This document shows positions 1 to 64,000 of a stretch of DNA of 64,000 bases, in pieces. Under the pieces are notes generated by a model. That model made no database searches. It was given only the letters and a program-made list of their open reading frames with translations, and was not told the DNA's origin. The stretch spans positions 124,968 to 188,967 of the forward strand of contig CAMQVP010000001.1 of NCBI GenBank assembly GCA_947038265.1, in the 5' to 3' direction. Every line of letters starts with the position of its first letter. Within the stretch, counting starts at the first letter, position 1. Source of the stretch: an uncultured Roseburia sp. (GTDB lineage: Bacteria > Bacillota > Clostridia > Lachnospirales > Lachnospiraceae). The position numbers were made by a program, and so were the translations under genes.

Positions 1-777
1 TTCCTTTGAATTTAACTCCGGAAATTTACTCGGGCTTTGTACGTCCTCACCCTGTTTCTTTCCACGCAGGGCCGCAATTTCCGCAGTTACCTTTTCACCG
101 GGAAGATGCCCGCCCATTCCGGGTTTCGTCCCCTGCCCGATTTTAATTTCAATCGCATCCGCGCTGCGTAAGTTTTCGTCCGTAACGCTGTATTTATTCG
201 GAATATATTCAAATATGTATTTGTAGGAAGCCGCCTTTTCCTCCGGCAAAATCCCGCCTTCGCCGCTGCACATTGCCGTCTTTGCCATTGCCGCTCCCTT
301 TGCAAGCGCAACTTTAACTTCCTTAGATAATGCGCCAAACGACATATGCGAAATATACACCGGCTGATCCAAAATCATCGGCTTTTTCGCATGTTTCCCA
401 ATCACCGTCATCGTCGTGACAGGCTCATCTTCTTCTAATGGCGGCGGGTTTAACTGCGCGCCCAATAAGAGAATATCGTCCCAGTTTGGCATTGGCATTT
501 TCGTCCCCATTGCGCCGCTTATGCTCTTTCCTGTCACTGCCATTTGATGGATTTCTTCCATGTAACGGCAAGATTCATCGACACGGTATAAATTTTTATC
601 ATAATTCAAGTCCAAAGACGGTTCCGTTTTCATACTGCTTCCCTCAAAAGCCGCATTTGCCTGTCCCGTAGGCTCCTCTCTAAACTTTTCTTTCGGATTA
701 TGGCAAACCGGACAATCGTCTGGCGCCTGTTCTCCTTCATAGACATAACCGCATATTGTACAGATAAATTTTTTCAT
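1..777 (-). CDS. Rubredoxin-domain fused to glutamate synthase (GltB FMN/domain-2)-like protein; 3' end runs off the window
   Basis: Reverse-strand ATG at 775-777 is preceded by GGAGAAAACG. Manual translation gives [32 protein letters not shown], i.e. rubredoxin CxxCG...CPxC. The frame stays open to position 1 and contains [17 protein letters not shown], which resembles the GltS FMN-binding motif. It is not in the ORF track because it has no in-window stop. Confidence 0.65.
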
Positions 778-912
778 CGTTTTCTCCTTTTCCATTAAAA
801 TTGAATTACTCTATTTTAACACGTTTTTTTCCATATTTACAACTGTTGATGATACCAGATAAAAATAAATTTTTGTTTTATGAAAAATTCCTTTCCTGTC
901 TTTTCCAGAACA

Positions 913-1929
913 CTATGCCCGTGGCGCCTCAATTAAAAATCTGGTAAACCTTCCCTTTTCACTTTCCACGGATAGCTCATGCCCCAGTTTTTCCATAATC
1001 TTCTGCGACATATAAAGCCCCATGCCCGTCGATTTATATTTCCCATTATGATGGCCGCTCCCCGTATACCCCTTTTCAAACACCCTGCGGATATCCTGCC
1101 TGTCTATCCCCTCCCCATGGTCTTCCACAAAAAGCAGAAGTTTTGCGTCCTTTTGCTCACTCCAAATTTTTAAAAATGGCGAATCACAGGCATATTTCAC
1201 TGCATTGCTGATACATTGGTCCAGTACATAGACGAACCAGTTTTTATCCGTATAAATCAAACCGTCCTCCACATCAATCTCAATTTGGAAATGCTGTTTA
1301 ATTAAAAAGAACTGGTTGTTATGCACGGACGTTTTCACACAGTCCAAAATACGGGTCGGCCTCATCTGAATGTCAAATAAACTGCTCTGCGCTTTACAGC
1401 CAAAAAGAGCCGACTTCAACTGCTGATTGATCCGTTCTAACTGTTCTTTTAACGATGCGCGCAGCCTGCTGTCCTCAATTTTTTCTGCCATCAGAAGGCT
1501 TGCCGACAAAGGAATTTTCACTTCATGGCACCACTTTGCAATATAATCCTGCAAATCACAATTCATTTCAAATTGCTCATTTAATTGTTTTTTCAGCGCC
1601 TCCACGTCGTGTTCTATAATCTCATAGCCTTCTATATTGGGAAACTCCTGATAAATCACCGTTTGAAGCTTTAAAAGCCCCTTTTGCCTCTGCATTTCCC
1701 TATGATGCTTTGCCGCATCCGCCCCGACGCATAACCCGCCTGCAAACGCCAGCAAAACGTCCAGATATACCAAATACGATATGTTTACCTCAGGCAAAAG
1801 AAATAAAAAATAGAGATTATAGCAAAGGCACAGAACAAAACAGCAAATAAACGTTTTTTTCCTTTTTTTCAGATAGCTATGCAATAAAATAACCCTGCCC
1901 TTTCTTCGTCTGAATGATCTCCTCCCCAC
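913..1929 (-). CDS. Sensor histidine kinase (intramembrane-sensing, BceS-like; 2 N-terminal TM helices, HATPase_c)
   Basis: C-terminal motifs DHGEGIDRQDIRRVFEKGYTG and STGMGLYMSQKI match the G1/G2 boxes. Two N-terminal hydrophobic helices are present. It overlaps the upstream response regulator by ~50 nt, so the exact start is uncertain. Confidence 0.8.
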   Translation of the reverse strand: MGRRSFRRRKGRVILLHSYLKKRKKTFICCFVLCLCYNLYFLFLLPEVNISYLVYLDVLLAFAGGLCVGADAAKHHREMQRQKGLLKLQTVIYQEFPNIEGYEIIEHDVEALKKQLNEQFEMNCDLQDYIAKWCHEVKIPLSASLLMAEKIEDSRLRASLKEQLERINQQLKSALFGCKAQSSLFDIQMRPTRILDCVKTSVHNNQFFLIKQHFQIEIDVEDGLIYTDKNWFVYVLDQCISNAVKYACDSPFLKIWSEQKDAKLLLFVEDHGEGIDRQDIRRVFEKGYTGSGHHNGKYKSTGMGLYMSQKIMEKLGHELSVESEKGRFTRFLIEAPRA

Positions 1930-2557
1930 AGATTTCCTTGAGTTTATTCCTTAACCTGCTGATTAACGTCGTCAGCGTCCCGTCTGATACAAACTCGTCC
2001 ATTCCCCACAGCTCCATCATCAATTCTTCCCGCAAAACCACCGACGGCTTACACTCTAAGAGCTTTCCCATTATTTTTTTCTCAGACTTCGTCAAATCCA
2101 ATTCACTCTCCTGATAAAACAACGAAAACGTATCCTGCTCAAACGAAAGCCCCGCCGCAAGCAAAACACGTTCCCTTACCTTATATTGATATGCGCGCCG
2201 CAGCGCCGCGTCTATCTTTGCTTTTAAAAGCGCAAGCCCAAACGGCTTTTCCACATAGTCGTCCCCGCCCTGCGCGATCGCCATAATTTTATCCATATCA
2301 TCATTTTTACTGCTGATAAATAAAATCGGGACGTCCGAAACTTTCCGAATCTGGGCGCACCAGTAAAACCCGTCAAAAAAAGGCAGATTAATATCTAATA
2401 AAACTAAATGTGGGCTAAGACGCTGAAAGTCTGAAACAATATCTTCAAAGCTATCCGCTTTGACTGCCTCATATCCCCATTTTTCCAAAAACTGCCTCAC
2501 TTCGTCTGCCAATGCCTCGTCATCTTCAACCAAAAAAATCTTCATTTCCCTTTCCAA
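1877..2557 (-). CDS. OmpR/PhoB-family response regulator (REC + winged-helix)
   Basis: The sequence shows MKIFLVEDDEALADEV...LLDINLP as an REC domain with a phospho-acceptor Asp. The C-terminal winged helix ends with GQGYFIA. Confidence 0.9.
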   Translation of the reverse strand: MEREMKIFLVEDDEALADEVRQFLEKWGYEAVKADSFEDIVSDFQRLSPHLVLLDINLPFFDGFYWCAQIRKVSDVPILFISSKNDDMDKIMAIAQGGDDYVEKPFGLALLKAKIDAALRRAYQYKVRERVLLAAGLSFEQDTFSLFYQESELDLTKSEKKIMGKLLECKPSVVLREELMMELWGMDEFVSDGTLTTLISRLRNKLKEICGEEIIQTKKGQGYFIA

Positions 2558-2649
2558 GCGCTTTCACTCCAATCCAAAACACGCGGCACATACAGTCCCA
2601 ATCCCCTTTAACCGCGGCTAAACCTCTGGGATAACGGCCAGACGTATGA

Positions 2650-3429
2650 TTACGTCGTATGATGCACGACTACCGTCTGATACGGAATCAAAATCCCATT
2701 TTTGCGGAACCCTTCCACCAATTCCGCGCGTATATCACTGCACGCCAGAAAACTGTCATCTAAGTTTTCCGTCCAGACCGTCGTTTTTAAAATGATCCCA
2801 TTTTGCGTATACCCTTTGACAAACACCTTATTTTCTTCTGTATTTAAGGTCAGCTTATTTGCAATGCAAATTTCCTGCATACACTTCTTCGCTTTCTCTA
2901 TATCCGCTTCATATGAAATTTCAATTTCCATAAAATTCCCAATATTGCCCGTATAGTTTGTATTCGTAATCACGGCGGAATCCATTACAGAATTTGGCAC
3001 AATACAGCTTTCCCCATTAAACTGCTGGATAATTGTATGGCGGATTGTAATATCCTTGACAATCCCCTCCGCAATTACGCTGCTGCCCTGAACCACCCTG
3101 ATTTTTTCATCTACATTATAAGGCTTTGAAAATGAAAGAGAAATGCCGCTGATTACATTTGAAAGCGCCTGCTGCGCCGCAAACGTCGCAATCGCAACAA
3201 ACAGCGAACTGCTCTGCAGCAGTGTTTTGCTTATATCCTTTGTCACTTCAAACTGCTGCGCCAAACTGTAAAGCACCACTATCACAATCAACACATTTAA
3301 AATGCTTTTAATAAACCGCAGATGCACAGAATTATGTTTCCTTGACATAATGCGGAATACCAGATTCACAACACGGTTTAAAAGCAGTTCCGCAAGAATA
3401 AAAAGCCCAATTTTTATCACACTGTCCAT
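2650..3429 (-). CDS. Small-conductance mechanosensitive channel (MscS family)
   Basis: A TM region is followed by the MscS-like pore/beta domain motif AAQQALSNVISGISLSFSKPYNVDEKIRV. Confidence 0.8.
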   Translation of the reverse strand: MDSVIKIGLFILAELLLNRVVNLVFRIMSRKHNSVHLRFIKSILNVLIVIVVLYSLAQQFEVTKDISKTLLQSSSLFVAIATFAAQQALSNVISGISLSFSKPYNVDEKIRVVQGSSVIAEGIVKDITIRHTIIQQFNGESCIVPNSVMDSAVITNTNYTGNIGNFMEIEISYEADIEKAKKCMQEICIANKLTLNTEENKVFVKGYTQNGIILKTTVWTENLDDSFLACSDIRAELVEGFRKNGILIPYQTVVVHHTT

Positions 3430-3440
3430 ACAAGAGCCTC

Positions 3441-3968
3441 CTACTTCTGATTCACTTCCCGAAGCCCTTTCAGCAGATGGATCTCAATACTCCCCCGCTC
3501 CATATCTACTTTTTTTATGCACTGCTTAATCGCCGGGACAAGCAAATCTGGAGCCCCTTCCTTCGTTATCACATAAATGTCATTTGCCGCCGACGAAATC
3601 ACGTCAGAAAGCTTCCCTAACTCCTCCCCTTCATCTGAAACCGCCGAAAGCCCAATTAAATCCGCAATAAAATATTCATTTTCCCCCAATGGAACCGCCT
3701 GATCCCTTGTCACAAACAGCTCCATTTTACGCAGCGCAAGCGCGTCGTTAATGTCGTCCAGACCTTTGAATTTTAATATCACCATGTTTTTGAAAAAACG
3801 GATCTTCTCGATTTCCATCCTTTCTTTCGACTTTCCCGTATCCAAAATCACCTGATCTAACTCCAAAAACCGTTTCGGATCATCTGTCGTTGGAAAAACC
3901 TTTAACTCCCCGCGGACGCCGTGTGTATTTGCAATCACTCCTACTTTTAATAACTCATCCATTCGCAT
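3441..3968 (-). CDS. rimM: 16S rRNA processing protein RimM
   Basis: The motif KVGVIANTHGVRGELKVFPTTDDPKRF is the RimM N-terminal signature. I trimmed the start to the internal MRMDELLK preceded by AGGAG. The tracked ORF start at 4067 is probably too long. Confidence 0.85.
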   Translation of the reverse strand: MRMDELLKVGVIANTHGVRGELKVFPTTDDPKRFLELDQVILDTGKSKERMEIEKIRFFKNMVILKFKGLDDINDALALRKMELFVTRDQAVPLGENEYFIADLIGLSAVSDEGEELGKLSDVISSAANDIYVITKEGAPDLLVPAIKQCIKKVDMERGSIEIHLLKGLREVNQK

Positions 3969-4151
3969 TTTCTCCTGCCAATCATCTATTTTTGATGATA
4001 GTATCACAAATATGGAAAGATAGCAACTTTGAAACTGCCTGTTTTCACACAGAATAGAAAACTGCATTTTTAAGGAAGCCCTTACAAATCCAGTTTCGCG
4101 AAAGCCGCCCGCCGCTGTCCAAAAAATATTAGAAAATTATATTCCCCAGAA

Positions 4152-5686
<1,535 letters not shown>

Positions 5687-5690
5687 CCTG

Positions 5691-6185
5691 TTACAAATAA
5701 AGATACGGCAGGCCGCACAAAATGCCAAGCAGCGCCCCCACGATAACGTCCTTTGGGAAATGCGCGCCGCCTGCCACCCGAATATAGGCAAGCAAAATGC
5801 CCATAGTCCCGATTGTGGCGCCTGCCGCCCTGTTCCAATAAAAAAATGTCATCGCAATGACAAAAGCCGAAAACACATGGCGGCTCGGAAAAGACTTCCC
5901 AACCGTTTCTTTCTTTAACAGCGGCTGAATGGAAAACACCTCATAAGGCCTTGGCGCTGAATATGCCTTACGAAAGACGGACAACAGCGTAAAGGAAACT
6001 GCTGGAATCAAACAGCAATAAAACAACTGTTCAAAGCGCTGGAAAAAGGCAAACCCAGCCAATAAAACAGGATATGCCAAAAACACCGCCCCAGTGATTG
6101 CTTTGTCTGTATAACGCAGCGCTGCCGCGCCATGTTTGAACTTCCGAAACGGACTGGACCATTTTTCATATTGTTCTTTTGTCAT
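5691..6185 (-). CDS. PAP2-family membrane phosphatase (undecaprenyl-diphosphatase-like)
   Basis: The three PAP2 motifs are present: K-x6-RP (RKAYSAPRP), PSRH and RVAGGAHFPKDV (SR-x5-H-x3-D). The protein is multi-TM. Confidence 0.8.
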   Translation of the reverse strand: MTKEQYEKWSSPFRKFKHGAAALRYTDKAITGAVFLAYPVLLAGFAFFQRFEQLFYCCLIPAVSFTLLSVFRKAYSAPRPYEVFSIQPLLKKETVGKSFPSRHVFSAFVIAMTFFYWNRAAGATIGTMGILLAYIRVAGGAHFPKDVIVGALLGILCGLPYLYL

Positions 6186-6237
6186 AAAACCACTCCTTAC
6201 ATTCCGTTAAAGAATAGCTTATTTCCGGCGTAAACGC

Positions 6238-6275
6238 AAGAAAAAAGTGAAAATGGAAAATCCATTTTCACTTTT
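6238..6275. terminator. Rho-independent terminator hairpin (bidirectional) after lipoprotein gene
   Basis: The perfect inverted repeat agtgaaaatgg / ccattttcact is flanked by A-run and T-run. Confidence 0.6.
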
Positions 6276-6279
6276 TTCG

Positions 6280-6801
6280 TTATCTTGTTTTTGTCTTGTC
6301 TTTCGTCGTATCTTTTGTGGCATTGCTTTCGCCTTTGCTGTTTTCATTTGTTCCGGAAACATTGGAATTATTTTTGTCATTCGTTTTGTTCGTCCCATTG
6401 GTTCCGTTCGTTCCATTTGCGCCGTTGGTTCCATTGTTCGCCGCATTTTTATCTGTGGCGTTGGTTCCATTGTTGGAATCGTCATTCTTATTTACAGTAT
6501 TCCCATTTCCGGTTGCATCGTCCACTGCGTCCTCAATATCGTTTCCAATATCTTCCGCGCCGTCCATAATGGCGTCTCCGGTATTTTCTACCGCATCTTC
6601 CACATCATCTGCCGCATTGTTCTTATCATTGGCGTTATTGTTTCCGGCGGTTCCATTATTTTTGTCTACTGCCTCTGTGCTGCCGTTTGCGCTGTTATTC
6701 GTGTCATTCTTATCGTTGTCGTCCCTTGTCCCACAAGCGGCAAATGACATTGCCATCACGCCCAATGTACAGCAGATCAGCAGTTTTTTAAAATTTTTCA
6801 T
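6280..6801 (-). CDS. Asn/Thr/Gly-rich low-complexity lipoprotein
   Basis: Starting from the internal ATG preceded by GGAGG gives MKNFKKLLICCTLGVMAMSFAAC, a lipobox signal peptide. NGTNGANGTNGTN repeats follow. Plus-strand ORFs at 6247..6976 are antisense artefacts of this low-complexity DNA. Confidence 0.6.
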   Translation of the reverse strand: MKNFKKLLICCTLGVMAMSFAACGTRDDNDKNDTNNSANGSTEAVDKNNGTAGNNNANDKNNAADDVEDAVENTGDAIMDGAEDIGNDIEDAVDDATGNGNTVNKNDDSNNGTNATDKNAANNGTNGANGTNGTNGTNKTNDKNNSNVSGTNENSKGESNATKDTTKDKTKTR

Positions 6802-6890
6802 AAAAAAATTCCTCCTTTCCTGCTCATGTATGAATCGCTGTCGGATTCCTGATATAGTTTGCTCCATTTTTATATTTTTATTCAGATTTC

Positions 6891-7247
6891 TTACGATTTC
6901 ATTTTTGGATCAAATATCAGGCTTGCCAGATACCCAAATACCAAAGCCGCCGAAATGCCGACTGCGCTTGCGGTAAACCCGCCCATAAAAATCCCTAAAA
7001 ACCCTTCGGCGTCCACCGCTTCTTTGATTCCTTTCCAAAGCGTGTTCCCAAACCCAAGCAATGGCACGCTTGCGCCTGCCCCTGCGTAATCAATTAACGG
7101 CTGGTAAATGCCCACTGCGCCCAAAACCGCGCCGCCACAGACTAACAGCACCATAATCCGCCCCGGCAGCATTTTCGTTTTCTCCATTAAAATCTGAGTC
7201 AGCGCGCAAATCAGCCCGCCTACCCAAAACGCATTCAGATACTCCAT
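6891..7247 (-). CDS. spoVAEB: Stage V sporulation protein AEb/AC family (SpoVAC_SpoVAEB)
   Basis: This 118-aa hydrophobic protein reads MEYLNAFWVGGLICALTQ...GFGNTLW, typical of SpoVAC/AEb. The start sits at an ATG after GGAGG. It lies immediately downstream of spoVAD. Confidence 0.75.
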   Translation of the reverse strand: MEYLNAFWVGGLICALTQILMEKTKMLPGRIMVLLVCGGAVLGAVGIYQPLIDYAGAGASVPLLGFGNTLWKGIKEAVDAEGFLGIFMGGFTASAVGISAALVFGYLASLIFDPKMKS

Positions 7248-7248
7248 A

Positions 7249-8280
7249 TTACGCCTCCTCTCCAATATGTTCCAACACAACCGCATGGGCAATTCCCGGA
7301 ACATTCTGCCCTTCATTAAAACTGACAGTCGAAAGCAACGCCCCTGTCGGAACAAATAAAATCCTTTTATAACTGCCATCTTTTAACTTCGGGAGATAAT
7401 GGGCGGAAAGCGTCACTGCTGAACAGCCGCATCCCGAACCGCCCGAACCAGTCCCCTGCGTTTCTTTGTCATAAATTAAAATGCCGCAGTCTTCATGCGT
7501 TCCTGAAATATCAATATTCTTTTTTGAAAGAAGATTGCATAAAATTTCCTGCCCGACATATCCTAAATCTCCGGTCACGATTTTGTCATAATCTTTTGGC
7601 TTCCGCCCGAAATCCTCCAAATGCTGCGCAATCACGTCCGCGGCGGCAGGAGCCATTGCCGCTCCCATATTCATTGAATCTTTTATTCCCATGTCTACGA
7701 TTTTACCAGTGGTAATTCCGGTAATTCTCGCTTCTCCTTTTTTGCTGGACAAGAGAAAGGCTCCGCTTCCCGTAACCGTCCAGGTAGCTGATACGGGTCT
7801 TTGATTGGCATACTCCAAGGGAAATCGAAACTGTTTCTCCGCGCTTGCAAAATGGCTTGACGTAAGCGCCGCCACGCATTTCGCATATCCCGCCCCGACG
7901 CACATTGCCGCAAGCGACAAAGATTCTCCCGCAGTGGAACAGGCGCCATATAGCCCGAACAAAGGAATTTCATAATCCATCAGCCCAAATGAAGTCGCTA
8001 TATTCTGCCCCAGCAAATCCCCTGCAAATAAATAACGGACGTCCTTTGGCTTTAAGCCCGCTTTTCCCACTGCAAGCGCAAGCGCTTCTTTTTGCAGCGT
8101 ACTCTCCGCCATCTCCCATGTGTCCTCGCCAAATTTATCATCTTCACAAATCATGTCAAATGCGCCGCCAAGCGGCCCTTCACCCTCTTTTTTCCCCACG
8201 ACAGACGCGCTCGAAATCACATAGACTTCCTTCGGAAAAGAAAGGCTCTGTTCACCTATATAATAAGTTTCTTTTGCCAT
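7249..8280 (-). CDS. spoVAD: Stage V sporulation protein AD (thiolase-like fold)
   Basis: The protein is 343 aa. The motif MAKETYYIGEQSLSF...YGACSTAGESLSLAAM matches SpoVAD. Confidence 0.85.
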   Translation of the reverse strand: MAKETYYIGEQSLSFPKEVYVISSASVVGKKEGEGPLGGAFDMICEDDKFGEDTWEMAESTLQKEALALAVGKAGLKPKDVRYLFAGDLLGQNIATSFGLMDYEIPLFGLYGACSTAGESLSLAAMCVGAGYAKCVAALTSSHFASAEKQFRFPLEYANQRPVSATWTVTGSGAFLLSSKKGEARITGITTGKIVDMGIKDSMNMGAAMAPAAADVIAQHLEDFGRKPKDYDKIVTGDLGYVGQEILCNLLSKKNIDISGTHEDCGILIYDKETQGTGSGGSGCGCSAVTLSAHYLPKLKDGSYKRILFVPTGALLSTVSFNEGQNVPGIAHAVVLEHIGEEA

Positions 8281-8311
8281 CGCTCTTATGCTCCTGTAAA
8301 TTATTTTTCAA

Positions 8312-8343
8312 TTAGTATTGCTTTTTCTTTTTAATTTATACAC
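8312..8343 (-). promoter_or_regulatory. Candidate forespore-sigma (sigmaG/F-like) promoter for spoVAD
   Basis: On the reverse strand, GTATA is followed by a 16-nt spacer and CAATACTA, ~35 nt upstream of the spoVAD RBS. This resembles the sigmaG/F -35 GYATA and -10 CATnnTA consensus. Confidence 0.25.
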
Positions 8344-8959
8344 AGAAACAGGGCAATGTCTCCTTGAGCTTTTGCATTACGCTAAAATAGCATATTTAAT
8401 TATGTAAAATTATGATTTTATGAAATTGCAATATTAAAATTTCTTTATAAGTGTAACAAAAACATAATTGTGTCCTATTTTAATTTGTAACTCTCTAATA
8501 TAAATCTGGCTATCTGTTTTAAGATTTATGAAAAACTTTTTATTTTTTGTCTTCAATTATCTGCTTTTACAAATTTCCAGAAAAACAATTTATTTTCTTT
8601 TTTTGGCGTATTTAATAACTAAAAGACATACGAGACTGTATATAGAAAAGATTATGAATTATTTATAACAACATTTGTTTAAACTACCAGATTCAATATC
8701 TTATTATAATAGATTTCAATTAACAGACTTCAATATATTCAAACAAATTAAGTTTAACTAAATTTTCAAAAAAGACCAAAACAAAATATCATTTTAGGAA
8801 TATAGAATCCGGTTATATTGACCGCCTTATGCCAGAACGCAGATTTGACCAAACTTTATATTTTACTATGAAGGGAAATAATTAAAAATATAGAAATCTG
8901 TATTCCTAACAATTATAGCCTGCTATCATACTGCGCCTAACCATGATGATATTGCAAAA

Positions 8960-9006
8960 AAGGACAGGAAAGCCCTAAATCCATACAAACTTTTCCTGTC
9001 CTATAA
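8960..9006. terminator. Terminator hairpin downstream of ilvE
   Basis: The hairpin aggacaggaaa...tttcctgtcct is followed by a T-run on the minus strand. Confidence 0.6.
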
Positions 9007-9032
9007 AAATCCTTTACTTTTCCATCATCTCG

Positions 9033-10100
9033 TTATGAATCAATATCCATCGTCCACCCATATTTGTCTTCTACATTTCCCCACTGGATTCCAGTCAGGT
9101 AATCATATAATTTCTGGGTCAATTTTCCAATCTTAAAATCATTTACTTTCACTGCATCGTCTTGATAGACCAATTCCCCAACCGGAGAAATCACTGCGGC
9201 TGTTCCTGTGCCAAACGCTTCTTCTAAGCTGCCGTCATGCCCCGCTTTCATTAAATCATCTATGGCAAGATGCGTCTCATGAATCTTGTAGCCCCAGTCT
9301 TTCAAAATATGGAGAATGGAATCCCTCGTCACTCCCGCCAAAACTGTGCCTTCAATCGGGGCTGTATAGATTTCCCCGTCAATTTTAAACATAATATTCA
9401 TCGTGCCGACTTCTTCCACATACTTACGGTGTACGCCATCTAACCAAAGCGCCTGCGCGCATCCCATCTTTTCCGCTTTCACTTGCCCTAAAATAGACCC
9501 TGCATAGTTTCCTCCGCATTTCGTAAAACCTGTTCCGCCCAAAACTGCGCGGACTAATTCATTTTCCACTAAGATCTTGACTGGGTTTATGCCTTCCGCA
9601 TAATACGCCCCGACCGGACAGCAGATTACCATAAATTTATAGCTTGTAGCCATATGCACGCCTAACGCATTTTCCGTCGCAAACATAAATGGGCGGATAT
9701 ACAAAGACGTCCCCTCCTCTGACGGAACCCATTCCCGCTCTACTTTCACGAGCTCTTTCACAGCCTGAACAAACATATCCACCGGAAATGCCGGCATACA
9801 TAACCGTTCATTGGAACGGATCATACGCTCTGCATTCATCTGGGGACGGAAAAGCTGGATTTTCCCTTCTTTTGTACGGTATGCCTTCATTCCCTCAAAC
9901 GTCTCCTGCGCATAATGCAGGGTCACGCAGGCAGGATCTAAGGAAAGCGGCGCATACGGCGTAATTCTGGCGTCTTTCCAACCGTCTTTCACTGTCCAAT
10001 CCATGACAAACATATAATCTGTCATATATTTTCCAAACCCAAGATTCTTCTGATCTGGTTTTTCCTTTAACTGTTTTGCTTCTTCAAATCTGATTTCCAT
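9033..10100 (-). CDS. ilvE: Branched-chain amino acid aminotransferase (class IV)
   Basis: The protein reads MEIRFEEAKQLKEKPDQKNLGFGKYMTDYMF...AQETFEGMKAYR. I trimmed the start to the ATG at 10100 preceded by GGAGGT. The tracked ORF starts 9 codons earlier at a GTG. Confidence 0.9.
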   Translation of the reverse strand: MEIRFEEAKQLKEKPDQKNLGFGKYMTDYMFVMDWTVKDGWKDARITPYAPLSLDPACVTLHYAQETFEGMKAYRTKEGKIQLFRPQMNAERMIRSNERLCMPAFPVDMFVQAVKELVKVEREWVPSEEGTSLYIRPFMFATENALGVHMATSYKFMVICCPVGAYYAEGINPVKILVENELVRAVLGGTGFTKCGGNYAGSILGQVKAEKMGCAQALWLDGVHRKYVEEVGTMNIMFKIDGEIYTAPIEGTVLAGVTRDSILHILKDWGYKIHETHLAIDDLMKAGHDGSLEEAFGTGTAAVISPVGELVYQDDAVKVNDFKIGKLTQKLYDYLTGIQWGNVEDKYGWTMDIDS

Positions 10101-10278
10101 ACTATTACCTCCGGTTTCATCTGTCACACTTTAACAAAACTGCCTATCTAAAATCCATTATTATACTTTTTCAAACAAGTGTCAAGACACTTTGAAGCCT
10201 CATCGGGAAATCAAGGAACCCAACTGCCCGAAGTTAGAAAAAGAAGCAATAAAAAGACAAAAATTTTCATATTTTATC

Positions 10279-10307
10279 TTGACTTTTTTCACCAGAAACG
10301 ATATTAT
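10279..10307 (+). promoter_or_regulatory. Sigma-A promoter for tRNA-Leu (TTGACT-17-TATTAT)
   Basis: TTGACT at 10279-10284, a 17-nt spacer and TATTAT at 10302-10307 lie ~18 nt upstream of the tRNA 5' end. Confidence 0.55.
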
Positions 10308-10324
10308 ATTTTATGTCAGCGTTT

Positions 10325-10408
10325 GCAGGAATGGCGGAATTGGCAGACGCGCAGGCTTCAGGTGCCTGTGGCAGCAATGTCGTGAGGGTTCAAGTCCCTT
10401 TTCCTGCA
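10325..10408 (+). tRNA. tRNA-Leu (anticodon CAG), type II with long variable arm
   Basis: Acceptor GCAGGAA pairs with TTCCTGC, the D-arm is GCGGAATTGGCAGACGC, the anticodon loop is TTCAGGT (CAG) and the T-arm reads GGTTCAAGTCC. CCA is not encoded. Confidence 0.85.
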
Positions 10409-10417
10409 TGATTTAGA

Positions 10418-10463
10418 CAGCCTTAAAGCATTGATTTCTCATTGTTTTTAAGGCTGTTTTTTT
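10418..10463 (+). terminator. Rho-independent terminator after tRNA-Leu
   Basis: The stem cagccttaaa...tttaaggctg is followed by TTTTTTT. Confidence 0.7.
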
Positions 10464-10536
10464 GTATTGCAATGCTTTCTCAATAACAAGTCTGCCCCCA
10501 TGTGTACCGTCACATGGGGGCAGACTTTCTTAGCGC

Positions 10537-13500
10537 TTATTTTATTTTTGCTTTTTTACTCATTCCTGAGCTTTTCAACTTCTTCAATAATTTATCCCGC
10601 TTTTTCCCCTTTAAAGATTTTGGAACTTTAACCGTCATCTTTGAAGACGTCTGTCGAAAAGCTTTTTTCTCAACCTTCTGTATTTTAGTCCCTTTAAAAA
10701 TGACATTCTCTAACTTCCTACATTTTGAAAACGCATTTTTGTCTATCCTTGTAACATTTTTTCCTATTACTGCTTTTTTAAGCTTTGAAAATTTCGAAAA
10801 AGCTTCCTTTCCAATCTTTACAACTGTATACTTTTTGCCATTCCAGTCAACCGTTGGCGGTATAACCACTTGTTTCGCTTTTTTATCTAACCCTTTTTCA
10901 AGAAGAACGGTTGACTTCTCTTTATCCAAAATTTGATACTTGAATTTATTCTTGGTAAATGTTGTTTCTTCCGGAATGATAGCTTTCTTCTGGAATTTCG
11001 CTGTCAGCGTAGTATTTCCGGTTACAGTAAAGGTGTAAGAAAGCAGTCCCGACACTTTTTTATTTCCCTGATACCAGCCGGCAAATTCATAGCCTGTATT
11101 TACCTTCGCCGTTACCGTTATCTTGCTTCCTATATCTATAGACTTTGCGCCGCCTACCGCCGTGCCGCCTGCGATTGCATTCACAGTCACCTGAGCTTTC
11201 TTCCTTTTGAATTTCGCTGTCAATACAATGTCTTCCTGAACCGTAAACGTATACGCTGCGCTCTTTGAGACTTGTTTTCCGTTACAATACCAGCCCACAA
11301 ATTCATAACCGGAACTTACCTTCGCCGTCACCGTTGCTTTGCTTCCTATTTTTGCGCTCGGATTACCGCCGATTACCATTCCGCCCTTCTCTGCCGTGAC
11401 TGTAATACTAGCGCTTTCCTTCTCTGCCGGATCGTTTTTAACAAATTTAGCAGTTAAACGAATTGATTTCTCAACGAAAAACGTATACGGATTCTCATCA
11501 GAAATCTTTGTCTCCCCTTCATACCAGCCGGCAAATTCATAGCCTTCTTCTGCTGTTGCCGTTACCGTGATTTCACTGCCGACTTCCGCTTCTTCATTCC
11601 CGCCGCTTGCCGTTCCGCCTTCTTCCGCAACCGCCTGCACCGTGACTGTCTCTCCTGTTGCCTGCTTCTTTCTGAATTTTGCCGTCAGCGTGACTGCCTT
11701 TTCTACCGTAAACGTATATACCGCTTCCGTTGACTTTTTCTCGCTTCCTTCATACCAGCCGACAAACTCATAGCCCTTATCCGCTGTTGCCGTTACCGTG
11801 ATTTCACTGCCGACTGCCGCTTCTTTCCCGCCGCTTGCCGTTCCGCCTTCTTCCGCAACCGCCTGCACCGTGACTGTCTCTCCTGTTGCCTGCTTCTTTC
11901 TGAATTTTGCCGTCAGCGTGACTGCCTTTTCTACCGTAAACGTATATACCGCTTCCGTTGACTTTTTCTCGCTTCCTTCATACCAGCCGACAAACTCATA
12001 GCCCTTATCCGCTGTTGCCGTTACCGTGATTTCACTGCCGACTGCCGCTTCTTTCCCGCCGCTTGCCGTTCCGCCTTCTTCCGCAACTGCCTGCACCGTG
12101 ACTGTTTCTCCCGCTGTCTGCTTCCGTTTAAATTTTGCCGTCAGCGTGACTGATTTTTCTACTGTAAACGTATATACCGCTTCCGTTGACTTTTTCTCGC
12201 TTCCTTCATACCAGCCAGTAAATTCATATCCCTCATTCGCTGTTGCCGTCACTGTGATTTCACTGCCGGCTTCCGCTTCTTCATTTCCGCCGCTTGCCAC
12301 GCCGCCCGTCTGCGCTTCTACCTTGACCGCAAACTTCTTCTTTTCAAACCTTGCAGTTAATGTAATTGAGGATTCCACCGTAAACGTATACGGGTTCTCT
12401 GTAGATACCCGCTGTTCTCCCTGATACCACCCTGCAAACTGATAGCCCGCGTTTGCTCTCGCCGTCACTGTGATCTGGCTTCCTATCGCCGCCGACTGTG
12501 ACTCGCCTGCCGTTCCGCCTTCTCCGGCTTCAACCGTAACTTGCGTCGGCCGGTCGAATCTGGCTTCTAAAGTGATTCCGCCTGCTGGAACACGGAATGT
12601 ATATTCTTCTTCAGAAGAAATCAAACTTCCCCCTGCAAACCAGCCGACAAAAAGGTACCCTGTATCGGGAACCGCCTGTACAGTTACCATCTCTCCCGGA
12701 GCCACGTTTGTCTGTCCGCCTGTCACTGTTCCATTTTCACCTGCCGTTACAATGACGTCTGCCTTCCTAGCAGGAATTTTAAAACTGTAAACAGAGTGCG
12801 GCAAAAGCGTATAAGTAAGATGATCGCCGCTTCCCGTTACCGTCGTCTTATCGACTGTAACCTTATCCGGTTCACTCAAAGTATTCATATCCGTCACTTC
12901 TTCCGATGACAGCGACCATATTTCTATCTCTTTTCCTGTGAAATCCGTGTTATCGACTGTAATATCCACAGTTGACGCGCTCTCACTCTTATTATTGACT
13001 GCCATCACATAGGCATTTCCATATTCATCTTTCGTCGAATAAACATTCACGTTGCTGACTGCATTATTCCCACTGCCTGTAAATACCCCATTTCCTGTAA
13101 TTGTCTGGTTCACTTCCACGCTTCCCGTCATATTGTTAAAAATGGAAAACAAACGCGCCGACGGAGTGGACACATACTGATAGCCATTGTCCGTCTGATG
13201 GGACTGGATTACGCACTGCTGCCATGCCCCTAAATTATCGCTTGCGCCTGTCGTATCCACAAGACAATGTTTATTCTGGTAAGCTGCGCCGGAATTTACA
13301 CAATCTATCATATGGTTTGCAATATAAATTGCATGGCCTAAAGAAGTCTGGTAATTACTGGCGGGGCTGACGCTTAAAATTCCAAATTCAGAAACCGCGA
13401 CTTTCTTACTGTCATCTTGTGTAAGCGACAGCATTTTATTTCTATAAGTTGCAATGTTATTAGAAAAACCTTTCGCTCTCACCAAAGAATCTTCATAGCT

Positions 13501-16500
13501 GGTTACGCCATTGCTGTATGGATGGATAATTACGCCGTCATATTTTGCATCATATCCTTTTTCGTGCATTTTATCAATAAATTCATTCTGCCGCCCATCA
13601 AAAATGCCGGAATAAATTTCAATTTCCGAACCAATTTCATCTGCAACCGCTTTCATCGCCTCATAATAGTCTACAAACCCAGACTGATCCGTTTTGTAGT
13701 TACAAGTAATCTGCGTCCCAGACGATGGAATCGCGCCATTGACCCCGTCGCCAAAGGCAATCTTCCCCGTTTCATAATCAAATGTACACACATTTGCCGC
13801 GCCTTGTCCTTCCAAAGAATCTACGATCTCCCACTTTGTCCCTCCAACAAACACTTCCGCTGTGTCTTCCACAACTGGGAGATAATAAACATACCGCTCC
13901 TCATTTGCCTTCCCATCACTCAAGGAAGCAGAAGCTCTCCAATCGCCTTTTTTCGCCACCCTGTTGTTCGTCTGATAGTAACTCGTCTGCCCCGATATCG
14001 TCATACGGTCGCCTTCAATATACAGATCCGTCACTCCCCTGTTATGTTCGCTAAGTCCAGCCATCCAGTAATTTTGCCCGGTATCGCTAAATTCATTTCC
14101 AAGCTCAAAACGGATCACCCCATAGGGTTCTTCATGCCCATTTTCCGCGCGCGCTGCCGCCCAATCAACGCCTCCGTTTGGATTGCTGCCATCATTTGGC
14201 GCATTCAGATACTCCACCAAATCTGCCGCATCCTGTGGGTTGCCGCGTCCAAAACCATAAACAAAAATCGCTTCCGAATCCAAATCATCGTAAATCCACT
14301 TCATCGCCTCATCTACGCCAAATGCCGGATCAACGGGCGTTTCCCCAGCAGCAGAATAAAAATTATTCCCTGCAATCGTCGTTGTTCTCTGTTCTTTCGG
14401 CCCAATCGTATCTTTCCATGTAAACAAATTTGACACTGTGCCGCCCGGATAACGGACTGAACCAAAATCCGCATTTTTTGCAAGTTCATTAAATGCATCA
14501 TATATTTTATCATTGTCTTTATCCCAGCTTCCATAACCGTAATTATGATAACGATGGTTAATCCCAAACATTGCAGATGGGATTTCCCTCAGTTCATCGG
14601 AAGTGTCAACTGCAATGCTCACAGGCGCGCTGGCCTCATACGCGCGGATTGCGGCTAGAAGTTCTTCCTTCTTCTCCGTGAGTGCTGTAAGCGTTGCCGC
14701 TTCATTTGACAATAACGCCTCCGTCTCTCCAATGACACGATCCAATTCTGTCTGAGCCGCCGCTGTCCCTCCGGTCAATGCCCGCGCATCAGCAATCAGA
14801 TCCCGCAATTCCCTTTTCACATTTTCCGTTTCAATCAGATCGCCATGTACATCATAAATTGTTTTCACTTCCGCCGCGCTTAATGTCCTGTTATAATAGC
14901 GAATTTCATCCATTACGCCTTTAATTGCCGGACTGTCTGCATTCTGCCTATGCGCGCCCACGCGGATATTTCCAGTGCCATCAATTAAAGCCGCGCCAAG
15001 CGCTGAATTATTCTCATTTTCCAACACGCCATTGACATATATTTTGGCTGTTCTTCCTTCACCCGCTGCATCGACTGCAATCATTACATGATGCCATTTC
15101 CCACTCTCAATGTTTGCCTCGGCATACTGATTGCTTGCCGCCAGATAGGTGCCATACCGCATTCCGCTTTCCCCATTATTTTTAATCGTCAGAATTGCCC
15201 TGCCTGCGCTCGCGCCATCTTGATGGAATACACTAATATCAGACAGTCCGCTTGCTTCCATATCGTCATATTTAATCCATGCCCCTATAGTAAATGGATT
15301 TGAGCTTGCAATCAGCTTATATTGCTCAGTCAGGTTCAATGTCAGATAAGATGCATTATTCCCGCTGAATGAGGCGCTGCCACCGGAAACTCCCGATCCT
15401 TCCTGAACCGTAACGCCATTGCCTGTCTTTAAAGCTGCAATGCCTGCCACAGACCCTTTGCTTGCCAAACGATCCGTTTCCGTATCTCCCTCAAACGTCC
15501 AATATCCCACTAAGCCATTCGAAACAACAGTATCCGGCTCGTTTCCTGCCTGCTGGTAATTTTCAATCGCCGCTGTCAAATCATTTTTCGCCGTTTGCAG
15601 CGCCGTTTTAAATGCTTCCGTTTCCGCTTGCCCTTCCCCAAGCAGCGCTTCTGCCGCCTCTTTTGCCGCCGTTAAATTCGCCACTGATTCCGAATCGCCC
15701 CCAGAGAGCGCTTCCGCTTGCGTCAAAAGAGTCCGCAAGTCCTCTTTAAGCGTATTTATTTCCAGCTTAATCCCGCCATCTCTGTAAATGGCTTCCACCG
15801 TATCGGCAGCCACAGCCGTGTCATAATAACGGATTTCATCCATAAGCCCGTCTACTGCCGAGCTTTGCGTCGCCCTATGATAGCCAACGCGGATATTTCC
15901 TCCGCGGGTTCCGTTTCCATATATTACATTTCCAGTAATCGTTTCTTCCCCTGCCAAAACTCCATTTACATAAAACCGCGCCTTTTTCTCAGTGTCCGTC
16001 TTATCAAACACAAACATAACATGATGCCATTGATTCCCCGCTATTTCCTGAGAGCTGTATTTAAGCTGTCCGCCCAAAAACGTATTGTACACATTTTTAC
16101 TATTATTCGGCGATATCGATAAAATCGGCTGTCCCGCGCTGTCTCCATCTAAATGAAACACACTTGTCGGCGTTTCATTTGTATATGAAATAGAACGGTA
16201 CTTTATCCAAGCCCCAATCGAAAAACTGCCTGTCGCCTCCGTCAGCCCAACATTCGCATCTTTCAATTTTAATGTTAGACATTTATTCGCTGTTCCTGCA
16301 AAATCCGCAGCGCCTCCCGATATGCCGCCATCCTCCGACAAACTAACCCCAGTATCCGTTTTTTCCGCAACAAGATTTTCCGTGACACTGCTTGCAAGCC
16401 ACGCATCATCTTGACTTCCCCCATCAAACGTCCAATGCCCTACAAGACCATCTGATAAGTCCACTACACTTTCCCGGTTCCCATCGCCTGTATCCTCAGC

Positions 16501-16590
16501 CGCAAGCAAAGACGCCGGAGCCTCCCCGATTGCCAAACCAAAAGACACCGCCAAAGCCAATGCGTTTCGTAATAATTTTCGTACACCCAT
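10537..16590 (-). CDS. Giant secreted multimodular surface glycoside hydrolase: signal peptide, 2x LamG (Laminin_G_3), GH51-like clan GH-A catalytic domain, ~10 Listeria-Bacteroides repeats, BspA-type LRR, Lys-rich C-terminal tail
   Basis: The protein is 2017 aa with an N-terminal signal MGVRKLLRNALALAVSFGLAIGEA.
- LamG hallmark: MDEIRYYDTAVAADTVEAIY and MDEIRYYNRTLSAAEVKTIY.
- Catalytic region: VRYPGGTVSNLFTWKDTIGPKEQR plus RFELGNEFSD, matching the GH51 RYPGGNF...GP and clan-A 'NE' acid/base motifs.
- Repeats: GYEFVGWY...YTFTV...TLTAKF units of ~76 aa.
- C-terminal LRR: KIGKEAFSKFSKLKKAVIGKNVTRIDKNAF. Confidence 0.7.
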   Translation of the reverse strand: MGVRKLLRNALALAVSFGLAIGEAPASLLAAEDTGDGNRESVVDLSDGLVGHWTFDGGSQDDAWLASSVTENLVAEKTDTGVSLSEDGGISGGAADFAGTANKCLTLKLKDANVGLTEATGSFSIGAWIKYRSISYTNETPTSVFHLDGDSAGQPILSISPNNSKNVYNTFLGGQLKYSSQEIAGNQWHHVMFVFDKTDTEKKARFYVNGVLAGEETITGNVIYGNGTRGGNIRVGYHRATQSSAVDGLMDEIRYYDTAVAADTVEAIYRDGGIKLEINTLKEDLRTLLTQAEALSGGDSESVANLTAAKEAAEALLGEGQAETEAFKTALQTAKNDLTAAIENYQQAGNEPDTVVSNGLVGYWTFEGDTETDRLASKGSVAGIAALKTGNGVTVQEGSGVSGGSASFSGNNASYLTLNLTEQYKLIASSNPFTIGAWIKYDDMEASGLSDISVFHQDGASAGRAILTIKNNGESGMRYGTYLAASNQYAEANIESGKWHHVMIAVDAAGEGRTAKIYVNGVLENENNSALGAALIDGTGNIRVGAHRQNADSPAIKGVMDEIRYYNRTLSAAEVKTIYDVHGDLIETENVKRELRDLIADARALTGGTAAAQTELDRVIGETEALLSNEAATLTALTEKKEELLAAIRAYEASAPVSIAVDTSDELREIPSAMFGINHRYHNYGYGSWDKDNDKIYDAFNELAKNADFGSVRYPGGTVSNLFTWKDTIGPKEQRTTTIAGNNFYSAAGETPVDPAFGVDEAMKWIYDDLDSEAIFVYGFGRGNPQDAADLVEYLNAPNDGSNPNGGVDWAAARAENGHEEPYGVIRFELGNEFSDTGQNYWMAGLSEHNRGVTDLYIEGDRMTISGQTSYYQTNNRVAKKGDWRASASLSDGKANEERYVYYLPVVEDTAEVFVGGTKWEIVDSLEGQGAANVCTFDYETGKIAFGDGVNGAIPSSGTQITCNYKTDQSGFVDYYEAMKAVADEIGSEIEIYSGIFDGRQNEFIDKMHEKGYDAKYDGVIIHPYSNGVTSYEDSLVRAKGFSNNIATYRNKMLSLTQDDSKKVAVSEFGILSVSPASNYQTSLGHAIYIANHMIDCVNSGAAYQNKHCLVDTTGASDNLGAWQQCVIQSHQTDNGYQYVSTPSARLFSIFNNMTGSVEVNQTITGNGVFTGSGNNAVSNVNVYSTKDEYGNAYVMAVNNKSESASTVDITVDNTDFTGKEIEIWSLSSEEVTDMNTLSEPDKVTVDKTTVTGSGDHLTYTLLPHSVYSFKIPARKADVIVTAGENGTVTGGQTNVAPGEMVTVQAVPDTGYLFVGWFAGGSLISSEEEYTFRVPAGGITLEARFDRPTQVTVEAGEGGTAGESQSAAIGSQITVTARANAGYQFAGWYQGEQRVSTENPYTFTVESSITLTARFEKKKFAVKVEAQTGGVASGGNEEAEAGSEITVTATANEGYEFTGWYEGSEKKSTEAVYTFTVEKSVTLTAKFKRKQTAGETVTVQAVAEEGGTASGGKEAAVGSEITVTATADKGYEFVGWYEGSEKKSTEAVYTFTVEKAVTLTAKFRKKQATGETVTVQAVAEEGGTASGGKEAAVGSEITVTATADKGYEFVGWYEGSEKKSTEAVYTFTVEKAVTLTAKFRKKQATGETVTVQAVAEEGGTASGGNEEAEVGSEITVTATAEEGYEFAGWYEGETKISDENPYTFFVEKSIRLTAKFVKNDPAEKESASITVTAEKGGMVIGGNPSAKIGSKATVTAKVSSGYEFVGWYCNGKQVSKSAAYTFTVQEDIVLTAKFKRKKAQVTVNAIAGGTAVGGAKSIDIGSKITVTAKVNTGYEFAGWYQGNKKVSGLLSYTFTVTGNTTLTAKFQKKAIIPEETTFTKNKFKYQILDKEKSTVLLEKGLDKKAKQVVIPPTVDWNGKKYTVVKIGKEAFSKFSKLKKAVIGKNVTRIDKNAFSKCRKLENVIFKGTKIQKVEKKAFRQTSSKMTVKVPKSLKGKKRDKLLKKLKSSGMSKKAKIK
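11540..12250. repeat. Three near-identical ~228-bp tandem DNA repeats (each = one 76-aa Listeria-Bacteroides repeat) inside the giant CDS
   Basis: Antisense ORFs at 11567, 11798 and 12026 translate to almost identical peptides. The only differences are one 3-bp indel and a few substitutions. The coding-strand unit is ATGETVTVQAVAEEGGTASGGKEAAVGSEITVTATADKGYEFVGWYEGSEKKSTEAVYTFTVEKAVTLTAKFRKKQ. Confidence 0.85.
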
Positions 16591-16983
16591 ACAAATTCTC
16601 CTTTCTCAAAAAACTATATCCACGTCAATTTTAACATAAATTCAAGAAAAATAATATATATTTTATACATTTTTTCAATTTACTCTTTTATCAACATATT
16701 TTTTCCCAAAATTCTGTTTAAAAAATGGCGCAAGGCATTCCGCCCTGCGCCATTTACAAAAATTACAACTGTTCTTTACAAGTCGCCTTTCCCGTTCCTT
16801 ATTCCATTTTCCTTTAAAACAGAACACCTGTCTGCCCTTCAGTCTAACAATGAACTCTATTCCTACATTCTTACTAATTTACGCCCTTTCGCATTACTCA
16901 TTTTCATATTCTCCTTTTCAAAAACATAAAAATGCTTCTGCCCATATATAAATAATATCATTTCTATGCGCGTCACTATCCCG

Positions 16984-17619
16984 TCAAAATAACAATGTAT
17001 CTAACACTCGCTCCAACTCCGGCAAACGCATAATACGGGGCGCATCACTTTCTATCGTCCCAAACCCATATGCAGCATGGATAAACTTCGCTCCCGCCTT
17101 TACGCTGGCCTCATAATCTCCCTGAATATCGCCAACGTAAACAGCTTCCTTAAGCCCATTCCGCCGAATGACCCGCTCAATATTAACCGCCTTCCCCTCT
17201 CCGGTATTCCCGAAACATTCAAAATCCCTGAAATATCCCCCAAACCGGTAGAACTCTAAGAACGCTTCAATATACCCCTTTTGGCAATTACTGACAATAA
17301 AAAGCGGATACCGCTTTGCAAGCGTTTTCAACGTCGCTTCCAAATCCGGATACAACACTCCGCCATGTTCCCGAAGGTACTCATTTTCTGCCAAGCCACA
17401 CTTATCCGTCAGCTCCACCGCTTCTTTCAAATCCAACATAGGAAACAGCATTTGGGCAATCTCCGTCATAGTATGTCCCATCACCCGTTTAATATCCTCC
17501 CTTGTAATCCTCCGTAAGCCGCCCGCTTCCTTCTGGATCACTTTATCCCAAGACCGTGCCACATTCTCCGAAGAATCCCATAACGTCCCGTCCATATCGA
17601 AAATAATGCCTTTTTCCAT
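16984..17619 (-). CDS. HAD-superfamily hydrolase (phosphatase, subfamily IA-like)
   Basis: Motif I IIFDMDGTLWDS is followed by later HAD motifs. I trimmed the start to the ATG with AAGGAG, 10 nt after the purD stop. Confidence 0.75.
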   Translation of the reverse strand: MEKGIIFDMDGTLWDSSENVARSWDKVIQKEAGGLRRITREDIKRVMGHTMTEIAQMLFPMLDLKEAVELTDKCGLAENEYLREHGGVLYPDLEATLKTLAKRYPLFIVSNCQKGYIEAFLEFYRFGGYFRDFECFGNTGEGKAVNIERVIRRNGLKEAVYVGDIQGDYEASVKAGAKFIHAAYGFGTIESDAPRIMRLPELERVLDTLLF

Positions 17620-17629
17620 ATCCGCTCCT

Positions 17630-18904
17630 TTACGCCTCGTCAATCGCCTTGCCAATATCATGCCGCATATATTTATTCTCAAACGAAACCCATTCACAAG
17701 CCGCATACGCATTCGCCCTTGCTTCCCTGAGATCCGCCCCCTTCGCCGTAACCCCAAGCACACGGCCGCCATTCGTCACAATCCTGCCTTCTTCATTCCT
17801 CTTAGTCCCAGCATGAAAACAATAATACCCTTCCGCCGAATCAAACTTTTCTTCCCCAAAAATCTCAAATCCCTTATCATACGAAAGTGGATACCCATCT
17901 GACGCCAGCACAACGCAAACCGCCGCATTCTCCTCAAACTCAAGCGTAATTTCATCTAACGTCCCATTCACGCAAGCCTGCATCACTTCCAAAATATCAT
18001 TTTTCATACGGGGCAGAACCACTTGCGCCTCCGGATCGCCAAACCTTGCATTATATTCTAACACCTTCGGCCCATCTTCCGTCAGCATCAGCCCAAAAAA
18101 GATAACCCCCTTATACGCTCTGCCTTCCGCCGCCATCGCATCCACCGTCTTTTGATAAATATGCTCCCGACAAAACGCATCCACTTCCTCCGTATAAAAC
18201 GGACTTGGGGAAAACGTCCCCATACCCCCTGTATTTAATCCCAAATCCCCATCTTTCGCCCTTTTATGATCCTGAGCCGAAGACATAATCCGAATCGTCT
18301 TCCCATCTACAAAAGAGAGTACAGAAACTTCACGTCCCGACATAAACTCCTCAACCACCATATGATTCCCAGCCGAGCCAAACTTCTTGTCCTCCATAAT
18401 CTCCTTCACGCCAGCCCTTGCTTCCTTGAGCGTATTGCAAATCAAAACACCCTTCCCAAGCGCCAGCCCGTCTGCTTTCAGCACAATCGGCATTTTTGCC
18501 GTTTCCAAAAAAGCAAGCGCCTCCGCCGGATCATCAAACGTCTCATACCCCGCCGTCGGAATCCCATATTTTTTCATCAAATCCTTCGAAAACGCCTTCG
18601 ATCCTTCCAAAACCGCCGCATTTTTCCTAGGCCCAAAAATCGCCAGCCCCTCATTCTCAAACACATCCACAATCCCGCCAACCAGCGGATCGTCCATGCC
18701 AACAATCGTAAAATCCACGTCATGCTCCTTCGCAAACGCCGCCAGCTTCTCAAACTCCATCGCCCCAATCGGCACACACTCCGCAACCTTCCCAATCCCC
18801 GCATTACCCGGCGCGCAAAAAATCTTCCCCGCATGACGGCTCTTAGCAACACTCACCGCAATCGCATGTTCTCTCCCGCCGCTTCCAACAATCAAAATAT
18901 TCAT
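17630..18904 (-). CDS. purD: Phosphoribosylamine--glycine ligase
   Basis: The N-terminus MNILIVGSGGREHAIA is followed by an ATP-grasp domain. Length is 424 aa. Confidence 0.92.
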   Translation of the reverse strand: MNILIVGSGGREHAIAVSVAKSRHAGKIFCAPGNAGIGKVAECVPIGAMEFEKLAAFAKEHDVDFTIVGMDDPLVGGIVDVFENEGLAIFGPRKNAAVLEGSKAFSKDLMKKYGIPTAGYETFDDPAEALAFLETAKMPIVLKADGLALGKGVLICNTLKEARAGVKEIMEDKKFGSAGNHMVVEEFMSGREVSVLSFVDGKTIRIMSSAQDHKRAKDGDLGLNTGGMGTFSPSPFYTEEVDAFCREHIYQKTVDAMAAEGRAYKGVIFFGLMLTEDGPKVLEYNARFGDPEAQVVLPRMKNDILEVMQACVNGTLDEITLEFEENAAVCVVLASDGYPLSYDKGFEIFGEEKFDSAEGYYCFHAGTKRNEEGRIVTNGGRVLGVTAKGADLREARANAYAACEWVSFENKYMRHDIGKAIDEA

Positions 18905-19118
18905 AATAAAATTCCTCCATTCCTATTTCAAATCTTTTTATTTTCTACTGAACTTGACTTTACTTCAATCTCAAAATTTATCAATCATGACCCACATAAT
19001 ACGGAACCTAATTCTTTTAAATCCCATCTTCCCCTAAAAAATCAAACCCAAGCATAACCACAAAAAACAGTTCAACATAAAACCCAAAAATTCTTTCCAA
19101 AAACTCACACAAATTCAA

Positions 19119-19400
19119 AAACTCCCGTTCCTCTCAAAAACATCCTCTCTCTTATCAAAAACTCTCCCATTACACAAAAAAATCCTCTCTTTAATTTTAA
19201 AAAAACTTAAGACTTCCGTCACTCAAATAAATCTTCTCTCTTATTTAATAAACTCCTGTTACACAAATAACTTCGCATAAATCAAAAATCACCCCATCAC
19301 TCAAATAATCCTCTCTCTTATCAAATAAAATTCTGCTACACAAATAAATCTTCACACAAACCTCTTATCAAATAAACTCCCATCACTCAAAAATCCAAAA
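19119..19400. repeat. Degenerate ~80-bp tandem repeat (3-4 copies), C/A-rich on the plus strand, in the purN-purD intergenic gap
   Basis: Motifs of the form ccatcactcaaataatcctctctcttatcaaataaa followed by ctacacaaataa recur at ~19150, ~19230, ~19310 and ~19365. Copies are only ~70-80% identical. Confidence 0.6.
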
Positions 19401-19425
19401 ACTCCCGTCCCCCAAAATGCAGTTA

Positions 19426-19555
19426 CGCAGTAGATATAATTTGACGCAGGGATTTTTAATGCCGCCGGCTCTTAGACGCCGTCCTTTGGCGTCTTAGCGC
19501 CGCTGCGAGCATTAACAAGCGAAAGCGCTCCCTGCGTCAAATTATATCTACTGCG
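19426..19555. repeat. Perfect 27-bp inverted repeat flanking a 76-nt structured spacer (130-bp element)
   Basis: The left arm cgcagtagatataatttgacgcaggga (19426-19452) is the exact reverse complement of the right arm (19529-19555). The spacer contains a nested gacgcc/ggcgtc hairpin. Confidence 0.8.
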
Positions 19556-19577
19556 AAACGGTCGTTTTTCGTATACC

Positions 19578-20207
19578 TCACTCCCCCTCCCGAACCACTC
19601 TCCCATCTTTCACACAAACATATCCCCGCGCAATCAAATCAATTGCCTCCGGCAGAATCTTCCACTCCGCCTCCTCCATCACTCGGCGCTGTAATGTCTT
19701 TGGCGTATCGCCCTCTTTCACTTCGACCGCCCTTTGCAGAATAATCGGGCCCGTATCCGTTCCTTCGTCAACAAAATGCACCGTAGCCCCTGTAACTTTC
19801 ACTCCGCGTTTCAGCGCTTCCTTATGCACATTCAGTCCATAAAACCCCTTCCCGCAAAACGACGGGATCAAAGACGGGTGGATATTAATGATCCGGTTTC
19901 GGTACTCCGCAATCATCTCAGGCGATATCACCACTAAAAACCCTGCCAACACAACCAAATCCACCCGATACCCGTTCAATTTGTCTAAAAAGGCCCGGTT
20001 AAACGCTTCCCTGCTTTCAAACTCCTTTGGAGAAATGCAAACTGCCGCAATTTTTGCTTTCGCCGCGCGCTCCAAGGCAAAAGCATTTTGATTATTGCTG
20101 ATTACAACCGATATTTCCACATCTGCGAGCGTTTTGGCCGCCACTGCATCGATAATCGCCTGTAGGTTCGTTCCCCCTCCGGATGCCAAAACCGCAATCT
20201 TTAACAT
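19578..20207 (-). CDS. purN: Phosphoribosylglycinamide formyltransferase
   Basis: The motif [21 protein letters not shown] is followed by a formyl-transferase fold. Length is 209 aa. Confidence 0.9.
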
Positions 20208-21226
20208 AATGTAACTCCCTTTTCCCCATTCGTAATCCTGCCAACCAGATACGGCGTTTCTCCTGCCGCTCTCACTGCTCCCATTGCCGCATCCGCATCT
20301 TCTTTTGAAACAGCAAGAATCATGCCAAGCCCCATATTGTATGTATTATACATCATCTGTTCCTCAATGTTTCCTTTTTTGGCAAGCATCGGAAAAATAG
20401 GCGGAACCGGATAACTCTCTTTCTCAATGATAGCGTGTCTGCCTTCCGGAAGCATACGCGGCACATTCTCATAGAACCCGCCGCCCGTAATATGGCTGCA
20501 CGCTTTTACGCGGACGCCAGACTCTTTGATCTGTTTTAGGGCTTTCACATAAATCCTCGTCGGCTTTAAAAGCGTCTCTCCAAGCGTTCCCCCCAATTCC
20601 TCATAATAAGTGTCCAGAGCTTCTTTTTCCATCGGGAACACTTTGCGGACTAAGGAAAATCCATTGGAATGAACGCCGGAACTTGCCAGACCGATTAACA
20701 CATCGCCGTCTTCTAAGTCATTGCCCGTAATAATCTCTTTTTGATCCACAATGCCTACGGCAAAACCTGCCAAATCATATTCTTCTTCCGGCATAAGCCC
20801 AGGATGCTCCGCTGTCTCCCCGCCAATTAACGCCGCTCCCGCCTGTTTACAGCCTTCGGCAACGCCGCTGACAATCTTAGCGATCTTTTCCGGAAAATTT
20901 TTGCCACATGCAATATAGTCCAGAAAAAACAACGGCTCCCCGCCTGCACAAGCAATATCATTGACACACATTGCCACACAGTCTATCCCTATCGTATCAT
21001 GCTTGTCCAAAAGGAATGCGAGTTTTATCTTAGTTCCTACCCCGTCCGTCCCCGATACCAGCGTCGGCTGTTCCATATTCCGGAACGCTTCCATGGAAAA
21101 TGCCCCGGAAAAACCGCCAAGGCCTGACAAGACCTCACTGCGCATTGTTTCCTGTACATGTTTTTTCATCAATTCCACTGATTTGTAGCCTGCCTCAATA
21201 TCTACGCCCGCGTTTTTATAATCCAT
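20201..21226 (-). CDS. purM: Phosphoribosylformylglycinamidine cyclo-ligase (AIR synthetase)
   Basis: The protein is AIRS/AIRS_C-like, reading [13 protein letters not shown]...[15 protein letters not shown] trimmed the start to the ATG at 21226 preceded by AAGGAG. Confidence 0.9.
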
Positions 21227-21239
21227 GATCTGTTCTCCT

Positions 21240-21749
21240 TTATTTCTCTGCATACTTCCTGTAACCGGTTTCCTGTAATTTCTCATCTTTTGCCTGAACC
21301 TGCTCTTTTAAGCCTTTGGCATATTCTTTCAGCCGCTGTAATAACTGCGCATCGCTTACCGCTAAAATTTTCGCCGCCAAAAGAGCCGCATTTACGCCTC
21401 CGTTGATGGCAACCGAAGCCACGGGAATCCCGCTTGGCATCTGCACAATGGAATACAGCGAATCCCGCCCGCCAAGCGACGTCGTATGCATCGGAATCCC
21501 GATGACAGGCATTGGGAAAATCGCCGCGCACATACCCGGCAAATGCGCCGCCATGCCAGCCGCCGCAATAATCACCTTAAAGCCTTTTTCTTCGGCTGTA
21601 TTGGCATATTCAAAAAAAACGGCCGGCTCTCTGTGCGCAGAAATAATCCGCATCTCATACTCTATTCCCAACTGTTCCAAAACTTCCGCCGCTTTTGCCA
21701 TTACAGGCATATCGGAATCACTGCCCATTACCATTCCTACTTTTGCCAT
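21240..21749 (-). CDS. purE: N5-carboxyaminoimidazole ribonucleotide mutase
   Basis: The motif [40 protein letters not shown] is a classic PurE sequence. Confidence 0.92.
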
Positions 21750-21786
21750 AATCTGCTCCTTTTCCTGTTTTTCTTTTTATTGTATC

Positions 21787-23838
21787 TCATTCCAATGGAA
21801 GATTCAATGCTTCCGCGCCCGTCACAGCGAATTTTCCATTCCTGATAATGTCTATGCTTTGGTTATCCGCTGTTTTTACTGTAATTGAGCCAATCTCATC
21901 ATAAGGAACCGTAATATCCGTATGACAGTTAAAATAAGCTTTCGCGCTATCCTCTTTCCGCAAAACTGATCTAGAATTATCCCGCGCAATTATCTCCCTG
22001 CCGTCAGGATTATACACTTTCGTATCTTCTGCATGAGAATAACAAGTGTCGCCTACCGCAAAGTGCGGCCCCATTTTTTCCGCAATCAAAATCGGAAGTT
22101 TATCCGCAATATGATACTGCTTTGCCATACGGTATGCCGCCGTGTTTGTGCCGATGGCAAACTCTCCCATCGGAAGCGTTTCATGCTGCTGTAAAAGATT
22201 TTCATAAATATACTTTTGGTTTTCTTCTTCCGATGCAAAATTTTCGCAGCTATATGCCGCCACCATTCCATCTTTAAACTTCAGTTTTAAATTCCGATAA
22301 GGCAAACCGTTTAAATACGCTTCCGCCACATGCAGCGTTCCCGACGTTCCTTCTAACGCCGGAGTGGTAAACACCTCGCCTACTGGTATATTTACGTCCG
22401 CCACGCAATTTTCAAACGCAGTTTCCTTTTTCAAATCTGAAACCGGCTGGATTTTCACCCACAAATCCGTCTCATTTTCTCCCGCCCCCGTAATATGGAC
22501 GCGGTCCGCTAAATCAAGCGTCTCTATCATGCTTTGCTGTATCCTCAGATACTGCATATAATCCAGCGTATTGATTTTAACCGTTTCACGGAAAATCTGC
22601 TCAAAATCCTGTCCGATTACGGGAACCGGATATGCAATCATCGTAAAACTCCGCTCGTCACCGGGAATATAATCCTCCGTAAGCTGCCCAAGCTGGTTCA
22701 TAAGAGAAACTTTCCACTCATTTTGTTTTAGGCTGTAGGAAAAAGCCTCTGGCTTACTCTGCGGCAAAAACGGCTCCTCGCCAAAAATTTCAATCACTGC
22801 CGGCCCTGCATGGCGCCTTGCCTGCTTTTTATACTTCTCAAACGCGGCTTTCATTGTCTCTACCCTGCGTTTTACATAGACCTTGTCAAGATACAACGCG
22901 CTGTCCGATTTATGGTCAAATTCAAACTGTGGATTCGCAGACGCCGTATAACAGCCGCGTCTGGCGCCGCTGCCCATATGGAAAGAAGACAACGTGTTCC
23001 GGTAAATTGCCGGCCTTAACCCCATTTTTGCAAAGTTACGGATTACGGCGCGCGCCACGCGTTCAAAACCTATGGGATACTCAATGCAAACCGTCTCTTT
23101 CTTCCTCAACTCTTTCCCTAATTTTTCATACCCGATCCGAAAACCTTCCGTCATCGTATCCGCCATCGATGCAAGTTCCGCTTCGCTTAACGTATTTAAA
23201 AACGCCGCCGTCTCTCGCTCGCATTGGCTGATATATGCCCCATAACGATAAAGGAACCGAAGATCCGTCAAATCCGATTCCATTACCAGTTCCGTAAAAA
23301 AATTATTCTCTGGATCTACCAGCCCACGCACTTTATCCTCAGAAAACGCCTCACTGTAATCATGGAAAAACCAGTAGAGAATCTGCTCAATTTCTTTTGG
23401 CTGCGGATCGCCTTCCATTTCAAACACATGATAAATTTCAAGGAACAATTCATAGAAAATCGTCATATAGAAAAGCCTGCCTTCAAACGCATATGCCGTG
23501 ACGGCAAAAAGCTCCGTATACAAAAAACTAAGAAGCCGCCCAAACGTTTCTCCAAACACACGAGCGGCAAACGCCGGATTCAAATAGCTGTCTGCATACT
23601 GTTCTGGCAGCATCTCCCAATAGAGGCGCTTATTTCTCTCCTCCCAATCCTTGAGCGTCCATTTTTCTAAACCGCCGGAACGTTTTTGGCGAAATGTATC
23701 ATCTGCCAGACCAAGAAACTGCGCCGCCCGCCTAAAAAAATCCTGATACGCCAATGACACATCCTGTGTGTTTTGAATGCCTAAAATCCGCTCCGATGCA
23801 AGTTCAAAACGTTCTTCTAATATTTCATCATATTCCAT
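21787..23838 (-). CDS. M29 (aminopeptidase T/AmpS)-like metallopeptidase with long N-terminal extension
   Basis: The C-terminal region reads VNIPVGEVFTTPALEGTSGTLHV ... NCHTD ... HFAVGD, resembling the M29 family. I trimmed the start to MEYDEILEE at 23838, preceded by a purine-rich RBS. This assignment is moderate only. Confidence 0.45.
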   Translation of the reverse strand: MEYDEILEERFELASERILGIQNTQDVSLAYQDFFRRAAQFLGLADDTFRQKRSGGLEKWTLKDWEERNKRLYWEMLPEQYADSYLNPAFAARVFGETFGRLLSFLYTELFAVTAYAFEGRLFYMTIFYELFLEIYHVFEMEGDPQPKEIEQILYWFFHDYSEAFSEDKVRGLVDPENNFFTELVMESDLTDLRFLYRYGAYISQCERETAAFLNTLSEAELASMADTMTEGFRIGYEKLGKELRKKETVCIEYPIGFERVARAVIRNFAKMGLRPAIYRNTLSSFHMGSGARRGCYTASANPQFEFDHKSDSALYLDKVYVKRRVETMKAAFEKYKKQARRHAGPAVIEIFGEEPFLPQSKPEAFSYSLKQNEWKVSLMNQLGQLTEDYIPGDERSFTMIAYPVPVIGQDFEQIFRETVKINTLDYMQYLRIQQSMIETLDLADRVHITGAGENETDLWVKIQPVSDLKKETAFENCVADVNIPVGEVFTTPALEGTSGTLHVAEAYLNGLPYRNLKLKFKDGMVAAYSCENFASEEENQKYIYENLLQQHETLPMGEFAIGTNTAAYRMAKQYHIADKLPILIAEKMGPHFAVGDTCYSHAEDTKVYNPDGREIIARDNSRSVLRKEDSAKAYFNCHTDITVPYDEIGSITVKTADNQSIDIIRNGKFAVTGAEALNLPLE

Positions 23839-23861
23839 TTTCTTCCCTTTCTTCCTGCCAT

Positions 23862-24182
23862 TTATAACAGAAACCCAACGGCATAAAGCGCAATCCAGCC
23901 GCCGGACGCCAATATGGAAAGCGCGATTGATACTATAGGGATTCTGCGGAACGTGTCTTCTTCCCGAATGCTTTTGACTGCCTGTGTAAAAGAGGTAAGC
24001 GCCACCAAAAGCGCCAGTATCCCTATGCTTCCTAAATATACGCTCCCATTCCCCTTTTGCCGGAAGGAAACGCCGATTAAATAGAACAACGCAAAGATGG
24101 ATGCGACAGCCAAAACACATGCCAGCATCCCCCTCTTTGAATGTTTTTTCTTTGTAAATTTATTATGGTTTTCCCGCTTCAT
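23862..24182 (-). CDS. Small membrane protein (3 TM), hypothetical
   Basis: The start is an ATG after GGAGG. A Lys-rich N-terminus is followed by hydrophobic helices. Confidence 0.4.
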   Translation of the reverse strand: MKRENHNKFTKKKHSKRGMLACVLAVASIFALFYLIGVSFRQKGNGSVYLGSIGILALLVALTSFTQAVKSIREEDTFRRIPIVSIALSILASGGWIALYAVGFLL

Positions 24183-24645
24183 CTTTCCTCCGCTTACTGA
24201 AAAGTTTTTTTGAAATGCTATAACATAAATATCCAAACGCCCCGCCCAATGTGTTGAGCAAAATATCATCGACGTCAAAACTCCCAACTTTCCCTACAAG
24301 CTGAATCAGTTCCACGCATAGGCTAAGTTCGAAACTAAACAGCGCAGTCAAAAAAAACTTCCTGCATTTTGGATATAACCGCGGAAGGAACATTCCAAAT
24401 GGAAGAAATGCCGCCACATTGCCAAACAGATTCAGGCATACCGACCAAAATCCCAGTGAATGGCGGTACGTCCAAAAACGTTTGATTTCTTTCAGCGGCA
24501 TCAGGTTATAGTGGTATTCCCGCTCTGTCACTGTCCTTCCCATCGTTTCCGCAAAAAACAAAAAATAACACAATACTGCAAGATACGCGATAAATAAGAG
24601 AATTTCTAATCTCCGAACTGGTTCTGTTTTCCTGCTTTCCTTCAA
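24163..24645 (-). CDS. VanZ-family membrane protein
   Basis: A VanZ-like pattern runs across 4 TM segments: FNLMPLKEI...NVAAFLPFGMFLP...DVDDILLNTLGGAFGY. Confidence 0.7.
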   Translation of the reverse strand: MKESRKTEPVRRLEILLFIAYLAVLCYFLFFAETMGRTVTEREYHYNLMPLKEIKRFWTYRHSLGFWSVCLNLFGNVAAFLPFGMFLPRLYPKCRKFFLTALFSFELSLCVELIQLVGKVGSFDVDDILLNTLGGAFGYLCYSISKKLFSKRRKDEAGKP

Positions 24646-24671
24646 AATTCTCTCCTTCTATTTTCTATGCG

Positions 24672-25352
24672 TCATAACTTCATTCCATACTCTTTATAGT
24701 ATTCATCAATGGCCGCTTTTAATGTATCATCAATGACAATTTTCCCATTACAGGAACGGTTATAAAGATGCTCTGTCACTTCTTCCATCGTCACAATGGC
24801 GTTTGCAGGAAATCCATACGTTTCACGGATCTCGTCTAACGCTCCCATTTTACCGCCAAGCCCGACTTCCATGCGGTTTAGCGAAACCATAAGCCCGACT
24901 ATTTCCACATTTGCGCAGGCTTTTAGAATAGGAAACGTTTCTTCTATAGATTTTCCGGAAGTCGTCACGTCCTCAATAATTACAACTCTGTCGCCGTCCT
25001 TTAATTTACTGCCGAGTAATATTCCCGAATCCCCATGGTCTTTGAGTTCCTTGCGGTTTGAACAATAACGGATTTCCTTTCCATATAGTTTGGAAAACGC
25101 TATGCACGCCGCAACGCTAAGCGGAATCCCTTTATAAGCAGGCCCGAATAATACATCAAAATCCCCGCCGTAGTTCTCATAAATCGCCGCCGCATAATAC
25201 TCTCCCAGACGCATGAGCTGGCTTCCCGTCACATACGCCCCCGCATTCATAAAAAATGGAGATTTCCTGCCGCTTTTTAGTGTAAAATCTCCGAATTTTA
25301 ATACATCGCTCTCTACCATAAATTCAATAAACTCTTTTTTATACTGTTCCAT
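24672..25352 (-). CDS. pyrE: Orotate phosphoribosyltransferase
   Basis: The N-terminus reads MEQYKKEFIEFMVESDVLKFGDFTLKSGRKSPFF. The PRPP-binding loop VVIIEDVTTSGKS is present. Confidence 0.9.
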   Translation of the reverse strand: MEQYKKEFIEFMVESDVLKFGDFTLKSGRKSPFFMNAGAYVTGSQLMRLGEYYAAAIYENYGGDFDVLFGPAYKGIPLSVAACIAFSKLYGKEIRYCSNRKELKDHGDSGILLGSKLKDGDRVVIIEDVTTSGKSIEETFPILKACANVEIVGLMVSLNRMEVGLGGKMGALDEIRETYGFPANAIVTMEEVTEHLYNRSCNGKIVIDDTLKAAIDEYYKEYGMKL

Positions 25353-25522
25353 CGTCCCTGATTCTCCTCATTCTTTGGCAATTTGCAGACGTTATCTCCC
25401 CTGTCTGCAAAATACAGATTGATACAATTTGAAGTATAGCGCCAAATCACCGCGCTTTCAATACATAAATACATCTTCTTTGCTTTTTCCGGCTCCCTAA
25501 AGTAAAACCAATCCAAATGCCC

Positions 25523-25819
25523 TCAGAACCTCATTCTCAAAACAAATATAAAAAACACTCCCATAAAAACTAAAACAAGCGCTAAATCTATGGTAACTTC
25601 ATACGTTCCTCTAATCAAAATATGCGCATATCTTATGTCATGTTTCTGTTTGGAATTTTCCTCTTTGTTTTCCCCGCCTCCTTCTTTAAAGATATATTCC
25701 TTTGCCTTTTTTTGATTTTTTTCCTGAGATAATGCCTGCGCATCGGCGTCTGCGTATAAAGACAAAAAGCGAAAACACAATACCGCCACCAGAACAATTC
25801 TGTATAACGATTTCTTCAT
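25523..25819 (-). CDS. Hypothetical small secreted/membrane protein
   Basis: From the ATG at 25819 the protein reads MKKSLYRIVLVAVLCFRFLSLYADA as a signal/TM segment, with a C-terminal TM. Confidence 0.35.
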   Translation of the reverse strand: MKKSLYRIVLVAVLCFRFLSLYADADAQALSQEKNQKKAKEYIFKEGGGENKEENSKQKHDIRYAHILIRGTYEVTIDLALVLVFMGVFFIFVLRMRF

Positions 25820-25999
25820 AGTTTCTAATCCTCTCATCTTTTGTAATCTGTTTTTTGTATTTAAAGTCCCCTTTATCATAATTCCACCCGTTTCATCTGT
25901 CAATTATTTTTTCGCTTTTAGCGAATTTTATCAAACTATAATTAATGTTTTGGGATTGGGAATACTGTTAAAATAATTGAAAATAGGTGGAGGGACACT

Positions 26000-26329
26000 A
26001 TGATAGAGATACTGGAAAAAACAGAAATCGGGCAAAGAATCCGGCAATTACGGACAACGAACGACTATACTCAGGCAGAATTTGCTGAATTAACAGATAT
26101 ATCCGTAAATTTTTTATCTGAAATTGAAAACGGAAAAAAAGGTTTATCTCAAGATACGCTCGCAAAAATATGCAAACAGCTCAATGTTTCCGCAGACTAT
26201 ATTTTATTCGGTTTCAAACAAAAATCCGCTTCCCTCGTCGATCTTGCAAATACGCTTACCATTGAAGAATTAGAAACAACGATACGCTACTTAAGATCTT
26301 TGATAGAAATGAAAAAAATGGAAATTTAA
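26000..26329 (+). CDS. XRE-family helix-turn-helix transcriptional regulator
   Basis: The HTH_3 segment reads IRQLRTTNDYTQAEFAELTDISVNFLSEIENGKKGLSQDTLAKICKQLNVSADYIL. The RBS is GGAGGG. Confidence 0.85.
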   Translation: MIEILEKTEIGQRIRQLRTTNDYTQAEFAELTDISVNFLSEIENGKKGLSQDTLAKICKQLNVSADYILFGFKQKSASLVDLANTLTIEELETTIRYLRSLIEMKKMEI

Positions 26330-26332
26330 AAA

Positions 26333-26365
26333 TACGGAAGCCGTTTGGCTTCCGTATCTGTTTTC
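26333..26365. terminator. Bidirectional terminator between XRE gene and rplL
   Basis: The hairpin atacggaagcc-gttt-ggcttccgtat is followed by T-rich sequence. Confidence 0.65.
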
Positions 26366-26372
26366 ATTTCGC

Positions 26373-26747
26373 TTATTTTAATGTTACTTTTGCGCCTTCG
26401 CCTTCAAGTTTTGCCTTAATGTCATCAGCAGTTGCTTTGTCAGCAGCTTCTTTGACAACTTTTGGAGCGCCGTCAACTAAGTCTTTGGCTTCTTTTAAGC
26501 CTAATCCGGTTACTTCGCGGACAACTTTGATGACTTTAACTTTGTTCGGGCCAACTTCTGTCAGCTCTACGTCAAACTCTGTCTTTTCTTCTGCTGCCGC
26601 GCCTTCGCCGCCTGCTGCCGCAACAACAACGCCTGCTGCCGCGGATACGCCAAATTCTTCCTCACATGCTTTTACTAAATCATTTAACTCTAATACGCTT
26701 AATTCTTTGATAGCTTCAATAAATTCTTCTGTTGTTAATTTAGCCAT
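26373..26747 (-). CDS. rplL: 50S ribosomal protein L7/L12
   Basis: The protein reads [34 protein letters not shown] with a C-terminal KVTLK. Confidence 0.97.
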
Positions 26748-26819
26748 TTTAATTTACCTCCATAAATTATAATCGTTTCACTAATTACGCTCTGTCTTCG
26801 TCTTTGGAATGACAGATAA

Positions 26820-27365
26820 CTAATTGCTTTCAGCTTCTGCCGCCGGAGCTTCTTCTGCCGCCGGAGCTGCCGCTTCACCGGAACCGCCTTTTTCTGCGAT
26901 CTGGTTAAGCACACGAGCAAAATTCGTAATCGGAGACTGGATGCTTCCAAGGAATTTGGAAAGCAATTCTTCCCTCGATGGAACTGCCGCAATGCTCTTC
27001 ATGCCTTCTGCATCGTAGAATGTCCCTTCTACAACGCCTGCTTTCATCTCTAACGCCGGAGCTGTTTTCGCGAATTTTGCCAGAACTCTTGCCGGAGCTG
27101 TTGCATCCGAATTGGAAATCGCAACTGCGCTTGGCCCTTCTAATGCCGGAGCCAGACTTTCAAAATCGGTTCCTTTAAATGCAAAATTCAGCATCGTGTT
27201 TTTGTATACTTTATAAGTAACGCCAGCTTCTCTAAGCTGTTTACGCAACTGCGTGTCTTCTGCAACCGTAAGGCCACGGTAATCCACTAATACAACGGAC
27301 TGCGCGTCTTTGATGTATTCTGAAATTTCTTGTACGATTGGCTGTTTCAGTTCTACTTTTGCCAC
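26820..27365 (-). CDS. rplJ: 50S ribosomal protein L10
   Basis: The protein reads MAKVELKQPIVQEISEYIKDAQSVVLVDYRGLTVAEDTQLRKQLR. Confidence 0.95.
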   Translation of the reverse strand: MAKVELKQPIVQEISEYIKDAQSVVLVDYRGLTVAEDTQLRKQLREAGVTYKVYKNTMLNFAFKGTDFESLAPALEGPSAVAISNSDATAPARVLAKFAKTAPALEMKAGVVEGTFYDAEGMKSIAAVPSREELLSKFLGSIQSPITNFARVLNQIAEKGGSGEAAAPAAEEAPAAEAESN

Positions 27366-27369
27366 GAAT

Positions 27370-27545
27370 CGTGCACCTCCTTTATAAATTTAATTCATAT
27401 AAAAAACCTCTCCGCCAAAAGACAGAGAGGCATCCTCTTTCCATCTCCTCGGCAGGCCCTTGCGGTTACGCCATGCGGCGCCTGCTGTCTTCGGCAAAAT
27501 TGTTCTAAAATATGCTGTTAAACTATAACATACTATCTATTTGAT
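27370..27545 (-). promoter_or_regulatory. Putative L10 (rplJ) autoregulatory leader region
   Basis: A ~190-nt structured GC-rich leader (ctcctcggcaggcccttgcggttacgccatgcggcgcctgc) sits between rplA and rplJ, where the Firmicutes L10 leader lies. The call rests on position only. Confidence 0.35.
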
Positions 27546-27555
27546 GTCAATCAAA

Positions 27556-28251
27556 TTATTGAGCCATTTTCAAAGCGTTTACTTTGATTCCCGGACCCAT
27601 AGTCGGAGCCAATGTCACGCTCTTAATATACTGACCCTTTAAACTGCTCGGTTTTGCTTTATTGATTGCATCCATAAGGGTTTGGAAGTTGTCCGCTAAT
27701 TGTTCATTTGTAAAGGATGCTTTTCCAATTGGCACATGGATAATATTGCTTTTGTCTAACCGGTATTCAATCTTACCGGCTTTAATTTCGTTGATCGCTT
27801 TCGTAACGTCCATTGTGACAGTTCCCGCTTTCGGGTTCGGCATTAATCCTTTCGGCCCTAACACACGGCCTAAACGCCCAACCACGCCCATCATATCCGG
27901 CGTAGCAACGACTACGTCAAAATCCAGCCAGCCTTCTTTCTGGATTTTCGGGATTAATTCCTCGCCGCCTGTAAAATCTGCGCCCGCAGCCTGAGCTTCG
28001 TCCAGTTTCGCGCCTTTTGCGAAAACCAATACGCGGACAGTTTTACCTGTTCCATGCGGCAATACGACAGCGCCGCGGATCTGCTGTTCTGCATGGCGTC
28101 CGTCACAGCCAGTCTTGATATGGACTTCGATTGTCTCATCAAATTTTGCCACTGCTACTTTTTTTGCCAAATCAACGGCTTCATCTCTCTCATAAAGCGC
28201 TGTCGAATCCACTAATTTCGCAGTTTCAATATATTTCTTTCCTCTTTTCAT
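27556..28251 (-). CDS. rplA: 50S ribosomal protein L1
   Basis: The protein reads [31 protein letters not shown]...[12 protein letters not shown]. Confidence 0.95.
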
Positions 28252-28310
28252 TCTATTTAACCTCCTGTGGTATTATCGGGGATTTACTCCCTTCCACTAT
28301 TCCGAATTGA

Positions 28311-28736
28311 CTATTCTTCTACTTTTACGCCCATAGATCTTGCCGTTCCCGCAATCATGCTCATAGCCGCTTCCAAAGAAGCTGCGTTTAAGTCCGGCAT
28401 TTTAAGCTCTGCGATCTCCTGAAGTTTTGCTTTGGAAATAGTTGCAACTTTTGTCTTATTCGGTTCTGCGGAACCGGATTTTATGCTGCATGCTTTCTTA
28501 ATTAATACAGGAGCAGGCGGAGTCTTTGTGATAAAACTGAAACTTCTGTCTGCGTAAACTGTGATAACGACCGGAATAATTAAATCTCCCTGATCCGCTG
28601 TCCTAGCATTGAACTGCTTCGTAAACTCTACGATATTTACGCCATGCTGTCCCAATGCAGGTCCGACTGGAGGAGCTGGCGTCGCCTTTCCAGCAGGAAT
28701 TTGTAATTTGATATATCCTTGCACTTTCTTTGCCAT
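28311..28736 (-). CDS. rplK: 50S ribosomal protein L11
   Basis: The protein reads [38 protein letters not shown]. Confidence 0.97.
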
Positions 28737-28750
28737 TTGGAATAACCTCC

Positions 28751-29269
28751 TTAATTCATTTTCTTCACTTCTGCGAAACTAATTTCCACCGGCGTTTCGC
28801 GGCCGAATAATTCGACATTAATCGTCACGATCTGCTTGCCTTGGTTCATAGACTGGATCACGCCGACCGTGTCTTTCCAGACGCCTCCGGTTATGACAAC
28901 CGTATCGCCTTCTGCAAAATCGACGACAATGTCTTCTTGTTTGATTCCCAGCGGCAGCATTTCTTCATCTGTCAATGGCACAGGCTTCGACCCCGGCCCG
29001 ACAAATCCGGTCACGCCGCGGGTGTTTCTGACAACATACCATGTATCGTCATTCATCTCCATATTGATGAGCACATATCCCGGAAACATCTTCTTAGAAA
29101 CCTGTTTCTTTGCGCCGTTCTTCATCTCGAAAACATCTTGCATCGGAACCCGCACTTCAAGAATCTGATCCTCTAAATGCCTGTTTTCTATTGTCTTATC
29201 AATATTCGCCTTCACCTTATTCTCATATCCCGAATAGGTGTGGACCACATACCAGTGTGCTTCTGACAT
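28751..29269 (-). CDS. nusG: Transcription termination/antitermination factor NusG
   Basis: The NGN domain reads [14 protein letters not shown]. The C-terminal KOW region reads [13 protein letters not shown]. Confidence 0.93.
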
Positions 29270-29281
29270 AAAACGCCTCCA

Positions 29282-29491
29282 TTATAAATTCACTAGGAAA
29301 TCAATGCCGTACTGGATAAACGTATCCAGTATTGTAATCACCAGACCGACTGCAACGGAAACAGCGATGACCGCCGCGGTCTGTTTCGCAAGCTGCTCTT
29401 TTGCCGGCCAGACAATTTTTCCGAACTCGGCTTTTAACCCTTCGAACCAGCCCGTTTTCGGAGCTTTTTGCGCATTTGCATCATTTGCCAT
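29282..29491 (-). CDS. secE: Preprotein translocase subunit SecE
   Basis: The protein is 69 aa with the pattern KIVWP...single TM, and sits in the conserved position before nusG. Confidence 0.9.
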   Translation of the reverse strand: MANDANAQKAPKTGWFEGLKAEFGKIVWPAKEQLAKQTAAVIAVSVAVGLVITILDTFIQYGIDFLVNL

Positions 29492-29516
29492 AATTCCACT
29501 CCTTTGCCCTACCGGA

Positions 29517-29666
29517 TTATTTGGTTTCCTTGTGTACCGTATGCTTTCTGCAGAATCTGCAATACTTGTTCAGTTCCATTCTGTCCGGATGAGCTTTCTT
29601 GTCCTTTTTTGTGTTGTAATTACGCTGTTTGCATTCTGTACATGCCAATGTAATTCTTGTGCGCAC
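29517..29666 (-). CDS. rpmG: 50S ribosomal protein L33
   Basis: A GTG start preceded by GGAGGTGGAAG gives the 49-aa [49 protein letters not shown]. The tracked ORF is over-extended. Confidence 0.85.
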
Positions 29667-29928
29667 AACTTCCACCTCCATAAATTCATTGTGTGTTTTC
29701 CATGCCTTTTTAGGCATAAAAAAAAGACCTACTTCCAAGCTGTTCTATCATAGCACAACCGACTGTATCCGTCAATTATTTTTTATAAAATCTGTAGAAA
29801 AAGGTTGCAAAAAAGCTAAAAATTTCATATGATATTTAAAGATATGCAATGCTGCATCTTAAAGGCATAACAAGTATACATAAAATTACTGGCGCATATT
29901 GAAGAACTGTAGAAAAAGAGGTATCCCT

Positions 29929-31287
29929 ATGAAACTTAGAAAAAATAACACATCGCTCCTTCGGGCAGTCTCAGAGTTAAAAGAGGCGGATTACTCGAAA
30001 AACCCTGAGCTGAATGCTATTTATCAAAGGCTTGCCAACGCAAGAAAGCAGTTTGCGGAAATATTCGAAAATAATGTCAGGGCAGTTATGCAGATCAGTT
30101 CCCTTGACCTGACTATGCAGCACGAAACGGAAAAAATCCTTGACATTGCCCATCGTGTATCAAAAGCGGCGGCAGCGATTTATGGAGATTCCAAAAACCA
30201 TTCCGATCAGAACAGCCAGCATGAAGCGCTTGCCAATACAATTATTGACATCGCCTCAGATTCGGAAGACGTCTACCAGAAAATCACGGAATGCCAAGAA
30301 GAACTAACGGATATCCGCTCACTTTCTGAAGAAACGATTCACACTTCACGCGAGATGCAAAAAGATATGGACAATCTCTTTAATATTATTAACCGTATGA
30401 ACGAAGTCATTACCGGAATTGATTCCATCTCTTTACAGACAAACCTTTTAGCGCTAAACGCTTCCATAGAAGCGGCAAGGGCTGGCGAAGCCGGACGGGG
30501 ATTTGCCGTTGTGGCAAATGAAATCCGGGATCTTGCCGTAGAAACGCAAAAACTGACCGGTGATATGAGCGAATTTGTCACCGAGATTAAAACCGCTTCC
30601 CAGCAGAGCATCAAAAGCGCGACGGAAACGATCGATTCGCTTGGCTCAATGACAGGCAAAATCAGCAATGTCTGGGAGCTTAACAACATAAACCAGTCAA
30701 GCGTTTCCAAAGTGACGGAATCCATCAGTTCCATCACGGCGTTAAGCGAAGAAATCAGCAGTTCCATGTCTGAAATGGAAAACCAGTTACGGGACAGCAC
30801 AGATTTTATGGAAAACGTCAGCCAAGAATTAAAAACCGCCACGGAACCGGTTGTCGATATTGAACAGACGCTGGACGCCACTGTCAAGCAGATGGGGGCT
30901 TTGTCTTCCGATGCATTCTTCCATTTAAAGAACGAAGAATTTGCCAAACATATCCGCAACGCCATTACGGCGCATCAGACATGGCTGCGCAATCTGGAAA
31001 ATATGGTAAAAAACAGAAGCATTATTCCTTTACAGTTAGATTCCACGAAATGCGGATTCGGGCATTTTTACCACGCTCTAACGCCAGACATACCAGCAGT
31101 CCGCCCCACTTGGGATGCGTTAAATGATAAGCATGAACGCTTCCACAGATTTGGCGGGGAGGCCATTATGGCATTAAAACAAAACGATTATGCGAAGGCA
31201 GAACATGTTTTAAATGAAGCTGAAATATATTCTAGGGAGCTAATATCCGATTTAAAAAGAATGCTTGACATTATAACTGCTTCCTAA
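29929..31287 (+). CDS. Soluble methyl-accepting chemotaxis protein with C-terminal CZB (chemoreceptor zinc-binding) domain
   Basis: The MCP signalling core reads [35 protein letters not shown], and no TM helices are evident. The C-terminus has H-x2-W-x3-L ... C-G-F-G-H-F-Y-H (HQTWLRNL ... [10 protein letters not shown]), the CZB signature. The start sits at an ATG after AAAGAGG. Confidence 0.8.
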
Positions 31288-31299
31288 TTTTAAATTTAC

Positions 31300-31345
31300 T
31301 TTGCAAAAAAGGAACCCGCTTGTTTTTAGGGGTTCCTTTTAAAAT
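31300..31345. terminator. Bidirectional terminator between convergent MCP and flagellin genes
   Basis: The stem aaaaggaaccc...gggttcctttt carries flanking U-runs on both strands. Confidence 0.65.
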
Positions 31346-31359
31346 TGCTATTTTTCAGT

Positions 31360-32130
31360 TTAACTTCTGTAAAGCTGCATGACCCTGCCATTTTCATTCT
31401 CTAAATGTTTCCGGCGCATCATAACCTGAAATGTCTCTAACAACTGATTCTTTTTTAAATCAGAGACCGCTTTCGGATAATCGAGATCTTCTAACCTGCT
31501 CTGGGATGCGGTCAGGTGATACGATGCATTTGCATTGTACGCCATAACAGAATCCAAACGGTTCGACGAAGCTCCCATACTGCTTCTCTGGGAACTGACT
31601 TTGTCTATCGCATCGTCAATCACGGATAAATCAAAGTCGCCGGAAGTCACATCGAAATCCGCAATGCCTAGCGCTTCTAAAGCGGAATTAGGCATATGGA
31701 TCTCCAATCCTCCTCCATTCGGACCTGCCGCTACATGGGAACTGCTCATGCTACCGTCAAGAATATTCATCTTATTAAACTGTGTCTGGGATGCGGTATC
31801 CGAAATCGACTGCTTTAGCTGGTCAATTTCCGCCTGAATCGCTCCGCGGTCGGAAGCCGTATACATAAAATTCGAAGCCTGTACGCCAAGTTCCCGGATA
31901 CGCTGTAAATTGTCCGTAATGGAACTAAGCGCCCCGTCTGCCACATTTAACATATCTTTTGAAGTTCCGGCGTTACGGTATCCTGAATCGTAACCGTTTT
32001 TCTGGCTCAACAGCTTTTGCGCGATTGCAAGAGCCGCCGCATCGTCCGCCGCTTTGTTAATCCGCTTTCCACTTGAAAGAGACTGATAATTGCGGCGCAA
32101 GTTTTGATTTGATATAGAAGAAATAGCCAT
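31360..32130 (-). CDS. Flagellin-domain protein (short, 256 aa)
   Basis: A flagellin N-domain-like segment reads LSSGKRINKAADDAAALAIAQKL, followed by a C-terminal helical region. I trimmed the start to the ATG after GGAGG at 32130. Confidence 0.6.
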   Translation of the reverse strand: MAISSISNQNLRRNYQSLSSGKRINKAADDAAALAIAQKLLSQKNGYDSGYRNAGTSKDMLNVADGALSSITDNLQRIRELGVQASNFMYTASDRGAIQAEIDQLKQSISDTASQTQFNKMNILDGSMSSSHVAAGPNGGGLEIHMPNSALEALGIADFDVTSGDFDLSVIDDAIDKVSSQRSSMGASSNRLDSVMAYNANASYHLTASQSRLEDLDYPKAVSDLKKNQLLETFQVMMRRKHLENENGRVMQLYRS

Positions 32131-32248
32131 AAATAACCTCCTCTCTGTGTTTGCGCAATTTGTTATATTTACCATAACACAAAATTTTCCATTGCACAAG
32201 ACGGAATGCAAAAACATTCTTCCCTAACTCTGCCGCCCCGTTATTCAT

Positions 32249-32841
32249 TCAAAACATGGTATTCCCGAAACAATTTTTCACAGTACTCCTTATCCTCCTG
32301 AATTTTTTAATCTCCTCCAAATGCCCGTTCTCCATAAGTTTTTGAATCAAAGAAAGCGTATTTTTTATCCCGATTGCTTCCCCTTCGATCTTCCCTTCCC
32401 GTTTTCCTTCGATCCTGCCTTTTTCCAAATTTTCCCGATCCCTCATTAATAACGTCATATTTCATGCCTCTATCTCCGATTTTTTTTCGCTTTTTCAACT
32501 GCTTCCTCTAACTGTTTGGTAAAAGCATCTTCTGAATGTATTCCAGCCACATAATCCAAAAACACTTTTAATTCAAGACGAACGTCATCGAGTTCATTGT
32601 CTGCATATAAAAATATCTTCGTGACGCCATCTTCTAATGCAAGGCTTTTTTCTTTCATACAACTATTTTCAAAAATATAGATATGCCTTCCTTTTTGAAA
32701 TGCATCAAATGGGCAGGTAAAAATGATATAATAAGGTTTTAAATACTTATAATGTAACCCTTTGTCTAACATCTGCAAATCAATCATACTTTGATAATAT
32801 CTTGCGCGTTTTGGAAGCTCTTTTGTATTGACTGCCTGCAT
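32249..32841 (-). pseudogene. Decayed Rpn/PD-(D/E)XK (PDDEXK_2/YhgA-like) nuclease-transposase gene: N-terminal nuclease core missing, C-terminal part frameshifted
   Basis: ORF 32470..32841 reads ARYYQSMIDLQMLDKGLHYKYLKPYYIIFTCPFD, matching the mid-region YY-S...L..G..Y..L.P.y.I.i motif of PDDEXK_2 proteins. The out-of-frame downstream ORF 32249..32458 carries GRIEGKREGKIEGEAIGIKNTLSLIQKLMENG, the typical EGK-repeat C-terminus. Confidence 0.5.
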
Positions 32842-33026
32842 TTCAATATCATATACAGCTTCTTTGCATCATTTACAAAACCGATTTTGTCATATAATAT
32901 ACTAAACTCACTGTTAATATTCAATCATTTATCCCAAATCCCCTGCATTCCCGATCTCATACATCGTCAAAAAATCCGCCGGACAGACAATAAAATCTAT
33001 CCCGCGGATTTTTATATATACTATAC

Positions 33027-35120
33027 TTAGCCTTTTCCTAAATAGAGCAGATAAATCAACGTAAATACAAGCCCTACATAAAACAGAAGCAATCCAAACG
33101 ACAAACTCCTTTGGATAATCGTATTTGTTTCCATAATTTTTTCCCTCTGCATTGCAAGTCTATGCTCAAAAGATACTTCATGCTCCGGCGCAGGCCGCCT
33201 TAAAATCCGGCGTTTCTTATTCCTCAGCCAGTCCAGCGCCTCGCCAAGCAAATGCGTAAACTCCGAGCCCTCCGGCAGTTCGTGTGGAATCTTACGGTCA
33301 CGATATATGGTTTTCCGCAATAATACCACAATCCCGTCCACAAGACTGTCAAAAATCCTGCAAAACACTCTTGCCAAAAATGGAAGCGCTGTAAGCAAAA
33401 GCGGCCGGTAAATCAATCCTTCCATATCAAGCCAGTCTGGCCAGCAGTTGCGGTATTCACGAATCCCTTGTTTCTCCGCCATAAGGAATTTACGGATACA
33501 CCAGTATAACGCCGCCCCAATTCCAATCGAAATCAGCCCGCCTTTTAAGTTTTCGAAACTAAAATAAGAAACTGCATGGATTTCCCCATTAAAATTCATA
33601 AATCCCTGTCCCAAATCTGCAATTTTGTCCGTCACAAGATGAGGCAAAAATCCAAGAACCGGAAGGATTGCCGAACTTCCCACAATCGCAAACGCGCTGA
33701 TTGGATTCATATACTTTCTCATGCCGTCAAACCGCTTCTGTTCCTTTACGCTGCTGTTTTTCTCTACAAAGAGGGCAACATATAATTTCGTCATATAAGC
33801 AAGCGTCATTCCGCCGCTAAATAAAAACACCCACTCTGCCGCTTTCAAAAAACCAGACAATTCCACAGCCAGTTCTGCGCCTTCCACAATGCTTTCATGC
33901 AGAAGCGTTTTGCTGATATACCCGTTAAACAGCGGAATGCCCGAAATCCCAAGCGCGCCTGCAAGGAAACAGGCGTTTAACAACGGCTTTTTCCTGCCAA
34001 ATCCCCGAATGTCATTCAAATCCAGTTTATGCAGATTCATAACGACAACTCCGGCAATCATAAAAAGCGCCAGTTTAATCAACGAATGGTTCACCATATG
34101 CAAAAGAGTCCCACGCGCGGCAAGCCCGTTTTCTTCGCCTAAAATCCCCTGCATCCCAATGCCTGTCAGGATAAAACCAATCTGTGACATGGAAGAACAT
34201 GCAAGCGTCCGTTTCAAATCCACAGAAAACACTGCCAAAAGCGCGCCGCCAAACATTGTGCAAAGACCTAAAAAGAGCAACAGCAGCCCCCACCTCTGGT
34301 CATGCAAAAAAATATTACTGCTGACAGCCAAAATGCCAAAAACGCCCGCTTTTGTTAAAATGCCGGACAACAGCGCAGAAGCCGGAGCCGGAGCGACCGG
34401 ATGGGCTTTTGGAAGCCAGATATGCAGTGGAAACGCCCCCGCTTTTGCCCCAAATCCAACCAATGCGCAAACGCCCGCAATATATAAAACGCCCTTATCT
34501 TCGCAGGCGGCAGCCGCAGAGAGCAATTCAGACATTTCAAGCGTCCCAAGCGTATGATAAAGCAAAAACAATCCCATCAAAAGAACCAATCCGCCAATTA
34601 CGGCAACTGCCAGATACGTCTCGGCCGCTTTTAACGCGCCCTTCGTTTCTTCCTGCGCCACCCAGACATAGGAAGTAAAGGACATAATTTCAAAAAAGAT
34701 AAATGTCGTAAATAAATCCGCAGATAAGAACACCCCAAGCGTCGCATTCAGCGTAACCAACTGAAAAAAATAATATCTTCCCAAATGCTTCTCATGCCCC
34801 AGATATTCCCGTGAAAATAAAAGCGTCATCATCCACATAAAGGCTGCTACAATCCCATATACGCCGCGAAACCCGTCAAGGCAAAAATGCAGTCCGAGCC
34901 CGCAAATGCCCGGCGCATACAATTCACTTCCCATGCCCTGCTGCGCCAAAATGCACATTAAGATAAATATAAACGCTCCCGCGCCGATTGCCAGCGCATC
35001 CCTAAGATTTCTAAAAGCCGCGTTCTGTTCCGCCGCCTTTTGCGCCTTCCAGTCCGCCAGAAAAACCGCCGCTGCCGCTGCCGACGGAACGGTAAGCAGA
35101 GCCATATACAATCCTTCCAT
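33027..35120 (-). CDS. MrpA/NuoL-type antiporter-like subunit with C-terminal lateral amphipathic helix and terminal TM anchor
   Basis: A Proton_antipo_M core reads GFGAKAGAFPLHIWLPKAHPVAPAPASALLSGILTKAG. A ~200-aa C-terminal extension ends in a TM segment (SLSFGLLLFYVGLVFTLIYLL). I trimmed the start to the ATG after AGGAGG at 35120. Confidence 0.7.
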   Translation of the reverse strand: MEGLYMALLTVPSAAAAAVFLADWKAQKAAEQNAAFRNLRDALAIGAGAFIFILMCILAQQGMGSELYAPGICGLGLHFCLDGFRGVYGIVAAFMWMMTLLFSREYLGHEKHLGRYYFFQLVTLNATLGVFLSADLFTTFIFFEIMSFTSYVWVAQEETKGALKAAETYLAVAVIGGLVLLMGLFLLYHTLGTLEMSELLSAAAACEDKGVLYIAGVCALVGFGAKAGAFPLHIWLPKAHPVAPAPASALLSGILTKAGVFGILAVSSNIFLHDQRWGLLLLFLGLCTMFGGALLAVFSVDLKRTLACSSMSQIGFILTGIGMQGILGEENGLAARGTLLHMVNHSLIKLALFMIAGVVVMNLHKLDLNDIRGFGRKKPLLNACFLAGALGISGIPLFNGYISKTLLHESIVEGAELAVELSGFLKAAEWVFLFSGGMTLAYMTKLYVALFVEKNSSVKEQKRFDGMRKYMNPISAFAIVGSSAILPVLGFLPHLVTDKIADLGQGFMNFNGEIHAVSYFSFENLKGGLISIGIGAALYWCIRKFLMAEKQGIREYRNCWPDWLDMEGLIYRPLLLTALPFLARVFCRIFDSLVDGIVVLLRKTIYRDRKIPHELPEGSEFTHLLGEALDWLRNKKRRILRRPAPEHEVSFEHRLAMQREKIMETNTIIQRSLSFGLLLFYVGLVFTLIYLLYLGKG

Positions 35121-35131
35121 ATGAAATCCTC

Positions 35132-36607
35132 CTAAAAACTCCCCTCTGCAACCGCTGTTACAATTTCCATAAACGGAGCAGAATGCAGCCCAAACACTGC
35201 CATGCCCGCCACAAAAATAAACAATGGCGCAAGCATCAGCCAATTCGGGTCTTTGACGTCTTTTATCGTATTATAATCAAAATCCGCGCTTGGAAAATAT
35301 GCCCGCGCAACAATCGTCAGCATATACATTGCCGTAAGAAGGGCAGAGACTAATAAAGCGCCCACGCCAACATAAGCAATGACTTCTTCACTTTCCAATG
35401 CGGCAGAAGCCAGATTCCACTTACTGATAAACCCACATAAACCGGGCACGCCCATCAGCGCAAGAGAAGAAACCGTAAACACCGCAAACACCTTTGGCAT
35501 TTTTCTTCCAAACCCATCTAACTGATGGATATAATGGCGCTCTGTCTGATGCATAATGGCGCCCGCGCAAAAAAAGGATGCGATTTTCATAAACGCATGG
35601 AACACCATATGGCTTAAAGCCGCCGCCAGCCCAAGCGGAGTCATAATTGTCACGCCAAATAAAATATAAGACAGATTACTGATTGTCGAATATGCAAGGC
35701 GGCGTTTCAAATGCGTCTCTTTTAGCGCCATACTGCATCCATAGACAACCGTAAACATCACTACCGCCATCAGAAGATATTGCGCCCACGTCCCTTTCAA
35801 AAAACCAACGCCAAAACAGTAAAATGTCAGACGCATAATTGCAAACGCGCCGGATTTTACGACTGCCACTGCATGAAGAAGCGCCGTTACCGGCGTAGGC
35901 GCAACGCCTGCCTGAGGCAGCCATGAATTAAGCGGGCAGATTGCCGCTTTTACGCCAAAGCCAAAAAAACTGAATACATAAATCAAAAGAAAAATATTCT
36001 CATGGCCCACAATCGCTTCGGGATTTAACACCCCACCTAATGCAAAATCTGAAGTCTGCCCAAATACCAGAATAAAAATCATGCCGATAAAAGCAAACGC
36101 CGCGCCGCCAATCGAATAATACAAATACTTCCGGCTTGCCAAAACCGCCTCCCGCGTCAGCGTGTGCATAACTAAAGGAACTGTCACAAGCGTAAGCATT
36201 TCATAAAAGCAATACATTGTCAGAAAATTATCCGCTAAAGCAATCCCAAGCGTTACCCCGTAAGTAATCGTATAAAACATGAAAAACACTTTCTCATGTT
36301 TCTCTTTTGTCATATATTCAAACGAATACAACACGGCAAGCGGCCATAAAAAAGAAATCAATCCTGCAAAAATACAGCCAAGCCCGTCTAACTGAAAAGC
36401 GATTTTTAAATTTCCGGCAAAATTTAAAAGCGTAAAAGACCCGTCCGGACGGTTTAATAAAAGCATCCAGACCAGCGCCGAAGTAAGCGTTACGACAAAC
36501 TCCAGATAAATCAGCATATAAATCCGCTTTTTCCAAGGGATAACCGCCGTCAGGGCGCCGCCAATGCAGGGAATCAGTATTACGATAAATAAATAAATTG
36601 CGCTCAT
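35132..36607 (-). CDS. MrpD/NuoN/NuoM-like antiporter subunit (copy 3)
   Basis: The protein is 491 aa with 14 TM segments and reads PLNSWLPQAGVAPTPVTALLHAVAVVKSGAFAIMRL. Confidence 0.75.
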   Translation of the reverse strand: MSAIYLFIVILIPCIGGALTAVIPWKKRIYMLIYLEFVVTLTSALVWMLLLNRPDGSFTLLNFAGNLKIAFQLDGLGCIFAGLISFLWPLAVLYSFEYMTKEKHEKVFFMFYTITYGVTLGIALADNFLTMYCFYEMLTLVTVPLVMHTLTREAVLASRKYLYYSIGGAAFAFIGMIFILVFGQTSDFALGGVLNPEAIVGHENIFLLIYVFSFFGFGVKAAICPLNSWLPQAGVAPTPVTALLHAVAVVKSGAFAIMRLTFYCFGVGFLKGTWAQYLLMAVVMFTVVYGCSMALKETHLKRRLAYSTISNLSYILFGVTIMTPLGLAAALSHMVFHAFMKIASFFCAGAIMHQTERHYIHQLDGFGRKMPKVFAVFTVSSLALMGVPGLCGFISKWNLASAALESEEVIAYVGVGALLVSALLTAMYMLTIVARAYFPSADFDYNTIKDVKDPNWLMLAPLFIFVAGMAVFGLHSAPFMEIVTAVAEGSF

Positions 36608-36619
36608 AGATTCCCCTCC

Positions 36620-38092
36620 TTACATCACTTGGGCGGCAAACGCCGCAAATTCTTCTGTCAGCCCATTTGGCAAAACGCCAATGAGAATTGTCAAAACCGC
36701 CAACGCAAGCAGGGGAACAAGCATAAGATAAGACGGTTCTTTGCCTGCAAACCGTTTCCAGTCATACCCTTCCCCCGGAAAAAACCCTTGCATCGTAACC
36801 GGAAGAAGATAACCCGCCGTAAGCAGCGCGCTGACTAAAAGCGTAACAGGCCCAAGCCACGAAAAAACAGCCATTCCGGAATCAAGCGCCCCCGTCGCCA
36901 AATACCATTTGCTAATAAACCCGCTTAAAGGCGGAATCCCAATCAGCCCCAGTGAAACAATCGTATAACACCAGATTGTCACAGGCATTCCCTTTCCAAT
37001 GCCCCTTAAATCTTCCACCCGCGTCGCGCCTGTCCGGTAAATCACCGCCGATGCGCCCAAAAACAGAGCCGTTTTTATAAACGCGTGAGCCGCCACATGC
37101 AAAAGAGATCCGGTCAGCGCCTGCGGCTGCATAACCGATAACCCAAACAAAATATAGGAAAGCTGGCTGACTGTTGAATACGCAAGCCGCTTTTTTAACA
37201 CAGGCTCTCTGAATGCAAGCATGGAACCCATAAACACCGTGATAAGCGTTAATGCCATCCACACCGTCTGCACAATGCTCCCGCGTAAAAACTCAACGCC
37301 GATAAGCTGGTAAACCACACGGATAACCGCCAATACGCCGCCCTTTACAATAATGCCGGACAACACGGCGGATGCAGGCCCCGGAGCGACCGGATGCGCG
37401 GCAGGAAGCCACGCGTGCAATGGAAACATGCCTGCTTTTACGCCAAATCCTATCAGCATACACATCGTGACTGTCAAAAACAACGCGCTATGCTGCTGCA
37501 AAACGCCTGCTTCAATTACGCCGCCTGCCGTAAATTCAAGCGTCGTCCCATAACGGGAAATAAAATAAACGCCAAACAACGCCATATATGCGCCCGCAAA
37601 TGAAAAGAAAAGGTATTTCAAAGCCGCCATCACCGCTTCCCTTGACTGGTTATGCAGGACAAGCGGCATGGAAGTCAGCGTCATAAACTCATAAAACAGA
37701 TACATGGTAATCAAATTTCCTGAAAAATCCAGACCAATCAATACGCCAAATACAATCAGGTAAAATGCGTAATACCGTTTTTCATTTTTTTCATGCTTCA
37801 TATATTCAAAGGAAAAAAAGCCCGCTAAAATCCAGACAATGACAACGACAAACGTAAAAAACTTTCCCAGCATATCCAGCTTAAAATAAACCGGAAGCGT
37901 CTTAGTCAGGTAAAATAAAGTCACGCCGCCCTCCACTGCAAAAATCCCATAGATTGCTAAAATACCGCTGACAAGCAGAATGCTTCCCACAAAAACAAGC
38001 AATGTTTTCCTCTGTTTAAATTCCTTTTTAAACAATAATGCAATCCCTGCCAGAATTGGGCAAAATACCGGCCAAAGCAACAGTTGCTCCAT
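36620..38092 (-). CDS. MrpD/NuoM-like antiporter subunit (copy 2)
   Basis: The protein is 490 aa and reads GVKAGMFPLHAWLPAAHPVAPGPASAVLSGIIVKGG. Confidence 0.75.
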   Translation of the reverse strand: MEQLLLWPVFCPILAGIALLFKKEFKQRKTLLVFVGSILLVSGILAIYGIFAVEGGVTLFYLTKTLPVYFKLDMLGKFFTFVVVIVWILAGFFSFEYMKHEKNEKRYYAFYLIVFGVLIGLDFSGNLITMYLFYEFMTLTSMPLVLHNQSREAVMAALKYLFFSFAGAYMALFGVYFISRYGTTLEFTAGGVIEAGVLQQHSALFLTVTMCMLIGFGVKAGMFPLHAWLPAAHPVAPGPASAVLSGIIVKGGVLAVIRVVYQLIGVEFLRGSIVQTVWMALTLITVFMGSMLAFREPVLKKRLAYSTVSQLSYILFGLSVMQPQALTGSLLHVAAHAFIKTALFLGASAVIYRTGATRVEDLRGIGKGMPVTIWCYTIVSLGLIGIPPLSGFISKWYLATGALDSGMAVFSWLGPVTLLVSALLTAGYLLPVTMQGFFPGEGYDWKRFAGKEPSYLMLVPLLALAVLTILIGVLPNGLTEEFAAFAAQVM

Positions 38093-38104
38093 GTCTCTCT
38101 CCTC

Positions 38105-39595
38105 CTATGCAAAAACGGATAATCCCTGCGCAATCCAGTCCGTAATCGGCTGTGAACACATGCCAAGCACAACATTCAATATAATAAACAACAACAGCGT
38201 AACGGCATACGCCGGATTTTCCTTCCATGACGCCGATGCGTATTTGCCATGCGCCGGAGTATAAATCCGAATCACTGTTTTCATAAAATAAATGGTATTT
38301 AAAATCGTGCTGATGGCAAGGGCAATTAACGTCGGAAGCACTTTATGTTCATTTAAAATCGCCGCTTGTGAAAACAAAAGCTTACTGACAAATCCAGAAA
38401 AAACCGGAATGCCTACCATAGAAAGCGAACCGACGGTAAACGCAAGACCTGCGCATATATTGCGGTAAGCCGAGCCGGTCAGCTCCAAAAACTCCTTATG
38501 GCCCCCCGACACATCAGTAAGGCCCGAACCGGAAACAAACAAAAGTGATTTTGTCGCCGCATGGGACAGCATATGGAACACAGACGCCACCATGCCGACC
38601 GCCGTGCCAAGCCCAAACCCCATATAGATATAGCCAATCTGCGCCACAGATGAAAATGAAATCATTCTGCGAATGTCATTTTCCCGTATTGCGCTCAAAG
38701 AGCCCATAATCATGCCGGCAAGGCCAAACACAAAAAGAACATTAATAATTTTACTGTCCCTAAATGTATCAAATCCTATTACGCGGTAAATAATCTTAAT
38801 CAGTAAAAAAATATACCCTTTTGAAACAAGGCTTGACAAAATCGCCGCGGAAGAAACCGTGGAATACCCATAAGCGTTCGGGAGCCACGCATGGAACGGA
38901 AACAGCGCGCTTTTAATTGCAAGCCCGACGACAATCAGCGCAATCGTAACTAAAAGCGGCGTATGGTACGTCCCGTTTGCCACAATCGCATCAATGCCCG
39001 CCTTGATATTGCTCATTAAAAGATGCCCTGTCAAATCGTAAAGCAGGCAGATTCCAATTAAAAAAAGCCCGGAACCCAATAGGCTCATAATCATATAACG
39101 CGTTGCCGCTTCAATCGTATGCCCCCGCTCCGTAATCATAATTAATCCGCAGGCGGAAATTGTATTTATCTCTACAAAAACATACGCAGTAAACAAGTCG
39201 TTCGTATACACAAGCGCCAAAAGAGAACTCAAAAGCAAATCCACCATAATGTAATAGAGGTTTTCCTTGGCGGGATTGATTTCAAGCAGTAATTTCTTTC
39301 TTCCCCCATTTAAAGAAAGCATCATAATTACACAGAAAAATAACGCCATTCCGGCTTCTAAAGAACCAAAACGGATTTCATTCCCAAACGGCGCCGGAAA
39401 ATGCCCCATCACATAGACATAGCTTTCTTTTGTCGTGATCGTCAAATACAATACGGCAAATGACAAGACGCTGACTGCCGCTATTACAAAGGAATTAAGC
39501 CATCTTGCTCCCCTGCCTTTCAACGCTGAACTGATAATCGCCGCAAACATGCACAGCAGGATTGAAAGGCATGGGAAATTTTTTATTATCTCCAT
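38105..39595 (-). CDS. MrpD/NuoL-like antiporter subunit (copy 1)
   Basis: The protein is 496 aa and reads SALFPFHAWLPNAYGYSTVSSAAILSSLVSKGYIF. Confidence 0.75.
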   Translation of the reverse strand: MEIIKNFPCLSILLCMFAAIISSALKGRGARWLNSFVIAAVSVLSFAVLYLTITTKESYVYVMGHFPAPFGNEIRFGSLEAGMALFFCVIMMLSLNGGRKKLLLEINPAKENLYYIMVDLLLSSLLALVYTNDLFTAYVFVEINTISACGLIMITERGHTIEAATRYMIMSLLGSGLFLIGICLLYDLTGHLLMSNIKAGIDAIVANGTYHTPLLVTIALIVVGLAIKSALFPFHAWLPNAYGYSTVSSAAILSSLVSKGYIFLLIKIIYRVIGFDTFRDSKIINVLFVFGLAGMIMGSLSAIRENDIRRMISFSSVAQIGYIYMGFGLGTAVGMVASVFHMLSHAATKSLLFVSGSGLTDVSGGHKEFLELTGSAYRNICAGLAFTVGSLSMVGIPVFSGFVSKLLFSQAAILNEHKVLPTLIALAISTILNTIYFMKTVIRIYTPAHGKYASASWKENPAYAVTLLLFIILNVVLGMCSQPITDWIAQGLSVFA

Positions 39596-39969
39596 TATCG
39601 TTCTTCCCTCTTTACTCTTATCGAAATTTCATCTAAATCCAACGTATGATATCTGCGGTAAAGCCGGATTGTCAGAGAAAGCATAAGCGCCGTCACCGAC
39701 ACCGACACGACAATCCCCGTCAGCACAAGGCCGCTTGGCACCGGATTGATATACGTTTCCGGGCTTACATCGCCGTTTACCACTATCGGCGCAATATGCC
39801 CGGCGATATAGCCTTTTTCCGCAAGAAACAGATAAACGGCAGTGTCCATAATATTCAATCCGATAATCTTTTTTATCATATTTTTCTGTAAAAGCAGGTT
39901 TGTAAATCCAATTCCAAACAATAGAATCGCCACCGCTTCCGCATAGTTTGCAAGCAGATGTCCGCCCAT
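39595..39969 (-). CDS. MrpC/MnhC (NuoK-like) subunit
   Basis: The ~124-aa protein has 3 TM segments and reads AILLFGIGFTNLLLQKNMIKKIIGLNIMDTAVYLFL. Its stop and start overlap the flanking genes by 1 nt each. Confidence 0.7.
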   Translation of the reverse strand: MGGHLLANYAEAVAILLFGIGFTNLLLQKNMIKKIIGLNIMDTAVYLFLAEKGYIAGHIAPIVVNGDVSPETYINPVPSGLVLTGIVVSVSVTALMLSLTIRLYRRYHTLDLDEISIRVKREER

Positions 39970-40931
39970 TATAATCCTCCCCTCCGAAACAACGCGTAAA
40001 ACGCATACATAGTGCATGCCACTTCCGATCCGACAAAAATATTAATTGGAAGCGTAATGCCGCCGCTTAAAATCTTTCCGGCTTTTCCCAGCGGGATAAT
40101 ACTCTCTAATCCGTTCGCGCCGGTCAGGAAATAATACGTCACGATACAGCCATAACAGATTAACGCCGTCACCTTAATACATTTATAAACCTTTTCATTA
40201 AAAAACTTCTCCGTCTTATCAAAACCGAACGCCGCAACATATAAAATCATGCCCGCCCCAATCATCGCCCCTCCGGAAAAACCGCCGCCCGGCGATAAGT
40301 GCCCGTTTAAAATAATATAGATCCCAAACAAAAACACCAACGGAACGATAAGCGTCGCAACTTTCTTTAAGATTAAATTATTCTTCGGCTCAAAGCCACG
40401 ATCGTTCGACTCCTTATTTTCCCGAATTTTATCCTCATCTACCATCAGCATAATCATGACGCAGCAAGTCGCAATAAACAGCACATTCGTCTCACCAAAC
40501 GTATCAAACGCGCGGTACGAAAGAATCATGCCCGTAACGATATTGACGGCTCCCGTATCTTTTAAGCCATCTGATATATAAGTCTCCGATACAATATTAT
40601 TCGTCGGTTTATCTTCCGCCCCAACGCTTGGCAGATAGGAAACCATATACACCAGCACAAATACCAAAGCAATGCAAAAGACTACGCTCATACACTTATA
40701 TAGGACATTAAAAAATTTCAATTCTTTATTGTGCCTTCTGTCATACACTTCCGACAAAGCCTGCCTTCTGTCTCTTAAACGTTCTTCAATCGTCGTTTCC
40801 GCTTCGGCATACTCCTTCTGGGGATGCATTTCCATATTTCCCATAAATGCATCTTTTTCTCCGCCCAGCCATCTGAAAAAATGAAACGCAAACGTTTTTT
40901 CGTATTCACTCTGTTTCCTGATATGGCTCAT
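39969..40931 (-). CDS. MnhB/MrpB-related subunit (MbhE/F-like)
   Basis: The MnhB signature ILNGHLSPGGGFSGGAMIGAG is present. The start sits at an ATG after AGGAGGA. Confidence 0.7.
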   Translation of the reverse strand: MSHIRKQSEYEKTFAFHFFRWLGGEKDAFMGNMEMHPQKEYAEAETTIEERLRDRRQALSEVYDRRHNKELKFFNVLYKCMSVVFCIALVFVLVYMVSYLPSVGAEDKPTNNIVSETYISDGLKDTGAVNIVTGMILSYRAFDTFGETNVLFIATCCVMIMLMVDEDKIRENKESNDRGFEPKNNLILKKVATLIVPLVFLFGIYIILNGHLSPGGGFSGGAMIGAGMILYVAAFGFDKTEKFFNEKVYKCIKVTALICYGCIVTYYFLTGANGLESIIPLGKAGKILSGGITLPINIFVGSEVACTMYAFYALFRRGGL

Positions 40932-41190
40932 CGTCCTCCTCCTTTTCCGCTTCTTGGCGCAGCGCATGGATTTTTTTCAGCGTGACAAAAAACAAAATAC
41001 TCGTCACTCCGGCGCCAACCGCCGCTTCCGTAATCGCAAGATCCGGAGATTCCAGCAATATCCAGATAATCGACATAATCAGGCTGTATGACATAAAAAT
41101 CAAAATTGAATTTAAAAGGTTTTTTGAAAAACTGACCGAAACAGCGCAGACAATCAAAAAGCCGAGCAAAATCATATTAAATATCTGCAT
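40906..41190 (-). CDS. DUF4040 (MrpA C-terminal / MrpB N-terminal, MbhD-like) small membrane subunit
   Basis: The 94-aa protein has 3 TM segments, reads ILLESPDLAITEAAVGAGV and ends in an acidic tail. Confidence 0.6.
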   Translation of the reverse strand: MQIFNMILLGFLIVCAVSVSFSKNLLNSILIFMSYSLIMSIIWILLESPDLAITEAAVGAGVTSILFFVTLKKIHALRQEAEKEEDDEPYQETE

Positions 41191-41590
41191 CTTCCCCGTC
41201 CCCTTTCCGGACCGCTTCTTTTTCGGCTTCCTCCATGCTCACCATACGGCAGTTTTCCAGCAAAGTCTGATCCGTCGTATATTCCAGACGGGCAATCATA
41301 TGGGAAGACACGGGAGATGCGCACCATAAAAACACAATCACAAGCGCAAGCTTCGCCGTCGTCGCATCCCAGCCGTTTGCAACCATAAGACCGATTAAAC
41401 AAAGCCCAATGCCAAGCGTGTCTCCCGTCGCCGCGATCTGCATCCGGTTTAGCACAAATTTAAAACGGTAAACCCCGAAAATTTCCAAAAAGAAAATCGA
41501 CATGCCGAACACCAGCAACACTATTACAATCCCAAACCGAATCCATTCAATCGCCGCCATGCGCATCGCCCTCCCCATCGTCTCTTTCAA
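41177..41590 (-). CDS. MrpG/MnhG subunit
   Basis: The motif RMQIAATGDTLGIGLCLIGLMV corresponds to the RxHAxxKxxTxG-like MnhG signature. The exact start is uncertain, with several in-frame ATGs. Confidence 0.7.
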   Translation of the reverse strand: MKETMGRAMRMAAIEWIRFGIVIVLLVFGMSIFFLEIFGVYRFKFVLNRMQIAATGDTLGIGLCLIGLMVANGWDATTAKLALVIVFLWCASPVSSHMIARLEYTTDQTLLENCRMVSMEEAEKEAVRKGDGEDADI

Positions 41591-41879
41591 AATATACGCC
41601 CATATAGACTTTCGTCAAAATTATGACCGCCAAAAAACTAATCATTGCATAAATCAGGCAGATGTCCGCCAAATACCCTTCCTTGAGCATAACGGCAAGA
41701 ATTGCAATCGCCACCATAACCATCGTGCCCATCATATTGATTGCCACAATCCTGTCCGCCATTCTAGGCCCTGCCACCGCCCGTATCAGGCAGGCAAAAA
41801 ACAATACGGCAAGGATTACAAGCAAAACGACAAACAAGCCGTGATACGCCTGATTTAACGCCGCAATACCGCTATACAT
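41547..41879 (-). CDS. MrpF/MnhF subunit
   Basis: The motif LIRAVAGPRMADRIVAINMMGTMVM matches the MrpF pattern. Confidence 0.7.
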   Translation of the reverse strand: MYSGIAALNQAYHGLFVVLLVILAVLFFACLIRAVAGPRMADRIVAINMMGTMVMVAIAILAVMLKEGYLADICLIYAMISFLAVIILTKVYMGVYFERDDGEGDAHGGD

Positions 41880-42372
41880 GCCGCTTCCCCCTTTTCTTTA
41901 ACATTTCATCGTCAATCGCTTCCATTCTGCGGAGCATATGGACAAACACACTGTCGTCCATGCCTGCCGCCAAACTAACGTCCAACGCATGAACCGTCAG
42001 TTCATCTTCCTCCATCGCCACGGTAATTGTCCCCGGCGTCAGCGTAATGGAATTTGCCAATACCACATTGGCAAGATCCGTCTTTAATCCTGTTTGGAAT
42101 TGCACAATAACAGGATCAATTTCATTTCGGTAGCTTAACGTTAATCGAATCGCGCTTACATTCGCCTTAATGATTTCCCAGAATAAAACCAGAATATACA
42201 GCAAAATAAGCGGAAGCTTCCGTAAAAGAAGAATGTCCTTTTCAATAGAATAATCCATAAACTTACAAAAGAATGCGTACATTGCCCCTGCAATCACGAT
42301 TCCAAAACATACAATCTCCCCTGTCAACTGTCCATTGAGGAGAATCCATAATAATAGAAATACAAGATACAT
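41872..42372 (-). CDS. MrpE/MnhE subunit
   Basis: The motif LLWILLNGQLTGEIVCFGIVIA matches the MNHE N-terminus. The start sits at an ATG after GGGGGTG. Confidence 0.7.
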   Translation of the reverse strand: MYLVFLLLWILLNGQLTGEIVCFGIVIAGAMYAFFCKFMDYSIEKDILLLRKLPLILLYILVLFWEIIKANVSAIRLTLSYRNEIDPVIVQFQTGLKTDLANVVLANSITLTPGTITVAMEEDELTVHALDVSLAAGMDDSVFVHMLRRMEAIDDEMLKKRGKRHV

Positions 42373-42589
42373 ATTCTCACACCCCCAAATTAATTTACAC
42401 CCATTGCATAGAAGAATCAAGTAAATTATAATTTTTTTTGCGTTTTATAAGCAGTATGGAAAAACTTTCCATAAATAGATATAGCAATTACCATACAGCA
42501 TTTAACAGCTAATCACAAAATTTGCAACAAGATTGGAGATTGTATCCGGCATTGTCCCCTTCCTCTCTTTCACAGATTATTTGTTTTGC

Positions 42590-42618
42590 TTGACAGTCTT
42601 TATAAAAATAGTTATAAT
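42590..42618 (+). promoter_or_regulatory. Sigma-A promoter for tRNA-Leu(TAG) (TTGACA-17-TATAAT)
   Basis: This is a perfect consensus pair ending 12 nt before the tRNA 5' end. Confidence 0.6.
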
Positions 42619-42630
42619 AACAGAGGTTTT

Positions 42631-42710
42631 GCGGGTATGGCGGAATTGGCAGACGCGCCAGATTTAGGTTCTGGTGGGAGACCGTGCAGGTTCAAGTCCT
42701 GTTACCCGCA
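42631..42710 (+). tRNA. tRNA-Leu (anticodon TAG)
   Basis: Acceptor GCGGGTA pairs with TACCCGC, the D-arm is GCGGAATTGGCAGACGC, the anticodon loop is TTTAGGT (TAG) and the T-arm reads GGTTCAAGTCC. The 3' 49 nt are duplicated at 59488-59536. Confidence 0.85.
42662..42710 (+). repeat. attL-side direct repeat (tRNA-Leu 3' end), identical to 59488-59536
   Basis: Forty-nine of 49 nt are identical. Flanking sequence diverges immediately outside both copies. Confidence 0.9.
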
Positions 42711-42765
42711 TGATTTCAGGGTTTTTGAAACATTTGAGATGTTTCAGAGACCCTGTTTTTTTGCA

Positions 42766-42789
42766 TTTGACAGCAATTTGACAGCAACC
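42766..42789 (+). repeat. Pair of TTGACAGCAA direct repeats ~58 bp inside attL (candidate integrase arm-type sites)
   Basis: The sequence tttgacagcaatttgacagcaacc matches the pair at 59353-59376 in the same orientation. Confidence 0.6.
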
Positions 42790-43034
42790 AGAAAAATAAG
42801 GATATAATTCAAAAATTTCGAGACCATTTTCGGATATGCCTTAACAGGGTTTTTTCTGCTGAAAGCATAACACATCTTCATTTGTCTTTCAATTAGTTTC
42901 ACTTTTCCTCTTTTTTATGAAACAGTGTTAAAAATTTTTATGTAGATTTTTACAAAAAAATATAATAAAATATCAAAAAAGAGGTTATATAGTATATTTT
43001 TTATACTGCATAACTTAATATAGGAGAAATGATA

Positions 43035-45236
43035 ATGAAAATAATTTCTGTTAAAAATTTTCCAAAAGAAAACCTTGAAAAAAGTTATCCAAACACTTCT
43101 TCTTTACCCAAAAGACTTTCCCCGGAAGAAGCATCTGAAAAAGGCATTCCAATTTATATTAGCGCAGACTGGTATACTGTCATAAAGGGAAAACCCATCT
43201 GTTTTGTATTTCTCTCTTTCCGTCAGCATCAAGTTTATGGAGAAGATGAAAATCAGCTGCAGGACTGCCTTTATTCTATAAACTTATGGGCGGATTCACA
43301 ATTATTTGATATTGAACTTCCAAAGCAGGAAATCTATAATTCAAAATGGCTAAAGCAGCTCCATACGAAAAACCTCATTTTGATTTCTAAATCACAATAT
43401 GAACTTCTGCTTCAAGCCATACAGCCGGATACAAATAGCTCCTTTTATTTTGAGAAAATCGGCATTCATCAACTTTATGGAAAATACTATTATGCAGCTT
43501 CCAATTGTGCCATTACATCAGAGGGCATTGACAAATCCATAAAAGCGATGCAGGAAGGATTCAATTTAGAAATCGATTCCGAACTTTCGTTGAAAGACGA
43601 AGCCCCAAAAAAAAGCATTGAGAATTTTATGGACTACACTGCCCAGAATTACCGCGTCTTTTATCCTATCCACTGCATTTCTATTCTCGCTGTCCTAAGA
43701 TACTTTTTAAAAAAACTGGGCCGATCGGCAGGAGCCGTGCTATGGATTGACGGAAAGGTTGCCAGTGGGAAAACACAATTAGCCGTAACTATGGGTGACT
43801 TTTTCAACCGAAGCAGTAATTGGGAAGACCAGATTAAACATCTGCAAACCACCAAATCAAAACCAAAACTAATTGCAGCAGAACTTTCCAAATACAGGAA
43901 TGCTGTATTTATCCTTGACGATATTAAAAAAGAAGAAACATCTGGCAGCCGGGACAATACCAAAAACATTACAGATCTGCTCATCCGCTCTATATACACC
44001 GGAAAAACAGGGGGTTTTGGCACAGATGAGCAGCCGATTGACGCTGCTGCCGTTATTACAGGGGAGTATTTTAAAGAAATAGAATCCACATCATCAAGAC
44101 TGCTCTATTTGAATATAGACGATTTTTTACAGAAAGAAACAAACAGCAATCAATTCAAAAATATTCAAAAAGACAAATCTTACCTTGCTAAGTTTATGTC
44201 CTATTTTATACAATGGCTATTTCAATGGATAGAAGACATCAATAATGCTAAATTCTTAGAAACCACACTTACTAATTTACAAAATGATGCAGCAGAATGT
44301 TTTCATGGAGAATTAAGTACGCGAATGGCTGAGACGCTGGCAAATTTCCAATTAGTATCAGAAATCCTCAATGAGTATTTTAAAGAAAACCAGATTCCAA
44401 AAATAAACTGCACAGAATTTCATAAGAAATCCAGAGATTCTCTAAAAAATCTCGCTTACGCCACATTATACAAAAGTCTGAATTACTATCCCCTCATAGA
44501 GGAGTGCTTTTATAAAACACTGTCAGACCTTAAAATCAAAGACTGCCGATACGGGGAACATTATTTAAATATCGCATTGTCATCAGGAAATGACCATCTA
44601 CTACATATAGCCAAAGCTAAAGATACAGATTACCTTCATGAACCTGGAGCAAGCGCTATCAATTACGACGCCAAAGGTGAAAAGAAACTCTGGCTGTTGG
44701 GACTTCAGGAAGGCTACGACGGCATCATGTTAAACATAAAAGAATGCAATGTATTATTAGTAAAATCCAAAGTTCTATGCAGTCTAATTCGCGAGAAAAT
44801 AAAATCAGATATACAAAAGTGGCATATTAAATTATATCATTCTGATATGGAAGATGAAAGAATCCTAAACACCCTATTGGAACATCATTGCATTTATGGA
44901 TACAAACGGAGAGACAACAATTCATTTGATAAGATCATCAATTATCCTGAATTCTCCAGCAACCAAAATTTACTGAAGGAATATCATGAAAAACCATTTA
45001 TTGAGCAAGAACAGATGCATCATATGGTAAAAATAAACATAGCAAATGAACGTATATATAATAGAATTACAGATATAAAAAAGCCAGCTATGGATTCGTT
45101 TGCAACTTTATTTTCTGCTATGAACACATATGATTCAAGCGAAGGCAGACATTTTATAGAACCAAACGATGGTCCATACATGAAAAACCTCAAAGACATA
45201 TTTGCTAAAATTAATAGATTTTCAGACCTCCGGTAA
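43035..45236 (+). CDS. Large (733 aa) P-loop NTPase of unknown function (Walker A GKVASGKT, Walker B VFILDD); candidate island replication/primase-helicase-like or defence ATPase
   Basis: The Walker A motif LWIDGKVASGKTQLA lies at ~aa 240 and the Walker B motif NAVFILDDIKKEE at ~aa 295. The gene is AT-rich and is the first gene inside attL, directly upstream of xis-int. I could recognise no other domain. Confidence 0.5.
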   Translation: MKIISVKNFPKENLEKSYPNTSSLPKRLSPEEASEKGIPIYISADWYTVIKGKPICFVFLSFRQHQVYGEDENQLQDCLYSINLWADSQLFDIELPKQEIYNSKWLKQLHTKNLILISKSQYELLLQAIQPDTNSSFYFEKIGIHQLYGKYYYAASNCAITSEGIDKSIKAMQEGFNLEIDSELSLKDEAPKKSIENFMDYTAQNYRVFYPIHCISILAVLRYFLKKLGRSAGAVLWIDGKVASGKTQLAVTMGDFFNRSSNWEDQIKHLQTTKSKPKLIAAELSKYRNAVFILDDIKKEETSGSRDNTKNITDLLIRSIYTGKTGGFGTDEQPIDAAAVITGEYFKEIESTSSRLLYLNIDDFLQKETNSNQFKNIQKDKSYLAKFMSYFIQWLFQWIEDINNAKFLETTLTNLQNDAAECFHGELSTRMAETLANFQLVSEILNEYFKENQIPKINCTEFHKKSRDSLKNLAYATLYKSLNYYPLIEECFYKTLSDLKIKDCRYGEHYLNIALSSGNDHLLHIAKAKDTDYLHEPGASAINYDAKGEKKLWLLGLQEGYDGIMLNIKECNVLLVKSKVLCSLIREKIKSDIQKWHIKLYHSDMEDERILNTLLEHHCIYGYKRRDNNSFDKIINYPEFSSNQNLLKEYHEKPFIEQEQMHHMVKINIANERIYNRITDIKKPAMDSFATLFSAMNTYDSSEGRHFIEPNDGPYMKNLKDIFAKINRFSDLR

Positions 45237-45315
45237 CATCAAAGTAGCAGTAAAATCACCAGTTATATTTATATATCATATCTGGGACTAAATAAAACAG
45301 AAAGGATGATTTACC

Positions 45316-45486
45316 ATGAACAATTATGAAAAAGCTGCTTTGAGCGTAGAAGAAACTGCCAAATACTTAAACATTGGAAGGAGCTTATGCTACCGGATGA
45401 TCAGGGAAAACAAAATTCCTCATTTGAAATTTGCAAGCCGGATTGTCGTTCCAAAAGTTAAATTGGACGAAATGTTAAGTAAATAA
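45316..45486 (+). CDS. xis: Excisionase-family helix-turn-helix DNA-binding protein (Xis-like, HTH_17)
   Basis: The 56-aa protein reads MNNYEKAALSVEETAKYLNIGRSLCYRMIRENKIPHLKFASRIVVPKVKLDEML, with RBS AAAGGATGA. It is not in the ORF track because of its small size. Confidence 0.8.
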   Translation: MNNYEKAALSVEETAKYLNIGRSLCYRMIRENKIPHLKFASRIVVPKVKLDEMLSK

Positions 45487-45554
45487 AAACGAAAGCACAA
45501 AGAGCAATCAGTAACGGTTGCTCTATTTTTATGCATTTTACGGAGGCACAGATT

Positions 45555-46760
45555 ATGAAAAAAAGAAGTAATGGAGAAGGCACAATCTGCAAAAGGAATG
45601 ATGGAAGATGGATGGCTCAAATCCTCATTGATACCGGATATGGAGAATTTAAAAGGAAAACCGTATATGGAAAAACACAGCGTGAAGTGAAAGAAAAATT
45701 AGAGCAGTTAAAATCAGACCAAAAACAAGGCCGGGTAATTGAAACTTCGGATATGCCTTTAGAACAGTGGATGAATATCTGGATTACAAATTATAAACCG
45801 GATTTGAAGATTACAACAAGAGAAGATTATGAATCCTATATTAATACGCATATCCGAGGATCAGATTTAGGAAAGATTCCTTTGAACAAATTAAAAACAA
45901 CGGATCTGCAATCATTTTATAACAATAAGCTTGCCGGAACCTGCAAAGGTCAAAAGAAGAAATTATCACCAACCACAGTCCGGTATATTCATGTAATTAT
46001 CAAAAGTGCGTTAAATCAGGCAATTCAAAACCGGATGATAAACAACAATGCTGCAAATGCAGTCGTTCTCCCAAAAAAGAACAAGACGGAAATCATTCCT
46101 CTCACGCAGGAAGAAGTAATCCGCTTCCTTGAAACCGCAAGAGGGGATCGGCTATATGCACTATATTTGCTGGAAATGATGACCGGATTACGAAAAGGAG
46201 AAATTTTAGGCTTACAATGGAATGACATTGATTTTAAATGCAAAAGAATTACTGTTTCGCATAATCTCTGCCGGATTAAAAGCCGAAATAAAAATGCAGG
46301 AAAAAAATATGAATTAATCCTGATGAATCCTAAAACAGCAACCTCCAAAAGATGTATTCCCATCAATGATTTTATGGCTGACGAACTGCAAAAACATAAA
46401 TTGCACCAGATGAAAGAAAAAGAATTATACGGTGACTATTACAATGACCTTGGAATGGTTTTTTGCAAGCCAGACGGAAACTACATTTATTCCAGGGATT
46501 TTCTAAGACAATATCAAAATCTCCTTTCTAAAGCCGGTCTGGAAAAAAAACGGTTCCACGACTTGCGCCATACAGTAGCCAGCCTGCTTATCAATGCAAA
46601 TGAAAATCCTAAAATGATACAACAATTACTCGGCCACTCAAATATAAGCACTACACTGGATATTTATGCGCATGTAATGGACAAGTCCATGAATAAAAGC
46701 GTGGATAAAATCTATCAGCAGCTAGGTTTAAATTCCATACCCCAAAAAAAGAATCCCTAA
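45555..46760 (+). CDS. int: Tyrosine site-specific integrase (phage integrase family)
   Basis: The N-terminal SAM-like domain reads MKKRSNGEGTICKRNDGRWMAQI. The catalytic motifs read FHDLRHTVASLL (HxxR) and LLGHSNISTTLDIYAHV (the nucleophile Tyr). The start sits at an ATG after CGGAGG. Confidence 0.92.
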   Translation: MKKRSNGEGTICKRNDGRWMAQILIDTGYGEFKRKTVYGKTQREVKEKLEQLKSDQKQGRVIETSDMPLEQWMNIWITNYKPDLKITTREDYESYINTHIRGSDLGKIPLNKLKTTDLQSFYNNKLAGTCKGQKKKLSPTTVRYIHVIIKSALNQAIQNRMINNNAANAVVLPKKNKTEIIPLTQEEVIRFLETARGDRLYALYLLEMMTGLRKGEILGLQWNDIDFKCKRITVSHNLCRIKSRNKNAGKKYELILMNPKTATSKRCIPINDFMADELQKHKLHQMKEKELYGDYYNDLGMVFCKPDGNYIYSRDFLRQYQNLLSKAGLEKKRFHDLRHTVASLLINANENPKMIQQLLGHSNISTTLDIYAHVMDKSMNKSVDKIYQQLGLNSIPQKKNP

Positions 46761-46881
46761 TACAGTAAGCCTGCCACTGGCCAGCCTTTCTGCATACTGA
46801 GACAGTATAAGAAGCCTATGAACTACTTAGCTTTCATAGGCTTCCTATTTGATTTCTCATTTTTAAAAACAAGGCTGTCTA

Positions 46882-47775
46882 TCAAAAATATCCTTCTGCC
46901 TCCTCTGCAGAAAGGCCGTATTCTTCCATAATCGTTTCTTTGATTTCCGCATCTCCATGCCCAAATTTTCGAAGCATGTCTATTGCTCCCTGAATTCCCT
47001 GCTGCAATCCTTGCTGCAGTCCTTGCTGAATTCCCTGTTGCAATCCTTCGCTTATCTTTTCTTCATCCCTTAATAATAACTGTGGTTCCATGATCTCCAT
47101 TAACGCCTGGCACATACTAGCATCTCCCTTCCATTCTTCCACTGCCTGCCTGTTTGCCCCTATGCTGACCTCTAGAACGGAATCTGCCAGCTCCAGGTCG
47201 TTTTTTCCTGTCAGACTCCGGATTTTTTCCAGCAGTTCCGTTATGTCCTCTTTCTCCAGTTTTTCCGATAACGCTCCAAGCCATGTATGCTCCGCCTTAT
47301 CCAGCTCGCCCGTGACAACAACCTGCACAGGAAACATATTTTTCCCTTTTATATAATATATCCCCCGGTACGGGTTGGATACCATATATCCATGCTCCGC
47401 AAAATATCGGAAAAGCCCTTCCGGCCTTGTTTCCCGGAGCAGCGACACCGTAATGTCATCCTCTTTTCTTTCATCAGCCGCTTTCCCATAAGCTTTATAA
47501 AGGCCTGCATATGCCAGGGCTTTGTAAAAGGCGTCTATATCCAAATGGTCTTTGGGCGATTTGTATTCCATAATGTTATGCCCCAAAAAGAAGGCCCCTA
47601 TTTCATTTCCAATCCGCACGGATGGTTCTTTTTTTATCACCAGCAGGTCAATTTCCAAAGGCTTGGTGTTTAAATTATATTCTTTCTCAAAGACCAGCGC
47701 ATCCCGGTTCTCTGCAAGCTCCAAACCCATTGCTGCCACAAAGCCCGGATGCCACTGCACTTTCCTGTCTTTCAT
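46882..47775 (-). CDS. Rpn-family recombination-promoting nuclease / putative transposase (PD-(D/E)XK, TIGR01784-like)
   Basis: The N-terminal core reads LEIDLLVIKKEP...FLGHNIMEYKSPKD. The C-terminal tail reads EGLQQGIQQGLQQGLQQGIQGAIDMLRKFG with characteristic QQG repeats. Confidence 0.6.
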   Translation of the reverse strand: MKDRKVQWHPGFVAAMGLELAENRDALVFEKEYNLNTKPLEIDLLVIKKEPSVRIGNEIGAFFLGHNIMEYKSPKDHLDIDAFYKALAYAGLYKAYGKAADERKEDDITVSLLRETRPEGLFRYFAEHGYMVSNPYRGIYYIKGKNMFPVQVVVTGELDKAEHTWLGALSEKLEKEDITELLEKIRSLTGKNDLELADSVLEVSIGANRQAVEEWKGDASMCQALMEIMEPQLLLRDEEKISEGLQQGIQQGLQQGLQQGIQGAIDMLRKFGHGDAEIKETIMEEYGLSAEEAEGYF

Positions 47776-48043
47776 AGTAATCTCCTTTGTGTGGTTAAAT
47801 TATAACATACCTTTCATAATTTCCGCAACCGCCCAAATCTCTACATTAAATTACCTTAGCAGGTATATAAATTTTCCATGTATCGGAAACGGCTGCAGGA
47901 TTTAGATTCCACAGCCGCTTCTGCTTCTTTTTCTTATTCCTCATTCCCATCCTTAGACAAAAGCGCGAGAACCGCCGTCAATATCCCCGCTACAACCGCC
48001 TTGATGATATGCTCCATAATTCCAACCGCCTTTCTGCGCTGCT

Positions 48044-48922
48044 TCATGCAATCCGTATCTCCCCGCTCTTTCTGTCATAGAGGTACACACTGTCCGACAG
48101 CCGCTCCTCCGGCATCACCTGCGTCCGGTTTACCTCCTTTACGATCTCCGCCAGTTCCTCCGGCTTCCCTGCGGAGACAGGGAGCAGCAGGATTTCATGT
48201 ATCGAGCTTGGCAGGATGTACAGGTCGCTTCCCAGTTCCTGCGCCAGCCCGGAAAACTCCCCCGCAAACAGCATGGCCGCAGCGCCGCCCAATTTAAAAC
48301 GGTTTGTGGCGACATACATCTGAATGGGGCTGCAGCCGCTGTCTGCAGGCGCTCCCAACATCTCACGGATGACTTTGTCCATGGTCTGGATTTTCGTCCC
48401 TCCGTTCTTTTTATGGTTCTCATACGCAGCTTCTCGCAGCTCTCTTTGGCAGATTCCCCAGTAATCCATATGGCTGTCTGTAATCAGGACTGCTGCAAAT
48501 CCGTCCCTGCCCGTTTCTGCAGTGAAATAATAGGCCTCTGCCAGATCCAGGAATCGTCTATGCGGCACGTCCTCCAGCATTTCCCTGTTCTTTTGGTAAT
48601 GCACCAGCCGTACGGAAACCTTTTTCCTTACACGTTTCCAGTCCATGAATTCCCCTTTGTCTAACGGCGTCTTCCCTGCATACTGCAGGTACAGACCCCA
48701 GATCTCCTCCACGGTTTCCCCAAATCCTTTCCCTCCGCACAGCTTTTCATGCCATGCGTCCAGGTAGATGACAGGGGAAGCCTCATCTCCCGGCCTTGAC
48801 AGAATCATCCCCGTCCGTTTTACGGAATTATTTTTTATGGTTTCCCGTATTTCCACGCTTCCGGTTCCCAGCCGGAACTGCATTTCCTCTTTTATTTTCT
48901 GCTTAAATTTTTCAAAATCCAT
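48044..48922 (-). CDS. Hypothetical protein (DUF5688-like, common on Firmicutes conjugative elements)
   Basis: The ~290-aa protein starts at an ATG after AAGGAGGAA. I recognised no catalytic motif. The family assignment is from memory only. Confidence 0.35.
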   Translation of the reverse strand: MDFEKFKQKIKEEMQFRLGTGSVEIRETIKNNSVKRTGMILSRPGDEASPVIYLDAWHEKLCGGKGFGETVEEIWGLYLQYAGKTPLDKGEFMDWKRVRKKVSVRLVHYQKNREMLEDVPHRRFLDLAEAYYFTAETGRDGFAAVLITDSHMDYWGICQRELREAAYENHKKNGGTKIQTMDKVIREMLGAPADSGCSPIQMYVATNRFKLGGAAAMLFAGEFSGLAQELGSDLYILPSSIHEILLLPVSAGKPEELAEIVKEVNRTQVMPEERLSDSVYLYDRKSGEIRIA

Positions 48923-49062
48923 CTCCACGCTTCCTCCTTAAAATAATCTGGGCGCATGGCATTTTCCCCATGCGCCCGCGTTATGTCCCGGCATTTATAA
49001 AATTATTCTTTGGGGTACGCATTAAATGCCGCATACCCATTTTGCAATGCGTATCCCGTCCT

Positions 49063-49272
49063 TTACGCCCTCCATGTAAAGGGCCGCTTCTTTCCAGCGG
49101 GCCTGTGGTCAAGGAGCATCCCTGCCTGCGTCCGCTCTTTTCCGCTTAAGCCGCCTCCCAGTATTTTTTCCAGCTCCGCAAACGTTTCCCCCTGCTCCGG
49201 GAGGCCCTGCTGTTTCGACAGCATGTCCAGCCGCTTTTCAACCGCCCATGCGGTAAAATCCTCTTCTTCCAT
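49063..49272 (-). CDS. Small hypothetical protein (69 aa)
   Basis: The protein reads MEEEDFTAWAVEKRLDMLSKQQGLPEQGETFAELEKILGG. The start sits after AGGAGG. Confidence 0.35.
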   Translation of the reverse strand: MEEEDFTAWAVEKRLDMLSKQQGLPEQGETFAELEKILGGGLSGKERTQAGMLLDHRPAGKKRPFTWRA

Positions 49273-49313
49273 GTCCTGCCTCCTGAAAATCCCATGGGGA
49301 TTTTGTCCATCCA

Positions 49314-50036
49314 CTATGCCGCTTCCTTCGGCTTTGTCCTCTTGAGGCTTCCCAGCGCCTTTTTGTAGATCTCCGGCGTCATCTGGCCTGTTCCTTTGAG
49401 CTGGTATCTGTCTAAGACCGCTTCCATGGCGATCCCCGTCCGCTCCAGCTCCTTTTCCAGTATCCGCATCTGGCCCGCCGTCAGCCCTTCCGGCGTTTTA
49501 TCAGGAGCTGCTTTATTTTCCGTCTCCCGGTCCAGCCCGTACACTTTCACTCCCCTCTGGTTTACGACTGCAAGAGCTGCAATTTCCCTCCGCCCGTTGT
49601 ACCCGATTGACTGCACGCGGAAACGGTCTTTTGCCACATAGCGGTCCCCATTTTTCTGGATGTCCGCTTTTTCAGCCGGAACCCAGATGAACGGGGCCGT
49701 ATAGAGCTCGCGCCCTATGCCCCAGTTGAAACACGCCCTCTTGAAGGAATCCGAAGCCTGCCCTTTCTCCTTTTCCGAATGACTCATAACGCCCACGTCC
49801 TGTTTTGCGATCCACTGCTTTTTCTCACTGTCCCAGACCTCCACCGTGCAGTACAGGTTCCCGTCGATGCTCTGGTGGCTCCTTTTCCAGCCGAAGGGCG
49901 AAAATGTCTCGTCCAATATCTTCTGGTCCACGCGCGCGTCCTTGAAAAGCAGGAGGCTTAAGCCGTTCCCGTTTATCGTGGACACCCTGCATTCAATCTC
50001 ATCCGCCCGCAGCAGCCGTATCATGTCATCTCCCAT
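49314..50036 (-). CDS. Rad52/22-family single-strand annealing protein (phage SSAP)
   Basis: The motif FSPFGWKRSHQSIDGNLYCTVEVWDSEKKQWIAKQDVGVMSHSEKEKGQASDSFKRACFNWGIGRELY is the Rad52 N-terminal annealing domain signature. Confidence 0.75.
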   Translation of the reverse strand: MGDDMIRLLRADEIECRVSTINGNGLSLLLFKDARVDQKILDETFSPFGWKRSHQSIDGNLYCTVEVWDSEKKQWIAKQDVGVMSHSEKEKGQASDSFKRACFNWGIGRELYTAPFIWVPAEKADIQKNGDRYVAKDRFRVQSIGYNGRREIAALAVVNQRGVKVYGLDRETENKAAPDKTPEGLTAGQMRILEKELERTGIAMEAVLDRYQLKGTGQMTPEIYKKALGSLKRTKPKEAA

Positions 50037-50181
50037 ATGGTTTTTCCTTTCCGTTTTTATATGCTTTTTCATTGCCTGTTCTTTTCTGCTTCTTTTCCGC
50101 TTCTTTCTGCCGCTTTATCCTTCCGCTCCATTCTTTTTGTCATCAGGATGACGGTTCCGGCCGCTTTCCACTGGCTCTGCC

Positions 50182-51111
50182 TTATGCGACAGACAGCCTC
50201 CGGTAGCTGCCCTTCCCACAGTATTCCTCGTAAATCTCCCGGTGTTCCTCTTTCAGCCACTTCTTGTCAAAGGTTGTGGTCGTGACTGTTTTCCAGTCAA
50301 TGCGCCGTTCCCCGACTGTGCCGCTCTCATTTTCTTTCAGGTAAGTTTTGATTTTGTTTGTAACGGCCTCCTTCTGCTCTTTCAGCTCGTCGATCCGGCT
50401 GCTCAGCTCGTCGTACCGTTCGCAGAGCTGCAGGGCCTCTTCCGGCAGTTCTACGCATTTTCCATTGGAAGCGCCATATCTTTCATTCAGGAAATCTGTG
50501 GTTGCGCCGGAGCCGTCCGCTTCCGGCTCTTCTCCTGCCAGCACGCAGTTTTCCCAGAATTCCCGTTCCATGCGGATAATGCTTCTGATCATCTCCTCAT
50601 CCCGGCATACTTCGTGATAGAGGAACGTGTTTCCTCCGACCAGCGCCGCAATGTATGTCTTTTCCGCTCCCGTGACTGCCATGTAGTGCTGGATCTGGTA
50701 CTGGTATTCCAGCGGGACGCCCTCTTCCCAGATCTCCCGCTTGTAGGCGCTGGCTGTCTTTGCCTCAAAGATGCAGAGCTTTCCGTCTTCGTAAATGACG
50801 CCGTCTAAATCCGCAAGCATGAACGGGTATTCCCCGCTCTGCAAAATCGCCATCTTCCTGCGCACCTTCAATCCTGTGCGCCGCATGAACTCTTTCCGGA
50901 CGACGGGTTCCAGCACGTTCCCGAAATAGATATATTCGGATTCCCCCTCTTCCGGTTCTTTCTGTCCGGTCTTGTCCAGCCATAGATCAAATATGGAGCG
51001 GAACGGGTTCACCCCTGCGATCACGGAGGCGTCCGAGCCGCCGATGCCCATGCGCCGCCATTTCAGCCATTCCTTCCGTTCCATGCCGTTTGTCTTCGCT
51101 AAAATTCTCAT
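50182..51111 (-). CDS. YqaJ-like viral recombinase-associated exonuclease (lambda-Exo/PD-(D/E)XK)
   Basis: The YqaJ N-terminus reads WLKWRRMGIGGSDASVIAGVNPFRSIFDLWLDKTG. The start sits at an ATG after GGGAGG. Confidence 0.75.
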   Translation of the reverse strand: MRILAKTNGMERKEWLKWRRMGIGGSDASVIAGVNPFRSIFDLWLDKTGQKEPEEGESEYIYFGNVLEPVVRKEFMRRTGLKVRRKMAILQSGEYPFMLADLDGVIYEDGKLCIFEAKTASAYKREIWEEGVPLEYQYQIQHYMAVTGAEKTYIAALVGGNTFLYHEVCRDEEMIRSIIRMEREFWENCVLAGEEPEADGSGATTDFLNERYGASNGKCVELPEEALQLCERYDELSSRIDELKEQKEAVTNKIKTYLKENESGTVGERRIDWKTVTTTTFDKKWLKEEHREIYEEYCGKGSYRRLSVA

Positions 51112-51191
51112 TTTTTCTTTTCCTCCCTGTAATTTTTTTGTTTTTTTGTTAATTTTGGAAGCATTTCTTCCGGAACATTTCACAGGCCCCG

Positions 51192-52067
51192 CTATGCAAT
51201 GCTTTTCACAAGGCCGTATGCCTTATCAAGCGCGGCATTCCCGTCCATGACTTTTGCAAACAGGCTCTCCCTGCGGTTTGCGCTCCCGCGCAGCGGCTTC
51301 CCGTGGGTGCTGAAATCCGACACTGCGTTTAGGAAGCGGTACGCGTTCTTCGGCACGTCCCTTAAGTCCGGGGCGTCGAAGTAGCGTGCCTTCATGTCTT
51401 CCCTGAGTTTCCGGATGTTGCCCTTCTGCACCCGCCCCATGCCTTCATCCAGGGGAAGAAGCGCGTTCATGCAGTCCTCTGCCTTATGGTCTGCCAGCTT
51501 AATGCGGCTCAAGGCTTCAAACTCCCTGCCGAGCGCATCCATGTAGCGCTCCGCCATAAAGAGCGTATGCTCCGCCTCCCCGATCTTATCCTGCACGCCT
51601 GCCGTGTGCATGGCGGACCAGCTTCTTGCAGCTGTGCCAAGCGCAAGGTTCAAAGTATTGCTGCACACGACACGCACGGGCGTCATCGCCACGCGGATTG
51701 CGCCGCTCCCGTCATGGGTGTTGGAGAAGACCATGTAGGGGCTGACGCGGTCGCCAAGCATAATGTACTCTCTCGGCATCCGCGCCAGAACCCAGACTTT
51801 CCTTCCCCCATTTAAAGAGCCTGCCGTCTCGTAGCGCACGCCTTCGCCCAAAAGCCTGTCCGTAAATGCAAAAGCTTCCTCATTCTGCACCACCCGGTAG
51901 CGATCTGAGACGATCCCCAGGACTTTTTCATCGGAATCCCTCACGTTTGCCTTAAAGCCCGACACAGGCTCCCCGTCTTCCGTTAAGATTTCCTTCTGCA
52001 CGACCTTCCAGCCCAGACCGGACGCCGCCAGCGCCTCCGCGGAGCTTAACGCGTCCGCCACCTTCAC
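51192..52067 (-). CDS. DUF932 domain protein (phage/plasmid-associated)
   Basis: The motif VVQNEEAFAFTDRLL...VFSNTHDGSGAIRVAMTPVRVVCSNTL matches DUF932. A GTG start is likely. Confidence 0.6.
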   Translation of the reverse strand: MKVADALSSAEALAASGLGWKVVQKEILTEDGEPVSGFKANVRDSDEKVLGIVSDRYRVVQNEEAFAFTDRLLGEGVRYETAGSLNGGRKVWVLARMPREYIMLGDRVSPYMVFSNTHDGSGAIRVAMTPVRVVCSNTLNLALGTAARSWSAMHTAGVQDKIGEAEHTLFMAERYMDALGREFEALSRIKLADHKAEDCMNALLPLDEGMGRVQKGNIRKLREDMKARYFDAPDLRDVPKNAYRFLNAVSDFSTHGKPLRGSANRRESLFAKVMDGNAALDKAYGLVKSIA

Positions 52068-52322
52068 CCCCAGCCCATGCCAGGGTTTTTCCCTTGTTTA
52101 AAACATTGTTTCCACATCTGCTGCCATTTCTGCATTCCTCCTTGTATATTAATATATAAAAACAGGGCTGCAGATTCCGCACGCACACGGTTTTCCACAG
52201 CCCTGTTTCTGCCTGTTTTAAATATTCTTCTGCTTATGCTGTTTTTTATTTCCTGCCGGGAACGCGCCAGTACATGAAAGCAGAAAAATGGGGCGTCTGC
52301 TTCCGCCCCATTTCCCTCCCGG

Positions 52323-55300
52323 TTATTTTTTCACTTTCACCGCTTTCTTTATGGTTCTATATGCGCCTTTGATTTTTGCGCCGCCTGCCTGCACGTAGGC
52401 GCACGCCCGGACATAGTATCTCTTCCCGCCTTTCAGGTTTGTTAATTTCTTTGAAACCGTCTTGTTTTTCTTAACCGTGGCGGTTTTTACGTTTTTCCGG
52501 AACTTTTTGTCCGTGCTGCACTCTATAATATATCCGGTGGCGGCCTTGTCCTTCTTCCACTTCACCGTGAGCGTCTTTGCTTTTGTGGATTTCGCGGAAG
52601 TTCCGGACAGCTTCTTTGGCGCCACCGTAAGCGTTATTGTCTTTGACGCGGCCTGGTACCTGCCGTTTGCCGCAGCGGTGATTACAATCTCCGTCACGCC
52701 GCAGCCTTTCAGCGTCACGGCGCCGTTTCCGTCCACGGAGGCGACTGCCGGGTTTTTCACGGCGTAGGACAGCGCGCCGCCTCCGCTTGATTTTGCGCCG
52801 ATGGAAAACGGCCTGTCGCCGTAAGTTTTGGCAAGGTCGGCGGCCGTGACGGTCTGTGTTTTTTTATTCTCCGGCTTCTCCTGGCTGCTGCCTCCTGCGT
52901 CTGGCTTCTGCGCGCCTCCCGGCTTCTGATCCCCTCCGGGCTTTGGGCTTACCGTGACGGCAATCGTTTTCTCTGCCGGGCCGTAATTCTCCGTCTCGGA
53001 AGCCTTTATGGTGATCCGGGCCGTCCCAGCCCCCATAAGGACCACAGTCCCTTTCGCGGACACAACCGCGACGGCTTCATTGTCGCTCTCATAGGACAGC
53101 GCGCCGTCCCCGTCCGTGCTGGCCCCGATGGGAAATGGCCCGTCTCCGAATGTTTTTTCAAAATCGCCCGCCATGATCGTCTGCGGCTCCTTCTCGTCCG
53201 CCGATGCCTTATGCCGGATGCCGTTCTCCACCGCATACGCCGCCGCCGAGCCCCTGGCGCAGACCATGCAGAGCCCCTCGCTGCAGCCCGCAAAGGCTCC
53301 CTCACCGATGGTCTGCACGCTTTCCGGGACTATGGCCTGCTCCAGGGCTGTGCAGCCTGCAAAGGCTCCAGCCCCGATCTCCTTCACGTTCGCGCCGACC
53401 CTCACCCTCTGCAGCGCCTCTATGCCGTAACAGGCTCTTTCTGCAATGGAGGACACCTCATATGTGCTTCCATTGATTGTTACGAGGTTTGGTATTGTTA
53501 CCACTGTGCGGTCATCATTAAGGCTCGTAAAGCACGCCTCTTTTGGCTCCGTGCTGGTGATTGTATACGTGCATCCCCCTATGTCATAGCTGGTCCCTGC
53601 CAGATCTGCGGGAGGCGGGTTTTCCCCGGCCCCTGACGCCGGGTTTACCGTGATGGTGATCACTTTCTGCGCCGCCTCGTATTCACTTGTTTCAGCCGCG
53701 GCAATGGTGACCTGTGCCGTTCCGGCTCCAATGACTGCCGCAACTCCTTTTGAGGAGACAATGACCACAGACTCATCGCTGGACTGATAAGACAGCACCC
53801 CGTCGCCGTCCGTGCTGGCTCCAATCGGGAATGCCGCGTCACCGACTGTCTTCGTATGGTTGCTTGCTGTAATCGTCTGTGGCTTTTTTGATATGACGGA
53901 ATAATCCATTCCATGTTTTTTTGCATATCTCTCTGCATAAGAACCCTTTGCACAATAAATGCATAAATCATCCCCGCATCCGTAAAAAGCATTGTAGCCT
54001 ATTTCCTCGACGCTGCCCGGCATGACAACTTCCTCCACTCCCAGACAGCCCTCGAAAGATGCATCGCCAATAATCTGTACGCCATCTGCCACTGTTATCC
54101 TGCCTTCCTTTCCCGCAGGGCATCGGATAAGGCTTTTAGGAGCTGCGTCTTCTCCTTTTCTGTATAGAATCCCATCCAAAGAAATATATACCCCGTTGTT
54201 TTTATCCACCATTATTTCCGTCACTCTTTTGCAGCTGGAAAAAGCATCTTCCGCTATGCCGGTAATGTCCTGTGGTATAGTTACGCTACCCTGCTTCCCG
54301 GCTGGACAGAACTGTAGTATGCGGCCCAGATACAGCATCCCTTCCCGTACGCTGAATAGCCTGTTCGCTTCATTCACTGTTATTTCCGCTAAATTCGTAC
54401 AGTCGCTAAATACGTCTGCAATTGAGGATTCTTCATCTCCTATTGACGCAATGCTTTTTGGCATTGCAATTCCTGTAATTCCACCGCAGCCGATAAATGC
54501 TGAAGCTTCTATATATTGAGCCTTTTCTTGAACGTCAATGGCTCCCTGCTTTCCTGCTGGACAGCAGACGAGGCGGGTTCCCGAATTTCCAAATTTGGAT
54601 CCTATATAATACAACGCGCCGTCCGAAGAACAATAATTTACATTCTCTTTGTCCACAACTATCTCGGCTAACCTGCTGCAGCCTTTAAAAGCGGTGTATT
54701 CAAGATTTCCATACTCATCATATGCTATATCTGTAACATCTTTTGAAATATTAATCCTTTCTAAATTACTGCAGCCATAAAACGCTCCGCGCTCTATTTG
54801 CGCCACATTATCCGGCACTGTGACGATTCCCTGCTTTCCAGCCGGACAGAATATCAAAGAAACGATTGATTCTTCATATTCATTTAGTACATTTTTATAT
54901 AATATGCCGTCTAAAGAACTGCAATATCTACTATTCGCATCCACAACGATCTCCGTCAGATTGCTGCATCCAAAAAATGACGCGGCGCTTACGATCATGA
55001 CGCTTTCTGGTATGGTTATGCTTGTCAATTCCCTGCAGTTATAAAATGATACAGAGTCTCCTTTGTCTCCAATCATTCTTACCCCTTCTGGTATTACCAA
55101 GCTCCCCTTCTTTCCTGCTGGACAGCAAAGCAGTTTTGTCCTGTCGCTATTATACAACACCCCTTCTAAGGAACTAAATTCTGTGTTGCCTGAATCAACC
55201 GAAATTTTTGATAAGTAAGGGCAGTTGCTTAATGCATTATATCCCAAAACTTTAACAGAATAAATTGGGCCTAGCTCGCGTTCATATCGCCATGTGTATG

Positions 55301-56018
55301 TAGCAATTGCCGTGACGCTTTCTGGTATAGTAATGTCACCTTGTTTTCCAGCCGGACAGCAGAGTAGAGTCGCCATGCTTTTATCGTACAGGACGCCATC
55401 TTTCGAACTATACTGCGCATTGCCTTCCCCCACTATAATCTCTGTCAATTTTTTGCAGTCATTGAGCGGCATATATGAGCCATATTCTTCATCAAGATAA
55501 CCAATTTTAGCAACGCTTTCAGGTATGGTAATGCTTCCTCTTTTCCCTTTTGGGCAATGAAGCAGGCTCGTCTTGCTTTCATTATACAGGATTCCATCCT
55601 GTGAGCTATACCACGCATTGCCTTCCTCTACAATAATCTCTGTCAGATTTTCACAGTCGTCAAATGCCATATGTGGGTAAACTCCGTAATCTCTGTCTTC
55701 TTCCTCAATCTCCTTAACGCCTTCCGGTATTGTAACGCTTTCTAACTGACTACAGCCGCTAAATGCATTCATTCCTATCTTCACAACCATCTTTCCGTCT
55801 ATTTCAAACGGAATAGCAAGAACATTGGCACTGCCTTTATATTTGATAATTTCAACTTTTCCAGCCTCCAGTTCCTTATACTCAAATCCGTCTTCTATGC
55901 TTTCCGCATTACCTGCCTCCCGCGCCTCCGCCGCTTTCGCCTCATGCATCCCGGCGGGATAGCTTACTGTGCCCGCTGTAACGCAAAGCGCCAGCAGGGC
56001 TGCCATGATTCTCTTCAT
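52323..56018 (-). CDS. Secreted cell-surface protein: signal peptide, multiple BspA-type leucine-rich repeats, 3x Big_2 Ig-like domains, C-terminal fibronectin type III domain
   Basis: The signal peptide reads MKRIMAALLALCVTAGTVSYPAG. The repeats read GNAxYSSxDGVLYxK..T.LLCCPAGKQG.ITIPESV. The Big_2 domains read TVGDAAFPIGASTDGDGVLSYQSSDESVVIVSSKG..VIGAGTAQVTI, three times. The FN3 domain reads TLTVKWKKDKAATGYIIECSTDKKF...KRYYVRACAY. The start sits after AGGAGG. Confidence 0.7.
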   Translation of the reverse strand: MKRIMAALLALCVTAGTVSYPAGMHEAKAAEAREAGNAESIEDGFEYKELEAGKVEIIKYKGSANVLAIPFEIDGKMVVKIGMNAFSGCSQLESVTIPEGVKEIEEEDRDYGVYPHMAFDDCENLTEIIVEEGNAWYSSQDGILYNESKTSLLHCPKGKRGSITIPESVAKIGYLDEEYGSYMPLNDCKKLTEIIVGEGNAQYSSKDGVLYDKSMATLLCCPAGKQGDITIPESVTAIATYTWRYERELGPIYSVKVLGYNALSNCPYLSKISVDSGNTEFSSLEGVLYNSDRTKLLCCPAGKKGSLVIPEGVRMIGDKGDSVSFYNCRELTSITIPESVMIVSAASFFGCSNLTEIVVDANSRYCSSLDGILYKNVLNEYEESIVSLIFCPAGKQGIVTVPDNVAQIERGAFYGCSNLERINISKDVTDIAYDEYGNLEYTAFKGCSRLAEIVVDKENVNYCSSDGALYYIGSKFGNSGTRLVCCPAGKQGAIDVQEKAQYIEASAFIGCGGITGIAMPKSIASIGDEESSIADVFSDCTNLAEITVNEANRLFSVREGMLYLGRILQFCPAGKQGSVTIPQDITGIAEDAFSSCKRVTEIMVDKNNGVYISLDGILYRKGEDAAPKSLIRCPAGKEGRITVADGVQIIGDASFEGCLGVEEVVMPGSVEEIGYNAFYGCGDDLCIYCAKGSYAERYAKKHGMDYSVISKKPQTITASNHTKTVGDAAFPIGASTDGDGVLSYQSSDESVVIVSSKGVAAVIGAGTAQVTIAAAETSEYEAAQKVITITVNPASGAGENPPPADLAGTSYDIGGCTYTITSTEPKEACFTSLNDDRTVVTIPNLVTINGSTYEVSSIAERACYGIEALQRVRVGANVKEIGAGAFAGCTALEQAIVPESVQTIGEGAFAGCSEGLCMVCARGSAAAYAVENGIRHKASADEKEPQTIMAGDFEKTFGDGPFPIGASTDGDGALSYESDNEAVAVVSAKGTVVLMGAGTARITIKASETENYGPAEKTIAVTVSPKPGGDQKPGGAQKPDAGGSSQEKPENKKTQTVTAADLAKTYGDRPFSIGAKSSGGGALSYAVKNPAVASVDGNGAVTLKGCGVTEIVITAAANGRYQAASKTITLTVAPKKLSGTSAKSTKAKTLTVKWKKDKAATGYIIECSTDKKFRKNVKTATVKKNKTVSKKLTNLKGGKRYYVRACAYVQAGGAKIKGAYRTIKKAVKVKK

Positions 56019-56296
56019 ATCGTTCCTCCTTTGATTTTTGTCTTTTTGTCTTTCCATAATTCAAACCCTTATGCGCATCCCTTGCCTCTTTTCATTTGTA
56101 AATGCCTTGCATCTCCCCTTTCCCGCTCTTCCTAAAAGCCGACTTTCTTTTTTCTGAAAATGGCTTTTCACTCCATCATGCCTTACATTTTATATCCTCT
56201 AAGCAAATTTTACAATGCTTATAGCAATTATATTTTCTCCCAAAGCAAAACGCAGCATTATATCATGAATAAAACAAACTCTGGAGGTGAATGATT

Positions 56297-56587
56297 ATGG
56301 TAAACGGTCTCGGCAAGCGTCTGGAACAGGCAAGGGTAAACCTGCACCTTTCGCAGAAGGAAGCCGCGGCGGCGATCGGAGCGTCCGCCTCCGTCATTTC
56401 CAATTATGAGAGCGGGGAGCGCACGCCAAGCGTGGAGAACCTCATGGCCTTAGCCTCCCTGTACCGCTGCTCCACCGACTATCTGCTCGGCCTTCAAAAG
56501 CCGTCCGACGCTTATGTTGACGCTTCCATGCTGGACGGCAGGCAGCGCCAGCTCCTGCAGGACTTCCTTCGGGGACTGGGCGGTTAG
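56297..56587 (+). CDS. XRE-family HTH regulator
   Basis: The HTH reads LEQARVNLHLSQKEAAAAIGASASVISNYESGERTPSVENLMALASLY. The RBS GGAGGTGA lies 8 nt before the ATG at 56297. Confidence 0.8.
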   Translation: MVNGLGKRLEQARVNLHLSQKEAAAAIGASASVISNYESGERTPSVENLMALASLYRCSTDYLLGLQKPSDAYVDASMLDGRQRQLLQDFLRGLGG

Positions 56588-56609
56588 GCCGTCATCTCTT
56601 TTCCGTCCG

Positions 56610-56963
56610 TCATTCCTCTTCCTGCCGCATATATGCGGACAGTTCTTTTTTCATGTCTTTTAAGTTTCCATGTATCATTTTCAGGATTCTGGCATGGATT
56701 CCGTCTGACTTCTGTATCTCCATATCATTTTCCAGTAAAATAAGGAGGCTTAATGCATCTGACAGCATTTCGTTTATCTGTTCCAGCTTTATGTCCTGTC
56801 CCTGTTCTTCTTTTTTCTCAAATCCCACGTAACATTCCCCCTGTTCCTTCTTTTCTCTTTCCGTCCCGATTCTTCCCTTTTTCTTTATTCCTGAAACCCG
56901 GCGCTGCCTGCCTGGTCTGTCATATCCTCTGGGTGTCTGCCAGGCTGTTCCTCCATCTCCCAA
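56610..56963 (-). CDS. Hypothetical ORF; possibly out-of-frame C-terminal remnant of the relaxase
   Basis: The ORF lies downstream of the truncated relaxase N-domain in a different frame. Only its C-terminal ~55 aa (MLSDALSLLILLENDMEIQK...) look protein-like. Confidence 0.25.
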   Translation of the reverse strand: MGDGGTAWQTPRGYDRPGRQRRVSGIKKKGRIGTEREKKEQGECYVGFEKKEEQGQDIKLEQINEMLSDALSLLILLENDMEIQKSDGIHARILKMIHGNLKDMKKELSAYMRQEEE

Positions 56964-57153
56964 AATATACCTTGTACCGCAGCCCCTCCAGCTTTCTGTA
57001 TATCTGATGCATCACAGTTACAGGAAAATAATATATAACTCAAAACGCCGCAGAAACAGCCGCACGGTTCTATGTCCCACAGGGAGCATAGAAACCTGCT
57101 CCCAGACACAGCCTGTTCTTTCATAACAAGCCGTCAGGGAATATGCGGCCATG

Positions 57154-57684
57154 TCATTTCTCTATCTCCTCTTTTAAGATCTGCCTGAACCTGTCCTGCC
57201 GTTCCCGTGTCTGCCTCATATTCTCGCGCCGTTTGTTTCCTGTGGTAAAATTTACGCTGTTAATGACAAAATGAATATGTATGCAGTCATTGCCACTGTC
57301 TTTCGTATGTGCGCCATATACAACCTGGCAGTGGTCCCTCTCATAAAAATCATATGCCATTTTCCGTGCAATCTTATCCACGTCTATTCTTTTTTCCTTA
57401 ATATGCCTTTCTTCCACAGATGAACAGGAATAAATCTCATGGTCCACATACCGCCCAAATTTACCTTTCCTCCTGTGCATCTTCTGTACGTCTTCAAACT
57501 GCCTTGTCATTCCTTCCGTCCCCGTAAATTCTGCAACGCCTATGCCGCCCCATGTAATCAGGTCATTGTCCGGCTTTCCATTTGTGCGCGTTACATACCG
57601 GATCAAATATACCATATCCTGAAAATTAGAATATTTTCCTTTTCTGGCTTTGTTAAGTAATAATCCGTATTCTGAACTTTTCAT
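57154..57684 (-). CDS. Relaxase/mobilization nuclease N-terminal domain (MobA/VirD2-like), apparently truncated
   Basis: The HUH motif III HTKDSGNDCIHIHFVINSVN fits HxDxxxxxHxHxxxN. The ORF stops 22 aa later, so only 176 aa remain, and it overlaps the mobC stop by 4 nt. Confidence 0.6.
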   Translation of the reverse strand: MKSSEYGLLLNKARKGKYSNFQDMVYLIRYVTRTNGKPDNDLITWGGIGVAEFTGTEGMTRQFEDVQKMHRRKGKFGRYVDHEIYSCSSVEERHIKEKRIDVDKIARKMAYDFYERDHCQVVYGAHTKDSGNDCIHIHFVINSVNFTTGNKRRENMRQTRERQDRFRQILKEEIEK

Positions 57685-57971
57685 TTTCTAAAATCCTCCC
57701 CAAATTTTTTCAGCGCCGTCTGAAATATTTTCCTCACCTCCTGCTCCGTCTGCCTGCCGTCAGACATTACCAGGCCATGATAAATCTCATTTAACAAATT
57801 ACAGATGTCAATTTTATCTGAAATAAAACGATAACTACTGATTTTTTCTTCCATGCTTTTTCTCAATATATAGACACTCATGCTTTCATTATTTTGTTTT
57901 GATAAGTATTTTAATTTTTCTTTTTGTTCTTTTGTTACTCGTAGTTTTATAGATTCATTTTTTGTTTTCAT
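57681..57971 (-). CDS. mobC: MobC-like ribbon-helix-helix mobilization accessory protein
   Basis: The RHH segment reads IKLRVTKEQKEKLKYLSKQNNESMSVYI. The gene is translationally coupled to the relaxase ORF. Confidence 0.6.
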   Translation of the reverse strand: MKTKNESIKLRVTKEQKEKLKYLSKQNNESMSVYILRKSMEEKISSYRFISDKIDICNLLNEIYHGLVMSDGRQTEQEVRKIFQTALKKFGEDFRK

Positions 57972-58258
57972 TCTTTTCTCCTTTTATAAATTTAAATATA
58001 TATAGCAGGTACGCAATTTTTCTTTTCATTTTTCATAAAATTCTGCTGTTTTACAAATGCATATCGTTGTTAAATTCTAATTTTTTTGTGGGTACATTTT
58101 TTTGATTCCTTATCAAATTGTCAGAAGCCATTTATCGTTTTGTTAGACATAACATAAAAATAATGAGGATCATAAATGCGCATGACCTCTATTGCTCAGT
58201 TGTGAGTAGAAAAATAATTATTTATAATTGAAGCATTCCGCTTTGGAAAGGAGAGAAA

Positions 58259-58414
58259 ATGGACGACTATTACATGACCGTAAAAGAATTCTGTGAGAGG
58301 CTGCAGGTCAGCCCGTCAACTGTTTACCGGATGATAAAGAACCATATGATCCCTGCTGTGAAATTTGGACGGTATTGGAAAATACCAAGAAGCGTATTTG
58401 ATTCCATACATTAG
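58259..58414 (+). CDS. Excisionase-family HTH DNA-binding protein (second xis-like gene)
   Basis: The 51-aa protein reads MDDYYMTVKEFCERLQVSPSTVYRMIKNHMIPAVKFGRYWKIPRSVFDSIH, with RBS GGAAAGGAGAG. It is not in the ORF track. Confidence 0.8.
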   Translation: MDDYYMTVKEFCERLQVSPSTVYRMIKNHMIPAVKFGRYWKIPRSVFDSIH

Positions 58415-58505
58415 TTTTTCAGAAAACAATCGGGAAGAACCATTGTTTGATTCTCCCCGACAGTACAAGTTCTTTATTTACAACATCAAAATTTATTTTT
58501 CAAAA

Positions 58506-58733
58506 TCAAAGCCTTATGGCATTGCCTGAAAAAGGATGCGCCCGTTCAAAATCAGAAGCCTCCCTGCTGATTTCTTCCGGCGTTTTCCTGTCAAAATACC
58601 CTCTTTGCCATTTTGTATAATCAAATTTTTCTCTGATAACAAAGGAAATGAACTGCTCTGCCTCCACAATTCCCATTTGATCTGTCAGGCATTTCATGCC
58701 CCTGTTCATAATTTCAACCATATTTGCAGACAT
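58506..58733 (-). CDS. Small hypothetical protein (75 aa), translationally coupled partner of the PIN-like gene
   Basis: Its start abuts the PIN ORF stop (58733/58734). I recognised no motif. Confidence 0.35.
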   Translation of the reverse strand: MSANMVEIMNRGMKCLTDQMGIVEAEQFISFVIREKFDYTKWQRGYFDRKTPEEISREASDFERAHPFSGNAIRL

Positions 58734-59177
58734 TTAATCCGCCTCCGTTTCTGTTACAAATTCGATTGGCGTAACCATTTTTATTTCATTCGTTTGATAC
58801 TTTAACAGCCGCTTATCCGTGGATATAAAATAGCTGCATTCCGCATAAATCGCCGAGGCAACATGACAGGCATCTTTAAATTTGATGCCAGTCTCCATAA
58901 TTTTCTGCGCTTTTTCCTCAATTTCTTTTTGGCATCTATCCCCTACATATACATGTGTATGTTTGTTCATAAACTCAAAAATTGTATTTTTTCGCATTTC
59001 AAATGGATTCTGGCTGCATTCGTACCTAAGCATATACGATGCGGCCATTTCCAGTTTTCTTTCTTTTATCAGGTTTTGAATATGAAGCTTACACTGCGTT
59101 TCCATTGCTACTTTCAACTGTGACTGATCATCATACGGCCTGTTGAAACAACACATATCAAGATAAACCCTCAACAC
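58734..59177 (-). CDS. PIN-domain (VapC-like) putative ribonuclease toxin
   Basis: The N-terminus reads VYLDMCCF. The C-terminal motif KDACHVASAIYAECSYFISTDKRLL fits the VapC pattern DAxIAAxA...LvTxDxxF. A GTG start is likely. Confidence 0.5.
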   Translation of the reverse strand: MLRVYLDMCCFNRPYDDQSQLKVAMETQCKLHIQNLIKERKLEMAASYMLRYECSQNPFEMRKNTIFEFMNKHTHVYVGDRCQKEIEEKAQKIMETGIKFKDACHVASAIYAECSYFISTDKRLLKYQTNEIKMVTPIEFVTETEAD

Positions 59178-59352
59178 CGCACCCCCTCTTGTTTTTTAAT
59201 TATAGCATAGATCTATCATTATGCAACTTGGTAAATCCTTGATTATTTCAAAAATTTTTCATTCCTGCCAAATATATTTCTAACACCTATTTGCATATAG
59301 GAATAATATATTTTTGAAAAAGATTATCTGCAACGCATAATTCTATATTTTT

Positions 59353-59376
59353 TTGACAGCAATTTTGACAGCAACG
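59353..59376 (+). repeat. Pair of TTGACAGCAA direct repeats ~115 bp inside attR (candidate arm-type sites)
   Basis: The sequence ttgacagcaattttgacagcaacg matches 42766-42789 with a single 1-nt indel. Confidence 0.6.
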
Positions 59377-59487
59377 CCAACAGCACAATAGAACACAGAA
59401 CAACACTATATGCACGAAATGTCTGAAAAGCCGAAATCCACAGCATGATATGATACCAAAAAACACCACATAAAAGCGATTCTTATT

Positions 59488-59536
59488 ATTTAGGTTCTGG
59501 TGGGAGACCGTGCAGGTTCAAGTCCTGTTACCCGCA
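59488..59536 (+). repeat. attR-side direct repeat: displaced copy of tRNA-Leu(TAG) 3' 49 nt
   Basis: The sequence atttaggttctggtgggagaccgtgcaggttcaagtcctgttacccgca is identical to the tRNA 3' end. No 5' half of a tRNA lies upstream. Confidence 0.9.
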
Positions 59537-59543
59537 TATACAG

Positions 59544-59588
59544 ACTAAAAACTATAGAACATTGCGGCATATGTTCTATAGTTTTTAT
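59544..59588. terminator. Terminator hairpin just outside attR
   Basis: The hairpin ctatagaacat-tgcggc-atgttctatag is followed by TTTTT. Confidence 0.6.
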
Positions 59589-59739
59589 TGGTTTAACTTA
59601 AATTTCAGGTTTTTGCCGCTTCTGATGATTTTATGTTTCCGAAACGCTTTGCTTTCAGATTAATTTCTTACATATTTTCTTTCTTCCTTAATAACATAAT
59701 ATTCCAACTCCAACGCTTGCCGCCGCCTCCAAATTTTAA

Positions 59740-59768
59740 TTGAAAAAATCCGCCAAACATCGTATAAT
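59740..59768 (+). promoter_or_regulatory. Sigma-A promoter (TTGAAA-17-TATAAT) for the downstream MCP gene
   Basis: TTGAAA at 59740-59745, a 17-nt spacer and TATAAT at 59763-59768 are present. Confidence 0.5.
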
Positions 59769-59805
59769 AAAAAGAAAAATGAGACGTTTATGGAGGTTTA
59801 ACCAC

Positions 59806-61317
59806 ATGCAGACAAGACTTGAAGATATCACGGATGATTTATCTGATGATCTTATTGCAGAACAGGCAAAAAACAAAGTAGTTGTAATCGGCATGGACGC
59901 GATGAATCTAATACTTGCCATTTCATATTTTATTGAAGTGTTAAAAAACCAGCGCTCTCTGCCGGAATACCTAATTGTATTTCTCTTAACCATACTCCCT
60001 ACCGTCATTATGACCGCTGTTTTCCTAAAAGACAAAACAGCAGCCTCTATACGCTATATCGCCATGATATCTTACATTATCTTCTATGCTTACGTCATGC
60101 TGACAACAGATAAAATGATCGTATTTTGCTATATCATCGTACTTATGACCCTGCTTATGGTTTATGGCAGGCTCCGTCTTGCCCTTATCTGTAGCGCCAG
60201 CGGTCTTCTTATCAACATTATAAGCGTAACAAAGCTGGCTCTCACACGCCATTTAAGCCTTGCTTTTATTACAGAAATTGAAGTTGCGATTGCTTGTATT
60301 GTACTAATGTCCTTTTACAGCATCATGACGTCCAGACTAAACGAACGGATCAACGCCAGCCGTATCCACAGACTGGATCAGGAAAAAAAGCAGACTTCCG
60401 AATTCCTTGAAACTGCGTTAAGCATAGCCGGTTCCATGGAACACAGCATTAAAGTCCTTACAGATGAAACCTATAAACTGGACGTTTCAATTAGTGACAC
60501 AAAATCTTCCATGGAAGACTTAGCCGAAGGCGCGGAGCATACAGCGGAAGCGATTATGACCCAGCAGGAAAAGACTTCTGAAATACAACAAGATATCCTA
60601 ACGCTTGAAGGAGTTGCCGGACAAATCACCGGACAGGTAAAAACTTCCGAACAGATTGTATCCGACAGCAAACTAACAATGGAACAGCTCTTAGAACAGG
60701 TCGCAAATTCCGAAAAAACCAGCCAGTATGTGGCAGAGCAAATGCAGGAATTGAAAGCCCATACCAGCCAAATGCAGGATATCCTGACCTTGATTAACAA
60801 CGTAGCCTCACAGACCGGAATGTTAGCGCTTAACGCCAGTATAGAGGCTGCAAGGGCAGGAGAAGCCGGAAAAGGATTTGCCGTCGTGGCCGATCAAATT
60901 TCCTCATTGTCCGCTCAAACGAAAAACGCAACTGGAAATATCCACCAGCTCATTGAAGGCATAGGCCAAGCGCTGGAACAAACAGCCGCTTCCATAAACA
61001 GCCTGTTAGACAGCAACCGCGCGCAGACAGAATACGTCAATGACACTGCAAAAGAATTTTCAGAAATACATATCGCAGTAAACCAAATTTTACAAGAATC
61101 AGACCATCTGGACAAAATCGTGCAAACCGTATCAAAGGCCAATGGACAAATCACAGAAAGCATTCAAAACGTATCCGCGAGCACAGAACAAATTACCGCA
61201 AAAGCCGCGGAAACGCTTGAAGGAGCAAACGCAGACAAAGACAGCGTAGAAAAAACGCTTTCCATCGTCGAACAATTAAAAGAATATGCCGCTAGGTTAA
61301 GCAGCCGGCATCCCTAA
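59806..61317 (+). CDS. Membrane-bound methyl-accepting chemotaxis protein (multi-TM N-terminus + MCP signalling domain)
   Basis: About six N-terminal TM helices are followed by the signalling core [37 protein letters not shown]. The start sits at an ATG after TGGAGG. Confidence 0.85.
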   Translation: MQTRLEDITDDLSDDLIAEQAKNKVVVIGMDAMNLILAISYFIEVLKNQRSLPEYLIVFLLTILPTVIMTAVFLKDKTAASIRYIAMISYIIFYAYVMLTTDKMIVFCYIIVLMTLLMVYGRLRLALICSASGLLINIISVTKLALTRHLSLAFITEIEVAIACIVLMSFYSIMTSRLNERINASRIHRLDQEKKQTSEFLETALSIAGSMEHSIKVLTDETYKLDVSISDTKSSMEDLAEGAEHTAEAIMTQQEKTSEIQQDILTLEGVAGQITGQVKTSEQIVSDSKLTMEQLLEQVANSEKTSQYVAEQMQELKAHTSQMQDILTLINNVASQTGMLALNASIEAARAGEAGKGFAVVADQISSLSAQTKNATGNIHQLIEGIGQALEQTAASINSLLDSNRAQTEYVNDTAKEFSEIHIAVNQILQESDHLDKIVQTVSKANGQITESIQNVSASTEQITAKAAETLEGANADKDSVEKTLSIVEQLKEYAARLSSRHP

Positions 61318-61363
61318 TATCCGGTACGGATTTTGATAAAGAACAATTAGGAGGATGTATGAA

Positions 61364-64000
61364 ATGAATCAACCAAAACACATGAAACACCATGTCAAAA
61401 AATGGATGCTGTCTGCGCTGATTTGCATCTGTTTGATTATGACGCTGATTCCTGTTGAATATTATGGATTTTCTATTTCAGGAACAGGAAGCGAAGGTTT
61501 TGCCGCGCGTATAGAAGCGCTGTCTTTTGAACCACTTCCAATGGATATTAGTTTACAGACTGTAGAGCTGGGCGCTCCATTAGAAGATTTAAACCTGCCA
61601 AATACGCTGACGGCGTTCTGCCGTCAGGTAACCGGAAACGATTCAGAAACACCGCCGGAAACAGAATCGGAGCCGGAAGAATCCACACAAACGACAGAAA
61701 CACAACAGCCGGAACCAACAGAATCCACACAAATGCCAGAGACGGAAACACAACAGCCGGAAACGACGGATTCCACACAAATGCCGGAAACGGAAACCCA
61801 AACGCCGGAAACGACGGATTCCACACAAATGCCGGAAACGGAAACCCAAACGCCGCCAAAACCGGAAACGGAACAGACCCCGCCGCCACAGCCGGAACTG
61901 CCTCCTTGGCCAGAAAACACGGACTCCTCTTCTCAAAATGGCGGCGAAACGCCTGAAGATCCCACGGTTCCTCAAGAAATTCCACAACAGCCAAAACAGG
62001 ACAGCGAACCCGCCGTCCCGTCTGAAACATCGACGGTAAAACCAGCGGATACGCCGGTTTCCGTCGAAAATGACAACGCAAAAACAACATCCGTAACAAT
62101 AGAGGAACATTATTCCGCAAACGAAACCTCCATGGAATTTAAAGAAGTTTCCTTGAAAGGATCGGATCTTTTGGGGCAGACTTCTATCATTGAAGGTATC
62201 CTCTGGAAAAGTTCTCCCGAATACGATGCCACAACGGAAGGAACGTATTTTTTTACGCCTATCCTTCCGGCAGGCTATACACTGGCAGAAGGCGCAGCCC
62301 TTCCTGAAATCACGGTTGTCGTAGGCAATCCCGAACTCTATACATTACATTCTTTAGATGAAGAAGAAATGCCGAAAAGCAAACCTGCTTGTGGGACAAT
62401 AAGCGAAAATACCATTTGGGAAGCAGGCTCTTTGCCGGACGGGGAACTTATCATCAATGCCGGAACCACGCTTACTTTAACTGGAGCCGTATCAGTTGAG
62501 GGCTCTGTTTCCATCTCTGGAGGAGGAACGATTGCAAGAGGAAACGCGCAGGCCTGCCTTTTAGTAAAAGCAGGGAAAAGCCTGACTATAAATGACACGG
62601 TAATTTCCGGCTCTTCCATACCTTCTGGCGAATCTATGATTTCCGCAATGATGGGAACGGTCACTTTAGGAAACGGATGCCGGATTTTAGACTGTGTCAA
62701 AGAAGTGCCGGACAGCGGCGCTGGAACGGCAGAAAGCGGCGGCGCAACGTCTGGCAGCGGCACAGGCGGAGCCGCAATCCATCTCAACCGGAGTTCTGCC
62801 ACACTGGAGCAAGCGGAAATTTCAAATTGTTCTTCTTCCTTCCGCGGCGGCGCCGTTTATGCAATGGGAAGCGCCATCACCATAAATGGCGGAACTTACC
62901 AGAATAACAGGACGACCGCGGCCCAACCCCGCGGAGGAGGATTTCTCTATAACGATGCTTCAAATGTCACGATAAATAGCGGCAGTTTTATAAACAATTC
63001 TTCCACAGGGCAAGGCGGCTGCATCTATCACAGCGGCGCCGGAGGCACAGAAACAAAACTGGCAGGCGGCTATTTTCAGGGAAATGTCTCGTCTATGGAA
63101 GGCTGTCAGGGAAGCGGGGCAATCTGGAATTCTTCTGTTGCGACAGGTCAGACAAAACTCTCCCTCTCTGGAGCCGTGCAATTTTGCGGAGATGGCAGGG
63201 AAAAATCCGGAACAGACGGCATCTATCTGGATCAGCAGGACGAAACACAGCGGAAAATATACATAACGGGCGCGCTAAACACTGCCACTACTATCTATGT
63301 AAAAGCAAGTGAAGGCTATGTCATTGCAGAAGGGGAAGGGTATACGCTGACAGACAGGGATATGAAAAAAATTAAATTTGTGGACATAGCAAATTCTGAC
63401 CGCATCTGGTATGCGGTGTTAAATGCCGAAACAAACCAAATTTATATCTCTGAGACCGATCCGGAATATGGTTTAACGGTCTCATACATCAGCAACGGGG
63501 CGCAAGGCTCGGTCATTGACGAAACCCTTTATCATGCCGACGAAAGCATAACGATAAAATCCGCTGATGCGCTCAGTCTTGACGGTCAGTTTTTCATTGG
63601 CTGGAATACAGCCTCAGACGGTTCTGGCATATTTTACCAGCCGGGCAGTGTTGTTTCAAACCTGACAGATGATTTAACGCTTTACGCTATTTTTACGGCT
63701 TCCCTTTCCGCCAAATTCTATTCGGGAAGCGCAGACACATTTGAAACGATAGACGGCAAAGACAACGGCGGCATGATTCATCTGCCGGAATTAAAGCCGA
63801 TGGAAGGATACACGCCGATAGGCTGGGCGCTGGAAGATTCGGCAGATTATATAGGCGGATTTAAGCCCGGCGACTCCTATACCTTACTAAGAGACGCTTC
63901 CTTCTATGGAGTATACCAAAAACCCATTGCCCTCTCTTACGATGCAAACGGAGGAGAGGAAACGCCGCGTGGACGGACAAACCAGCTTTTTGCCAATGTA
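61364..64000 (+). CDS. Large secreted surface protein (partial, continues past window): signal/TM anchor, Pro/Thr/Glu-rich repeat linker, parallel beta-helix (PbH1-like) repeats, Listeria-Bacteroides repeats
   Basis: The N-terminus reads MNQPKHMKHHVKKWMLSALICICLIMTLIPV. ESTQMPETETQQPETT repeats follow. Gly/Asn-rich beta-helix segments read GGAVYAMGSAITINGG and GGCIYHSGAGG. The Listeria-Bacteroides repeats read DGQFFIGWNTASDGSGIFYQPGSVVSNLTDDLTLYAIF and GYTPIGWALEDS...ASFYGVY. It is not in the ORF track because there is no stop in the window. Confidence 0.75.
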   Translation, partial: MNQPKHMKHHVKKWMLSALICICLIMTLIPVEYYGFSISGTGSEGFAARIEALSFEPLPMDISLQTVELGAPLEDLNLPNTLTAFCRQVTGNDSETPPETESEPEESTQTTETQQPEPTESTQMPETETQQPETTDSTQMPETETQTPETTDSTQMPETETQTPPKPETEQTPPPQPELPPWPENTDSSSQNGGETPEDPTVPQEIPQQPKQDSEPAVPSETSTVKPADTPVSVENDNAKTTSVTIEEHYSANETSMEFKEVSLKGSDLLGQTSIIEGILWKSSPEYDATTEGTYFFTPILPAGYTLAEGAALPEITVVVGNPELYTLHSLDEEEMPKSKPACGTISENTIWEAGSLPDGELIINAGTTLTLTGAVSVEGSVSISGGGTIARGNAQACLLVKAGKSLTINDTVISGSSIPSGESMISAMMGTVTLGNGCRILDCVKEVPDSGAGTAESGGATSGSGTGGAAIHLNRSSATLEQAEISNCSSSFRGGAVYAMGSAITINGGTYQNNRTTAAQPRGGGFLYNDASNVTINSGSFINNSSTGQGGCIYHSGAGGTETKLAGGYFQGNVSSMEGCQGSGAIWNSSVATGQTKLSLSGAVQFCGDGREKSGTDGIYLDQQDETQRKIYITGALNTATTIYVKASEGYVIAEGEGYTLTDRDMKKIKFVDIANSDRIWYAVLNAETNQIYISETDPEYGLTVSYISNGAQGSVIDETLYHADESITIKSADALSLDGQFFIGWNTASDGSGIFYQPGSVVSNLTDDLTLYAIFTASLSAKFYSGSADTFETIDGKDNGGMIHLPELKPMEGYTPIGWALEDSADYIGGFKPGDSYTLLRDASFYGVYQKPIALSYDANGGEETPRGRTNQLFANV
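61677..61860 (+). repeat. 48-bp (16-aa) tandem repeat x ~3.5 encoding ESTQMPETETQ(Q/T)PETT linker
   Basis: The unit gaatccacacaaatgccggaaacggaaac(a/c)caa(c/a)(a/g)ccggaaacgacg recurs with period 48. Confidence 0.8.

Follow-up and report, generated by a model that had tools for sequence, protein, structure and literature searches.

The 2017-aa protein encoded between positions 10,537 and 16,590 of the window (the whole 64,000-nucleotide stretch of DNA analysed) is very probably a surface-displayed retaining hydrolase with a GH51 fold. The overall explanation favoured here, with modest confidence, is a Sec-exported, cell-surface, insert-bearing GH51 enzyme with a sulfated-glycan substrate. Three points go beyond the preliminary description of this gene, namely an insert in the catalytic barrel, the genomic context of the homologs, and the folded nature of the "polybasic tail".

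Gene and modular architecture

The predicted ORF proved to be real: it starts with ATG behind a ribosome-binding site on the minus strand, and an identical 2017-aa protein was found on at least 22 public metagenome contigs, so it is not an assembly artefact. The features of the locus are listed in Table 1. The terminator-like hairpin was calculated at -34.4 kcal/mol (z = -6.9); its T-tract is weak, and it was absent from the output of a simple terminator scan. The genes around the ORF are all housekeeping (purD/N/M, HAD hydrolase, class IV aminotransferase, and spoVAD).

Table 1. Coordinates of the features of the ORF and its flanks in the window.
Feature	Position	Strand	Basis
Sigma-70-like promoter candidate, TTGAAA-16-TATTAT	16651..16678	-	consensus scan, 10/12 matches; pattern match only
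Ribosome-binding site AAAGGAG, 7 nt 5' of start	16598..16604	-	sequence reading
Whole ORF, 2017 aa + stop, ATG start	10537..16590	-	
Predicted Sec-type signal peptide, aa 1-30, MGVRKLLRNALALAVSFGLAIGEAPASLLA	16501..16590	-	sequence inspection
LamG/concanavalin-like lectin domain 1, aa 38-271	15778..16479	-	Pfam Laminin_G_3, NCBIfam
Ala/Glu-rich helical linker 1, aa 272-352	15535..15777	-	sequence composition
LamG domain 2, aa 353-580	14851..15534	-	Pfam
Helical linker 2, aa 581-655	14626..14850	-	sequence composition
GH51-type catalytic module, aa 656-1276: (beta/alpha)8 barrel + C-terminal beta-sandwich	12763..14625	-	
Subfamily signature NHRY, aa 678-681, end of beta1	14548..14559	-	HMM alignment to 3s2c
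E833, predicted general acid/base, G-N-E motif, end of beta4	14092..14094	-	alignment to GH51 structures
Inserted beta-rich domain, aa about 860-972	13675..14013	-	motif T-G-x-I-x-F-G-D-G-x-x-G-x-I-P
E1068, predicted catalytic nucleophile, V-S-E-F-G, end of beta7	13387..13389	-	aligned to 2vrk, 3s2c D-E-W motif
C-terminal beta-sandwich, aa 1127-1266	12793..13212	-	Pfam Alpha-L-AF_C; aligns with GH51 C-terminal domain
Stalk of eight Flg_new_2/Listeria-Bacteroides repeats, aa 1277-1867	10990..12762	-	Pfam
BspA-type LRR module, aa 1868-2017	10540..10989	-	Pfam LRR_5, AF2, Foldseek
"Polybasic tail", aa 1983-2017, terminal strand-helix-strand unit of LRR module	10540..10644	-	AF2
Terminator-like hairpin, 17-bp stem, begins 10 nt past stop codon	10488..10527	-	RNA fold

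From the N-terminus, the signal peptide is succeeded by two LamG domains (each with a helical linker behind it), the catalytic module of 621 aa, a stalk of eight Listeria-Bacteroides repeats, and finally the BspA-type LRR. The signal peptide, as read from the sequence, has a basic n-region, a hydrophobic core, and an A-x-A-like end. Two stretches matched Laminin_G_3 (Pfam, E 4.8e-35). The protein is secreted and multimodular with two lectin-like LamG domains, as previously described. LamG domain 1 also gave a TafC-like NCBIfam match. LamG domain 2, an internal duplicate of the first with 39% identity, contains the best Laminin_G_3 stretch at 425-576 and Laminin_G_2 at 489-565. Regions of homologs equivalent to linker 1 carry FIVAR annotation.

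The repeat stalk and the BspA LRR were both recovered by Pfam (Flg_new_2 x8, E 9e-107; Flg_new x8; LRR_5 at 1922-1993, E 2.9e-11). Eight GW[YF]-centred units of about 72-77 aa each were counted instead of the roughly ten reported earlier; units 4 and 5 are identical. At the DNA level, a tandem repeat extends over 11516-12298 (period 228, 3.4 copies, 93% matches), and 1941-aa strain variants have seven units. The LRR module has a net charge of about +32 (44 K/R vs. 12 D/E) and was modelled by AF2 with a pLDDT of 88.5; its best Foldseek matches were the gut-bacterial LRR surface proteins 4gt6 (Faecalibacterium prausnitzii) and 4oju (Pseudoflavonifractor capillosus). These BspA-type LRR_5 proteins share the fold of the C-terminal 150 aa, whereas the LRR described here is short, very basic, terminal, and joined to an enzyme.

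The Lys-rich C-terminus, which carries KSLKGKKRDKLLKKLKSSGMSKKAKIK, had been suggested as a possible means of cell-surface retention. The basic sequence is present, but it does not form a free tail: at pLDDT values of 84-88, AF2 predicted a folded LRR_5 cap made of a strand (1986-1988), a helix (1996-2007), and one more strand at the very end. Its motif is conserved among orthologs, and the basic terminal strand-helix unit (K-K-L-K-x-Y-K-K-L-L-K-K-A-G-like) recurs in unrelated LRR_5 proteins. Electrostatic retention, if any, would draw on the entire +32 LRR module. In agreement with the preliminary description, no SLH, dockerin, cohesin, or Gram-positive anchor family was found in the protein by Pfam at E<=1, nor was an LPXTG-like motif. 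Homologs have LPXTG-like signals, SLH domains, or dockerins at their C-termini where the 2017-aa protein has the basic LRR, and close orthologs end in the same basic LRR or a basic Fn3-like module. There is about an even chance that the basic LRR module, in a putative wall-binding role, anchors the protein to the cell surface.

Catalytic module and its insert

By sequence and predicted structure, the catalytic module is a GH51 fold with the retaining machinery of clan GH-A, in which E833 is the predicted acid/base and E1068 the predicted nucleophile. With the single sequence, GH51 chains were the sole PDB matches (phmmer, E 7.5e-11), with both Glu aligned; over the N-terminal half the similarity reached only E about 1e-10. 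The profile of 63 homologs matched GH51 at E 3.7e-58 in two blocks on either side of the insert, spanning profile positions 38-232 and 341-638 only. According to Pfam, the C-terminal sandwich corresponds to Alpha-L-AF_C (E 7.4e-6; 26.7 bits vs. a cut-off of 27), and the match to ASD1_dom was weak. The AF2 model (pLDDT 94.2, pTM 0.94) gave 46 top Foldseek matches, all of them GH51 (best E 1.4e-36, target TM 0.80-0.82). The clan GH-A core nearest to GH51 recognised earlier is therefore upheld, and the families named then as alternatives all ranked behind, with GH79 a distant second by fold (E 6e-21) and GH30 and GH39 weaker still.

The RYPGG and ELGNE motifs noted previously were located at aa 713 and 829, respectively, and EFG at 1068. 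Both catalytic glutamates, whose loss would have spoken against GH51, are present: E833 and the preceding N832 are invariant (63/63 sequences), and E1068 is kept in 61 of 63. With alpha-L-arabinofuranosidases of the family (e.g., Thermotoga maritima Tm-AFase 3ug3, T. petrophila 3s2c, Thermobacillus xylanilyticus 2vrk, and Geobacillus AbfA 1pz3), the module shares the two-domain fold, the order of elements, the catalytic Glu pair, G-N-E, and the motifs R-x-P-G-G, G-x-D-E, H-x-Y, and N-G-H-P-x-P-Y. Those enzymes are cytoplasmic, oligomeric, and single-module, of about 500 aa; unlike them, the module described here is about 120 aa longer, bears the insert, is secreted, and belongs to a 2017-aa multidomain protein. 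At beta1 it has G-x-N-H-R-Y in place of G-H-F-x-E-H, so that NHRY replaces the canonical F-T-E-H; in the corresponding columns N, H, and R were counted in 62, 54, and 55 of the 63 sequences. G-G-T stands in place of G-G-N, and the conserved beta8 Gln is missing. In the HMM alignment, in which the beta1 segment is short, R680 (or N678), T718, and C1109 align with three canonical residues, the Glu of beta1, the Asn that follows R-x-P-G-G, and the Gln of beta8, which we take, from the literature on Geobacillus AbfA, to be arabinofuranose-binding in GH51.

The insert, of about 113 aa, is located in the barrel after beta4, outside the GH51 chain coverage; G942, F946, G947, G952, and P955 are invariant. 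Its profile matched PDB 9gtp_1K, a baseplate J-like protein (E 3.8e-11 and 8.9e-9), and phrog_219 (baseplate wedge subunit) was matched by 9 of 22 members; both are components of contractile injection systems, and single-sequence search did not detect this relation. The likeness is limited to one domain of about 110 aa with the pattern T-G-x-I-x-F-G...G-x-x-G-x-(I/V)-P-x-x-G-x-x-I, which here sits within an enzyme barrel, and the rest of the protein has no baseplate resemblance. With the insert profile, 152 cluster representatives were retrieved at E<=1e-30, 576 at 1e-10, and 4793 at 1e-3. Judged from these sequences, the insert marks a distinct GH51 subfamily, which comprises a few hundred clusters at 50% identity and for which no characterised member or enzymology was found. 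In many homologs the module, about 640 aa long, stands alone, with no adhesin-type domains.

Homologs, gene neighbourhoods, and substrate

In the NJ tree, the clade of the 2017-aa protein is sister to one with R. torques, Limousia, Bifidobacterium jacchi, and C. paraputrificum. The R. torques GH51 (L022, EDK24445.1) and the GH51 of Candidatus Limousia pullorum, which bears a dockerin, belong to the same subfamily (35-40% identity across the entire catalytic module, insert included) and share the LamG, helical linker, and catalytic modules; their inserts are longer. The R. torques protein has one LamG and five Flg_new-type repeats. It ends in a sortase-type signal and the Limousia protein in a dockerin, the basic LRR occurring in neither. 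Mucin degraders that carry homologs include R. torques, Limousia, and C. perfringens. In R. torques, a GH51 assigned by dbCAN, with the function "Unknown", was produced on porcine gastric mucin (PMC12834350), and the R. torques homolog is probably this protein, RUMTOR_01174. The Limousia "mucinolysomes" include a GH51; according to that paper, GH51 is not known to degrade mucin (PMC12997984).

Among 127 nearest-neighbour genes at 41 homolog loci, the commonest family was sulfatase (12 genes and one fusion). Sulfatase genes are found close to the homolog in Clostridium paraputrificum and a relative, in four species of Paenibacillus, in Ruminococcaceae and Howiella, and at four Bacteroidota loci, the last weighing less because sulfatases are common in Bacteroidota anyway. 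At about two thirds of the homolog loci, a sulfatase is absent within 6 kb; those homologs that do have one nearby share only 31-37% identity with the 2017-aa protein, and no sulfatase gene was found within the whole 64 kb window. The homolog-adjacent sulfatases of Paenibacillus and C. paraputrificum share 50% identity; neither has a signal peptide, and their formylglycine motif is CMPAR. The gene order is SBP, two permeases, sulfatase, and homolog-SLH in Paenibacillus, where an FGE gene and a GH29 fucosidase lie close by, and sulfatase, LacA, LacB, class II bisphosphate aldolase, PfkB kinase, and homolog in C. paraputrificum. Further neighbours include GH20 with CBM32-type domains and GH123. 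Since sulfatase genes lie beside the homologous gene in relatives, sulfated host-type glycans, rather than plant arabinan, may be the substrate. Sulfated glycans, whether mucin- or keratan-like host glycans or dietary or algal ones, are proposed tentatively, at somewhat less than even probability, and plant arabinan and arabinoxylan are probably not substrates.

The strongest competitor, although rather unlikely, is an ordinary alpha-L-arabinofuranosidase outside the cell, perhaps having a beta-D-galactofuranosidase side activity, that would remove arabinose from dietary arabinoxylan, arabinan, or arabinogalactan. The insert and LamG domains would then merely adapt the enzyme to polymeric plant substrates. 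The nearest solved structures are all GH51 arabinofuranosidases, the catalytic pair and the pocket residues R713, N832, H1023, and Y1025 are kept, the host is a gut member of the Lachnospiraceae, a group rich in plant-fibre degraders, and the activity is recorded for 76 of the 83 GH51 enzymes characterised so far (PMC10461819), in agreement with the UniRef and JGI names of the homologs. However, an E of about 1e-10 to characterised GH51 falls far short of the 1e-58 separating CAZy GH51 subfamilies (PMC10461819), and function transfer is therefore weak. Nor do arabinose or xylan utilisation genes adjoin the ORF or the screened homologs. The insert subfamily, the three differing pocket positions, the sulfatases, and the homologs of mucin specialists, one of them probably produced on mucin, make the arabinofuranoside, arabinoxylan, and arabinan substrates considered in the preliminary description doubtful.

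An endo-acting glycanase resembling the GH51 endoglucanase subfamily, cleaving internally through a cleft opened or extended by the insert, is improbable. Characterised endo-beta-1,4-glucanases exist in GH51, a distant member is active on lichenan, and the large insert beside the acid/base residue could turn a pocket into a cleft; but in sequence and in fold the module comes closest to the exo-acting arabinofuranosidases, the cellulose-binding CBMs typical of the endoglucanase subfamily are absent, and the gene neighbourhoods do not indicate beta-glucans.

BspA-type LRR and InlB-type repeats are features typically seen in adhesins, whose repeat number likewise varies. Both these modules, the strain-to-strain variation in repeat number, and the prevalence of modules without a catalytic role (those for binding, or repeats), which account for about 70% of the protein, would suit an adhesin that binds host or food surfaces by LamG, Flg_new, and LRR, with a weak or inactive, glycan-binding GH51-like module; this is very improbable, as the catalytic Glu pair, the preceding Asn, and many pocket residues are (near-)invariant across 63 diverse homologs, which argues for selection for catalysis, and many homologs occur without adhesin-type domains.

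Working model of a proposed sulfated-glycan enzyme

For the favoured insert-bearing enzyme, the gene would be monocistronic and its product Sec-exported to the cell surface, where the two LamG domains on their helical linkers would bring it to the glycan. The insert would probably form one wall of the substrate cleft, and the barrel would cut off a terminal sugar by the retaining double-displacement mechanism. The eight repeats may serve as a stalk of variable length, and the basic LRR module may keep the protein non-covalently on the anionic cell envelope. The freed sulfated sugar or oligosaccharide would be imported and desulfated afterwards. Bifidobacterium bifidum BbhII (GH20) is reportedly a sulfoglycosidase releasing a sulfated monosaccharide from mucin. 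In the working model, the 2017-aa protein would resemble BbhII in being an exo-glycosidase outside the cell but attached to it, in bearing lectin-type modules, and in removing a sulfated sugar that has not first been desulfated; the fold and family of BbhII differ from those of the module described here, and the likeness is drawn from gene neighbourhood.

Gene context and domain organization

The minus-strand ORF of the 2017-aa surface protein was found exactly where the preliminary description had placed it. It is preceded by a ribosome-binding site and a promoter-like hexamer pair and followed by a stable hairpin (see the table). The upstream flank carries a HAD hydrolase gene and purD/purN/purM, and the downstream flank carries tRNA-Leu, class IV aminotransferase, and spoVAD genes, all of which are unrelated housekeeping functions. 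Judging from these flanks and the signals at both ends, the gene looks monocistronic. At least 22 contigs in public metagenomes, the longest of 317 kb, encode the identical protein, which is therefore not an assembly artefact. Its nearest relatives belong to mouse-gut Lachnospiraceae MAGs and Hominisplanchenecus murintestinalis (catalytic-module identity of 85-67%). No sulfatase, second copy of the enzyme, or sugar-utilisation genes were detected within the 64-kb window.

Features of the window and of homolog loci
Feature	Position	Strand	Details
ORF of the surface protein	10537-16590	-	2017 codons, ATG start
Ribosome-binding site AAAGGAG	7 nt upstream of ATG	-	Read from the sequence
Sigma-70-like hexamer pair	16651-16678	-	Consensus scan
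17-bp hairpin	10 nt past the stop codon	-	-34.4 kcal/mol, z = -6.9
Polymorphic repeat sites	11516-12298		Corresponding ortholog locus, L002:1552-9858
tRNA-Leu (anticodon CAG)	10324-10409	+	About 130 nt past the stop of the 2017-aa gene, on the opposite strand, before the aminotransferase gene
Mrp/Mbh-type antiporter-like cluster	33027-40967	-	Proton_antipo_M, three ~490-aa ORFs, MnhB/MbhE; unrelated to the glycosidase
735-aa ORF	43029-45236	+	No Pfam match; low G+C (0.34-0.36); directly before the integrase gene
Phage-type integrase	45531-46760		
Integrase, YqaJ recombinase, DUF932, DUF5688	45531-52067		Adjoins the 1244-aa protein
Second large surface protein, 1244 aa	52323-56057	-	Four LRR_5 stretches, very basic Fn3-like C-terminus; local G+C elevated (0.54-0.56 vs ~0.44)
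Paenibacillus chitinolyticus locus	L084:5190-13060		Solute-binding protein, two permeases, sulfatase, homolog with SLH; FGE gene and GH29 fucosidase nearby
Clostridium paraputrificum locus	L035:219-8283		Sulfatase, LacA, LacB, class II bisphosphate aldolase, PfkB kinase, homolog

Both LamG domains of the preliminary description were recovered with Pfam (Laminin_G_3, 121.4 bits, cut-off 27.6, two stretches). The stalk contains eight Listeria-Bacteroides repeats instead of the approximately ten counted earlier; they are tandem units of ~70 aa (Flg_new_2, 349.6 bits, 8 stretches in Pfam; TIGR02543, 104.3 bits). Two of them, units 4 and 5, have the same protein sequence, and at the DNA level the repeats form a tandem array with a period of 228 bp. 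The repeat number varies from 7 in the 1941-aa strain variants and 8 here to 14 in the nearest species-level ortholog (2768 aa), and recombination inside the 228-bp array is suggested as the source of the varying number of Flg_new repeats.

Catalytic module and its inserted domain

The catalytic module (aa 656-1276) was compared with the PDB using phmmer, and all 16 matches at E <= 1e-6 were GH51 (7.5e-11 to 2vrk). A profile of 63 homologs reached an E value of 3.7e-58 to 3s2c, also a solved GH51 structure. The AF2 model, built on the same 63-homolog alignment (pLDDT 94.2, pTM 0.94), consists of a (beta/alpha)8 barrel followed by a C-terminal beta-sandwich. When it was searched with Foldseek, ranks 1-46 were all GH51 (best E 1.4e-36, target TM 0.80-0.82). 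NCBIfam ArfA (arabinofuranosidase) matched partially (E 3e-20, 72.6 bits vs the equivalog cut-off of 625), ASD1_dom matched weakly in Pfam, and Alpha-L-AF_C (PF06964) at aa 1127-1266 (26.7 bits, E 7.4e-6) fell just under its gathering threshold of 27. The fold and profile evidence supports homology to the latter.

Structure prediction and mapping of the catalytic Glu residues, both proposed in the preliminary description, gave a confident model and a placement of the two residues by sequence alignment. E833 (ELGNE, end of beta4) aligns to the acid/base Glu of the GNE motif in 2vrk and 3s2c and is present in 63/63 homologs, as is the adjacent N832. E1068 (VSEFG, end of beta7) aligns to the nucleophile Glu of D-E-W in the same structures and occurs in 61 of the 63 homologs. 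GH30, GH39, GH79, and GH44 were rejected as the family: GH79, next by fold after GH51, reached 6e-21 vs 1e-36, and GH39 and GH44 appeared only in the profile search, with E values of 0.003-0.006. The CAZyme-discovery literature on GH159 and 'GH51_dist' gives no tie to the insertion-bearing subfamily. The preliminary description had proposed a GH51-like core of clan GH-A, to be abandoned if another family was assigned or a catalytic Glu was missing; by fold and by sequence the module is closest to GH51, and both residues are present. The protein is genuine: a retaining glycosidase with a GH51 fold, displayed at the surface and probably active.

In the network of the CAZy curators, all 83 characterised GH51 enzymes belong to three large subfamilies separating at an E value of 1e-58, and nine small subfamilies have no functional evidence (PMC10461819). 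The single-sequence similarity of the catalytic module to solved, characterised GH51 enzymes is only E ~1e-10, from which we infer a position outside the characterised subfamilies. The -1 subsite for alpha-L-arabinofuranose in Geobacillus AbfA, which we take to comprise E29, R69, N74, N174, H244, Y246, and Q351, was traced through the module (HMM alignment only). Counterparts of R69, N174, H244, and Y246 are kept as R713, N832, H1023, and Y1025. At E29, N74, and Q351, the aligned residues are R680 (N678 lies two residues upstream of it), T718, and C1109. Across the subfamily, the canonical beta1 Glu (G-H-F-x-E-H) is replaced by Arg in G-x-N-H-R-Y (N in 62/63, R in 55/63) according to a short HMM alignment at beta1; in the HMM alignment of the other two positions, the Asn following R-x-P-G-G is replaced by Thr (51/63) and the beta8 Gln is not conserved. 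These three residues are, we assume from the work on Geobacillus AbfA, among those gripping arabinofuranose.

The profile match to GH51 falls into two blocks, at positions 38-232 and 341-638, and the stretch between positions 232 and 341 is covered by no GH51 chain. This stretch is an insert of ~113 aa (approximately aa 860-972), located in the barrel after beta4; it is beta-rich and carries the motif T-G-x-I-x-F-G-D-G-x-x-G-x-I-P, with G942, F946, G947, G952, and P955 invariant. One domain of the baseplate protein J-like chain 9gtp_1K was matched by the module profile at E 3.8e-11 and by the insert-only profile at 8.9e-9, and PHROG 219 (baseplate wedge subunit) was matched by 9 of 22 inserts (best E 1.1e-5). 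The window insert as a single sequence had no match in Pfam or the PDB, and the putative baseplate-J relation is seen by profiles only. Among 1.84 billion cluster representatives, the insert profile matched 152 at E <= 1e-30, 576 at <= 1e-10, and 4793 at <= 1e-3, and in the best matches the insert sits where this GH51 branch should have it. These counts and the position indicate that the insert marks a modest, distinct subfamily, many members of which are stand-alone secreted proteins of ~640 aa.

Three to five tandem copies of the insert core (profile positions ~38-123) were observed in five proteins (P0185, P0186, P0204, P0216, and P0315), indicating that the domain is also a repeated module outside GH51. 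Five GH51-like proteins of ~540 aa without the insert (P0116-P0120) have in common with the subfamily an A-A-D-L-V-E-Y-L-N...N-G-H-P-x-P-Y...E-I-G-N-E block and may be its nearest insert-free relatives.

Carriers, gene neighbourhoods, and candidate substrates

Homologs with 35-42% identity were found in [Ruminococcus] torques, Clostridium perfringens, C. celatum, C. paraputrificum, Candidatus Limousia, Faecalimonas, and Bifidobacterium jacchi, and those with ~31% identity in Paenibacillus, soil Bacteroidota, and Actinomycetota. In the neighbour-joining tree, the window clade is sister to a clade of R. torques, Limousia, B. jacchi, and C. paraputrificum, and the deep branches also hold sulfatase-linked members.

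For 41 homolog loci, the two closest genes on either side were screened (127 proteins). By far the commonest neighbour family was sulfatase, with 12 of the 127 proteins and one sulfatase-fucosidase-like fusion. Using tblastn, sulfatases near a homolog were found in the C. paraputrificum group, four Paenibacillus species, a Ruminococcaceae MAG, Howiella, and four Bacteroidota loci. Enzymes of families GH123 and GH20 carrying F5/8-type C domains were among the further neighbours. At 50% identity, the Paenibacillus chitinolyticus and C. paraputrificum sulfatases share the CMPAR formylglycine motif and lack signal peptides, and are therefore probably cytoplasmic. The gene set of the C. paraputrificum locus suggests a resemblance to the tagatose-6-phosphate (galactose-type) pathway. 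One neighbouring Bacteroidota sulfatase was closest to 6hhm (annotated as an arylsulfatase) and human iduronate-2-sulfatase; no close solved relative was found for the neighbouring Firmicute sulfatase. The pairing of a sulfatase gene with a GH51-like gene is conserved across two Firmicute families, represented by C. paraputrificum and P. chitinolyticus; in the latter, the pair is accompanied by genes of an ABC importer.

Gut-microbiome annotation treats GH51 as a plant arabinofuranosidase family. In recent papers, a GH51 appears in the enzyme sets of mucin degraders, and dbCAN v12 places an R. torques protein and Limousia proteins in this family (PMC12834350, PMC12997984). This R. torques enzyme, whose function is given as 'Unknown', is made on porcine gastric mucin (PMC12834350), and a mucin-fed community showed higher expression of an R. 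torques GH51 (PMC11632381). The predicted mucinolysome of Limousia includes GH51, for which, the authors note, mucin degradation has yet to be demonstrated (PMC12997984). The only homologs found in R. torques and Limousia belong to the insertion-bearing subfamily, and the retrieved R. torques homolog EDK24445.1 is probably RUMTOR_01174 of PMC12834350.

On the basis of the gene neighbourhoods and the carriers of this branch, the substrate may be a sulfated, host-type or algal glycan and not plant arabinan, a reading that we put forward tentatively. An ordinary arabinofuranosidase is a serious rival, if in our estimation a somewhat less likely one: the GH51 fold and the four kept subsite positions are consistent with it, and the three changed columns and the sulfatase neighbours point away from it. 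A more specific form of the sulfated-glycan reading, which taken as a whole we regard as rather unlikely, is that the insertion-bearing branch represents a functionally new subfamily of cell-surface 'sulfoglycosidases'. Such an enzyme would act on mucin- or keratan-type glycans, or on algal ones, and free a sugar that still bears its sulfate (e.g., sulfated galactose). A sulfate-binding pocket would be created by the baseplate-J-like insert together with the Glu-to-Arg/Asn change at beta1. The cytoplasmic sulfatase conserved alongside the enzyme would desulfate the freed sugar after its import. The 'GH51' of the mucin specialists R. torques, Limousia, and C. perfringens would thereby be explained.

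The 2017-aa protein is a well-defined and widely sampled representative of an unexplained GH51 branch in mucin degraders. The branch now has a sequence signature (the insert and G-x-N-H-R-Y) and a confident structural model, and its conserved sulfatase neighbourhood yields a short list of candidate substrates, which makes the question raised in recent papers, the role of 'GH51' in mucin degraders, directly testable. If the sulfated-glycan reading is true, automatic 'arabinofuranosidase' calls for this branch in metagenome surveys are wrong, and Firmicutes have a new route of sulfated host glycan use. If it is false, the protein is still a good model for the recruitment of a putative phage-baseplate-type domain into an enzyme barrel and for enzyme display by Lachnospiraceae without sortase, SLH, or dockerin anchors. 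Overall, the preliminary description was largely right, the corrections concerning the repeat count, the nature of the C-terminal tail, and, tentatively, the substrate.

C-terminal LRR module and its possible role in cell-surface retention

The BspA-type LRR module (aa 1868-2017) was confirmed by Pfam (LRR_5, 43.8 bits vs a cut-off of 27.7) and by an LRR solenoid in the AF2 model of the last 150 residues (pLDDT 88.5), for which the best Foldseek matches were 4gt6 and 4oju, BspA-type LRR surface proteins of gut bacteria. The Lys-rich C-terminus, earlier described as a polybasic tail, is predicted to form a strand, a 12-residue helix, and a final strand capping the solenoid (pLDDT 84-88). It is kept nearly residue for residue in the nearest ortholog, and its pattern recurs in Hominisplanchenecus, another Lachnospiraceae MAG, and an unrelated LRR_5 fragment ('...KAPKKKLKAYKKLLKKAGM'). 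This conservation was judged on the ortholog loci, one fragment match, and the structure model; a word-indexed homolog search with the C-terminal 148 aa returned two fragments only.

The preliminary description had noted the lack of a recognisable SLH, sortase, or cohesin-dockerin anchor, and Pfam and motif checks agree: no SLH, dockerin, or cohesin domain was detected in the 2017-aa protein at E <= 1 in Pfam, nor was an LPXTG-like motif or a hydrophobic C-terminal segment found. Among the homologs, SLH domains are present in P0024 and P0053, dockerins in P0015, P0022, L029, and L042, and sortase-type signals in several others. The LRR module contains 44 Lys/Arg vs 12 Asp/Glu, and the repeat stalk is slightly acidic. 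The best evidence that the basic LRR module may serve as a cell-surface retention device is its position, which in distant homologs is occupied by LPXTG-like signals, SLH domains, or dockerins. Most close orthologs (loci L003-L009 and L013-L016) end instead of LRR_5 in an equally basic, Lys-rich Fn3-like module ('...GYLIYRSYKKNKGYKKIAEIKKAGTKKYLDKKAKKGKTAYYKIKSYK...KKKR'), which may be a lineage-specific retention module.

The 1244-aa LRR protein encoded elsewhere in the window likewise terminates in a Lys-rich Fn3-like module; the stretch containing this protein and the adjoining integrase gene is probably an integrated mobile element.

Follow-up and report, generated by a model that had tools for sequence, protein, structure and literature searches.

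A conserved ten-gene Mrp-type cluster with four antiporter-like modules and an MBH/MBS-like plan in gut Lachnospiraceae

To our knowledge, all characterised complexes that contain at least three antiporter-like subunits, namely complex I, Hyf and Fpo, are redox-driven. In all solved relatives, the redox module is attached to the membrane arm through a NuoH/MbhM/HycD-type subunit (PMC8415708, Table 2; general knowledge). Na+ uptake to expel H+ has been proposed for the stand-alone Mrp of P. furiosus (PMC8415708). The cluster described here fits just the loose 'group 3 / irregular' class of Mrp systems (PMC5703873, PMC8415708); it might have been an already named clostridial subtype, a doubt raised when it was first noticed, and a literature search found no publication naming or characterising its architecture. 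The cluster represents a so far uncharacterised form within a known transporter family, not a new kind of machine. With a probability of about 0.75, we take the operon to encode a stand-alone secondary Mrp-type (CPA3) monovalent cation/proton antiporter with an MBH/MBS-like plan and an enlarged proton-translocating arm.

Ten tightly packed ORFs fill positions 33027-42372 on the minus strand of the window (the whole 64-kb stretch of DNA analysed). In the 5' to 3' order of the operon, the features are:

42373..42589, minus strand: 5' intergenic/leader region, from the mrpE start to a divergent tRNA-Leu promoter
41872..42372, minus strand: MrpE / MbhA / MbsA-like subunit, 166 aa (MNHE PF01899, ~1e-31 to 3e-31)
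41547..41879, minus strand: MrpF / MbhB-like subunit, 110 aa (MrpF_PhaF PF04066)
41177..41578, minus strand: MrpG / MbhC-like subunit, ~133 aa (PhaG_MnhG_YufB PF03334, 6e-21)
40906..41190, minus strand: MbhD / DUF4040 subunit, 94 aa (MbhD PF13244, 3e-20)
39969..40931, minus strand: fusion of MbhE (MrpA TM20-21) and MrpB/MbhF, 320 aa (MbhE PF20501 and MnhB PF04039)
39595..39969, minus strand: MrpC / MbhG / NuoK-like subunit, 124 aa (Oxidored_q2 PF00420, 7e-21)
38105..39595, minus strand: module D1, 496 aa, MbsH / MrpD / NuoN type (PF00361, 3e-49)
36620..38092, minus strand: module D2, 490 aa (PF00361, 1e-55, and PF00662)
35132..36607, minus strand: module D3, 491 aa (PF00361 and PF00662)
33027..35120, minus strand: module L, 697 aa (Proton_antipo_M PF00361)
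32970..33013, minus strand: intrinsic terminator, an 18-bp hairpin followed by a U-run

The sequence-only reading had described an Mrp-like cluster of ten tightly coupled genes, with four antiporter modules and an MBH/MBS-like gene order instead of mrpABCDEFG. All of this held: every ORF was recovered at its coordinates, the domain calls were confirmed with Pfam, and Proton_antipo_M was found in L and in D1-D3 (each ~490 aa, 1e-49 to 1e-55). The junctions computed from the coordinates also match that description, with overlaps in gene order of 8, 14-32, 14, 26, 1 and 1 nt, the range reflecting an ambiguous MrpG start between 41560 and 41590, followed by three gaps of 12, 12 and 11 nt. For nine products, the best match among solved structures is a P. 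furiosus MBS or MBH subunit; for the tenth, MrpF, it is B. pseudofirmus Mrp. The same PDB comparison returned no redox subunit for any of the ten. NCBIfam matches of the cluster all fall far under the equivalog cut-offs. In the leader, a TATAAT at 42430-42425 may be the promoter of the operon, a guess at the level of consensus, and a GGGGG Shine-Dalgarno sequence precedes the ATG at 42372. No Rfam element reached its family gathering score in this region (42373..42589). Just 3' of L, a strong terminator closes the operon; its RNA structure has a predicted energy of -27.1 kcal/mol (z = -6.2; 0 of 200 shuffles equally stable).

Most carboxylates assigned to the cation path in solved Mrp/MBH structures are present in the cluster (residue roles from PMC7419157 and PMC9568556), and the invariant cation-path residues span all six small subunits. 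MrpE, whose best PDB match is MbsA (6u8y_A), has the 'ITLTPGT' motif (T113/P114 in B. pseudofirmus) with its invariant 'TPG', while MrpG, which best matches an MBS chain, has the invariant proline of the conserved 'SPVSSH' (P86 of A. flavithermus MrpG). The 94-aa and 320-aa genes had been taken for a split MrpB, which has to be revised: the DUF4040 gene corresponds to the NuoJ-like C-terminal TM17-19 of MrpA, aligning with MbhD (6cfw_D) and MbsD (6u8y_D), and the 320-aa gene to MrpA TM20-21 (MbhE) plus MrpB. The MbhD-gene motif 'SPDLAITEAAVGAG' is invariant in 66 orthologues, and its invariant E55 aligns with the Glu of the conserved 'PDVAIAEAAVGAG' motif in MbhD. We take this Glu to be MbhD E69, the counterpart of A. 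flavithermus MrpA E706 (PMC7419157), and infer that E55 is equivalent to B. pseudofirmus E687. The 320-aa fusion best matches P. furiosus MbsE (6u8y_E, 3e-22); D143/E147 ('DTFGE') and 'PGGGF' are all invariant among orthologues, and a family-specific hydrophilic N-terminal extension of ~80 aa is gap-free in 66 of them. In MrpC (best PDB match MbsG 6u8y_G, 1e-21), N39 and D42 match MbhG N34/D37, T84 is kept, and all three are invariant.

Two positions of this path have changed. The cation-coordinating MrpC histidine of Mrp and MBH (MbhG H41, A. flavithermus MrpC H40) is a tyrosine here, Y46, throughout the family. In MrpF, the invariant D42 is kept (D29 in A. flavithermus, D32 in B. pseudofirmus), and Asn48 stands at the position of D35 (A. 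flavithermus) or D38 (B. pseudofirmus), where alignments show Asp in 7qru_F, 6z16_F, 6cfw_B, 6u8y_B and 7d3u_F. N48 is invariant in 60/60 orthologues, and distant relatives have Asn as well. This Asp, whose role has been described, was called 'invariably conserved'; D35L inactivates A. flavithermus MrpF, and a mild effect of D-to-N was reported in B. subtilis (PMC7419157). The proposed cytoplasmic entry of Na+ may therefore differ in this cluster. Together, the MrpF and MrpC substitutions count against an antiporter reading.

All four large modules keep the Glu/Lys/His residues of the proton path, with TM5 Glu, TM7 Lys, TM11 His/Lys and TM12 Lys invariant in orthologues from 66-80 species. D1, closest in the PDB to MbsH (6u8y_H, 172 bits), has E142, K228, K259, H341/H345/K349 and K405 invariant across 66 orthologues. 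D2 best matches MbhH (6cfw_H, 184 bits) and combines a TMH8 of MrpD/MbhH type with an N-terminus of ND5 type; across 71 orthologues, its E135, K219, K250, H336, K340 and K395 never vary, and 70 of the 71 have H332. The top PDB matches of D3 include NuoL and MrpA, and its core, which lacks a lateral helix, has the MrpA/NuoL-type TMH8 signature (P237, P239, T241, H245, K251), with the same spacing as P240/P242/S244/H248/K254 of B. pseudofirmus MrpA (PMC9568556). The D3 motif 'PTPVTALLHAVAVV' is invariant in 74 orthologues, and also in relatives with 35-56% identity in L. Judged by sequence, the 'histidine-switch' TMH8 signature of MrpA/NuoL is carried by D3, not by L.

Three consecutive genes of one family and of similar length might be redundant or decaying duplicates in an ordinary two-module Mrp, and recent or decayed copies had been considered at the outset. 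Identity between paralogues is just 24-41%, however, the upper value being that of D2 and D3, and for each of them a separate orthologue occupies the matching place in 65/65 loci, as well as in relatives with 35-56% identity. Since every paralogue keeps its own place at such divergence, the triplication is old. The catalytic residues are invariant and the TMH8 signature of D3 is distinct and strictly conserved. These conservation data refute decaying duplicates, to which we assign a vanishingly small probability.

L had been described as MrpA/NuoL-like. This is correct for its lateral-helix extension and terminal TM, but its core is of MrpD/MbhH type (S252 and K257 in TMH8), and its best sequence matches are MbhH (173 bits) and MrpD (163 bits). 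Some 205 aa lie beyond TM14, with TM15 at 522-545, amphipathic lateral-helix segments computed at 566-604, 620-640 and 651-~671, and TM16 at ~672-694; across 80 orthologues, this extension aligns without gaps. An AlphaFold2 monomer model of L (pLDDT 84) gave MrpA, NdhF and NuoL as top Foldseek matches over the full length. The NuoL model NF005141 aligns with L only to residue ~606, leaving ~65 extra residues and two more helices before TM16, and this longer predicted region is consistent with bridging one module more than NuoL does.

Hundreds of species of gut Clostridia share the operon. At least 552 loci match it in a one-genome-per-species collection, and of these, all the related loci with complete upstream DNA (65/65) keep the order E-F-G-MbhD-B-C-D1-D2-D3-L unchanged, so the arrangement is not due to chance. 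Relatives with L at 35-40% identity have the same order, some with MbhD/MbhE/MnhB fused. The hosts are gut Lachnospiraceae.

Could the ten proteins be the ion-pumping arm of a redox-driven complex, with an electron-input module encoded elsewhere that docks on? Such an arm would accord with complex I, Hyf and Fpo, the characterised complexes known to us that have at least three antiporter-like modules. It would also suit a gene order equal to mbsA-B-C-D-E-G-H-H' of the MBS respiratory complex (PMC8415708), the MBS chains that are the best match for most subunits, and a thioredoxin gene 4 nt upstream of the operon, although the latter is limited to 5 loci. Against it, no NuoH/MbhM/HycD-type connecting subunit was found in the operon or the window ORFs scanned, and the 30 other large ORFs scanned across the window include no hydrogenase, FDH or Nuo redox gene, as the sequence-only reading had stated for the adjacent genes. 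Within ~10 kb on either side of the operon in related genomes, no partner gene is conserved across 80+ loci and no flanking family occurs in more than 10 of 80; the recurrent families include MatE, TrmB, aspartate kinase, thioredoxin and peptidases. NiFe, NuoB or FeFe motifs occur in 0/1042 flank ORFs, and a ferredoxin-type motif in just 2. Distant relatives are equally isolated, and the terminator directly follows L. A redox-driven complex is thus very improbable. Of the two alternatives first offered, a stand-alone antiporter is favoured over a membrane arm because there is no NuoH/MbhM-like subunit, a terminator follows L, and no partner is conserved.

In the stand-alone antiporter that we propose, E, F, G, MbhD, B and C would form the path for Na+ (or K+), and D1, D2, D3 and L would conduct protons in a row beside MrpC. 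L would sit at the distal end and clamp the row by its unusually long cytoplasmic lateral helix, ending in TM16 near the small subunits. This order of subunits and the span of the helix are based on the monomer prediction and on analogy. A proton (or sodium) gradient would drive exchange of several H+ per cation, making a strongly electrogenic, 'high-gear' exchanger. If so, a gut anaerobe that lives by fermentation could use it to expel Na+ although its proton-motive force is low; alternatively, the exchanger could interconvert H+ and Na+ gradients.

We regard as unlikely a stand-alone Mrp whose main mode reverses, or departs from, classical Na+ extrusion. Such a system could take up Na+ to expel H+ under SCFA acid stress, exchange K+ or some other cation, or make the cell tolerant to bile salts. 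P. furiosus mrpEFGBB'CD, the closest characterised layout, guards against acidification and uses Na+ (PMC8415708), and Mrp systems have documented roles in exchanging K+ or Ca2+ and in tolerance to bile salts (PMC5703873), the last of these according to reports on B. subtilis MrpF and V. cholerae Mrp. The gut hosts and the two family-wide cation-path substitutions would suit such a mode. However, four proton modules per cation path would make Na+-driven H+ export harder energetically, and the remaining cation-site carboxylates match those of Na+-translocating Mrp and MBH.

Like the cluster, the 'group 3' Mrp of P. furiosus (mrpEFGBB'CD, PF1147-53; PMC8415708) is a stand-alone operon without redox genes, with E-F-G first, MBH/MBS-like small subunits, and the MrpA C-terminal domain separate from the antiporter-like subunits. 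It has one antiporter-like subunit (MrpD) and no MrpA-like/lateral-helix subunit, whereas the cluster has four antiporter-like subunits, among them D3 with its MrpA-type histidine switch and L with its lateral helix; the P. furiosus fusion pattern is MbhD+MbhE / MbhF rather than MbhD / MbhE+MbhF; and its host is archaeal rather than bacterial. The cluster is colinear with mbsA-B-C-D-E-G-H-H' of the P. furiosus MBS membrane arm (6U8Y), shares the MbsE-type MbhE+MbhF fusion, and has five products (E, G, B, C and D1) that match an MBS chain best in the PDB; its last large subunit and MbsH' both have TM15, a lateral helix and TM16. Compared with MBS/MBH (6CFW), it lacks MbsM (NuoH-like) and the redox subunits MbsJ/K/L/N, has two additional antiporter-like modules, and carries the MrpF Asp-to-Asn and MrpC His-to-Tyr changes.

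Group 1 and group 2 Mrp (B. pseudofirmus 7QRU, A. flavithermus 6Z16, Dietzia 7D3U) have the same seven domain types, the Lys/Glu proton relay and the lateral-helix brace, and share with the cluster the E687/E706-type and E780/E796-type carboxylates, the MrpE TPG, the MrpG Pro and the MrpB PGGGF. Their order is A-B-C-D-E-F-G instead of E-F-G-...-A, with two proton modules instead of four. Unlike theirs, MrpA in the cluster is split over three or four genes, with D3 bearing the histidine-switch core and L, a separate polypeptide, the lateral helix, and MrpF D35/D38 is replaced by Asn. With the membrane arm of complex I (NuoL/M/N/K/J) and E. coli Hyf (HyfB/D/F), the cluster would share a row of at least three modules, held together by a lateral helix from the distal subunit, and it shares the NuoK-like and NuoJ-like small subunits; the predicted model of L most resembles MrpA, NdhF and NuoL in structure. 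Unlike these complexes, the cluster has no NuoH, NuoA or peripheral arm and has four modules rather than three, with a distal helix-bearing subunit (L) whose TMH8 has no NuoL-type histidine; it also has MrpE/F/G/B, absent from complex I. Cyanobacterial mrpCD1D2EFGAB (Aphanothece) and Microbacterium TS-1 mrpFGBCDDAE (PMC5703873) are likewise stand-alone, with duplicated MrpD and non-canonical order. By their description, they have two D and an intact A, three modules in another order, whereas the cluster has three D-length subunits plus L and a split MrpA; they provide a precedent for more than two modules in an Mrp system.

The sequence-only reading had placed a ten-gene Mrp-like cluster at 33027-42372, and both the ORF coordinates and the Pfam families of all ten products confirmed it, with every product (10/10) exceeding the Pfam gathering score. 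Together the products contain all of the Mrp domain types: MrpA-N-like, MrpA-C (DUF4040/MbhD plus MbhE), B, C, D, E, F and G. One label had to be revised. A 'split MrpB' had been proposed, and while the 320-aa gene does contain the MnhB domain, the 94-aa DUF4040 gene encodes MbhD, which is part of MrpA-C.

Genes of the operon and its terminator
42372-41872, minus strand: E, 166 aa, Pfam MNHE
41879-41547, minus strand: F, 110 aa, Pfam MrpF_PhaF
~41578-41177, minus strand: G, ~133 aa, Pfam PhaG_MnhG_YufB
41190-40906, minus strand: MbhD, 94 aa, Pfam MbhD (DUF4040)
40931-39969, minus strand: B, 320 aa, Pfam MbhE and MnhB
39969-39595, minus strand: C, 124 aa, Pfam Oxidored_q2
39595-38105, minus strand: D1, 496 aa, Pfam Proton_antipo_M
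38092-36620, minus strand: D2, 490 aa, Pfam Proton_antipo_M and Proton_antipo_N
36607-35132, minus strand: D3, 491 aa, Pfam Proton_antipo_M and Proton_antipo_N
35120-33027, minus strand: L, 697 aa, Pfam Proton_antipo_M
33013-32970, minus strand: terminator, an 18-bp hairpin and U-run after the L stop; fold -27.1 kcal/mol, z = -6.2

Junctions in the operon are either overlaps of 1-26 nt (the start of G is ambiguous) or, between the four large genes, gaps of 11-12 nt. On the 5' side of E lies ~220 nt of intergenic DNA, beyond which a divergent tRNA-Leu(UAG) has its own perfect promoter and terminator. Given the overlapping or close genes, the terminator and the intergenic DNA, the ten genes thus form one compact, self-contained unit. 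A sigma-70 scan of 42373-42590 returned no convincing promoter, and no riboswitch or known RNA leader was found 5' of mrpE, as the only matches at the Rfam gathering threshold were two tRNAs and the L10 leader. Similarity to the NCBIfam 'putative monovalent cation/H+ antiporter' equivalogs was sub-threshold throughout: every hit fell far short of its equivalog cut-off, with D3 at 329 bits vs. 663 needed (NF006236) and B at 165 bits, below the 272 of NF009161.

Upstream of the operon, a 16.8-kb integrative element occupies the tRNA-Leu(UAG) locus (42630-59537), bracketed by a 50-nt perfect direct repeat, corresponding to the 3' half of the tRNA gene, at 42662-42711 and 59488-59537 (att sites). 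Its GC content ranges from 0.34 to 0.555, and besides the genes listed here it holds DUF5688, a Rad52-like gene, a YqaJ recombinase and DUF932. The first gene in the element encodes a 735-aa protein with no Pfam match; the exact sequence occurs on 60 contigs, and at 90% identity it belongs to a cluster of 91 members, the named ones being from Lachnospiraceae and annotated only as 'hypothetical protein'.

Integrative element genes and other features of the window
43029-45236, plus strand: 735-aa ORF adjoining the tRNA, GC 0.34-0.36
45531-46760: tyrosine integrase, within the element
52323-56057: BspA/LRR_5 surface protein, 1244 aa, within the element
57154-57684: MobA/VirD2 relaxase fragment, 176 aa, within the element
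27391-27512, minus strand: ribosomal protein L10 leader (RF00557, 73 bits), upstream of rplJ
10537-16590, minus strand: 2017-aa surface protein with eight Flg_new_2 repeats, LamG, List_Bact_rpt, PKD-like and BspA-LRR
10324-10409, opposite strand: tRNA-Leu(CAG), just downstream of the 3' end of the 2017-aa surface protein gene

A protein of 'MAG: Eubacterium sp.' matches L at 100% identity, and the relatives of L number in the thousands. Relatives of L are encoded at no fewer than 552 loci in a collection that represents each species by one genome. The best 80 of these are nearly all labelled Lachnospiraceae (Roseburia, Blautia, Acetatifactor, Eubacterium) and include the cultured carriers Acetatifactor muris DSM 23669 and Roseburia sp. 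1XD42-69. An exhaustive profile-free search gave at least 150 L clusters at 50% identity with E < 1e-120. When the window proteins were mapped onto related loci, the order E-F-G-MbhD-B-C-D1-D2-D3-L was identical in all 65 that had enough upstream DNA, and the best match of each D paralogue was its positional counterpart every time. This fixed order and positional orthology indicate that the triplication of the D genes is ancient and the architecture a stable family trait, which fits the low paralogue identity (41% for D2-D3, 36% for D2-L, and 24-28% for D1 vs. the others). Three distant members, with L 35-56% identical, share the architecture of the window operon. Two of them carry MbhD, MbhE and MnhB as a single fused 349-aa gene in a nine-gene operon (L081 2555-3604 and L082 4026-5075, two loci from more distant Clostridia). 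The fusion resembles NCBIfam PRK12507 (336 positions), so these three domains may be either split or fused within the operon family. Public names for the subunits are inconsistent: 'NADH dehydrogenase', 'sodium:proton antiporter', 'complex I subunit 5 family' and 'hypothetical' are all in use.

The proton-path residues of all four antiporter-like modules are well preserved. The TM5 Glu, TM7 Lys, TM11 His-x3-His-x3-Lys and TM12 Lys are present in each module across 66-80 orthologues (D2 H332 in 70/71). In D3 the path comprises E136, K220, H245, K251 (K in 65/74), H333/H337/K341 and K396. Recent or decaying duplication of the D genes is ruled out by this conservation together with the divergence of the paralogues. 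Module types were judged from bit scores against solved chains, the TMH8 signature and the presence of PF00662.

Best matches of the four modules among solved chains
D1: MbsH, 172 bits
D2: MbhH, 184 bits
D3: MbhH, 140 bits, then NuoL, 128 bits, and MrpA, 126 bits
L: MbhH, 173 bits, and MrpD, 163 bits, above MrpA, 131 bits

The TMH8 segment separates MrpA/NuoL from MrpD/NuoM/NuoN (PMC4938563; PMC9568556). D1, D2 and L have an MrpD-type TMH8 with a central Lys; in L, Ser252 takes the place of the His, and the MrpD-type Lys is residue 257. In D3, TMH8 reads P237-T-P239-V-T241-A-L-L-H245-A-V-A-V-V-K251, the MrpA/NuoL 'histidine switch' signature (PTPVTALLHAVAVVK), with exactly the spacing of P240, P242, S244, H248 (the 'histidine switch') and K254 in Bacillus pseudofirmus MrpA. 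The segment is kept across 74 orthologues as well as in the distant relatives, K251 being Lys in 65/74. D3 has no lateral helix; this element is found in L, where TM15 (522-545) is followed by amphipathic helices at 566-604, 620-640 and 651-~671, and then by TM16. An AF2 model of L from a 50-sequence alignment had a pLDDT of 84.3 (55 with a 9-sequence alignment), and its best Foldseek matches were full-length MrpA (7QRU_A, 6Z16_A), NdhF and NuoL. The extent of the lateral helix was judged from secondary structure and the ends of HMM alignments. Since the NuoL HMM alignment stops at residue ~606, L is longer by ~65 residues, which form two further helices ahead of TM16. The extension is gap-free in 80 orthologues, and many of the L matches listed run through it, to L residue ~692-694. 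The terminal subunit had been described as MrpA/NuoL-like; the lateral-helix extension and terminal TM agree with that description, whereas the core is MrpD-type. By analogy, we infer that L would lie at the distal end, where its longer brace could reach over three neighbors (D3, D2 and D1), compared with two for NuoL and one for MrpA.

Residues of the cation path were placed by alignment to solved Mrp, MBH and MBS chains, and the roles of the aligned residues were taken from the literature (PMC7419157; PMC9568556). MbhD E55, invariant in orthologues, aligns with the Glu in the conserved motif of MbhD (E69), which has been equated with E706 of Anoxybacillus flavithermus MrpA (PMC7419157). In B, D143 and E147 of 'DTFGE', as well as 'PGGGF', are invariant in orthologues, and D143/E147 are probably equivalent to MrpA D792/E796. 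C has N39, D42 and T84, like MbhG N34/D37, with Tyr46 in the position of the cation-coordinating His. The motifs 'TLTPGT' of E and 'SPVSSH' of G are present, and D42 of F (D29 in A. flavithermus, D32 in B. pseudofirmus) is kept and invariant. F carries Asn48 at the position of a second Asp (D35 in A. flavithermus, D38 in B. pseudofirmus) in 60/60 orthologues and the three distant relatives; in the five solved homologues this residue is always Asp. Steiner and Sazanov described this MrpF Asp, which lies on the proposed Na+ entry path, as invariably conserved (across Mrp, MBH and MBS), with a D35L mutant being inactive, and the D-to-N change in MrpF was reported as mild in B. subtilis (PMC7419157). 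We read the substitution as a family-specific change of the cation entry path, not as inactivation. B also has a hydrophilic N-terminal extension of ~80 aa (residues 1-80) ahead of its MbhE-like membrane part; it matched no Pfam domain and is gap-free and moderately conserved in 66/66 orthologues.

Could the operon be the orphan membrane arm of a redox complex? On the 3' side it is followed by a 123-aa ORF, a flagellin, a chemoreceptor and nusG-rplK-rplA-rplJ. A scan of 30 other large ORFs across the window gave genes for housekeeping, sporulation, surface or mobile-element functions. None of these ORFs encodes a NuoH-like protein, a hydrogenase or formate dehydrogenase, or a redox subunit of the Nuo/Ech type, which bears out the initial impression that no redox subunits are associated. 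We also clustered 1042 flanking ORFs of 79 related loci into families. No family occurred in more than 10 of the 79 loci; those that recurred were MatE, a TrmB-type methyltransferase, aspartate kinase, a cytidylate-kinase-like protein, thioredoxin, DD-carboxypeptidase, HtrA, a hybrid kinase and isopropylmalate synthase. NiFe large-subunit, NuoB and FeFe H-cluster motifs were absent from all 1042 flanking ORFs, ferredoxin-type motifs occurred in only two, and the three distant loci, for which precomputed Pfam annotation exists, had no redox neighbors. In addition, the ten-gene operon includes no NuoH/MbhM-type subunit, the component that joins the ion-translocating to the redox arm in complex I, MBH and MBS (PMC8415708, Table 2). 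An orphan membrane arm is therefore unlikely, because redox genes are missing nearby and the operon itself lacks such a connecting subunit. Separately, mrpE is preceded at a distance of 4 nt by a co-oriented thioredoxin gene in five loci (2106-2456 in the related locus L063, and four others), an arrangement conserved in no other related loci.

Of the two options that had been raised, these results favor a stand-alone Mrp-type antiporter, to which we assign a probability of roughly three in four. Such a complex would work as an electrogenic secondary antiporter of cations and protons. The cation route would lead through MrpE/G/F, MbhD, B and C to a coupling site beside the TM5 Glu of D1, while proton uptake and relay would follow the Lys/Glu/His axis through L, D3, D2 and D1, where D3 would provide a histidine-switch junction of the kind reported for MrpA. 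With more proton modules for each cation site the H+/cation ratio should rise, and a higher ratio could allow a fermenter with low pmf to hold cytoplasmic Na+ low, or to interconvert H+ and Na+ gradients. The wide spread in abundant gut Clostridia (at least 552 loci and at least 150 L clusters) suggests that the complex matters for the Na+/pH homeostasis of gut butyrate producers and acetogens.

It is still debated how one event at the cation or quinone site can drive a series of several proton modules. For structural and stoichiometric work, a stand-alone complex in which four modules are conserved would be a valuable comparison; it combines a relocated histidine switch and a longer brace helix with Asn at a supposedly invariant MrpF Asp. 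A bolder and distinctly tentative proposal is an 'over-geared' Mrp, in which four proton modules act on one cation site, with D3, the MrpA-type histidine-switch module, internal and L an extra MrpD-type module with an elongated helix. If it were true, the number of modules and the H+/cation stoichiometry could be scaled within the complex-I superfamily without redox input, and many gut Lachnospiraceae could have in this complex their main converter of H+/Na+ gradients. Such an Mrp would also make it tractable to ask whether protons exit every module or only the distal, histidine-switch one. A four-module Mrp that is widespread and well conserved could inform work on coupling in the complex-I superfamily as well as on how major gut commensals manage their ion physiology.

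How does the operon compare with known systems? In full-text literature searches we found no description of the ten-gene cluster in Lachnospiraceae or Clostridia, and no experimental report of cation/H+ antiport for this family. The paper on N. thermophilus deals with single-gene antiporters. Group 1/2 Mrp operons follow the order mrpA(B)CDEFG and have a single MrpA with TM1-21, whereas the order here is E-F-G-MbhD-(MbhE+B)-C-D-D-D-L and the functions of MrpA are distributed among D3/L, MbhD and B. The histidine-switch TMH8 and the lateral helix, which occur on one polypeptide in canonical Mrp and complex I, are here divided between D3 and L. Complex I/NDH-1 has NuoH, NuoA and a peripheral arm, whereas the window operon has MrpE/F/G/B, with no NuoH or Nuo peripheral genes found. 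Mrp clusters of anaerobes are known to differ markedly (PMC5703873). Group 3 ('irregular') Mrp has all subunit types, an irregular order and often multiple mrpD (PMC5703873, PMC8415708), and irregular clusters with extra mrpD, such as mrpCD1D2EFGAB and mrpFGBCDDAE, have been placed in it (PMC5703873). The window operon shares the irregular order and multiple D genes. The definition of Haja et al. also needs the absence of an mrpA gene; the window operon has no full-length MrpA, yet D3 carries the MrpA TMH8 signature and L the lateral helix. Group 3 is a catch-all and no defined family.

The closest architectures are those of Pyrococcus furiosus, namely the stand-alone mrpEFGBB'CD and the membrane part of MBS (mbsABCDEGHH'). 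MBS and the window operon have in common the gene order, which supports the earlier suggestion of an Mbh/Mbx-like module order rather than mrpABCDEFG, and the MbhE+MbhF fusion. Complexes of the MBH/MBS type include a NuoH-like MbhM/MbsM and NuoB/C/D/I-like redox subunits, none of which was found at the window locus. Compared with P. furiosus Mrp and MBS, the window operon has four antiporter-like subunits, a bacterial host and substitutions in F and C, and is without MbsM or redox subunits. The ten-gene family is thus recognizable by homology and without published characterization; it is not a new kind of system, but one with a few structural surprises.

Follow-up and report, generated by a model that had tools for sequence, protein, structure and literature searches.

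We estimate at roughly 0.8 the probability that positions 42712-59487 of the window (the whole 64,000-nt stretch of uncultured Roseburia sp. DNA that was analysed) form a single integrated element, integrative-mobilizable in type, residing in a tRNA-Leu(TAG) gene. ARAGORN predicted this tRNA at 42630-42711, where the Rfam tRNA match (56.4 bits) covers 42631-42710 on the plus strand, downstream of a consensus sigma-70-type promoter (TTGACA-17-TATAAT; 42590-42618, plus strand; 12 of 12 matches). A perfect 50-bp direct repeat (50/50 identity by the repeat finder) bounds the element. Its attL copy (42662-42711, plus strand) starts in the anticodon loop and runs one base past the tRNA 3’ end, so comprising the last 49 nt of the gene and one further base; its attR copy lies at 59488-59537, also on the plus strand. 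The initial annotation was correct that the repeat is perfect, but its length of 49 bp was one base short. It also held that the second copy lacks a tRNA body, and the Rfam scan indeed returned a tRNA at the first copy and none at the second. The attR copy was exactly conserved in all seven examined contigs that cover attR. When up to three mismatches were allowed, the 22-nt core of the repeat occurred at two places only in the 64 kb (0 in 100 shuffles); lacking a third site, the window holds no internal att remnant. The island is positioned between mnhE and an MCP gene.

Relatives of the element that have inserted outside tRNA genes point to where strand exchange occurs. An element whose integrase (P0014) is identical to that of a relative was found in two non-tRNA sites. 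In these insertions the sequence shared at the right junction amounts to ATTTAGGTTC (L062/L064) or ATTTA (L065) alone, and the tRNA-like 3’ part remains on the element’s side at the left junction. Duplications limited to these few bases place the crossover in the anticodon loop (ATTTAGG, from 42662 onward), with ATTTAGGTTC at 42662-42671 (plus strand) as the putative overlap region. The same junctions imply that the element itself carries the 3’ half of the tRNA. The two copies of the repeat in L063 are not identical (attL GGGCAACC, attR GGGAGACC), and the attL version is the one that the element carries everywhere. Since relatives at secondary sites keep the tRNA 3’ part, tRNA-Leu(TAG) in the window would be a hybrid gene, its 5’ part belonging to the host and the anticodon loop onward coming from the element, and the attR copy would be the host tRNA’s own 3’ half, displaced from its original place. 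The rebuilt tRNA is terminated by an element-borne hairpin and T-run (42717-42762, plus strand) that alignment showed to be conserved in relatives. A 17-bp perfect hairpin with a T-rich tail follows attR (59546-59587, plus strand), as detected by the repeat finder, and would represent the orphaned original terminator of tRNA-Leu.

Short repeats lie on both arms of the element. Alignment with relatives revealed two tandem 11-bp repeats, ATTTGACAGCA, in the P’ arm (42765-42786, plus strand), which are candidate arm-type sites for integrase or Xis; comparison with relatives likewise revealed two copies of TGACAGCAA plus CAACAGCA in the P arm (59354-59385, plus strand), ~115-135 nt before attR in the window and all relatives alike. 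The TGACAGCA repeats recur at matching places on the two arms, both in the window and in the nine relatives with contigs that include both element ends. Such an arrangement suggests that the TGACAGCA repeats are probably arm sites that position the tyrosine integrase; alternatively, they could be iterons for the helicase described below, or Xis sites.

The int-xis module reported in the initial annotation was confirmed by profile matches. The tyrosine integrase (45531-46760, plus strand; PF00589, 7e-28; phrog_1, 5e-78), for which gene callers place the start at 45555 to give 401 aa, retains intact catalytic motifs in its translation (TGLRKGE, HDLRH, LGHSNI and DIYAH, supplying R, HxxR, H and Y) and was full length in all strains checked. 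Immediately upstream lies xis, encoding an excisionase-family HTH_17 protein (45316-45486, plus strand; TIGR01764, 3e-10), and a hairpin (46807-46848; repeat finder) separates int from a convergent 297-aa gene.

The gene next to attL (43029-45236, plus strand) encodes a 735-aa protein with Walker A (GKVASGKT) and Walker B (FILDD) motifs that matched nothing in Pfam, PHROG or NCBIfam; its profile drew only generic P-loop matches, with E above 0.005, from PDB sequences. An AF2 model (pLDDT 85.9, pTM 0.81) predicted an N-terminal domain followed by an MCM-type AAA+ core, as in Cch and SaPI Rep, and Foldseek matched the model to Cch (5dgk, E 6e-13) and SaPIbov1 Rep (8tch, E 3e-10). The fold references are SCCmec Cch (PDB 5dgk) and the SaPI Rep initiator-helicases (PDB 8tch) (PMC7581432, PMC9371898), whose matched chains are about 490-520 aa and share 13% identity with the island protein. 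From this predicted fold, the protein is inferred to be a Cch/SaPI-Rep-like, MCM-type self-loading helicase and a putative replication initiator. Homologues are few: 27 at E<=1e-5 among 8,000 scored candidates from a 5.8-billion-sequence database. No clear iterons were found beside the gene in a repeat search of the window, and no replication origin was identified in the island.

Two elements (L060 and L063) with the same helicase-xis-int block, and with integrases 72% identical to that of the island in amino acid sequence, occupy tRNA-Leu(TAG) in other hosts, where the same ~50-bp repeat marks their two ends. Together with the repeats, int and xis, these relatives at the same target bear out the original proposal of tyrosine integrase-mediated insertion into the tRNA 3’ half. 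Their spans between the repeats are 6.84 and 6.73 kb, and such small 6.7-6.8-kb relatives consist of helicase, xis, int, an RCR Rep that is filamentous-phage G2P-like, and a Mor-type activator; the window island is without this Rep/Mor module. Other mobile DNA has accreted beside both L060 and L063. Windowed GC content within the island runs at 0.34-0.37 from 42.5 to 46.5 kb, reaches 0.52-0.60 between 48 and 54 kb and is back at 0.34-0.36 from 57.5 to 59.5 kb, with the flanks at 0.42-0.50, in agreement with the sharp change first described between an AT-rich int module and GC-rich cargo. A GC difference exceeding 20 points from one part of the island to another implies that the present element is itself recombinant, and its description as a mosaic held, as the helicase-xis-int and cargo/mobilization blocks combine differently in other elements.

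The GC steps at ~46.8 kb and ~57 kb, the existence of the small elements, the absence of their Rep/Mor module from the window and the accretion seen at such sites would also fit a tandem or accreted composite, in which an element of the 6.8-kb type lies beside an unrelated, degenerate fragment of a conjugative element or phage, the internal att having been lost and the outer repeats left. We consider such a composite unlikely. No internal att-like sequence was found, even at three mismatches, and the same family-specific repeats occur on both outer arms. The gene order in two further relatives also argues against it. L074 is colinear with 48415-58440 of the window (amino acid identities of 86% for SSAP, 85% for YqaJ and 87% for DUF932) and continues from an HTH_17 gene directly into a homologue of the 735-aa helicase gene, which is the order expected for a circularised form of the window island; L077 has the same order, relaxase-NikA-HTH_17-helicase. 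The helicase, contiguous in both with the relaxase-NikA-HTH_17 block, thus belongs to the same backbone as the segment that such a composite would treat as foreign, and the comparison argues that the island is a single element rather than an int module plus junk.

This block encodes the candidate mobilization functions. A MobA/VirD2-type relaxase-domain protein of 176 aa (57154-57684, minus strand; PF03432, 43.5 bits, cut-off 24.6) contains VYLIRYVTR, with a candidate catalytic Tyr, and the His-rich motif HTKDSGNDCIHIHFVIN. A length of 176 aa is unusually short for a relaxase. The initial annotation took the mobilization genes for remnants; the length is kept in divergent relatives, however, and by this comparison the relaxase is a conserved, full-length small protein. 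Adjoining it is a NikA-like ribbon-helix-helix relaxosome accessory protein (57681-57971, minus strand; 25.4 bits, just under the Pfam cut-off of 27). The AT-rich divergent intergenic region that follows (57972-58258) would be the likeliest place for an oriT; none was identified there, and its folding was not significant. Beyond it lies a second excisionase-family HTH_17 protein (58259-58414, plus strand), which in relatives has the helicase gene directly 3’ of it. Type IV secretion genes (VirB4, coupling protein and others) were absent from all island ORFs in searches of Pfam, NCBIfam and PHROGs.

The cargo comprises a secreted leucine-rich-repeat protein, an SSAP/exonuclease pair, DUF932 and DUF5688 proteins, and a weakly PIN-like pair. 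The surface adhesin-like gene noted earlier matched a BspA-type leucine-rich-repeat surface protein of 1244 aa (52323-56057, minus strand), with Big-like and fn3 domains from the domain search and an N-terminal hydrophobic segment in its sequence. The phage-type recombination genes were likewise present: a Rad52/Erf-like single-strand annealing protein (SSAP; 49314-50072, minus strand; Pfam and PHROG; 236 aa as called in other strains) and a YqaJ/RecE-like exonuclease (50182-51183, minus strand; Pfam and PHROG), whose true start is probably about 51111, as gene calls from other strains give it 309 aa. The DUF932 (51192-52067; Pfam, 1e-55) and DUF5688 (48044-48928; Pfam, 2e-84) proteins are also encoded on the minus strand. 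The two-gene pair at 58506-59177 (minus strand) exists as described, encoding proteins of 146/147 aa (58734-59177) and 75 aa (58506-58733), but the PIN assignment of the former is weak (21.9 bits, under the Pfam cut-off of 23.6). Remaining genes are an HTH_3 (Cro/CI-type) regulator (56291-56587, plus strand; domain match), a doubtful 117-aa ORF (56610-56963, minus strand) that is frameshifted to 72 aa in several strains, and the 297-aa gene (46882-47775, minus strand), whose product has a QQGL/QQGI repeat and, in a profile search, faint similarity to Rpn-family nucleases, and which carries a nonsense mutation in some strains.

Several of these genes raise the alternative of a defective prophage or a PICI/SaPI-like satellite, packaged by a helper phage and replicated after induction by the Rep-like helicase. 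A SaPI Rep-like helicase fold, an int-xis module in an element of ~15 kb, strong PHROG matches for SSAP and YqaJ, the Cro/CI-type HTH, and the Mor-type activator and G2P-like Rep of the small relatives would all suit such a satellite. Against this, Pfam and PHROG searches detected no terminase, capsid, portal, tail or capsid-remodelling genes in the island, nor any packaging or morphogenesis families such as terS, cpm and ppi that are hallmarks of PICI/SaPI; it had no match in the phage collection or IMG/VR; and relaxase-domain and accessory proteins are present and conserved. We regard a phage origin of this kind as quite improbable.

We sampled ~30 conspecific contigs, from 'Eubacterium sp.' MAGs of a mouse-gut Lachnospiraceae bacterium, and the island was present in every one that reaches the site. 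The comparison with an empty tRNA-Leu site in related genomes, suggested at the outset, therefore failed: all conspecific sites were occupied, and the nearest other species is without this tRNA locus. Sequence searches found no attP junction either, so insertion in this lineage is inferred rather than observed, with family members at tRNA-Leu in other hosts and at the two non-tRNA sites substituting for an empty site. Universal occupancy, and divergence of the island along with its flanks, would be expected if this were ancestral chromosome and the second 50-bp copy what is left of a tRNA gene that was duplicated or has decayed. That explanation is very improbable, given that the repeat begins at precisely the position where mobile relatives cross over, that int, xis and family-specific arm repeats lie at the ends, that the composition is foreign and that its modules are also found in unrelated genomic settings. 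As an integrated element, the island looks fixed and vertically inherited in the species. The island has 4-6 SNPs per kb versus 2-4 in the flanks, and some strains carry frameshifts, nonsense mutations or partial genes, with sporadic pseudogenes of the helicase, the Rpn-like gene and the mob genes. The element probably moves rarely now, or no longer.

In kind, this appears to be an ordinary integrative mobilizable island. IMEs of Firmicutes have been surveyed in streptococci and Faecalibacterium, and like them the island combines a tyrosine integrase and excisionase with a PF03432-type relaxase-domain protein and a small accessory protein, lacks conjugation pore genes, has inserted site-specifically with direct repeats, and shows modular exchange and accretion with other elements (PMC12084326). 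It is unlike them in its relaxase of only 176 aa and in its MCM-like helicase next to attP; neither a coupling protein nor an oriT was identified in the island, and its mobilization is predicted from its genes. SCC elements use serine recombinases at rlmH, whereas the island uses a tyrosine integrase at a tRNA; SaPIs have packaging genes and iteron origins, neither of which was found here. A tRNA sublocation scheme for integration by tyrosine integrases, reportedly set out by Williams in 2002, includes an anticodon-loop class. The island resembles this class in its crossover in the anticodon loop, its supply of the tRNA 3’ part and its ~45-50 bp repeat to the 3’ end; nothing essential differs, with the crossover placed by the secondary-site insertions of relatives. 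NBU1 of Bacteroides is a mobilizable element in a tRNA-Leu 3’ end, with a tyrosine integrase, a mob gene and a primase-like accessory gene. By description, it too is a small mobilizable element of a gut anaerobe with a replication-type accessory gene and a tRNA-Leu target, but it comes from a different phylum, and its core is short and at the extreme 3’ end rather than in the anticodon loop.

These features suggest how the element would work. The integrase, probably placed by the TGACAGCA repeats on both arms, would have exchanged strands in the anticodon loop (ATTTAGG). By bringing its own tRNA part, from anticodon loop to 3’ end, and a terminator, the element would have rebuilt the tRNA at attL and displaced the host’s original 3’ half and terminator by 16.8 kb, to attR. 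Excision would need Int and the adjacent Xis; the excised circle may then be replicated by the 735-aa helicase, and the relaxase-domain and NikA-like proteins would process it for transfer through the conjugation pore of another element. L074 may be a plasmid-like version of this backbone that is not integrated. The predicted MCM-like replication helicase of the island had no earlier annotation. We tentatively suggest, at somewhat less than even odds, that the island and its relatives constitute an undescribed replicative integrative family of gut Lachnospiraceae that targets the tRNA-Leu(TAG) anticodon loop. Such a family would be built around the Pfam-less MCM-like helicase beside attP and xis-int, with interchangeable DNA-processing modules, the minimal elements of 6.8 kb carrying a G2P-like RCR protein and those of 13-17 kb a 176-aa mini-relaxase.

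A repeat search found that the island (42712-59487) is bounded by a perfect 50-bp direct repeat, with one copy at 42662-42711 (attL) and the other at 59488-59537 (attR). The initial annotation had reported a perfect, tRNA-derived repeat of 49 bp; its origin and perfection stand, but its length is 50 bp, made up of 49 nt of tRNA and one extra matching base. The attL copy lies in a tRNA-Leu(TAG) gene placed at 42630-42711 by ARAGORN and at 42631-42710 by Rfam (56.4 bits), the sole RNA family that Rfam detected from 42000 to 60500. The second tRNA gene of the window is a tRNA-Leu(CAG) at 10324-10409. A 22-nt core allowed up to three mismatches matched just the two repeat sites in the 64-kb window and nothing in 100 shuffles; therefore, the repeat is real and has no degenerate third copy inside the island. 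Windowed GC bore out the sharp compositional shift from an AT-rich int module to GC-rich cargo: against flanks at 0.42-0.50, values were low (0.34-0.37) across 42.5-46.5 kb, rose to 0.52-0.60 over 48-54 kb and fell to about 0.35 in the 57.5-59.5 kb stretch.

On the left, the island is preceded by an Mrp/Mnh antiporter operon (MnhE, 41872-42372, minus strand) and by the tRNA promoter (42590-42618, a 12/12 consensus match). Immediately inside attL are a hairpin plus T7 terminator (42717-42755) and, after it, two tandem ATTTGACAGCA repeats (42765-42786). A block of three genes begins with a 735-aa ORF (43029-45236) that had no match in Pfam, PHROG, NCBIfam or PADLOC, and continues with an excisionase-family gene (xis, 45316-45486; TIGR01764, 3e-10) and a tyrosine integrase gene (int, 45531-46760; PF00589, 7e-28). 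The genes that follow are on the minus strand: a 297-aa protein with faint Rpn similarity, a DUF5688 protein (a literature search on DUF5688/PF18941 found no paper), a Rad52/Erf-like SSAP, a YqaJ/RecE-like exonuclease, a DUF932 protein and a 1244-aa BspA-type LRR/Big/fn3 protein. Apparent YqaJ pseudogenes seen at first were an artefact of an over-long ORF start, the protein being 309 aa in all strains. Towards its C terminus, the Rpn-like protein has the sequence QQGLQQGIQQG, encoded by a 12-bp periodic repeat (46990-47048). The LRR gene has internal DNA repeats with a period of about 200-315 bp (54289-55737; repeat families D1, D2 and D4), which are its BspA-type LRR modules, and its product is 1231, 1232 or 1244 aa long depending on the strain.

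The mobilization block comprises an HTH_3 regulator, a 176-aa MobA/VirD2-domain protein and a NikA-like protein; at 58259-58414 there is another HTH_17 gene of the excisionase family. Folding of 57972-58258 as an oriT candidate was not significant (z = -1.15). Near attR, a 75-aa gene is paired with a weakly PIN-like gene; the pair noted initially is thus present, but its PIN match (21.9 bits) falls below the cut-off of 23.6. Copies of TGACAGCAA (the P arm, 59354-59385) stand about 115-135 nt ahead of attR, and a 17-bp perfect hairpin (59546-59587) directly follows it. Beyond this hairpin is an MCP gene, and the right flank (59806-64000, and L001:10001-17626) continues with genes for a 1775-aa protein with Flg_new repeats and for a sortase; this is another large surface-protein locus, adjoining the island directly.

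Integrase homologues were found at 67-83% identity, and in these relatives an approximately 710-aa homologue of the 735-aa protein is again followed by xis and int. Downstream of int they carry a 360-aa protein matching the filamentous-phage G2P RCR nuclease (PF05144, 25.6 bits, cut-off 21.7), a reverse HTH_17 gene, a Mor-type activator and two to three small ORFs. Two relatives in other genomes, L060 and L063, have this unit directly after tRNA-Leu(TAG) in differing host contexts, and another copy of the roughly 50-bp tRNA segment marks its far end, giving elements of 6.84 and 6.73 kb. The reading of the island as a tyrosine-integrase insertion at a tRNA is therefore supported by the repeat, by int and xis, and by these relatives in tRNA-Leu(TAG). 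A family of minimal 6.7-6.9-kb elements specific to this tRNA is represented by L060:5237-12159, L063:409-7221 and the whole of contigs L068, L069 and L072; the target tRNA-Leu of L072 has a different variable arm. Alignments A1 and A2 showed that the window and its relatives share an element-borne terminator after attL and TGACAGCA repeats on both the attL and attR sides. Nine relatives have contigs that include the two ends of the element; in all of these, as in the window, two copies of TGACAGCA occur just after attL and two to four about 115-135 nt before attR; the 64-kb window has five copies in total, versus 1.1 expected. In a further relative, L073, a homologue of the 297-aa gene (L073:7309-7788, matching window 47545-47712) follows int on the same strand, opposite to its orientation in the window, which suggests a local inversion. 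The tRNA-like core of L073 (3294-3317) is only ~20 nt long, degenerate and without a tRNA body.

Insertions outside tRNA genes located the crossover. An element with an identical integrase, P0014, was found in tRNA-Leu (L063) and at two non-tRNA sites (L062:6683-13420 and L064:1-6715; L065:51-6790). At the right junction of L062/L064 just ATTTAGGTTC is in common with the tRNA, and at that of L065 just ATTTA; the left junction of L062/L064 reads ATTTTGTTTC and then a tRNA-like 3' part. From these junctions we infer that about 40 nt of tRNA 3' part is carried by the element itself in its P' arm, at the attL-side end, and that the strands are exchanged where the repeat begins on its 5' side, within the anticodon loop. 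In L063, the attL copy has the element's GGGCAACC and the attR copy GGGAGACC, presumably the host's original, a difference that agrees with an element-borne 3' part. By this mechanism, the window's tRNA at attL would be a hybrid of host 5' and element 3' sequence, terminated by the element's own terminator; 59488-59537 would be the displaced 3' half of the host tRNA, and 59546-59587 its orphaned terminator.

We compared conspecific strains, labelled in the records as 'Eubacterium sp.' (MAG) or Lachnospiraceae bacterium IMSAGC012, through exact-protein look-ups with both flanking genes. The island was present in all of the 23 and 24 longest contigs read. For a variant MCP allele (nine further contigs read, six places shown), it was present in 5/6; the contig of the sixth, L082, starts too close to the MCP gene (368 nt ahead of it) to include the site. 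An empty tRNA-Leu site, which the initial annotation had envisaged in related genomes, was thus not observed, as all examined conspecific contigs reaching the site were occupied. The restored attB is predicted to read tRNA and then directly ATACAGACTAAAAACTATAG, and the exact attB/attR junction pattern had zero matches in JGI metagenomes. A GTDB scan with MnhE, in which the window's own species did not appear, gave a nearest other species at 82% amino acid identity. Homology to it ends at window 42450, before the tRNA; a tRNA-Pro stands there and the MCP gene is absent, so this species is uninformative on the ancestral state.

The conspecific strains were 99.4-100% identical to the window. SNP density was 4-6 per kb in the island versus 2-4 per kb in the flanks, as expected under vertical co-inheritance with somewhat relaxed constraint. 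The gene for the 735-aa protein is frameshifted in L003, and a 179-aa fragment of its product is recorded on 86 contigs; the 297-aa gene (46882-47775) has a nonsense mutation in L003 and L005, and mob or nikA genes (57154-57971) are partial in L083, L079 and L080. Despite these lesions, int, xis and both att copies were intact in every strain checked, and the 50-bp repeat was exact in every examined contig spanning either end. The island therefore appears fixed and partly decaying in this species. The attP pattern (P arm, core, P' arm) had no match in metagenome or viral collections. Circle-like Logan contigs of 6.7-6.9 kb, equal to the small element, were rejected as evidence of a circular form because a k=31 assembly graph broken at the repeat would leave just such ends.

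The composition of the island raised the possibility of a mosaic, as initially proposed, and gene order in two further contigs bore this out. In L074 (Logan SRR28017738_9451, 13,468 bp), the cargo and mobilization backbone runs DUF5688, SSAP, YqaJ, DUF932, LRR protein, HTH_3, 176-aa relaxase, NikA-like and HTH_17, followed directly by a helicase homologue (of the 735-aa protein). The contig is colinear with window 48415-58440, amino acid identity reaching 85-92%. L077 has the order HTH_3, one further gene, relaxase (176 aa), NikA, HTH_17 and helicase. Both orders equal that of the window island circularised across attR/attL, which places the helicase within the mobilization and cargo backbone. 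The 176-aa protein, with a VYLIRYVTR tyrosine motif and a HTKDSGNDCIHIHFVIN histidine motif, had been taken for a mobilization remnant; its identical length in L077 and L074 marks it as a conserved gene and not a truncation. Compared with L074, att, the PIN-like pair and xis-int-Rpn are gains of the island; compared with the 6.8-kb elements, a relaxase and cargo block replaces the G2P-like Rep and Mor. Judged on these gene orders, the island is best read as one coherent element with reshuffled modules, which would explain its GC mosaic. No xis-int was within reach in L074, read without the first 698 nt of the contig, and L074 may be plasmid-like, or integrated in some other way.

The 735-aa protein belongs to a rare family, with 27 homologues at E<=1e-5 among 8,000 scored candidates (database of 5.8 billion sequences), none with a Pfam domain; the helicase homologues of L074 and L077 are two of the 27. 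Its Walker A (GKVASGKT) and Walker B (FILDD) motifs are invariant or nearly invariant columns in an alignment of 26 sequences (A3). A sequence profile against PDB gave generic P-loop matches and nothing more specific. The AlphaFold model was confident (pLDDT 85.9, pTM 0.81), and Foldseek against PDB ranked the SCCmec Cch helicase first (5dgk, E 6e-13) and SaPIbov1 Rep second (8tch, E 3e-10). Cch and the Rep proteins of SaPIs serve integrated elements of staphylococci as self-loading replicative helicase-initiators (PMC7581432, PMC9371898); by this likeness of fold, the 735-aa protein would replicate the excised circle. A T4 coupling protein was rejected as the identity of this ATPase because the fold is MCM-like and no N-terminal hydrophobic (membrane-type) segment was visible when the sequence was read by eye. 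No iteron-type origin was found beside the helicase gene. The TGACAGCA repeats could in principle be binding sites of the 735-aa protein, instead of integrase arm sites.

Taken on its sequence, the island would be, functionally, an integrative mobilizable element with anticodon-loop tRNA integration, and its modelled replication helicase resembles the SCCmec/SaPI type. Its tyrosine integrase and tRNA target rule out an SCC element. PICI or SaPI identity was rejected since the island is without packaging genes and without matches in viral collections; whole-island megablast against phage and plasmid collections found nothing, and scanning IMG/VR with the integrase or the helicase as query gave nothing useful. 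A defence-island reading was set aside, as PADLOC returned no credible matches.

A genomic island in a tRNA gene is textbook biology, and the value of this one lies in its details. Natural secondary-site insertions demonstrate the crossover point and the element-borne tRNA 3' half cleanly, by sequence alone. The novelty is modest, with a helicase family that had no annotation and a small, so far undescribed family of elements as by-products. By the structural model, a rare protein family unrecognised by domain databases would gain a function, as Cch/SaPI-Rep-like MCM-type helicases, and replicative integrated elements would reach beyond staphylococci to gut Clostridia. The BspA-type surface protein was apparently acquired with the element; every strain sampled of this mouse-gut commensal now carries it, and it may bear on host colonisation.
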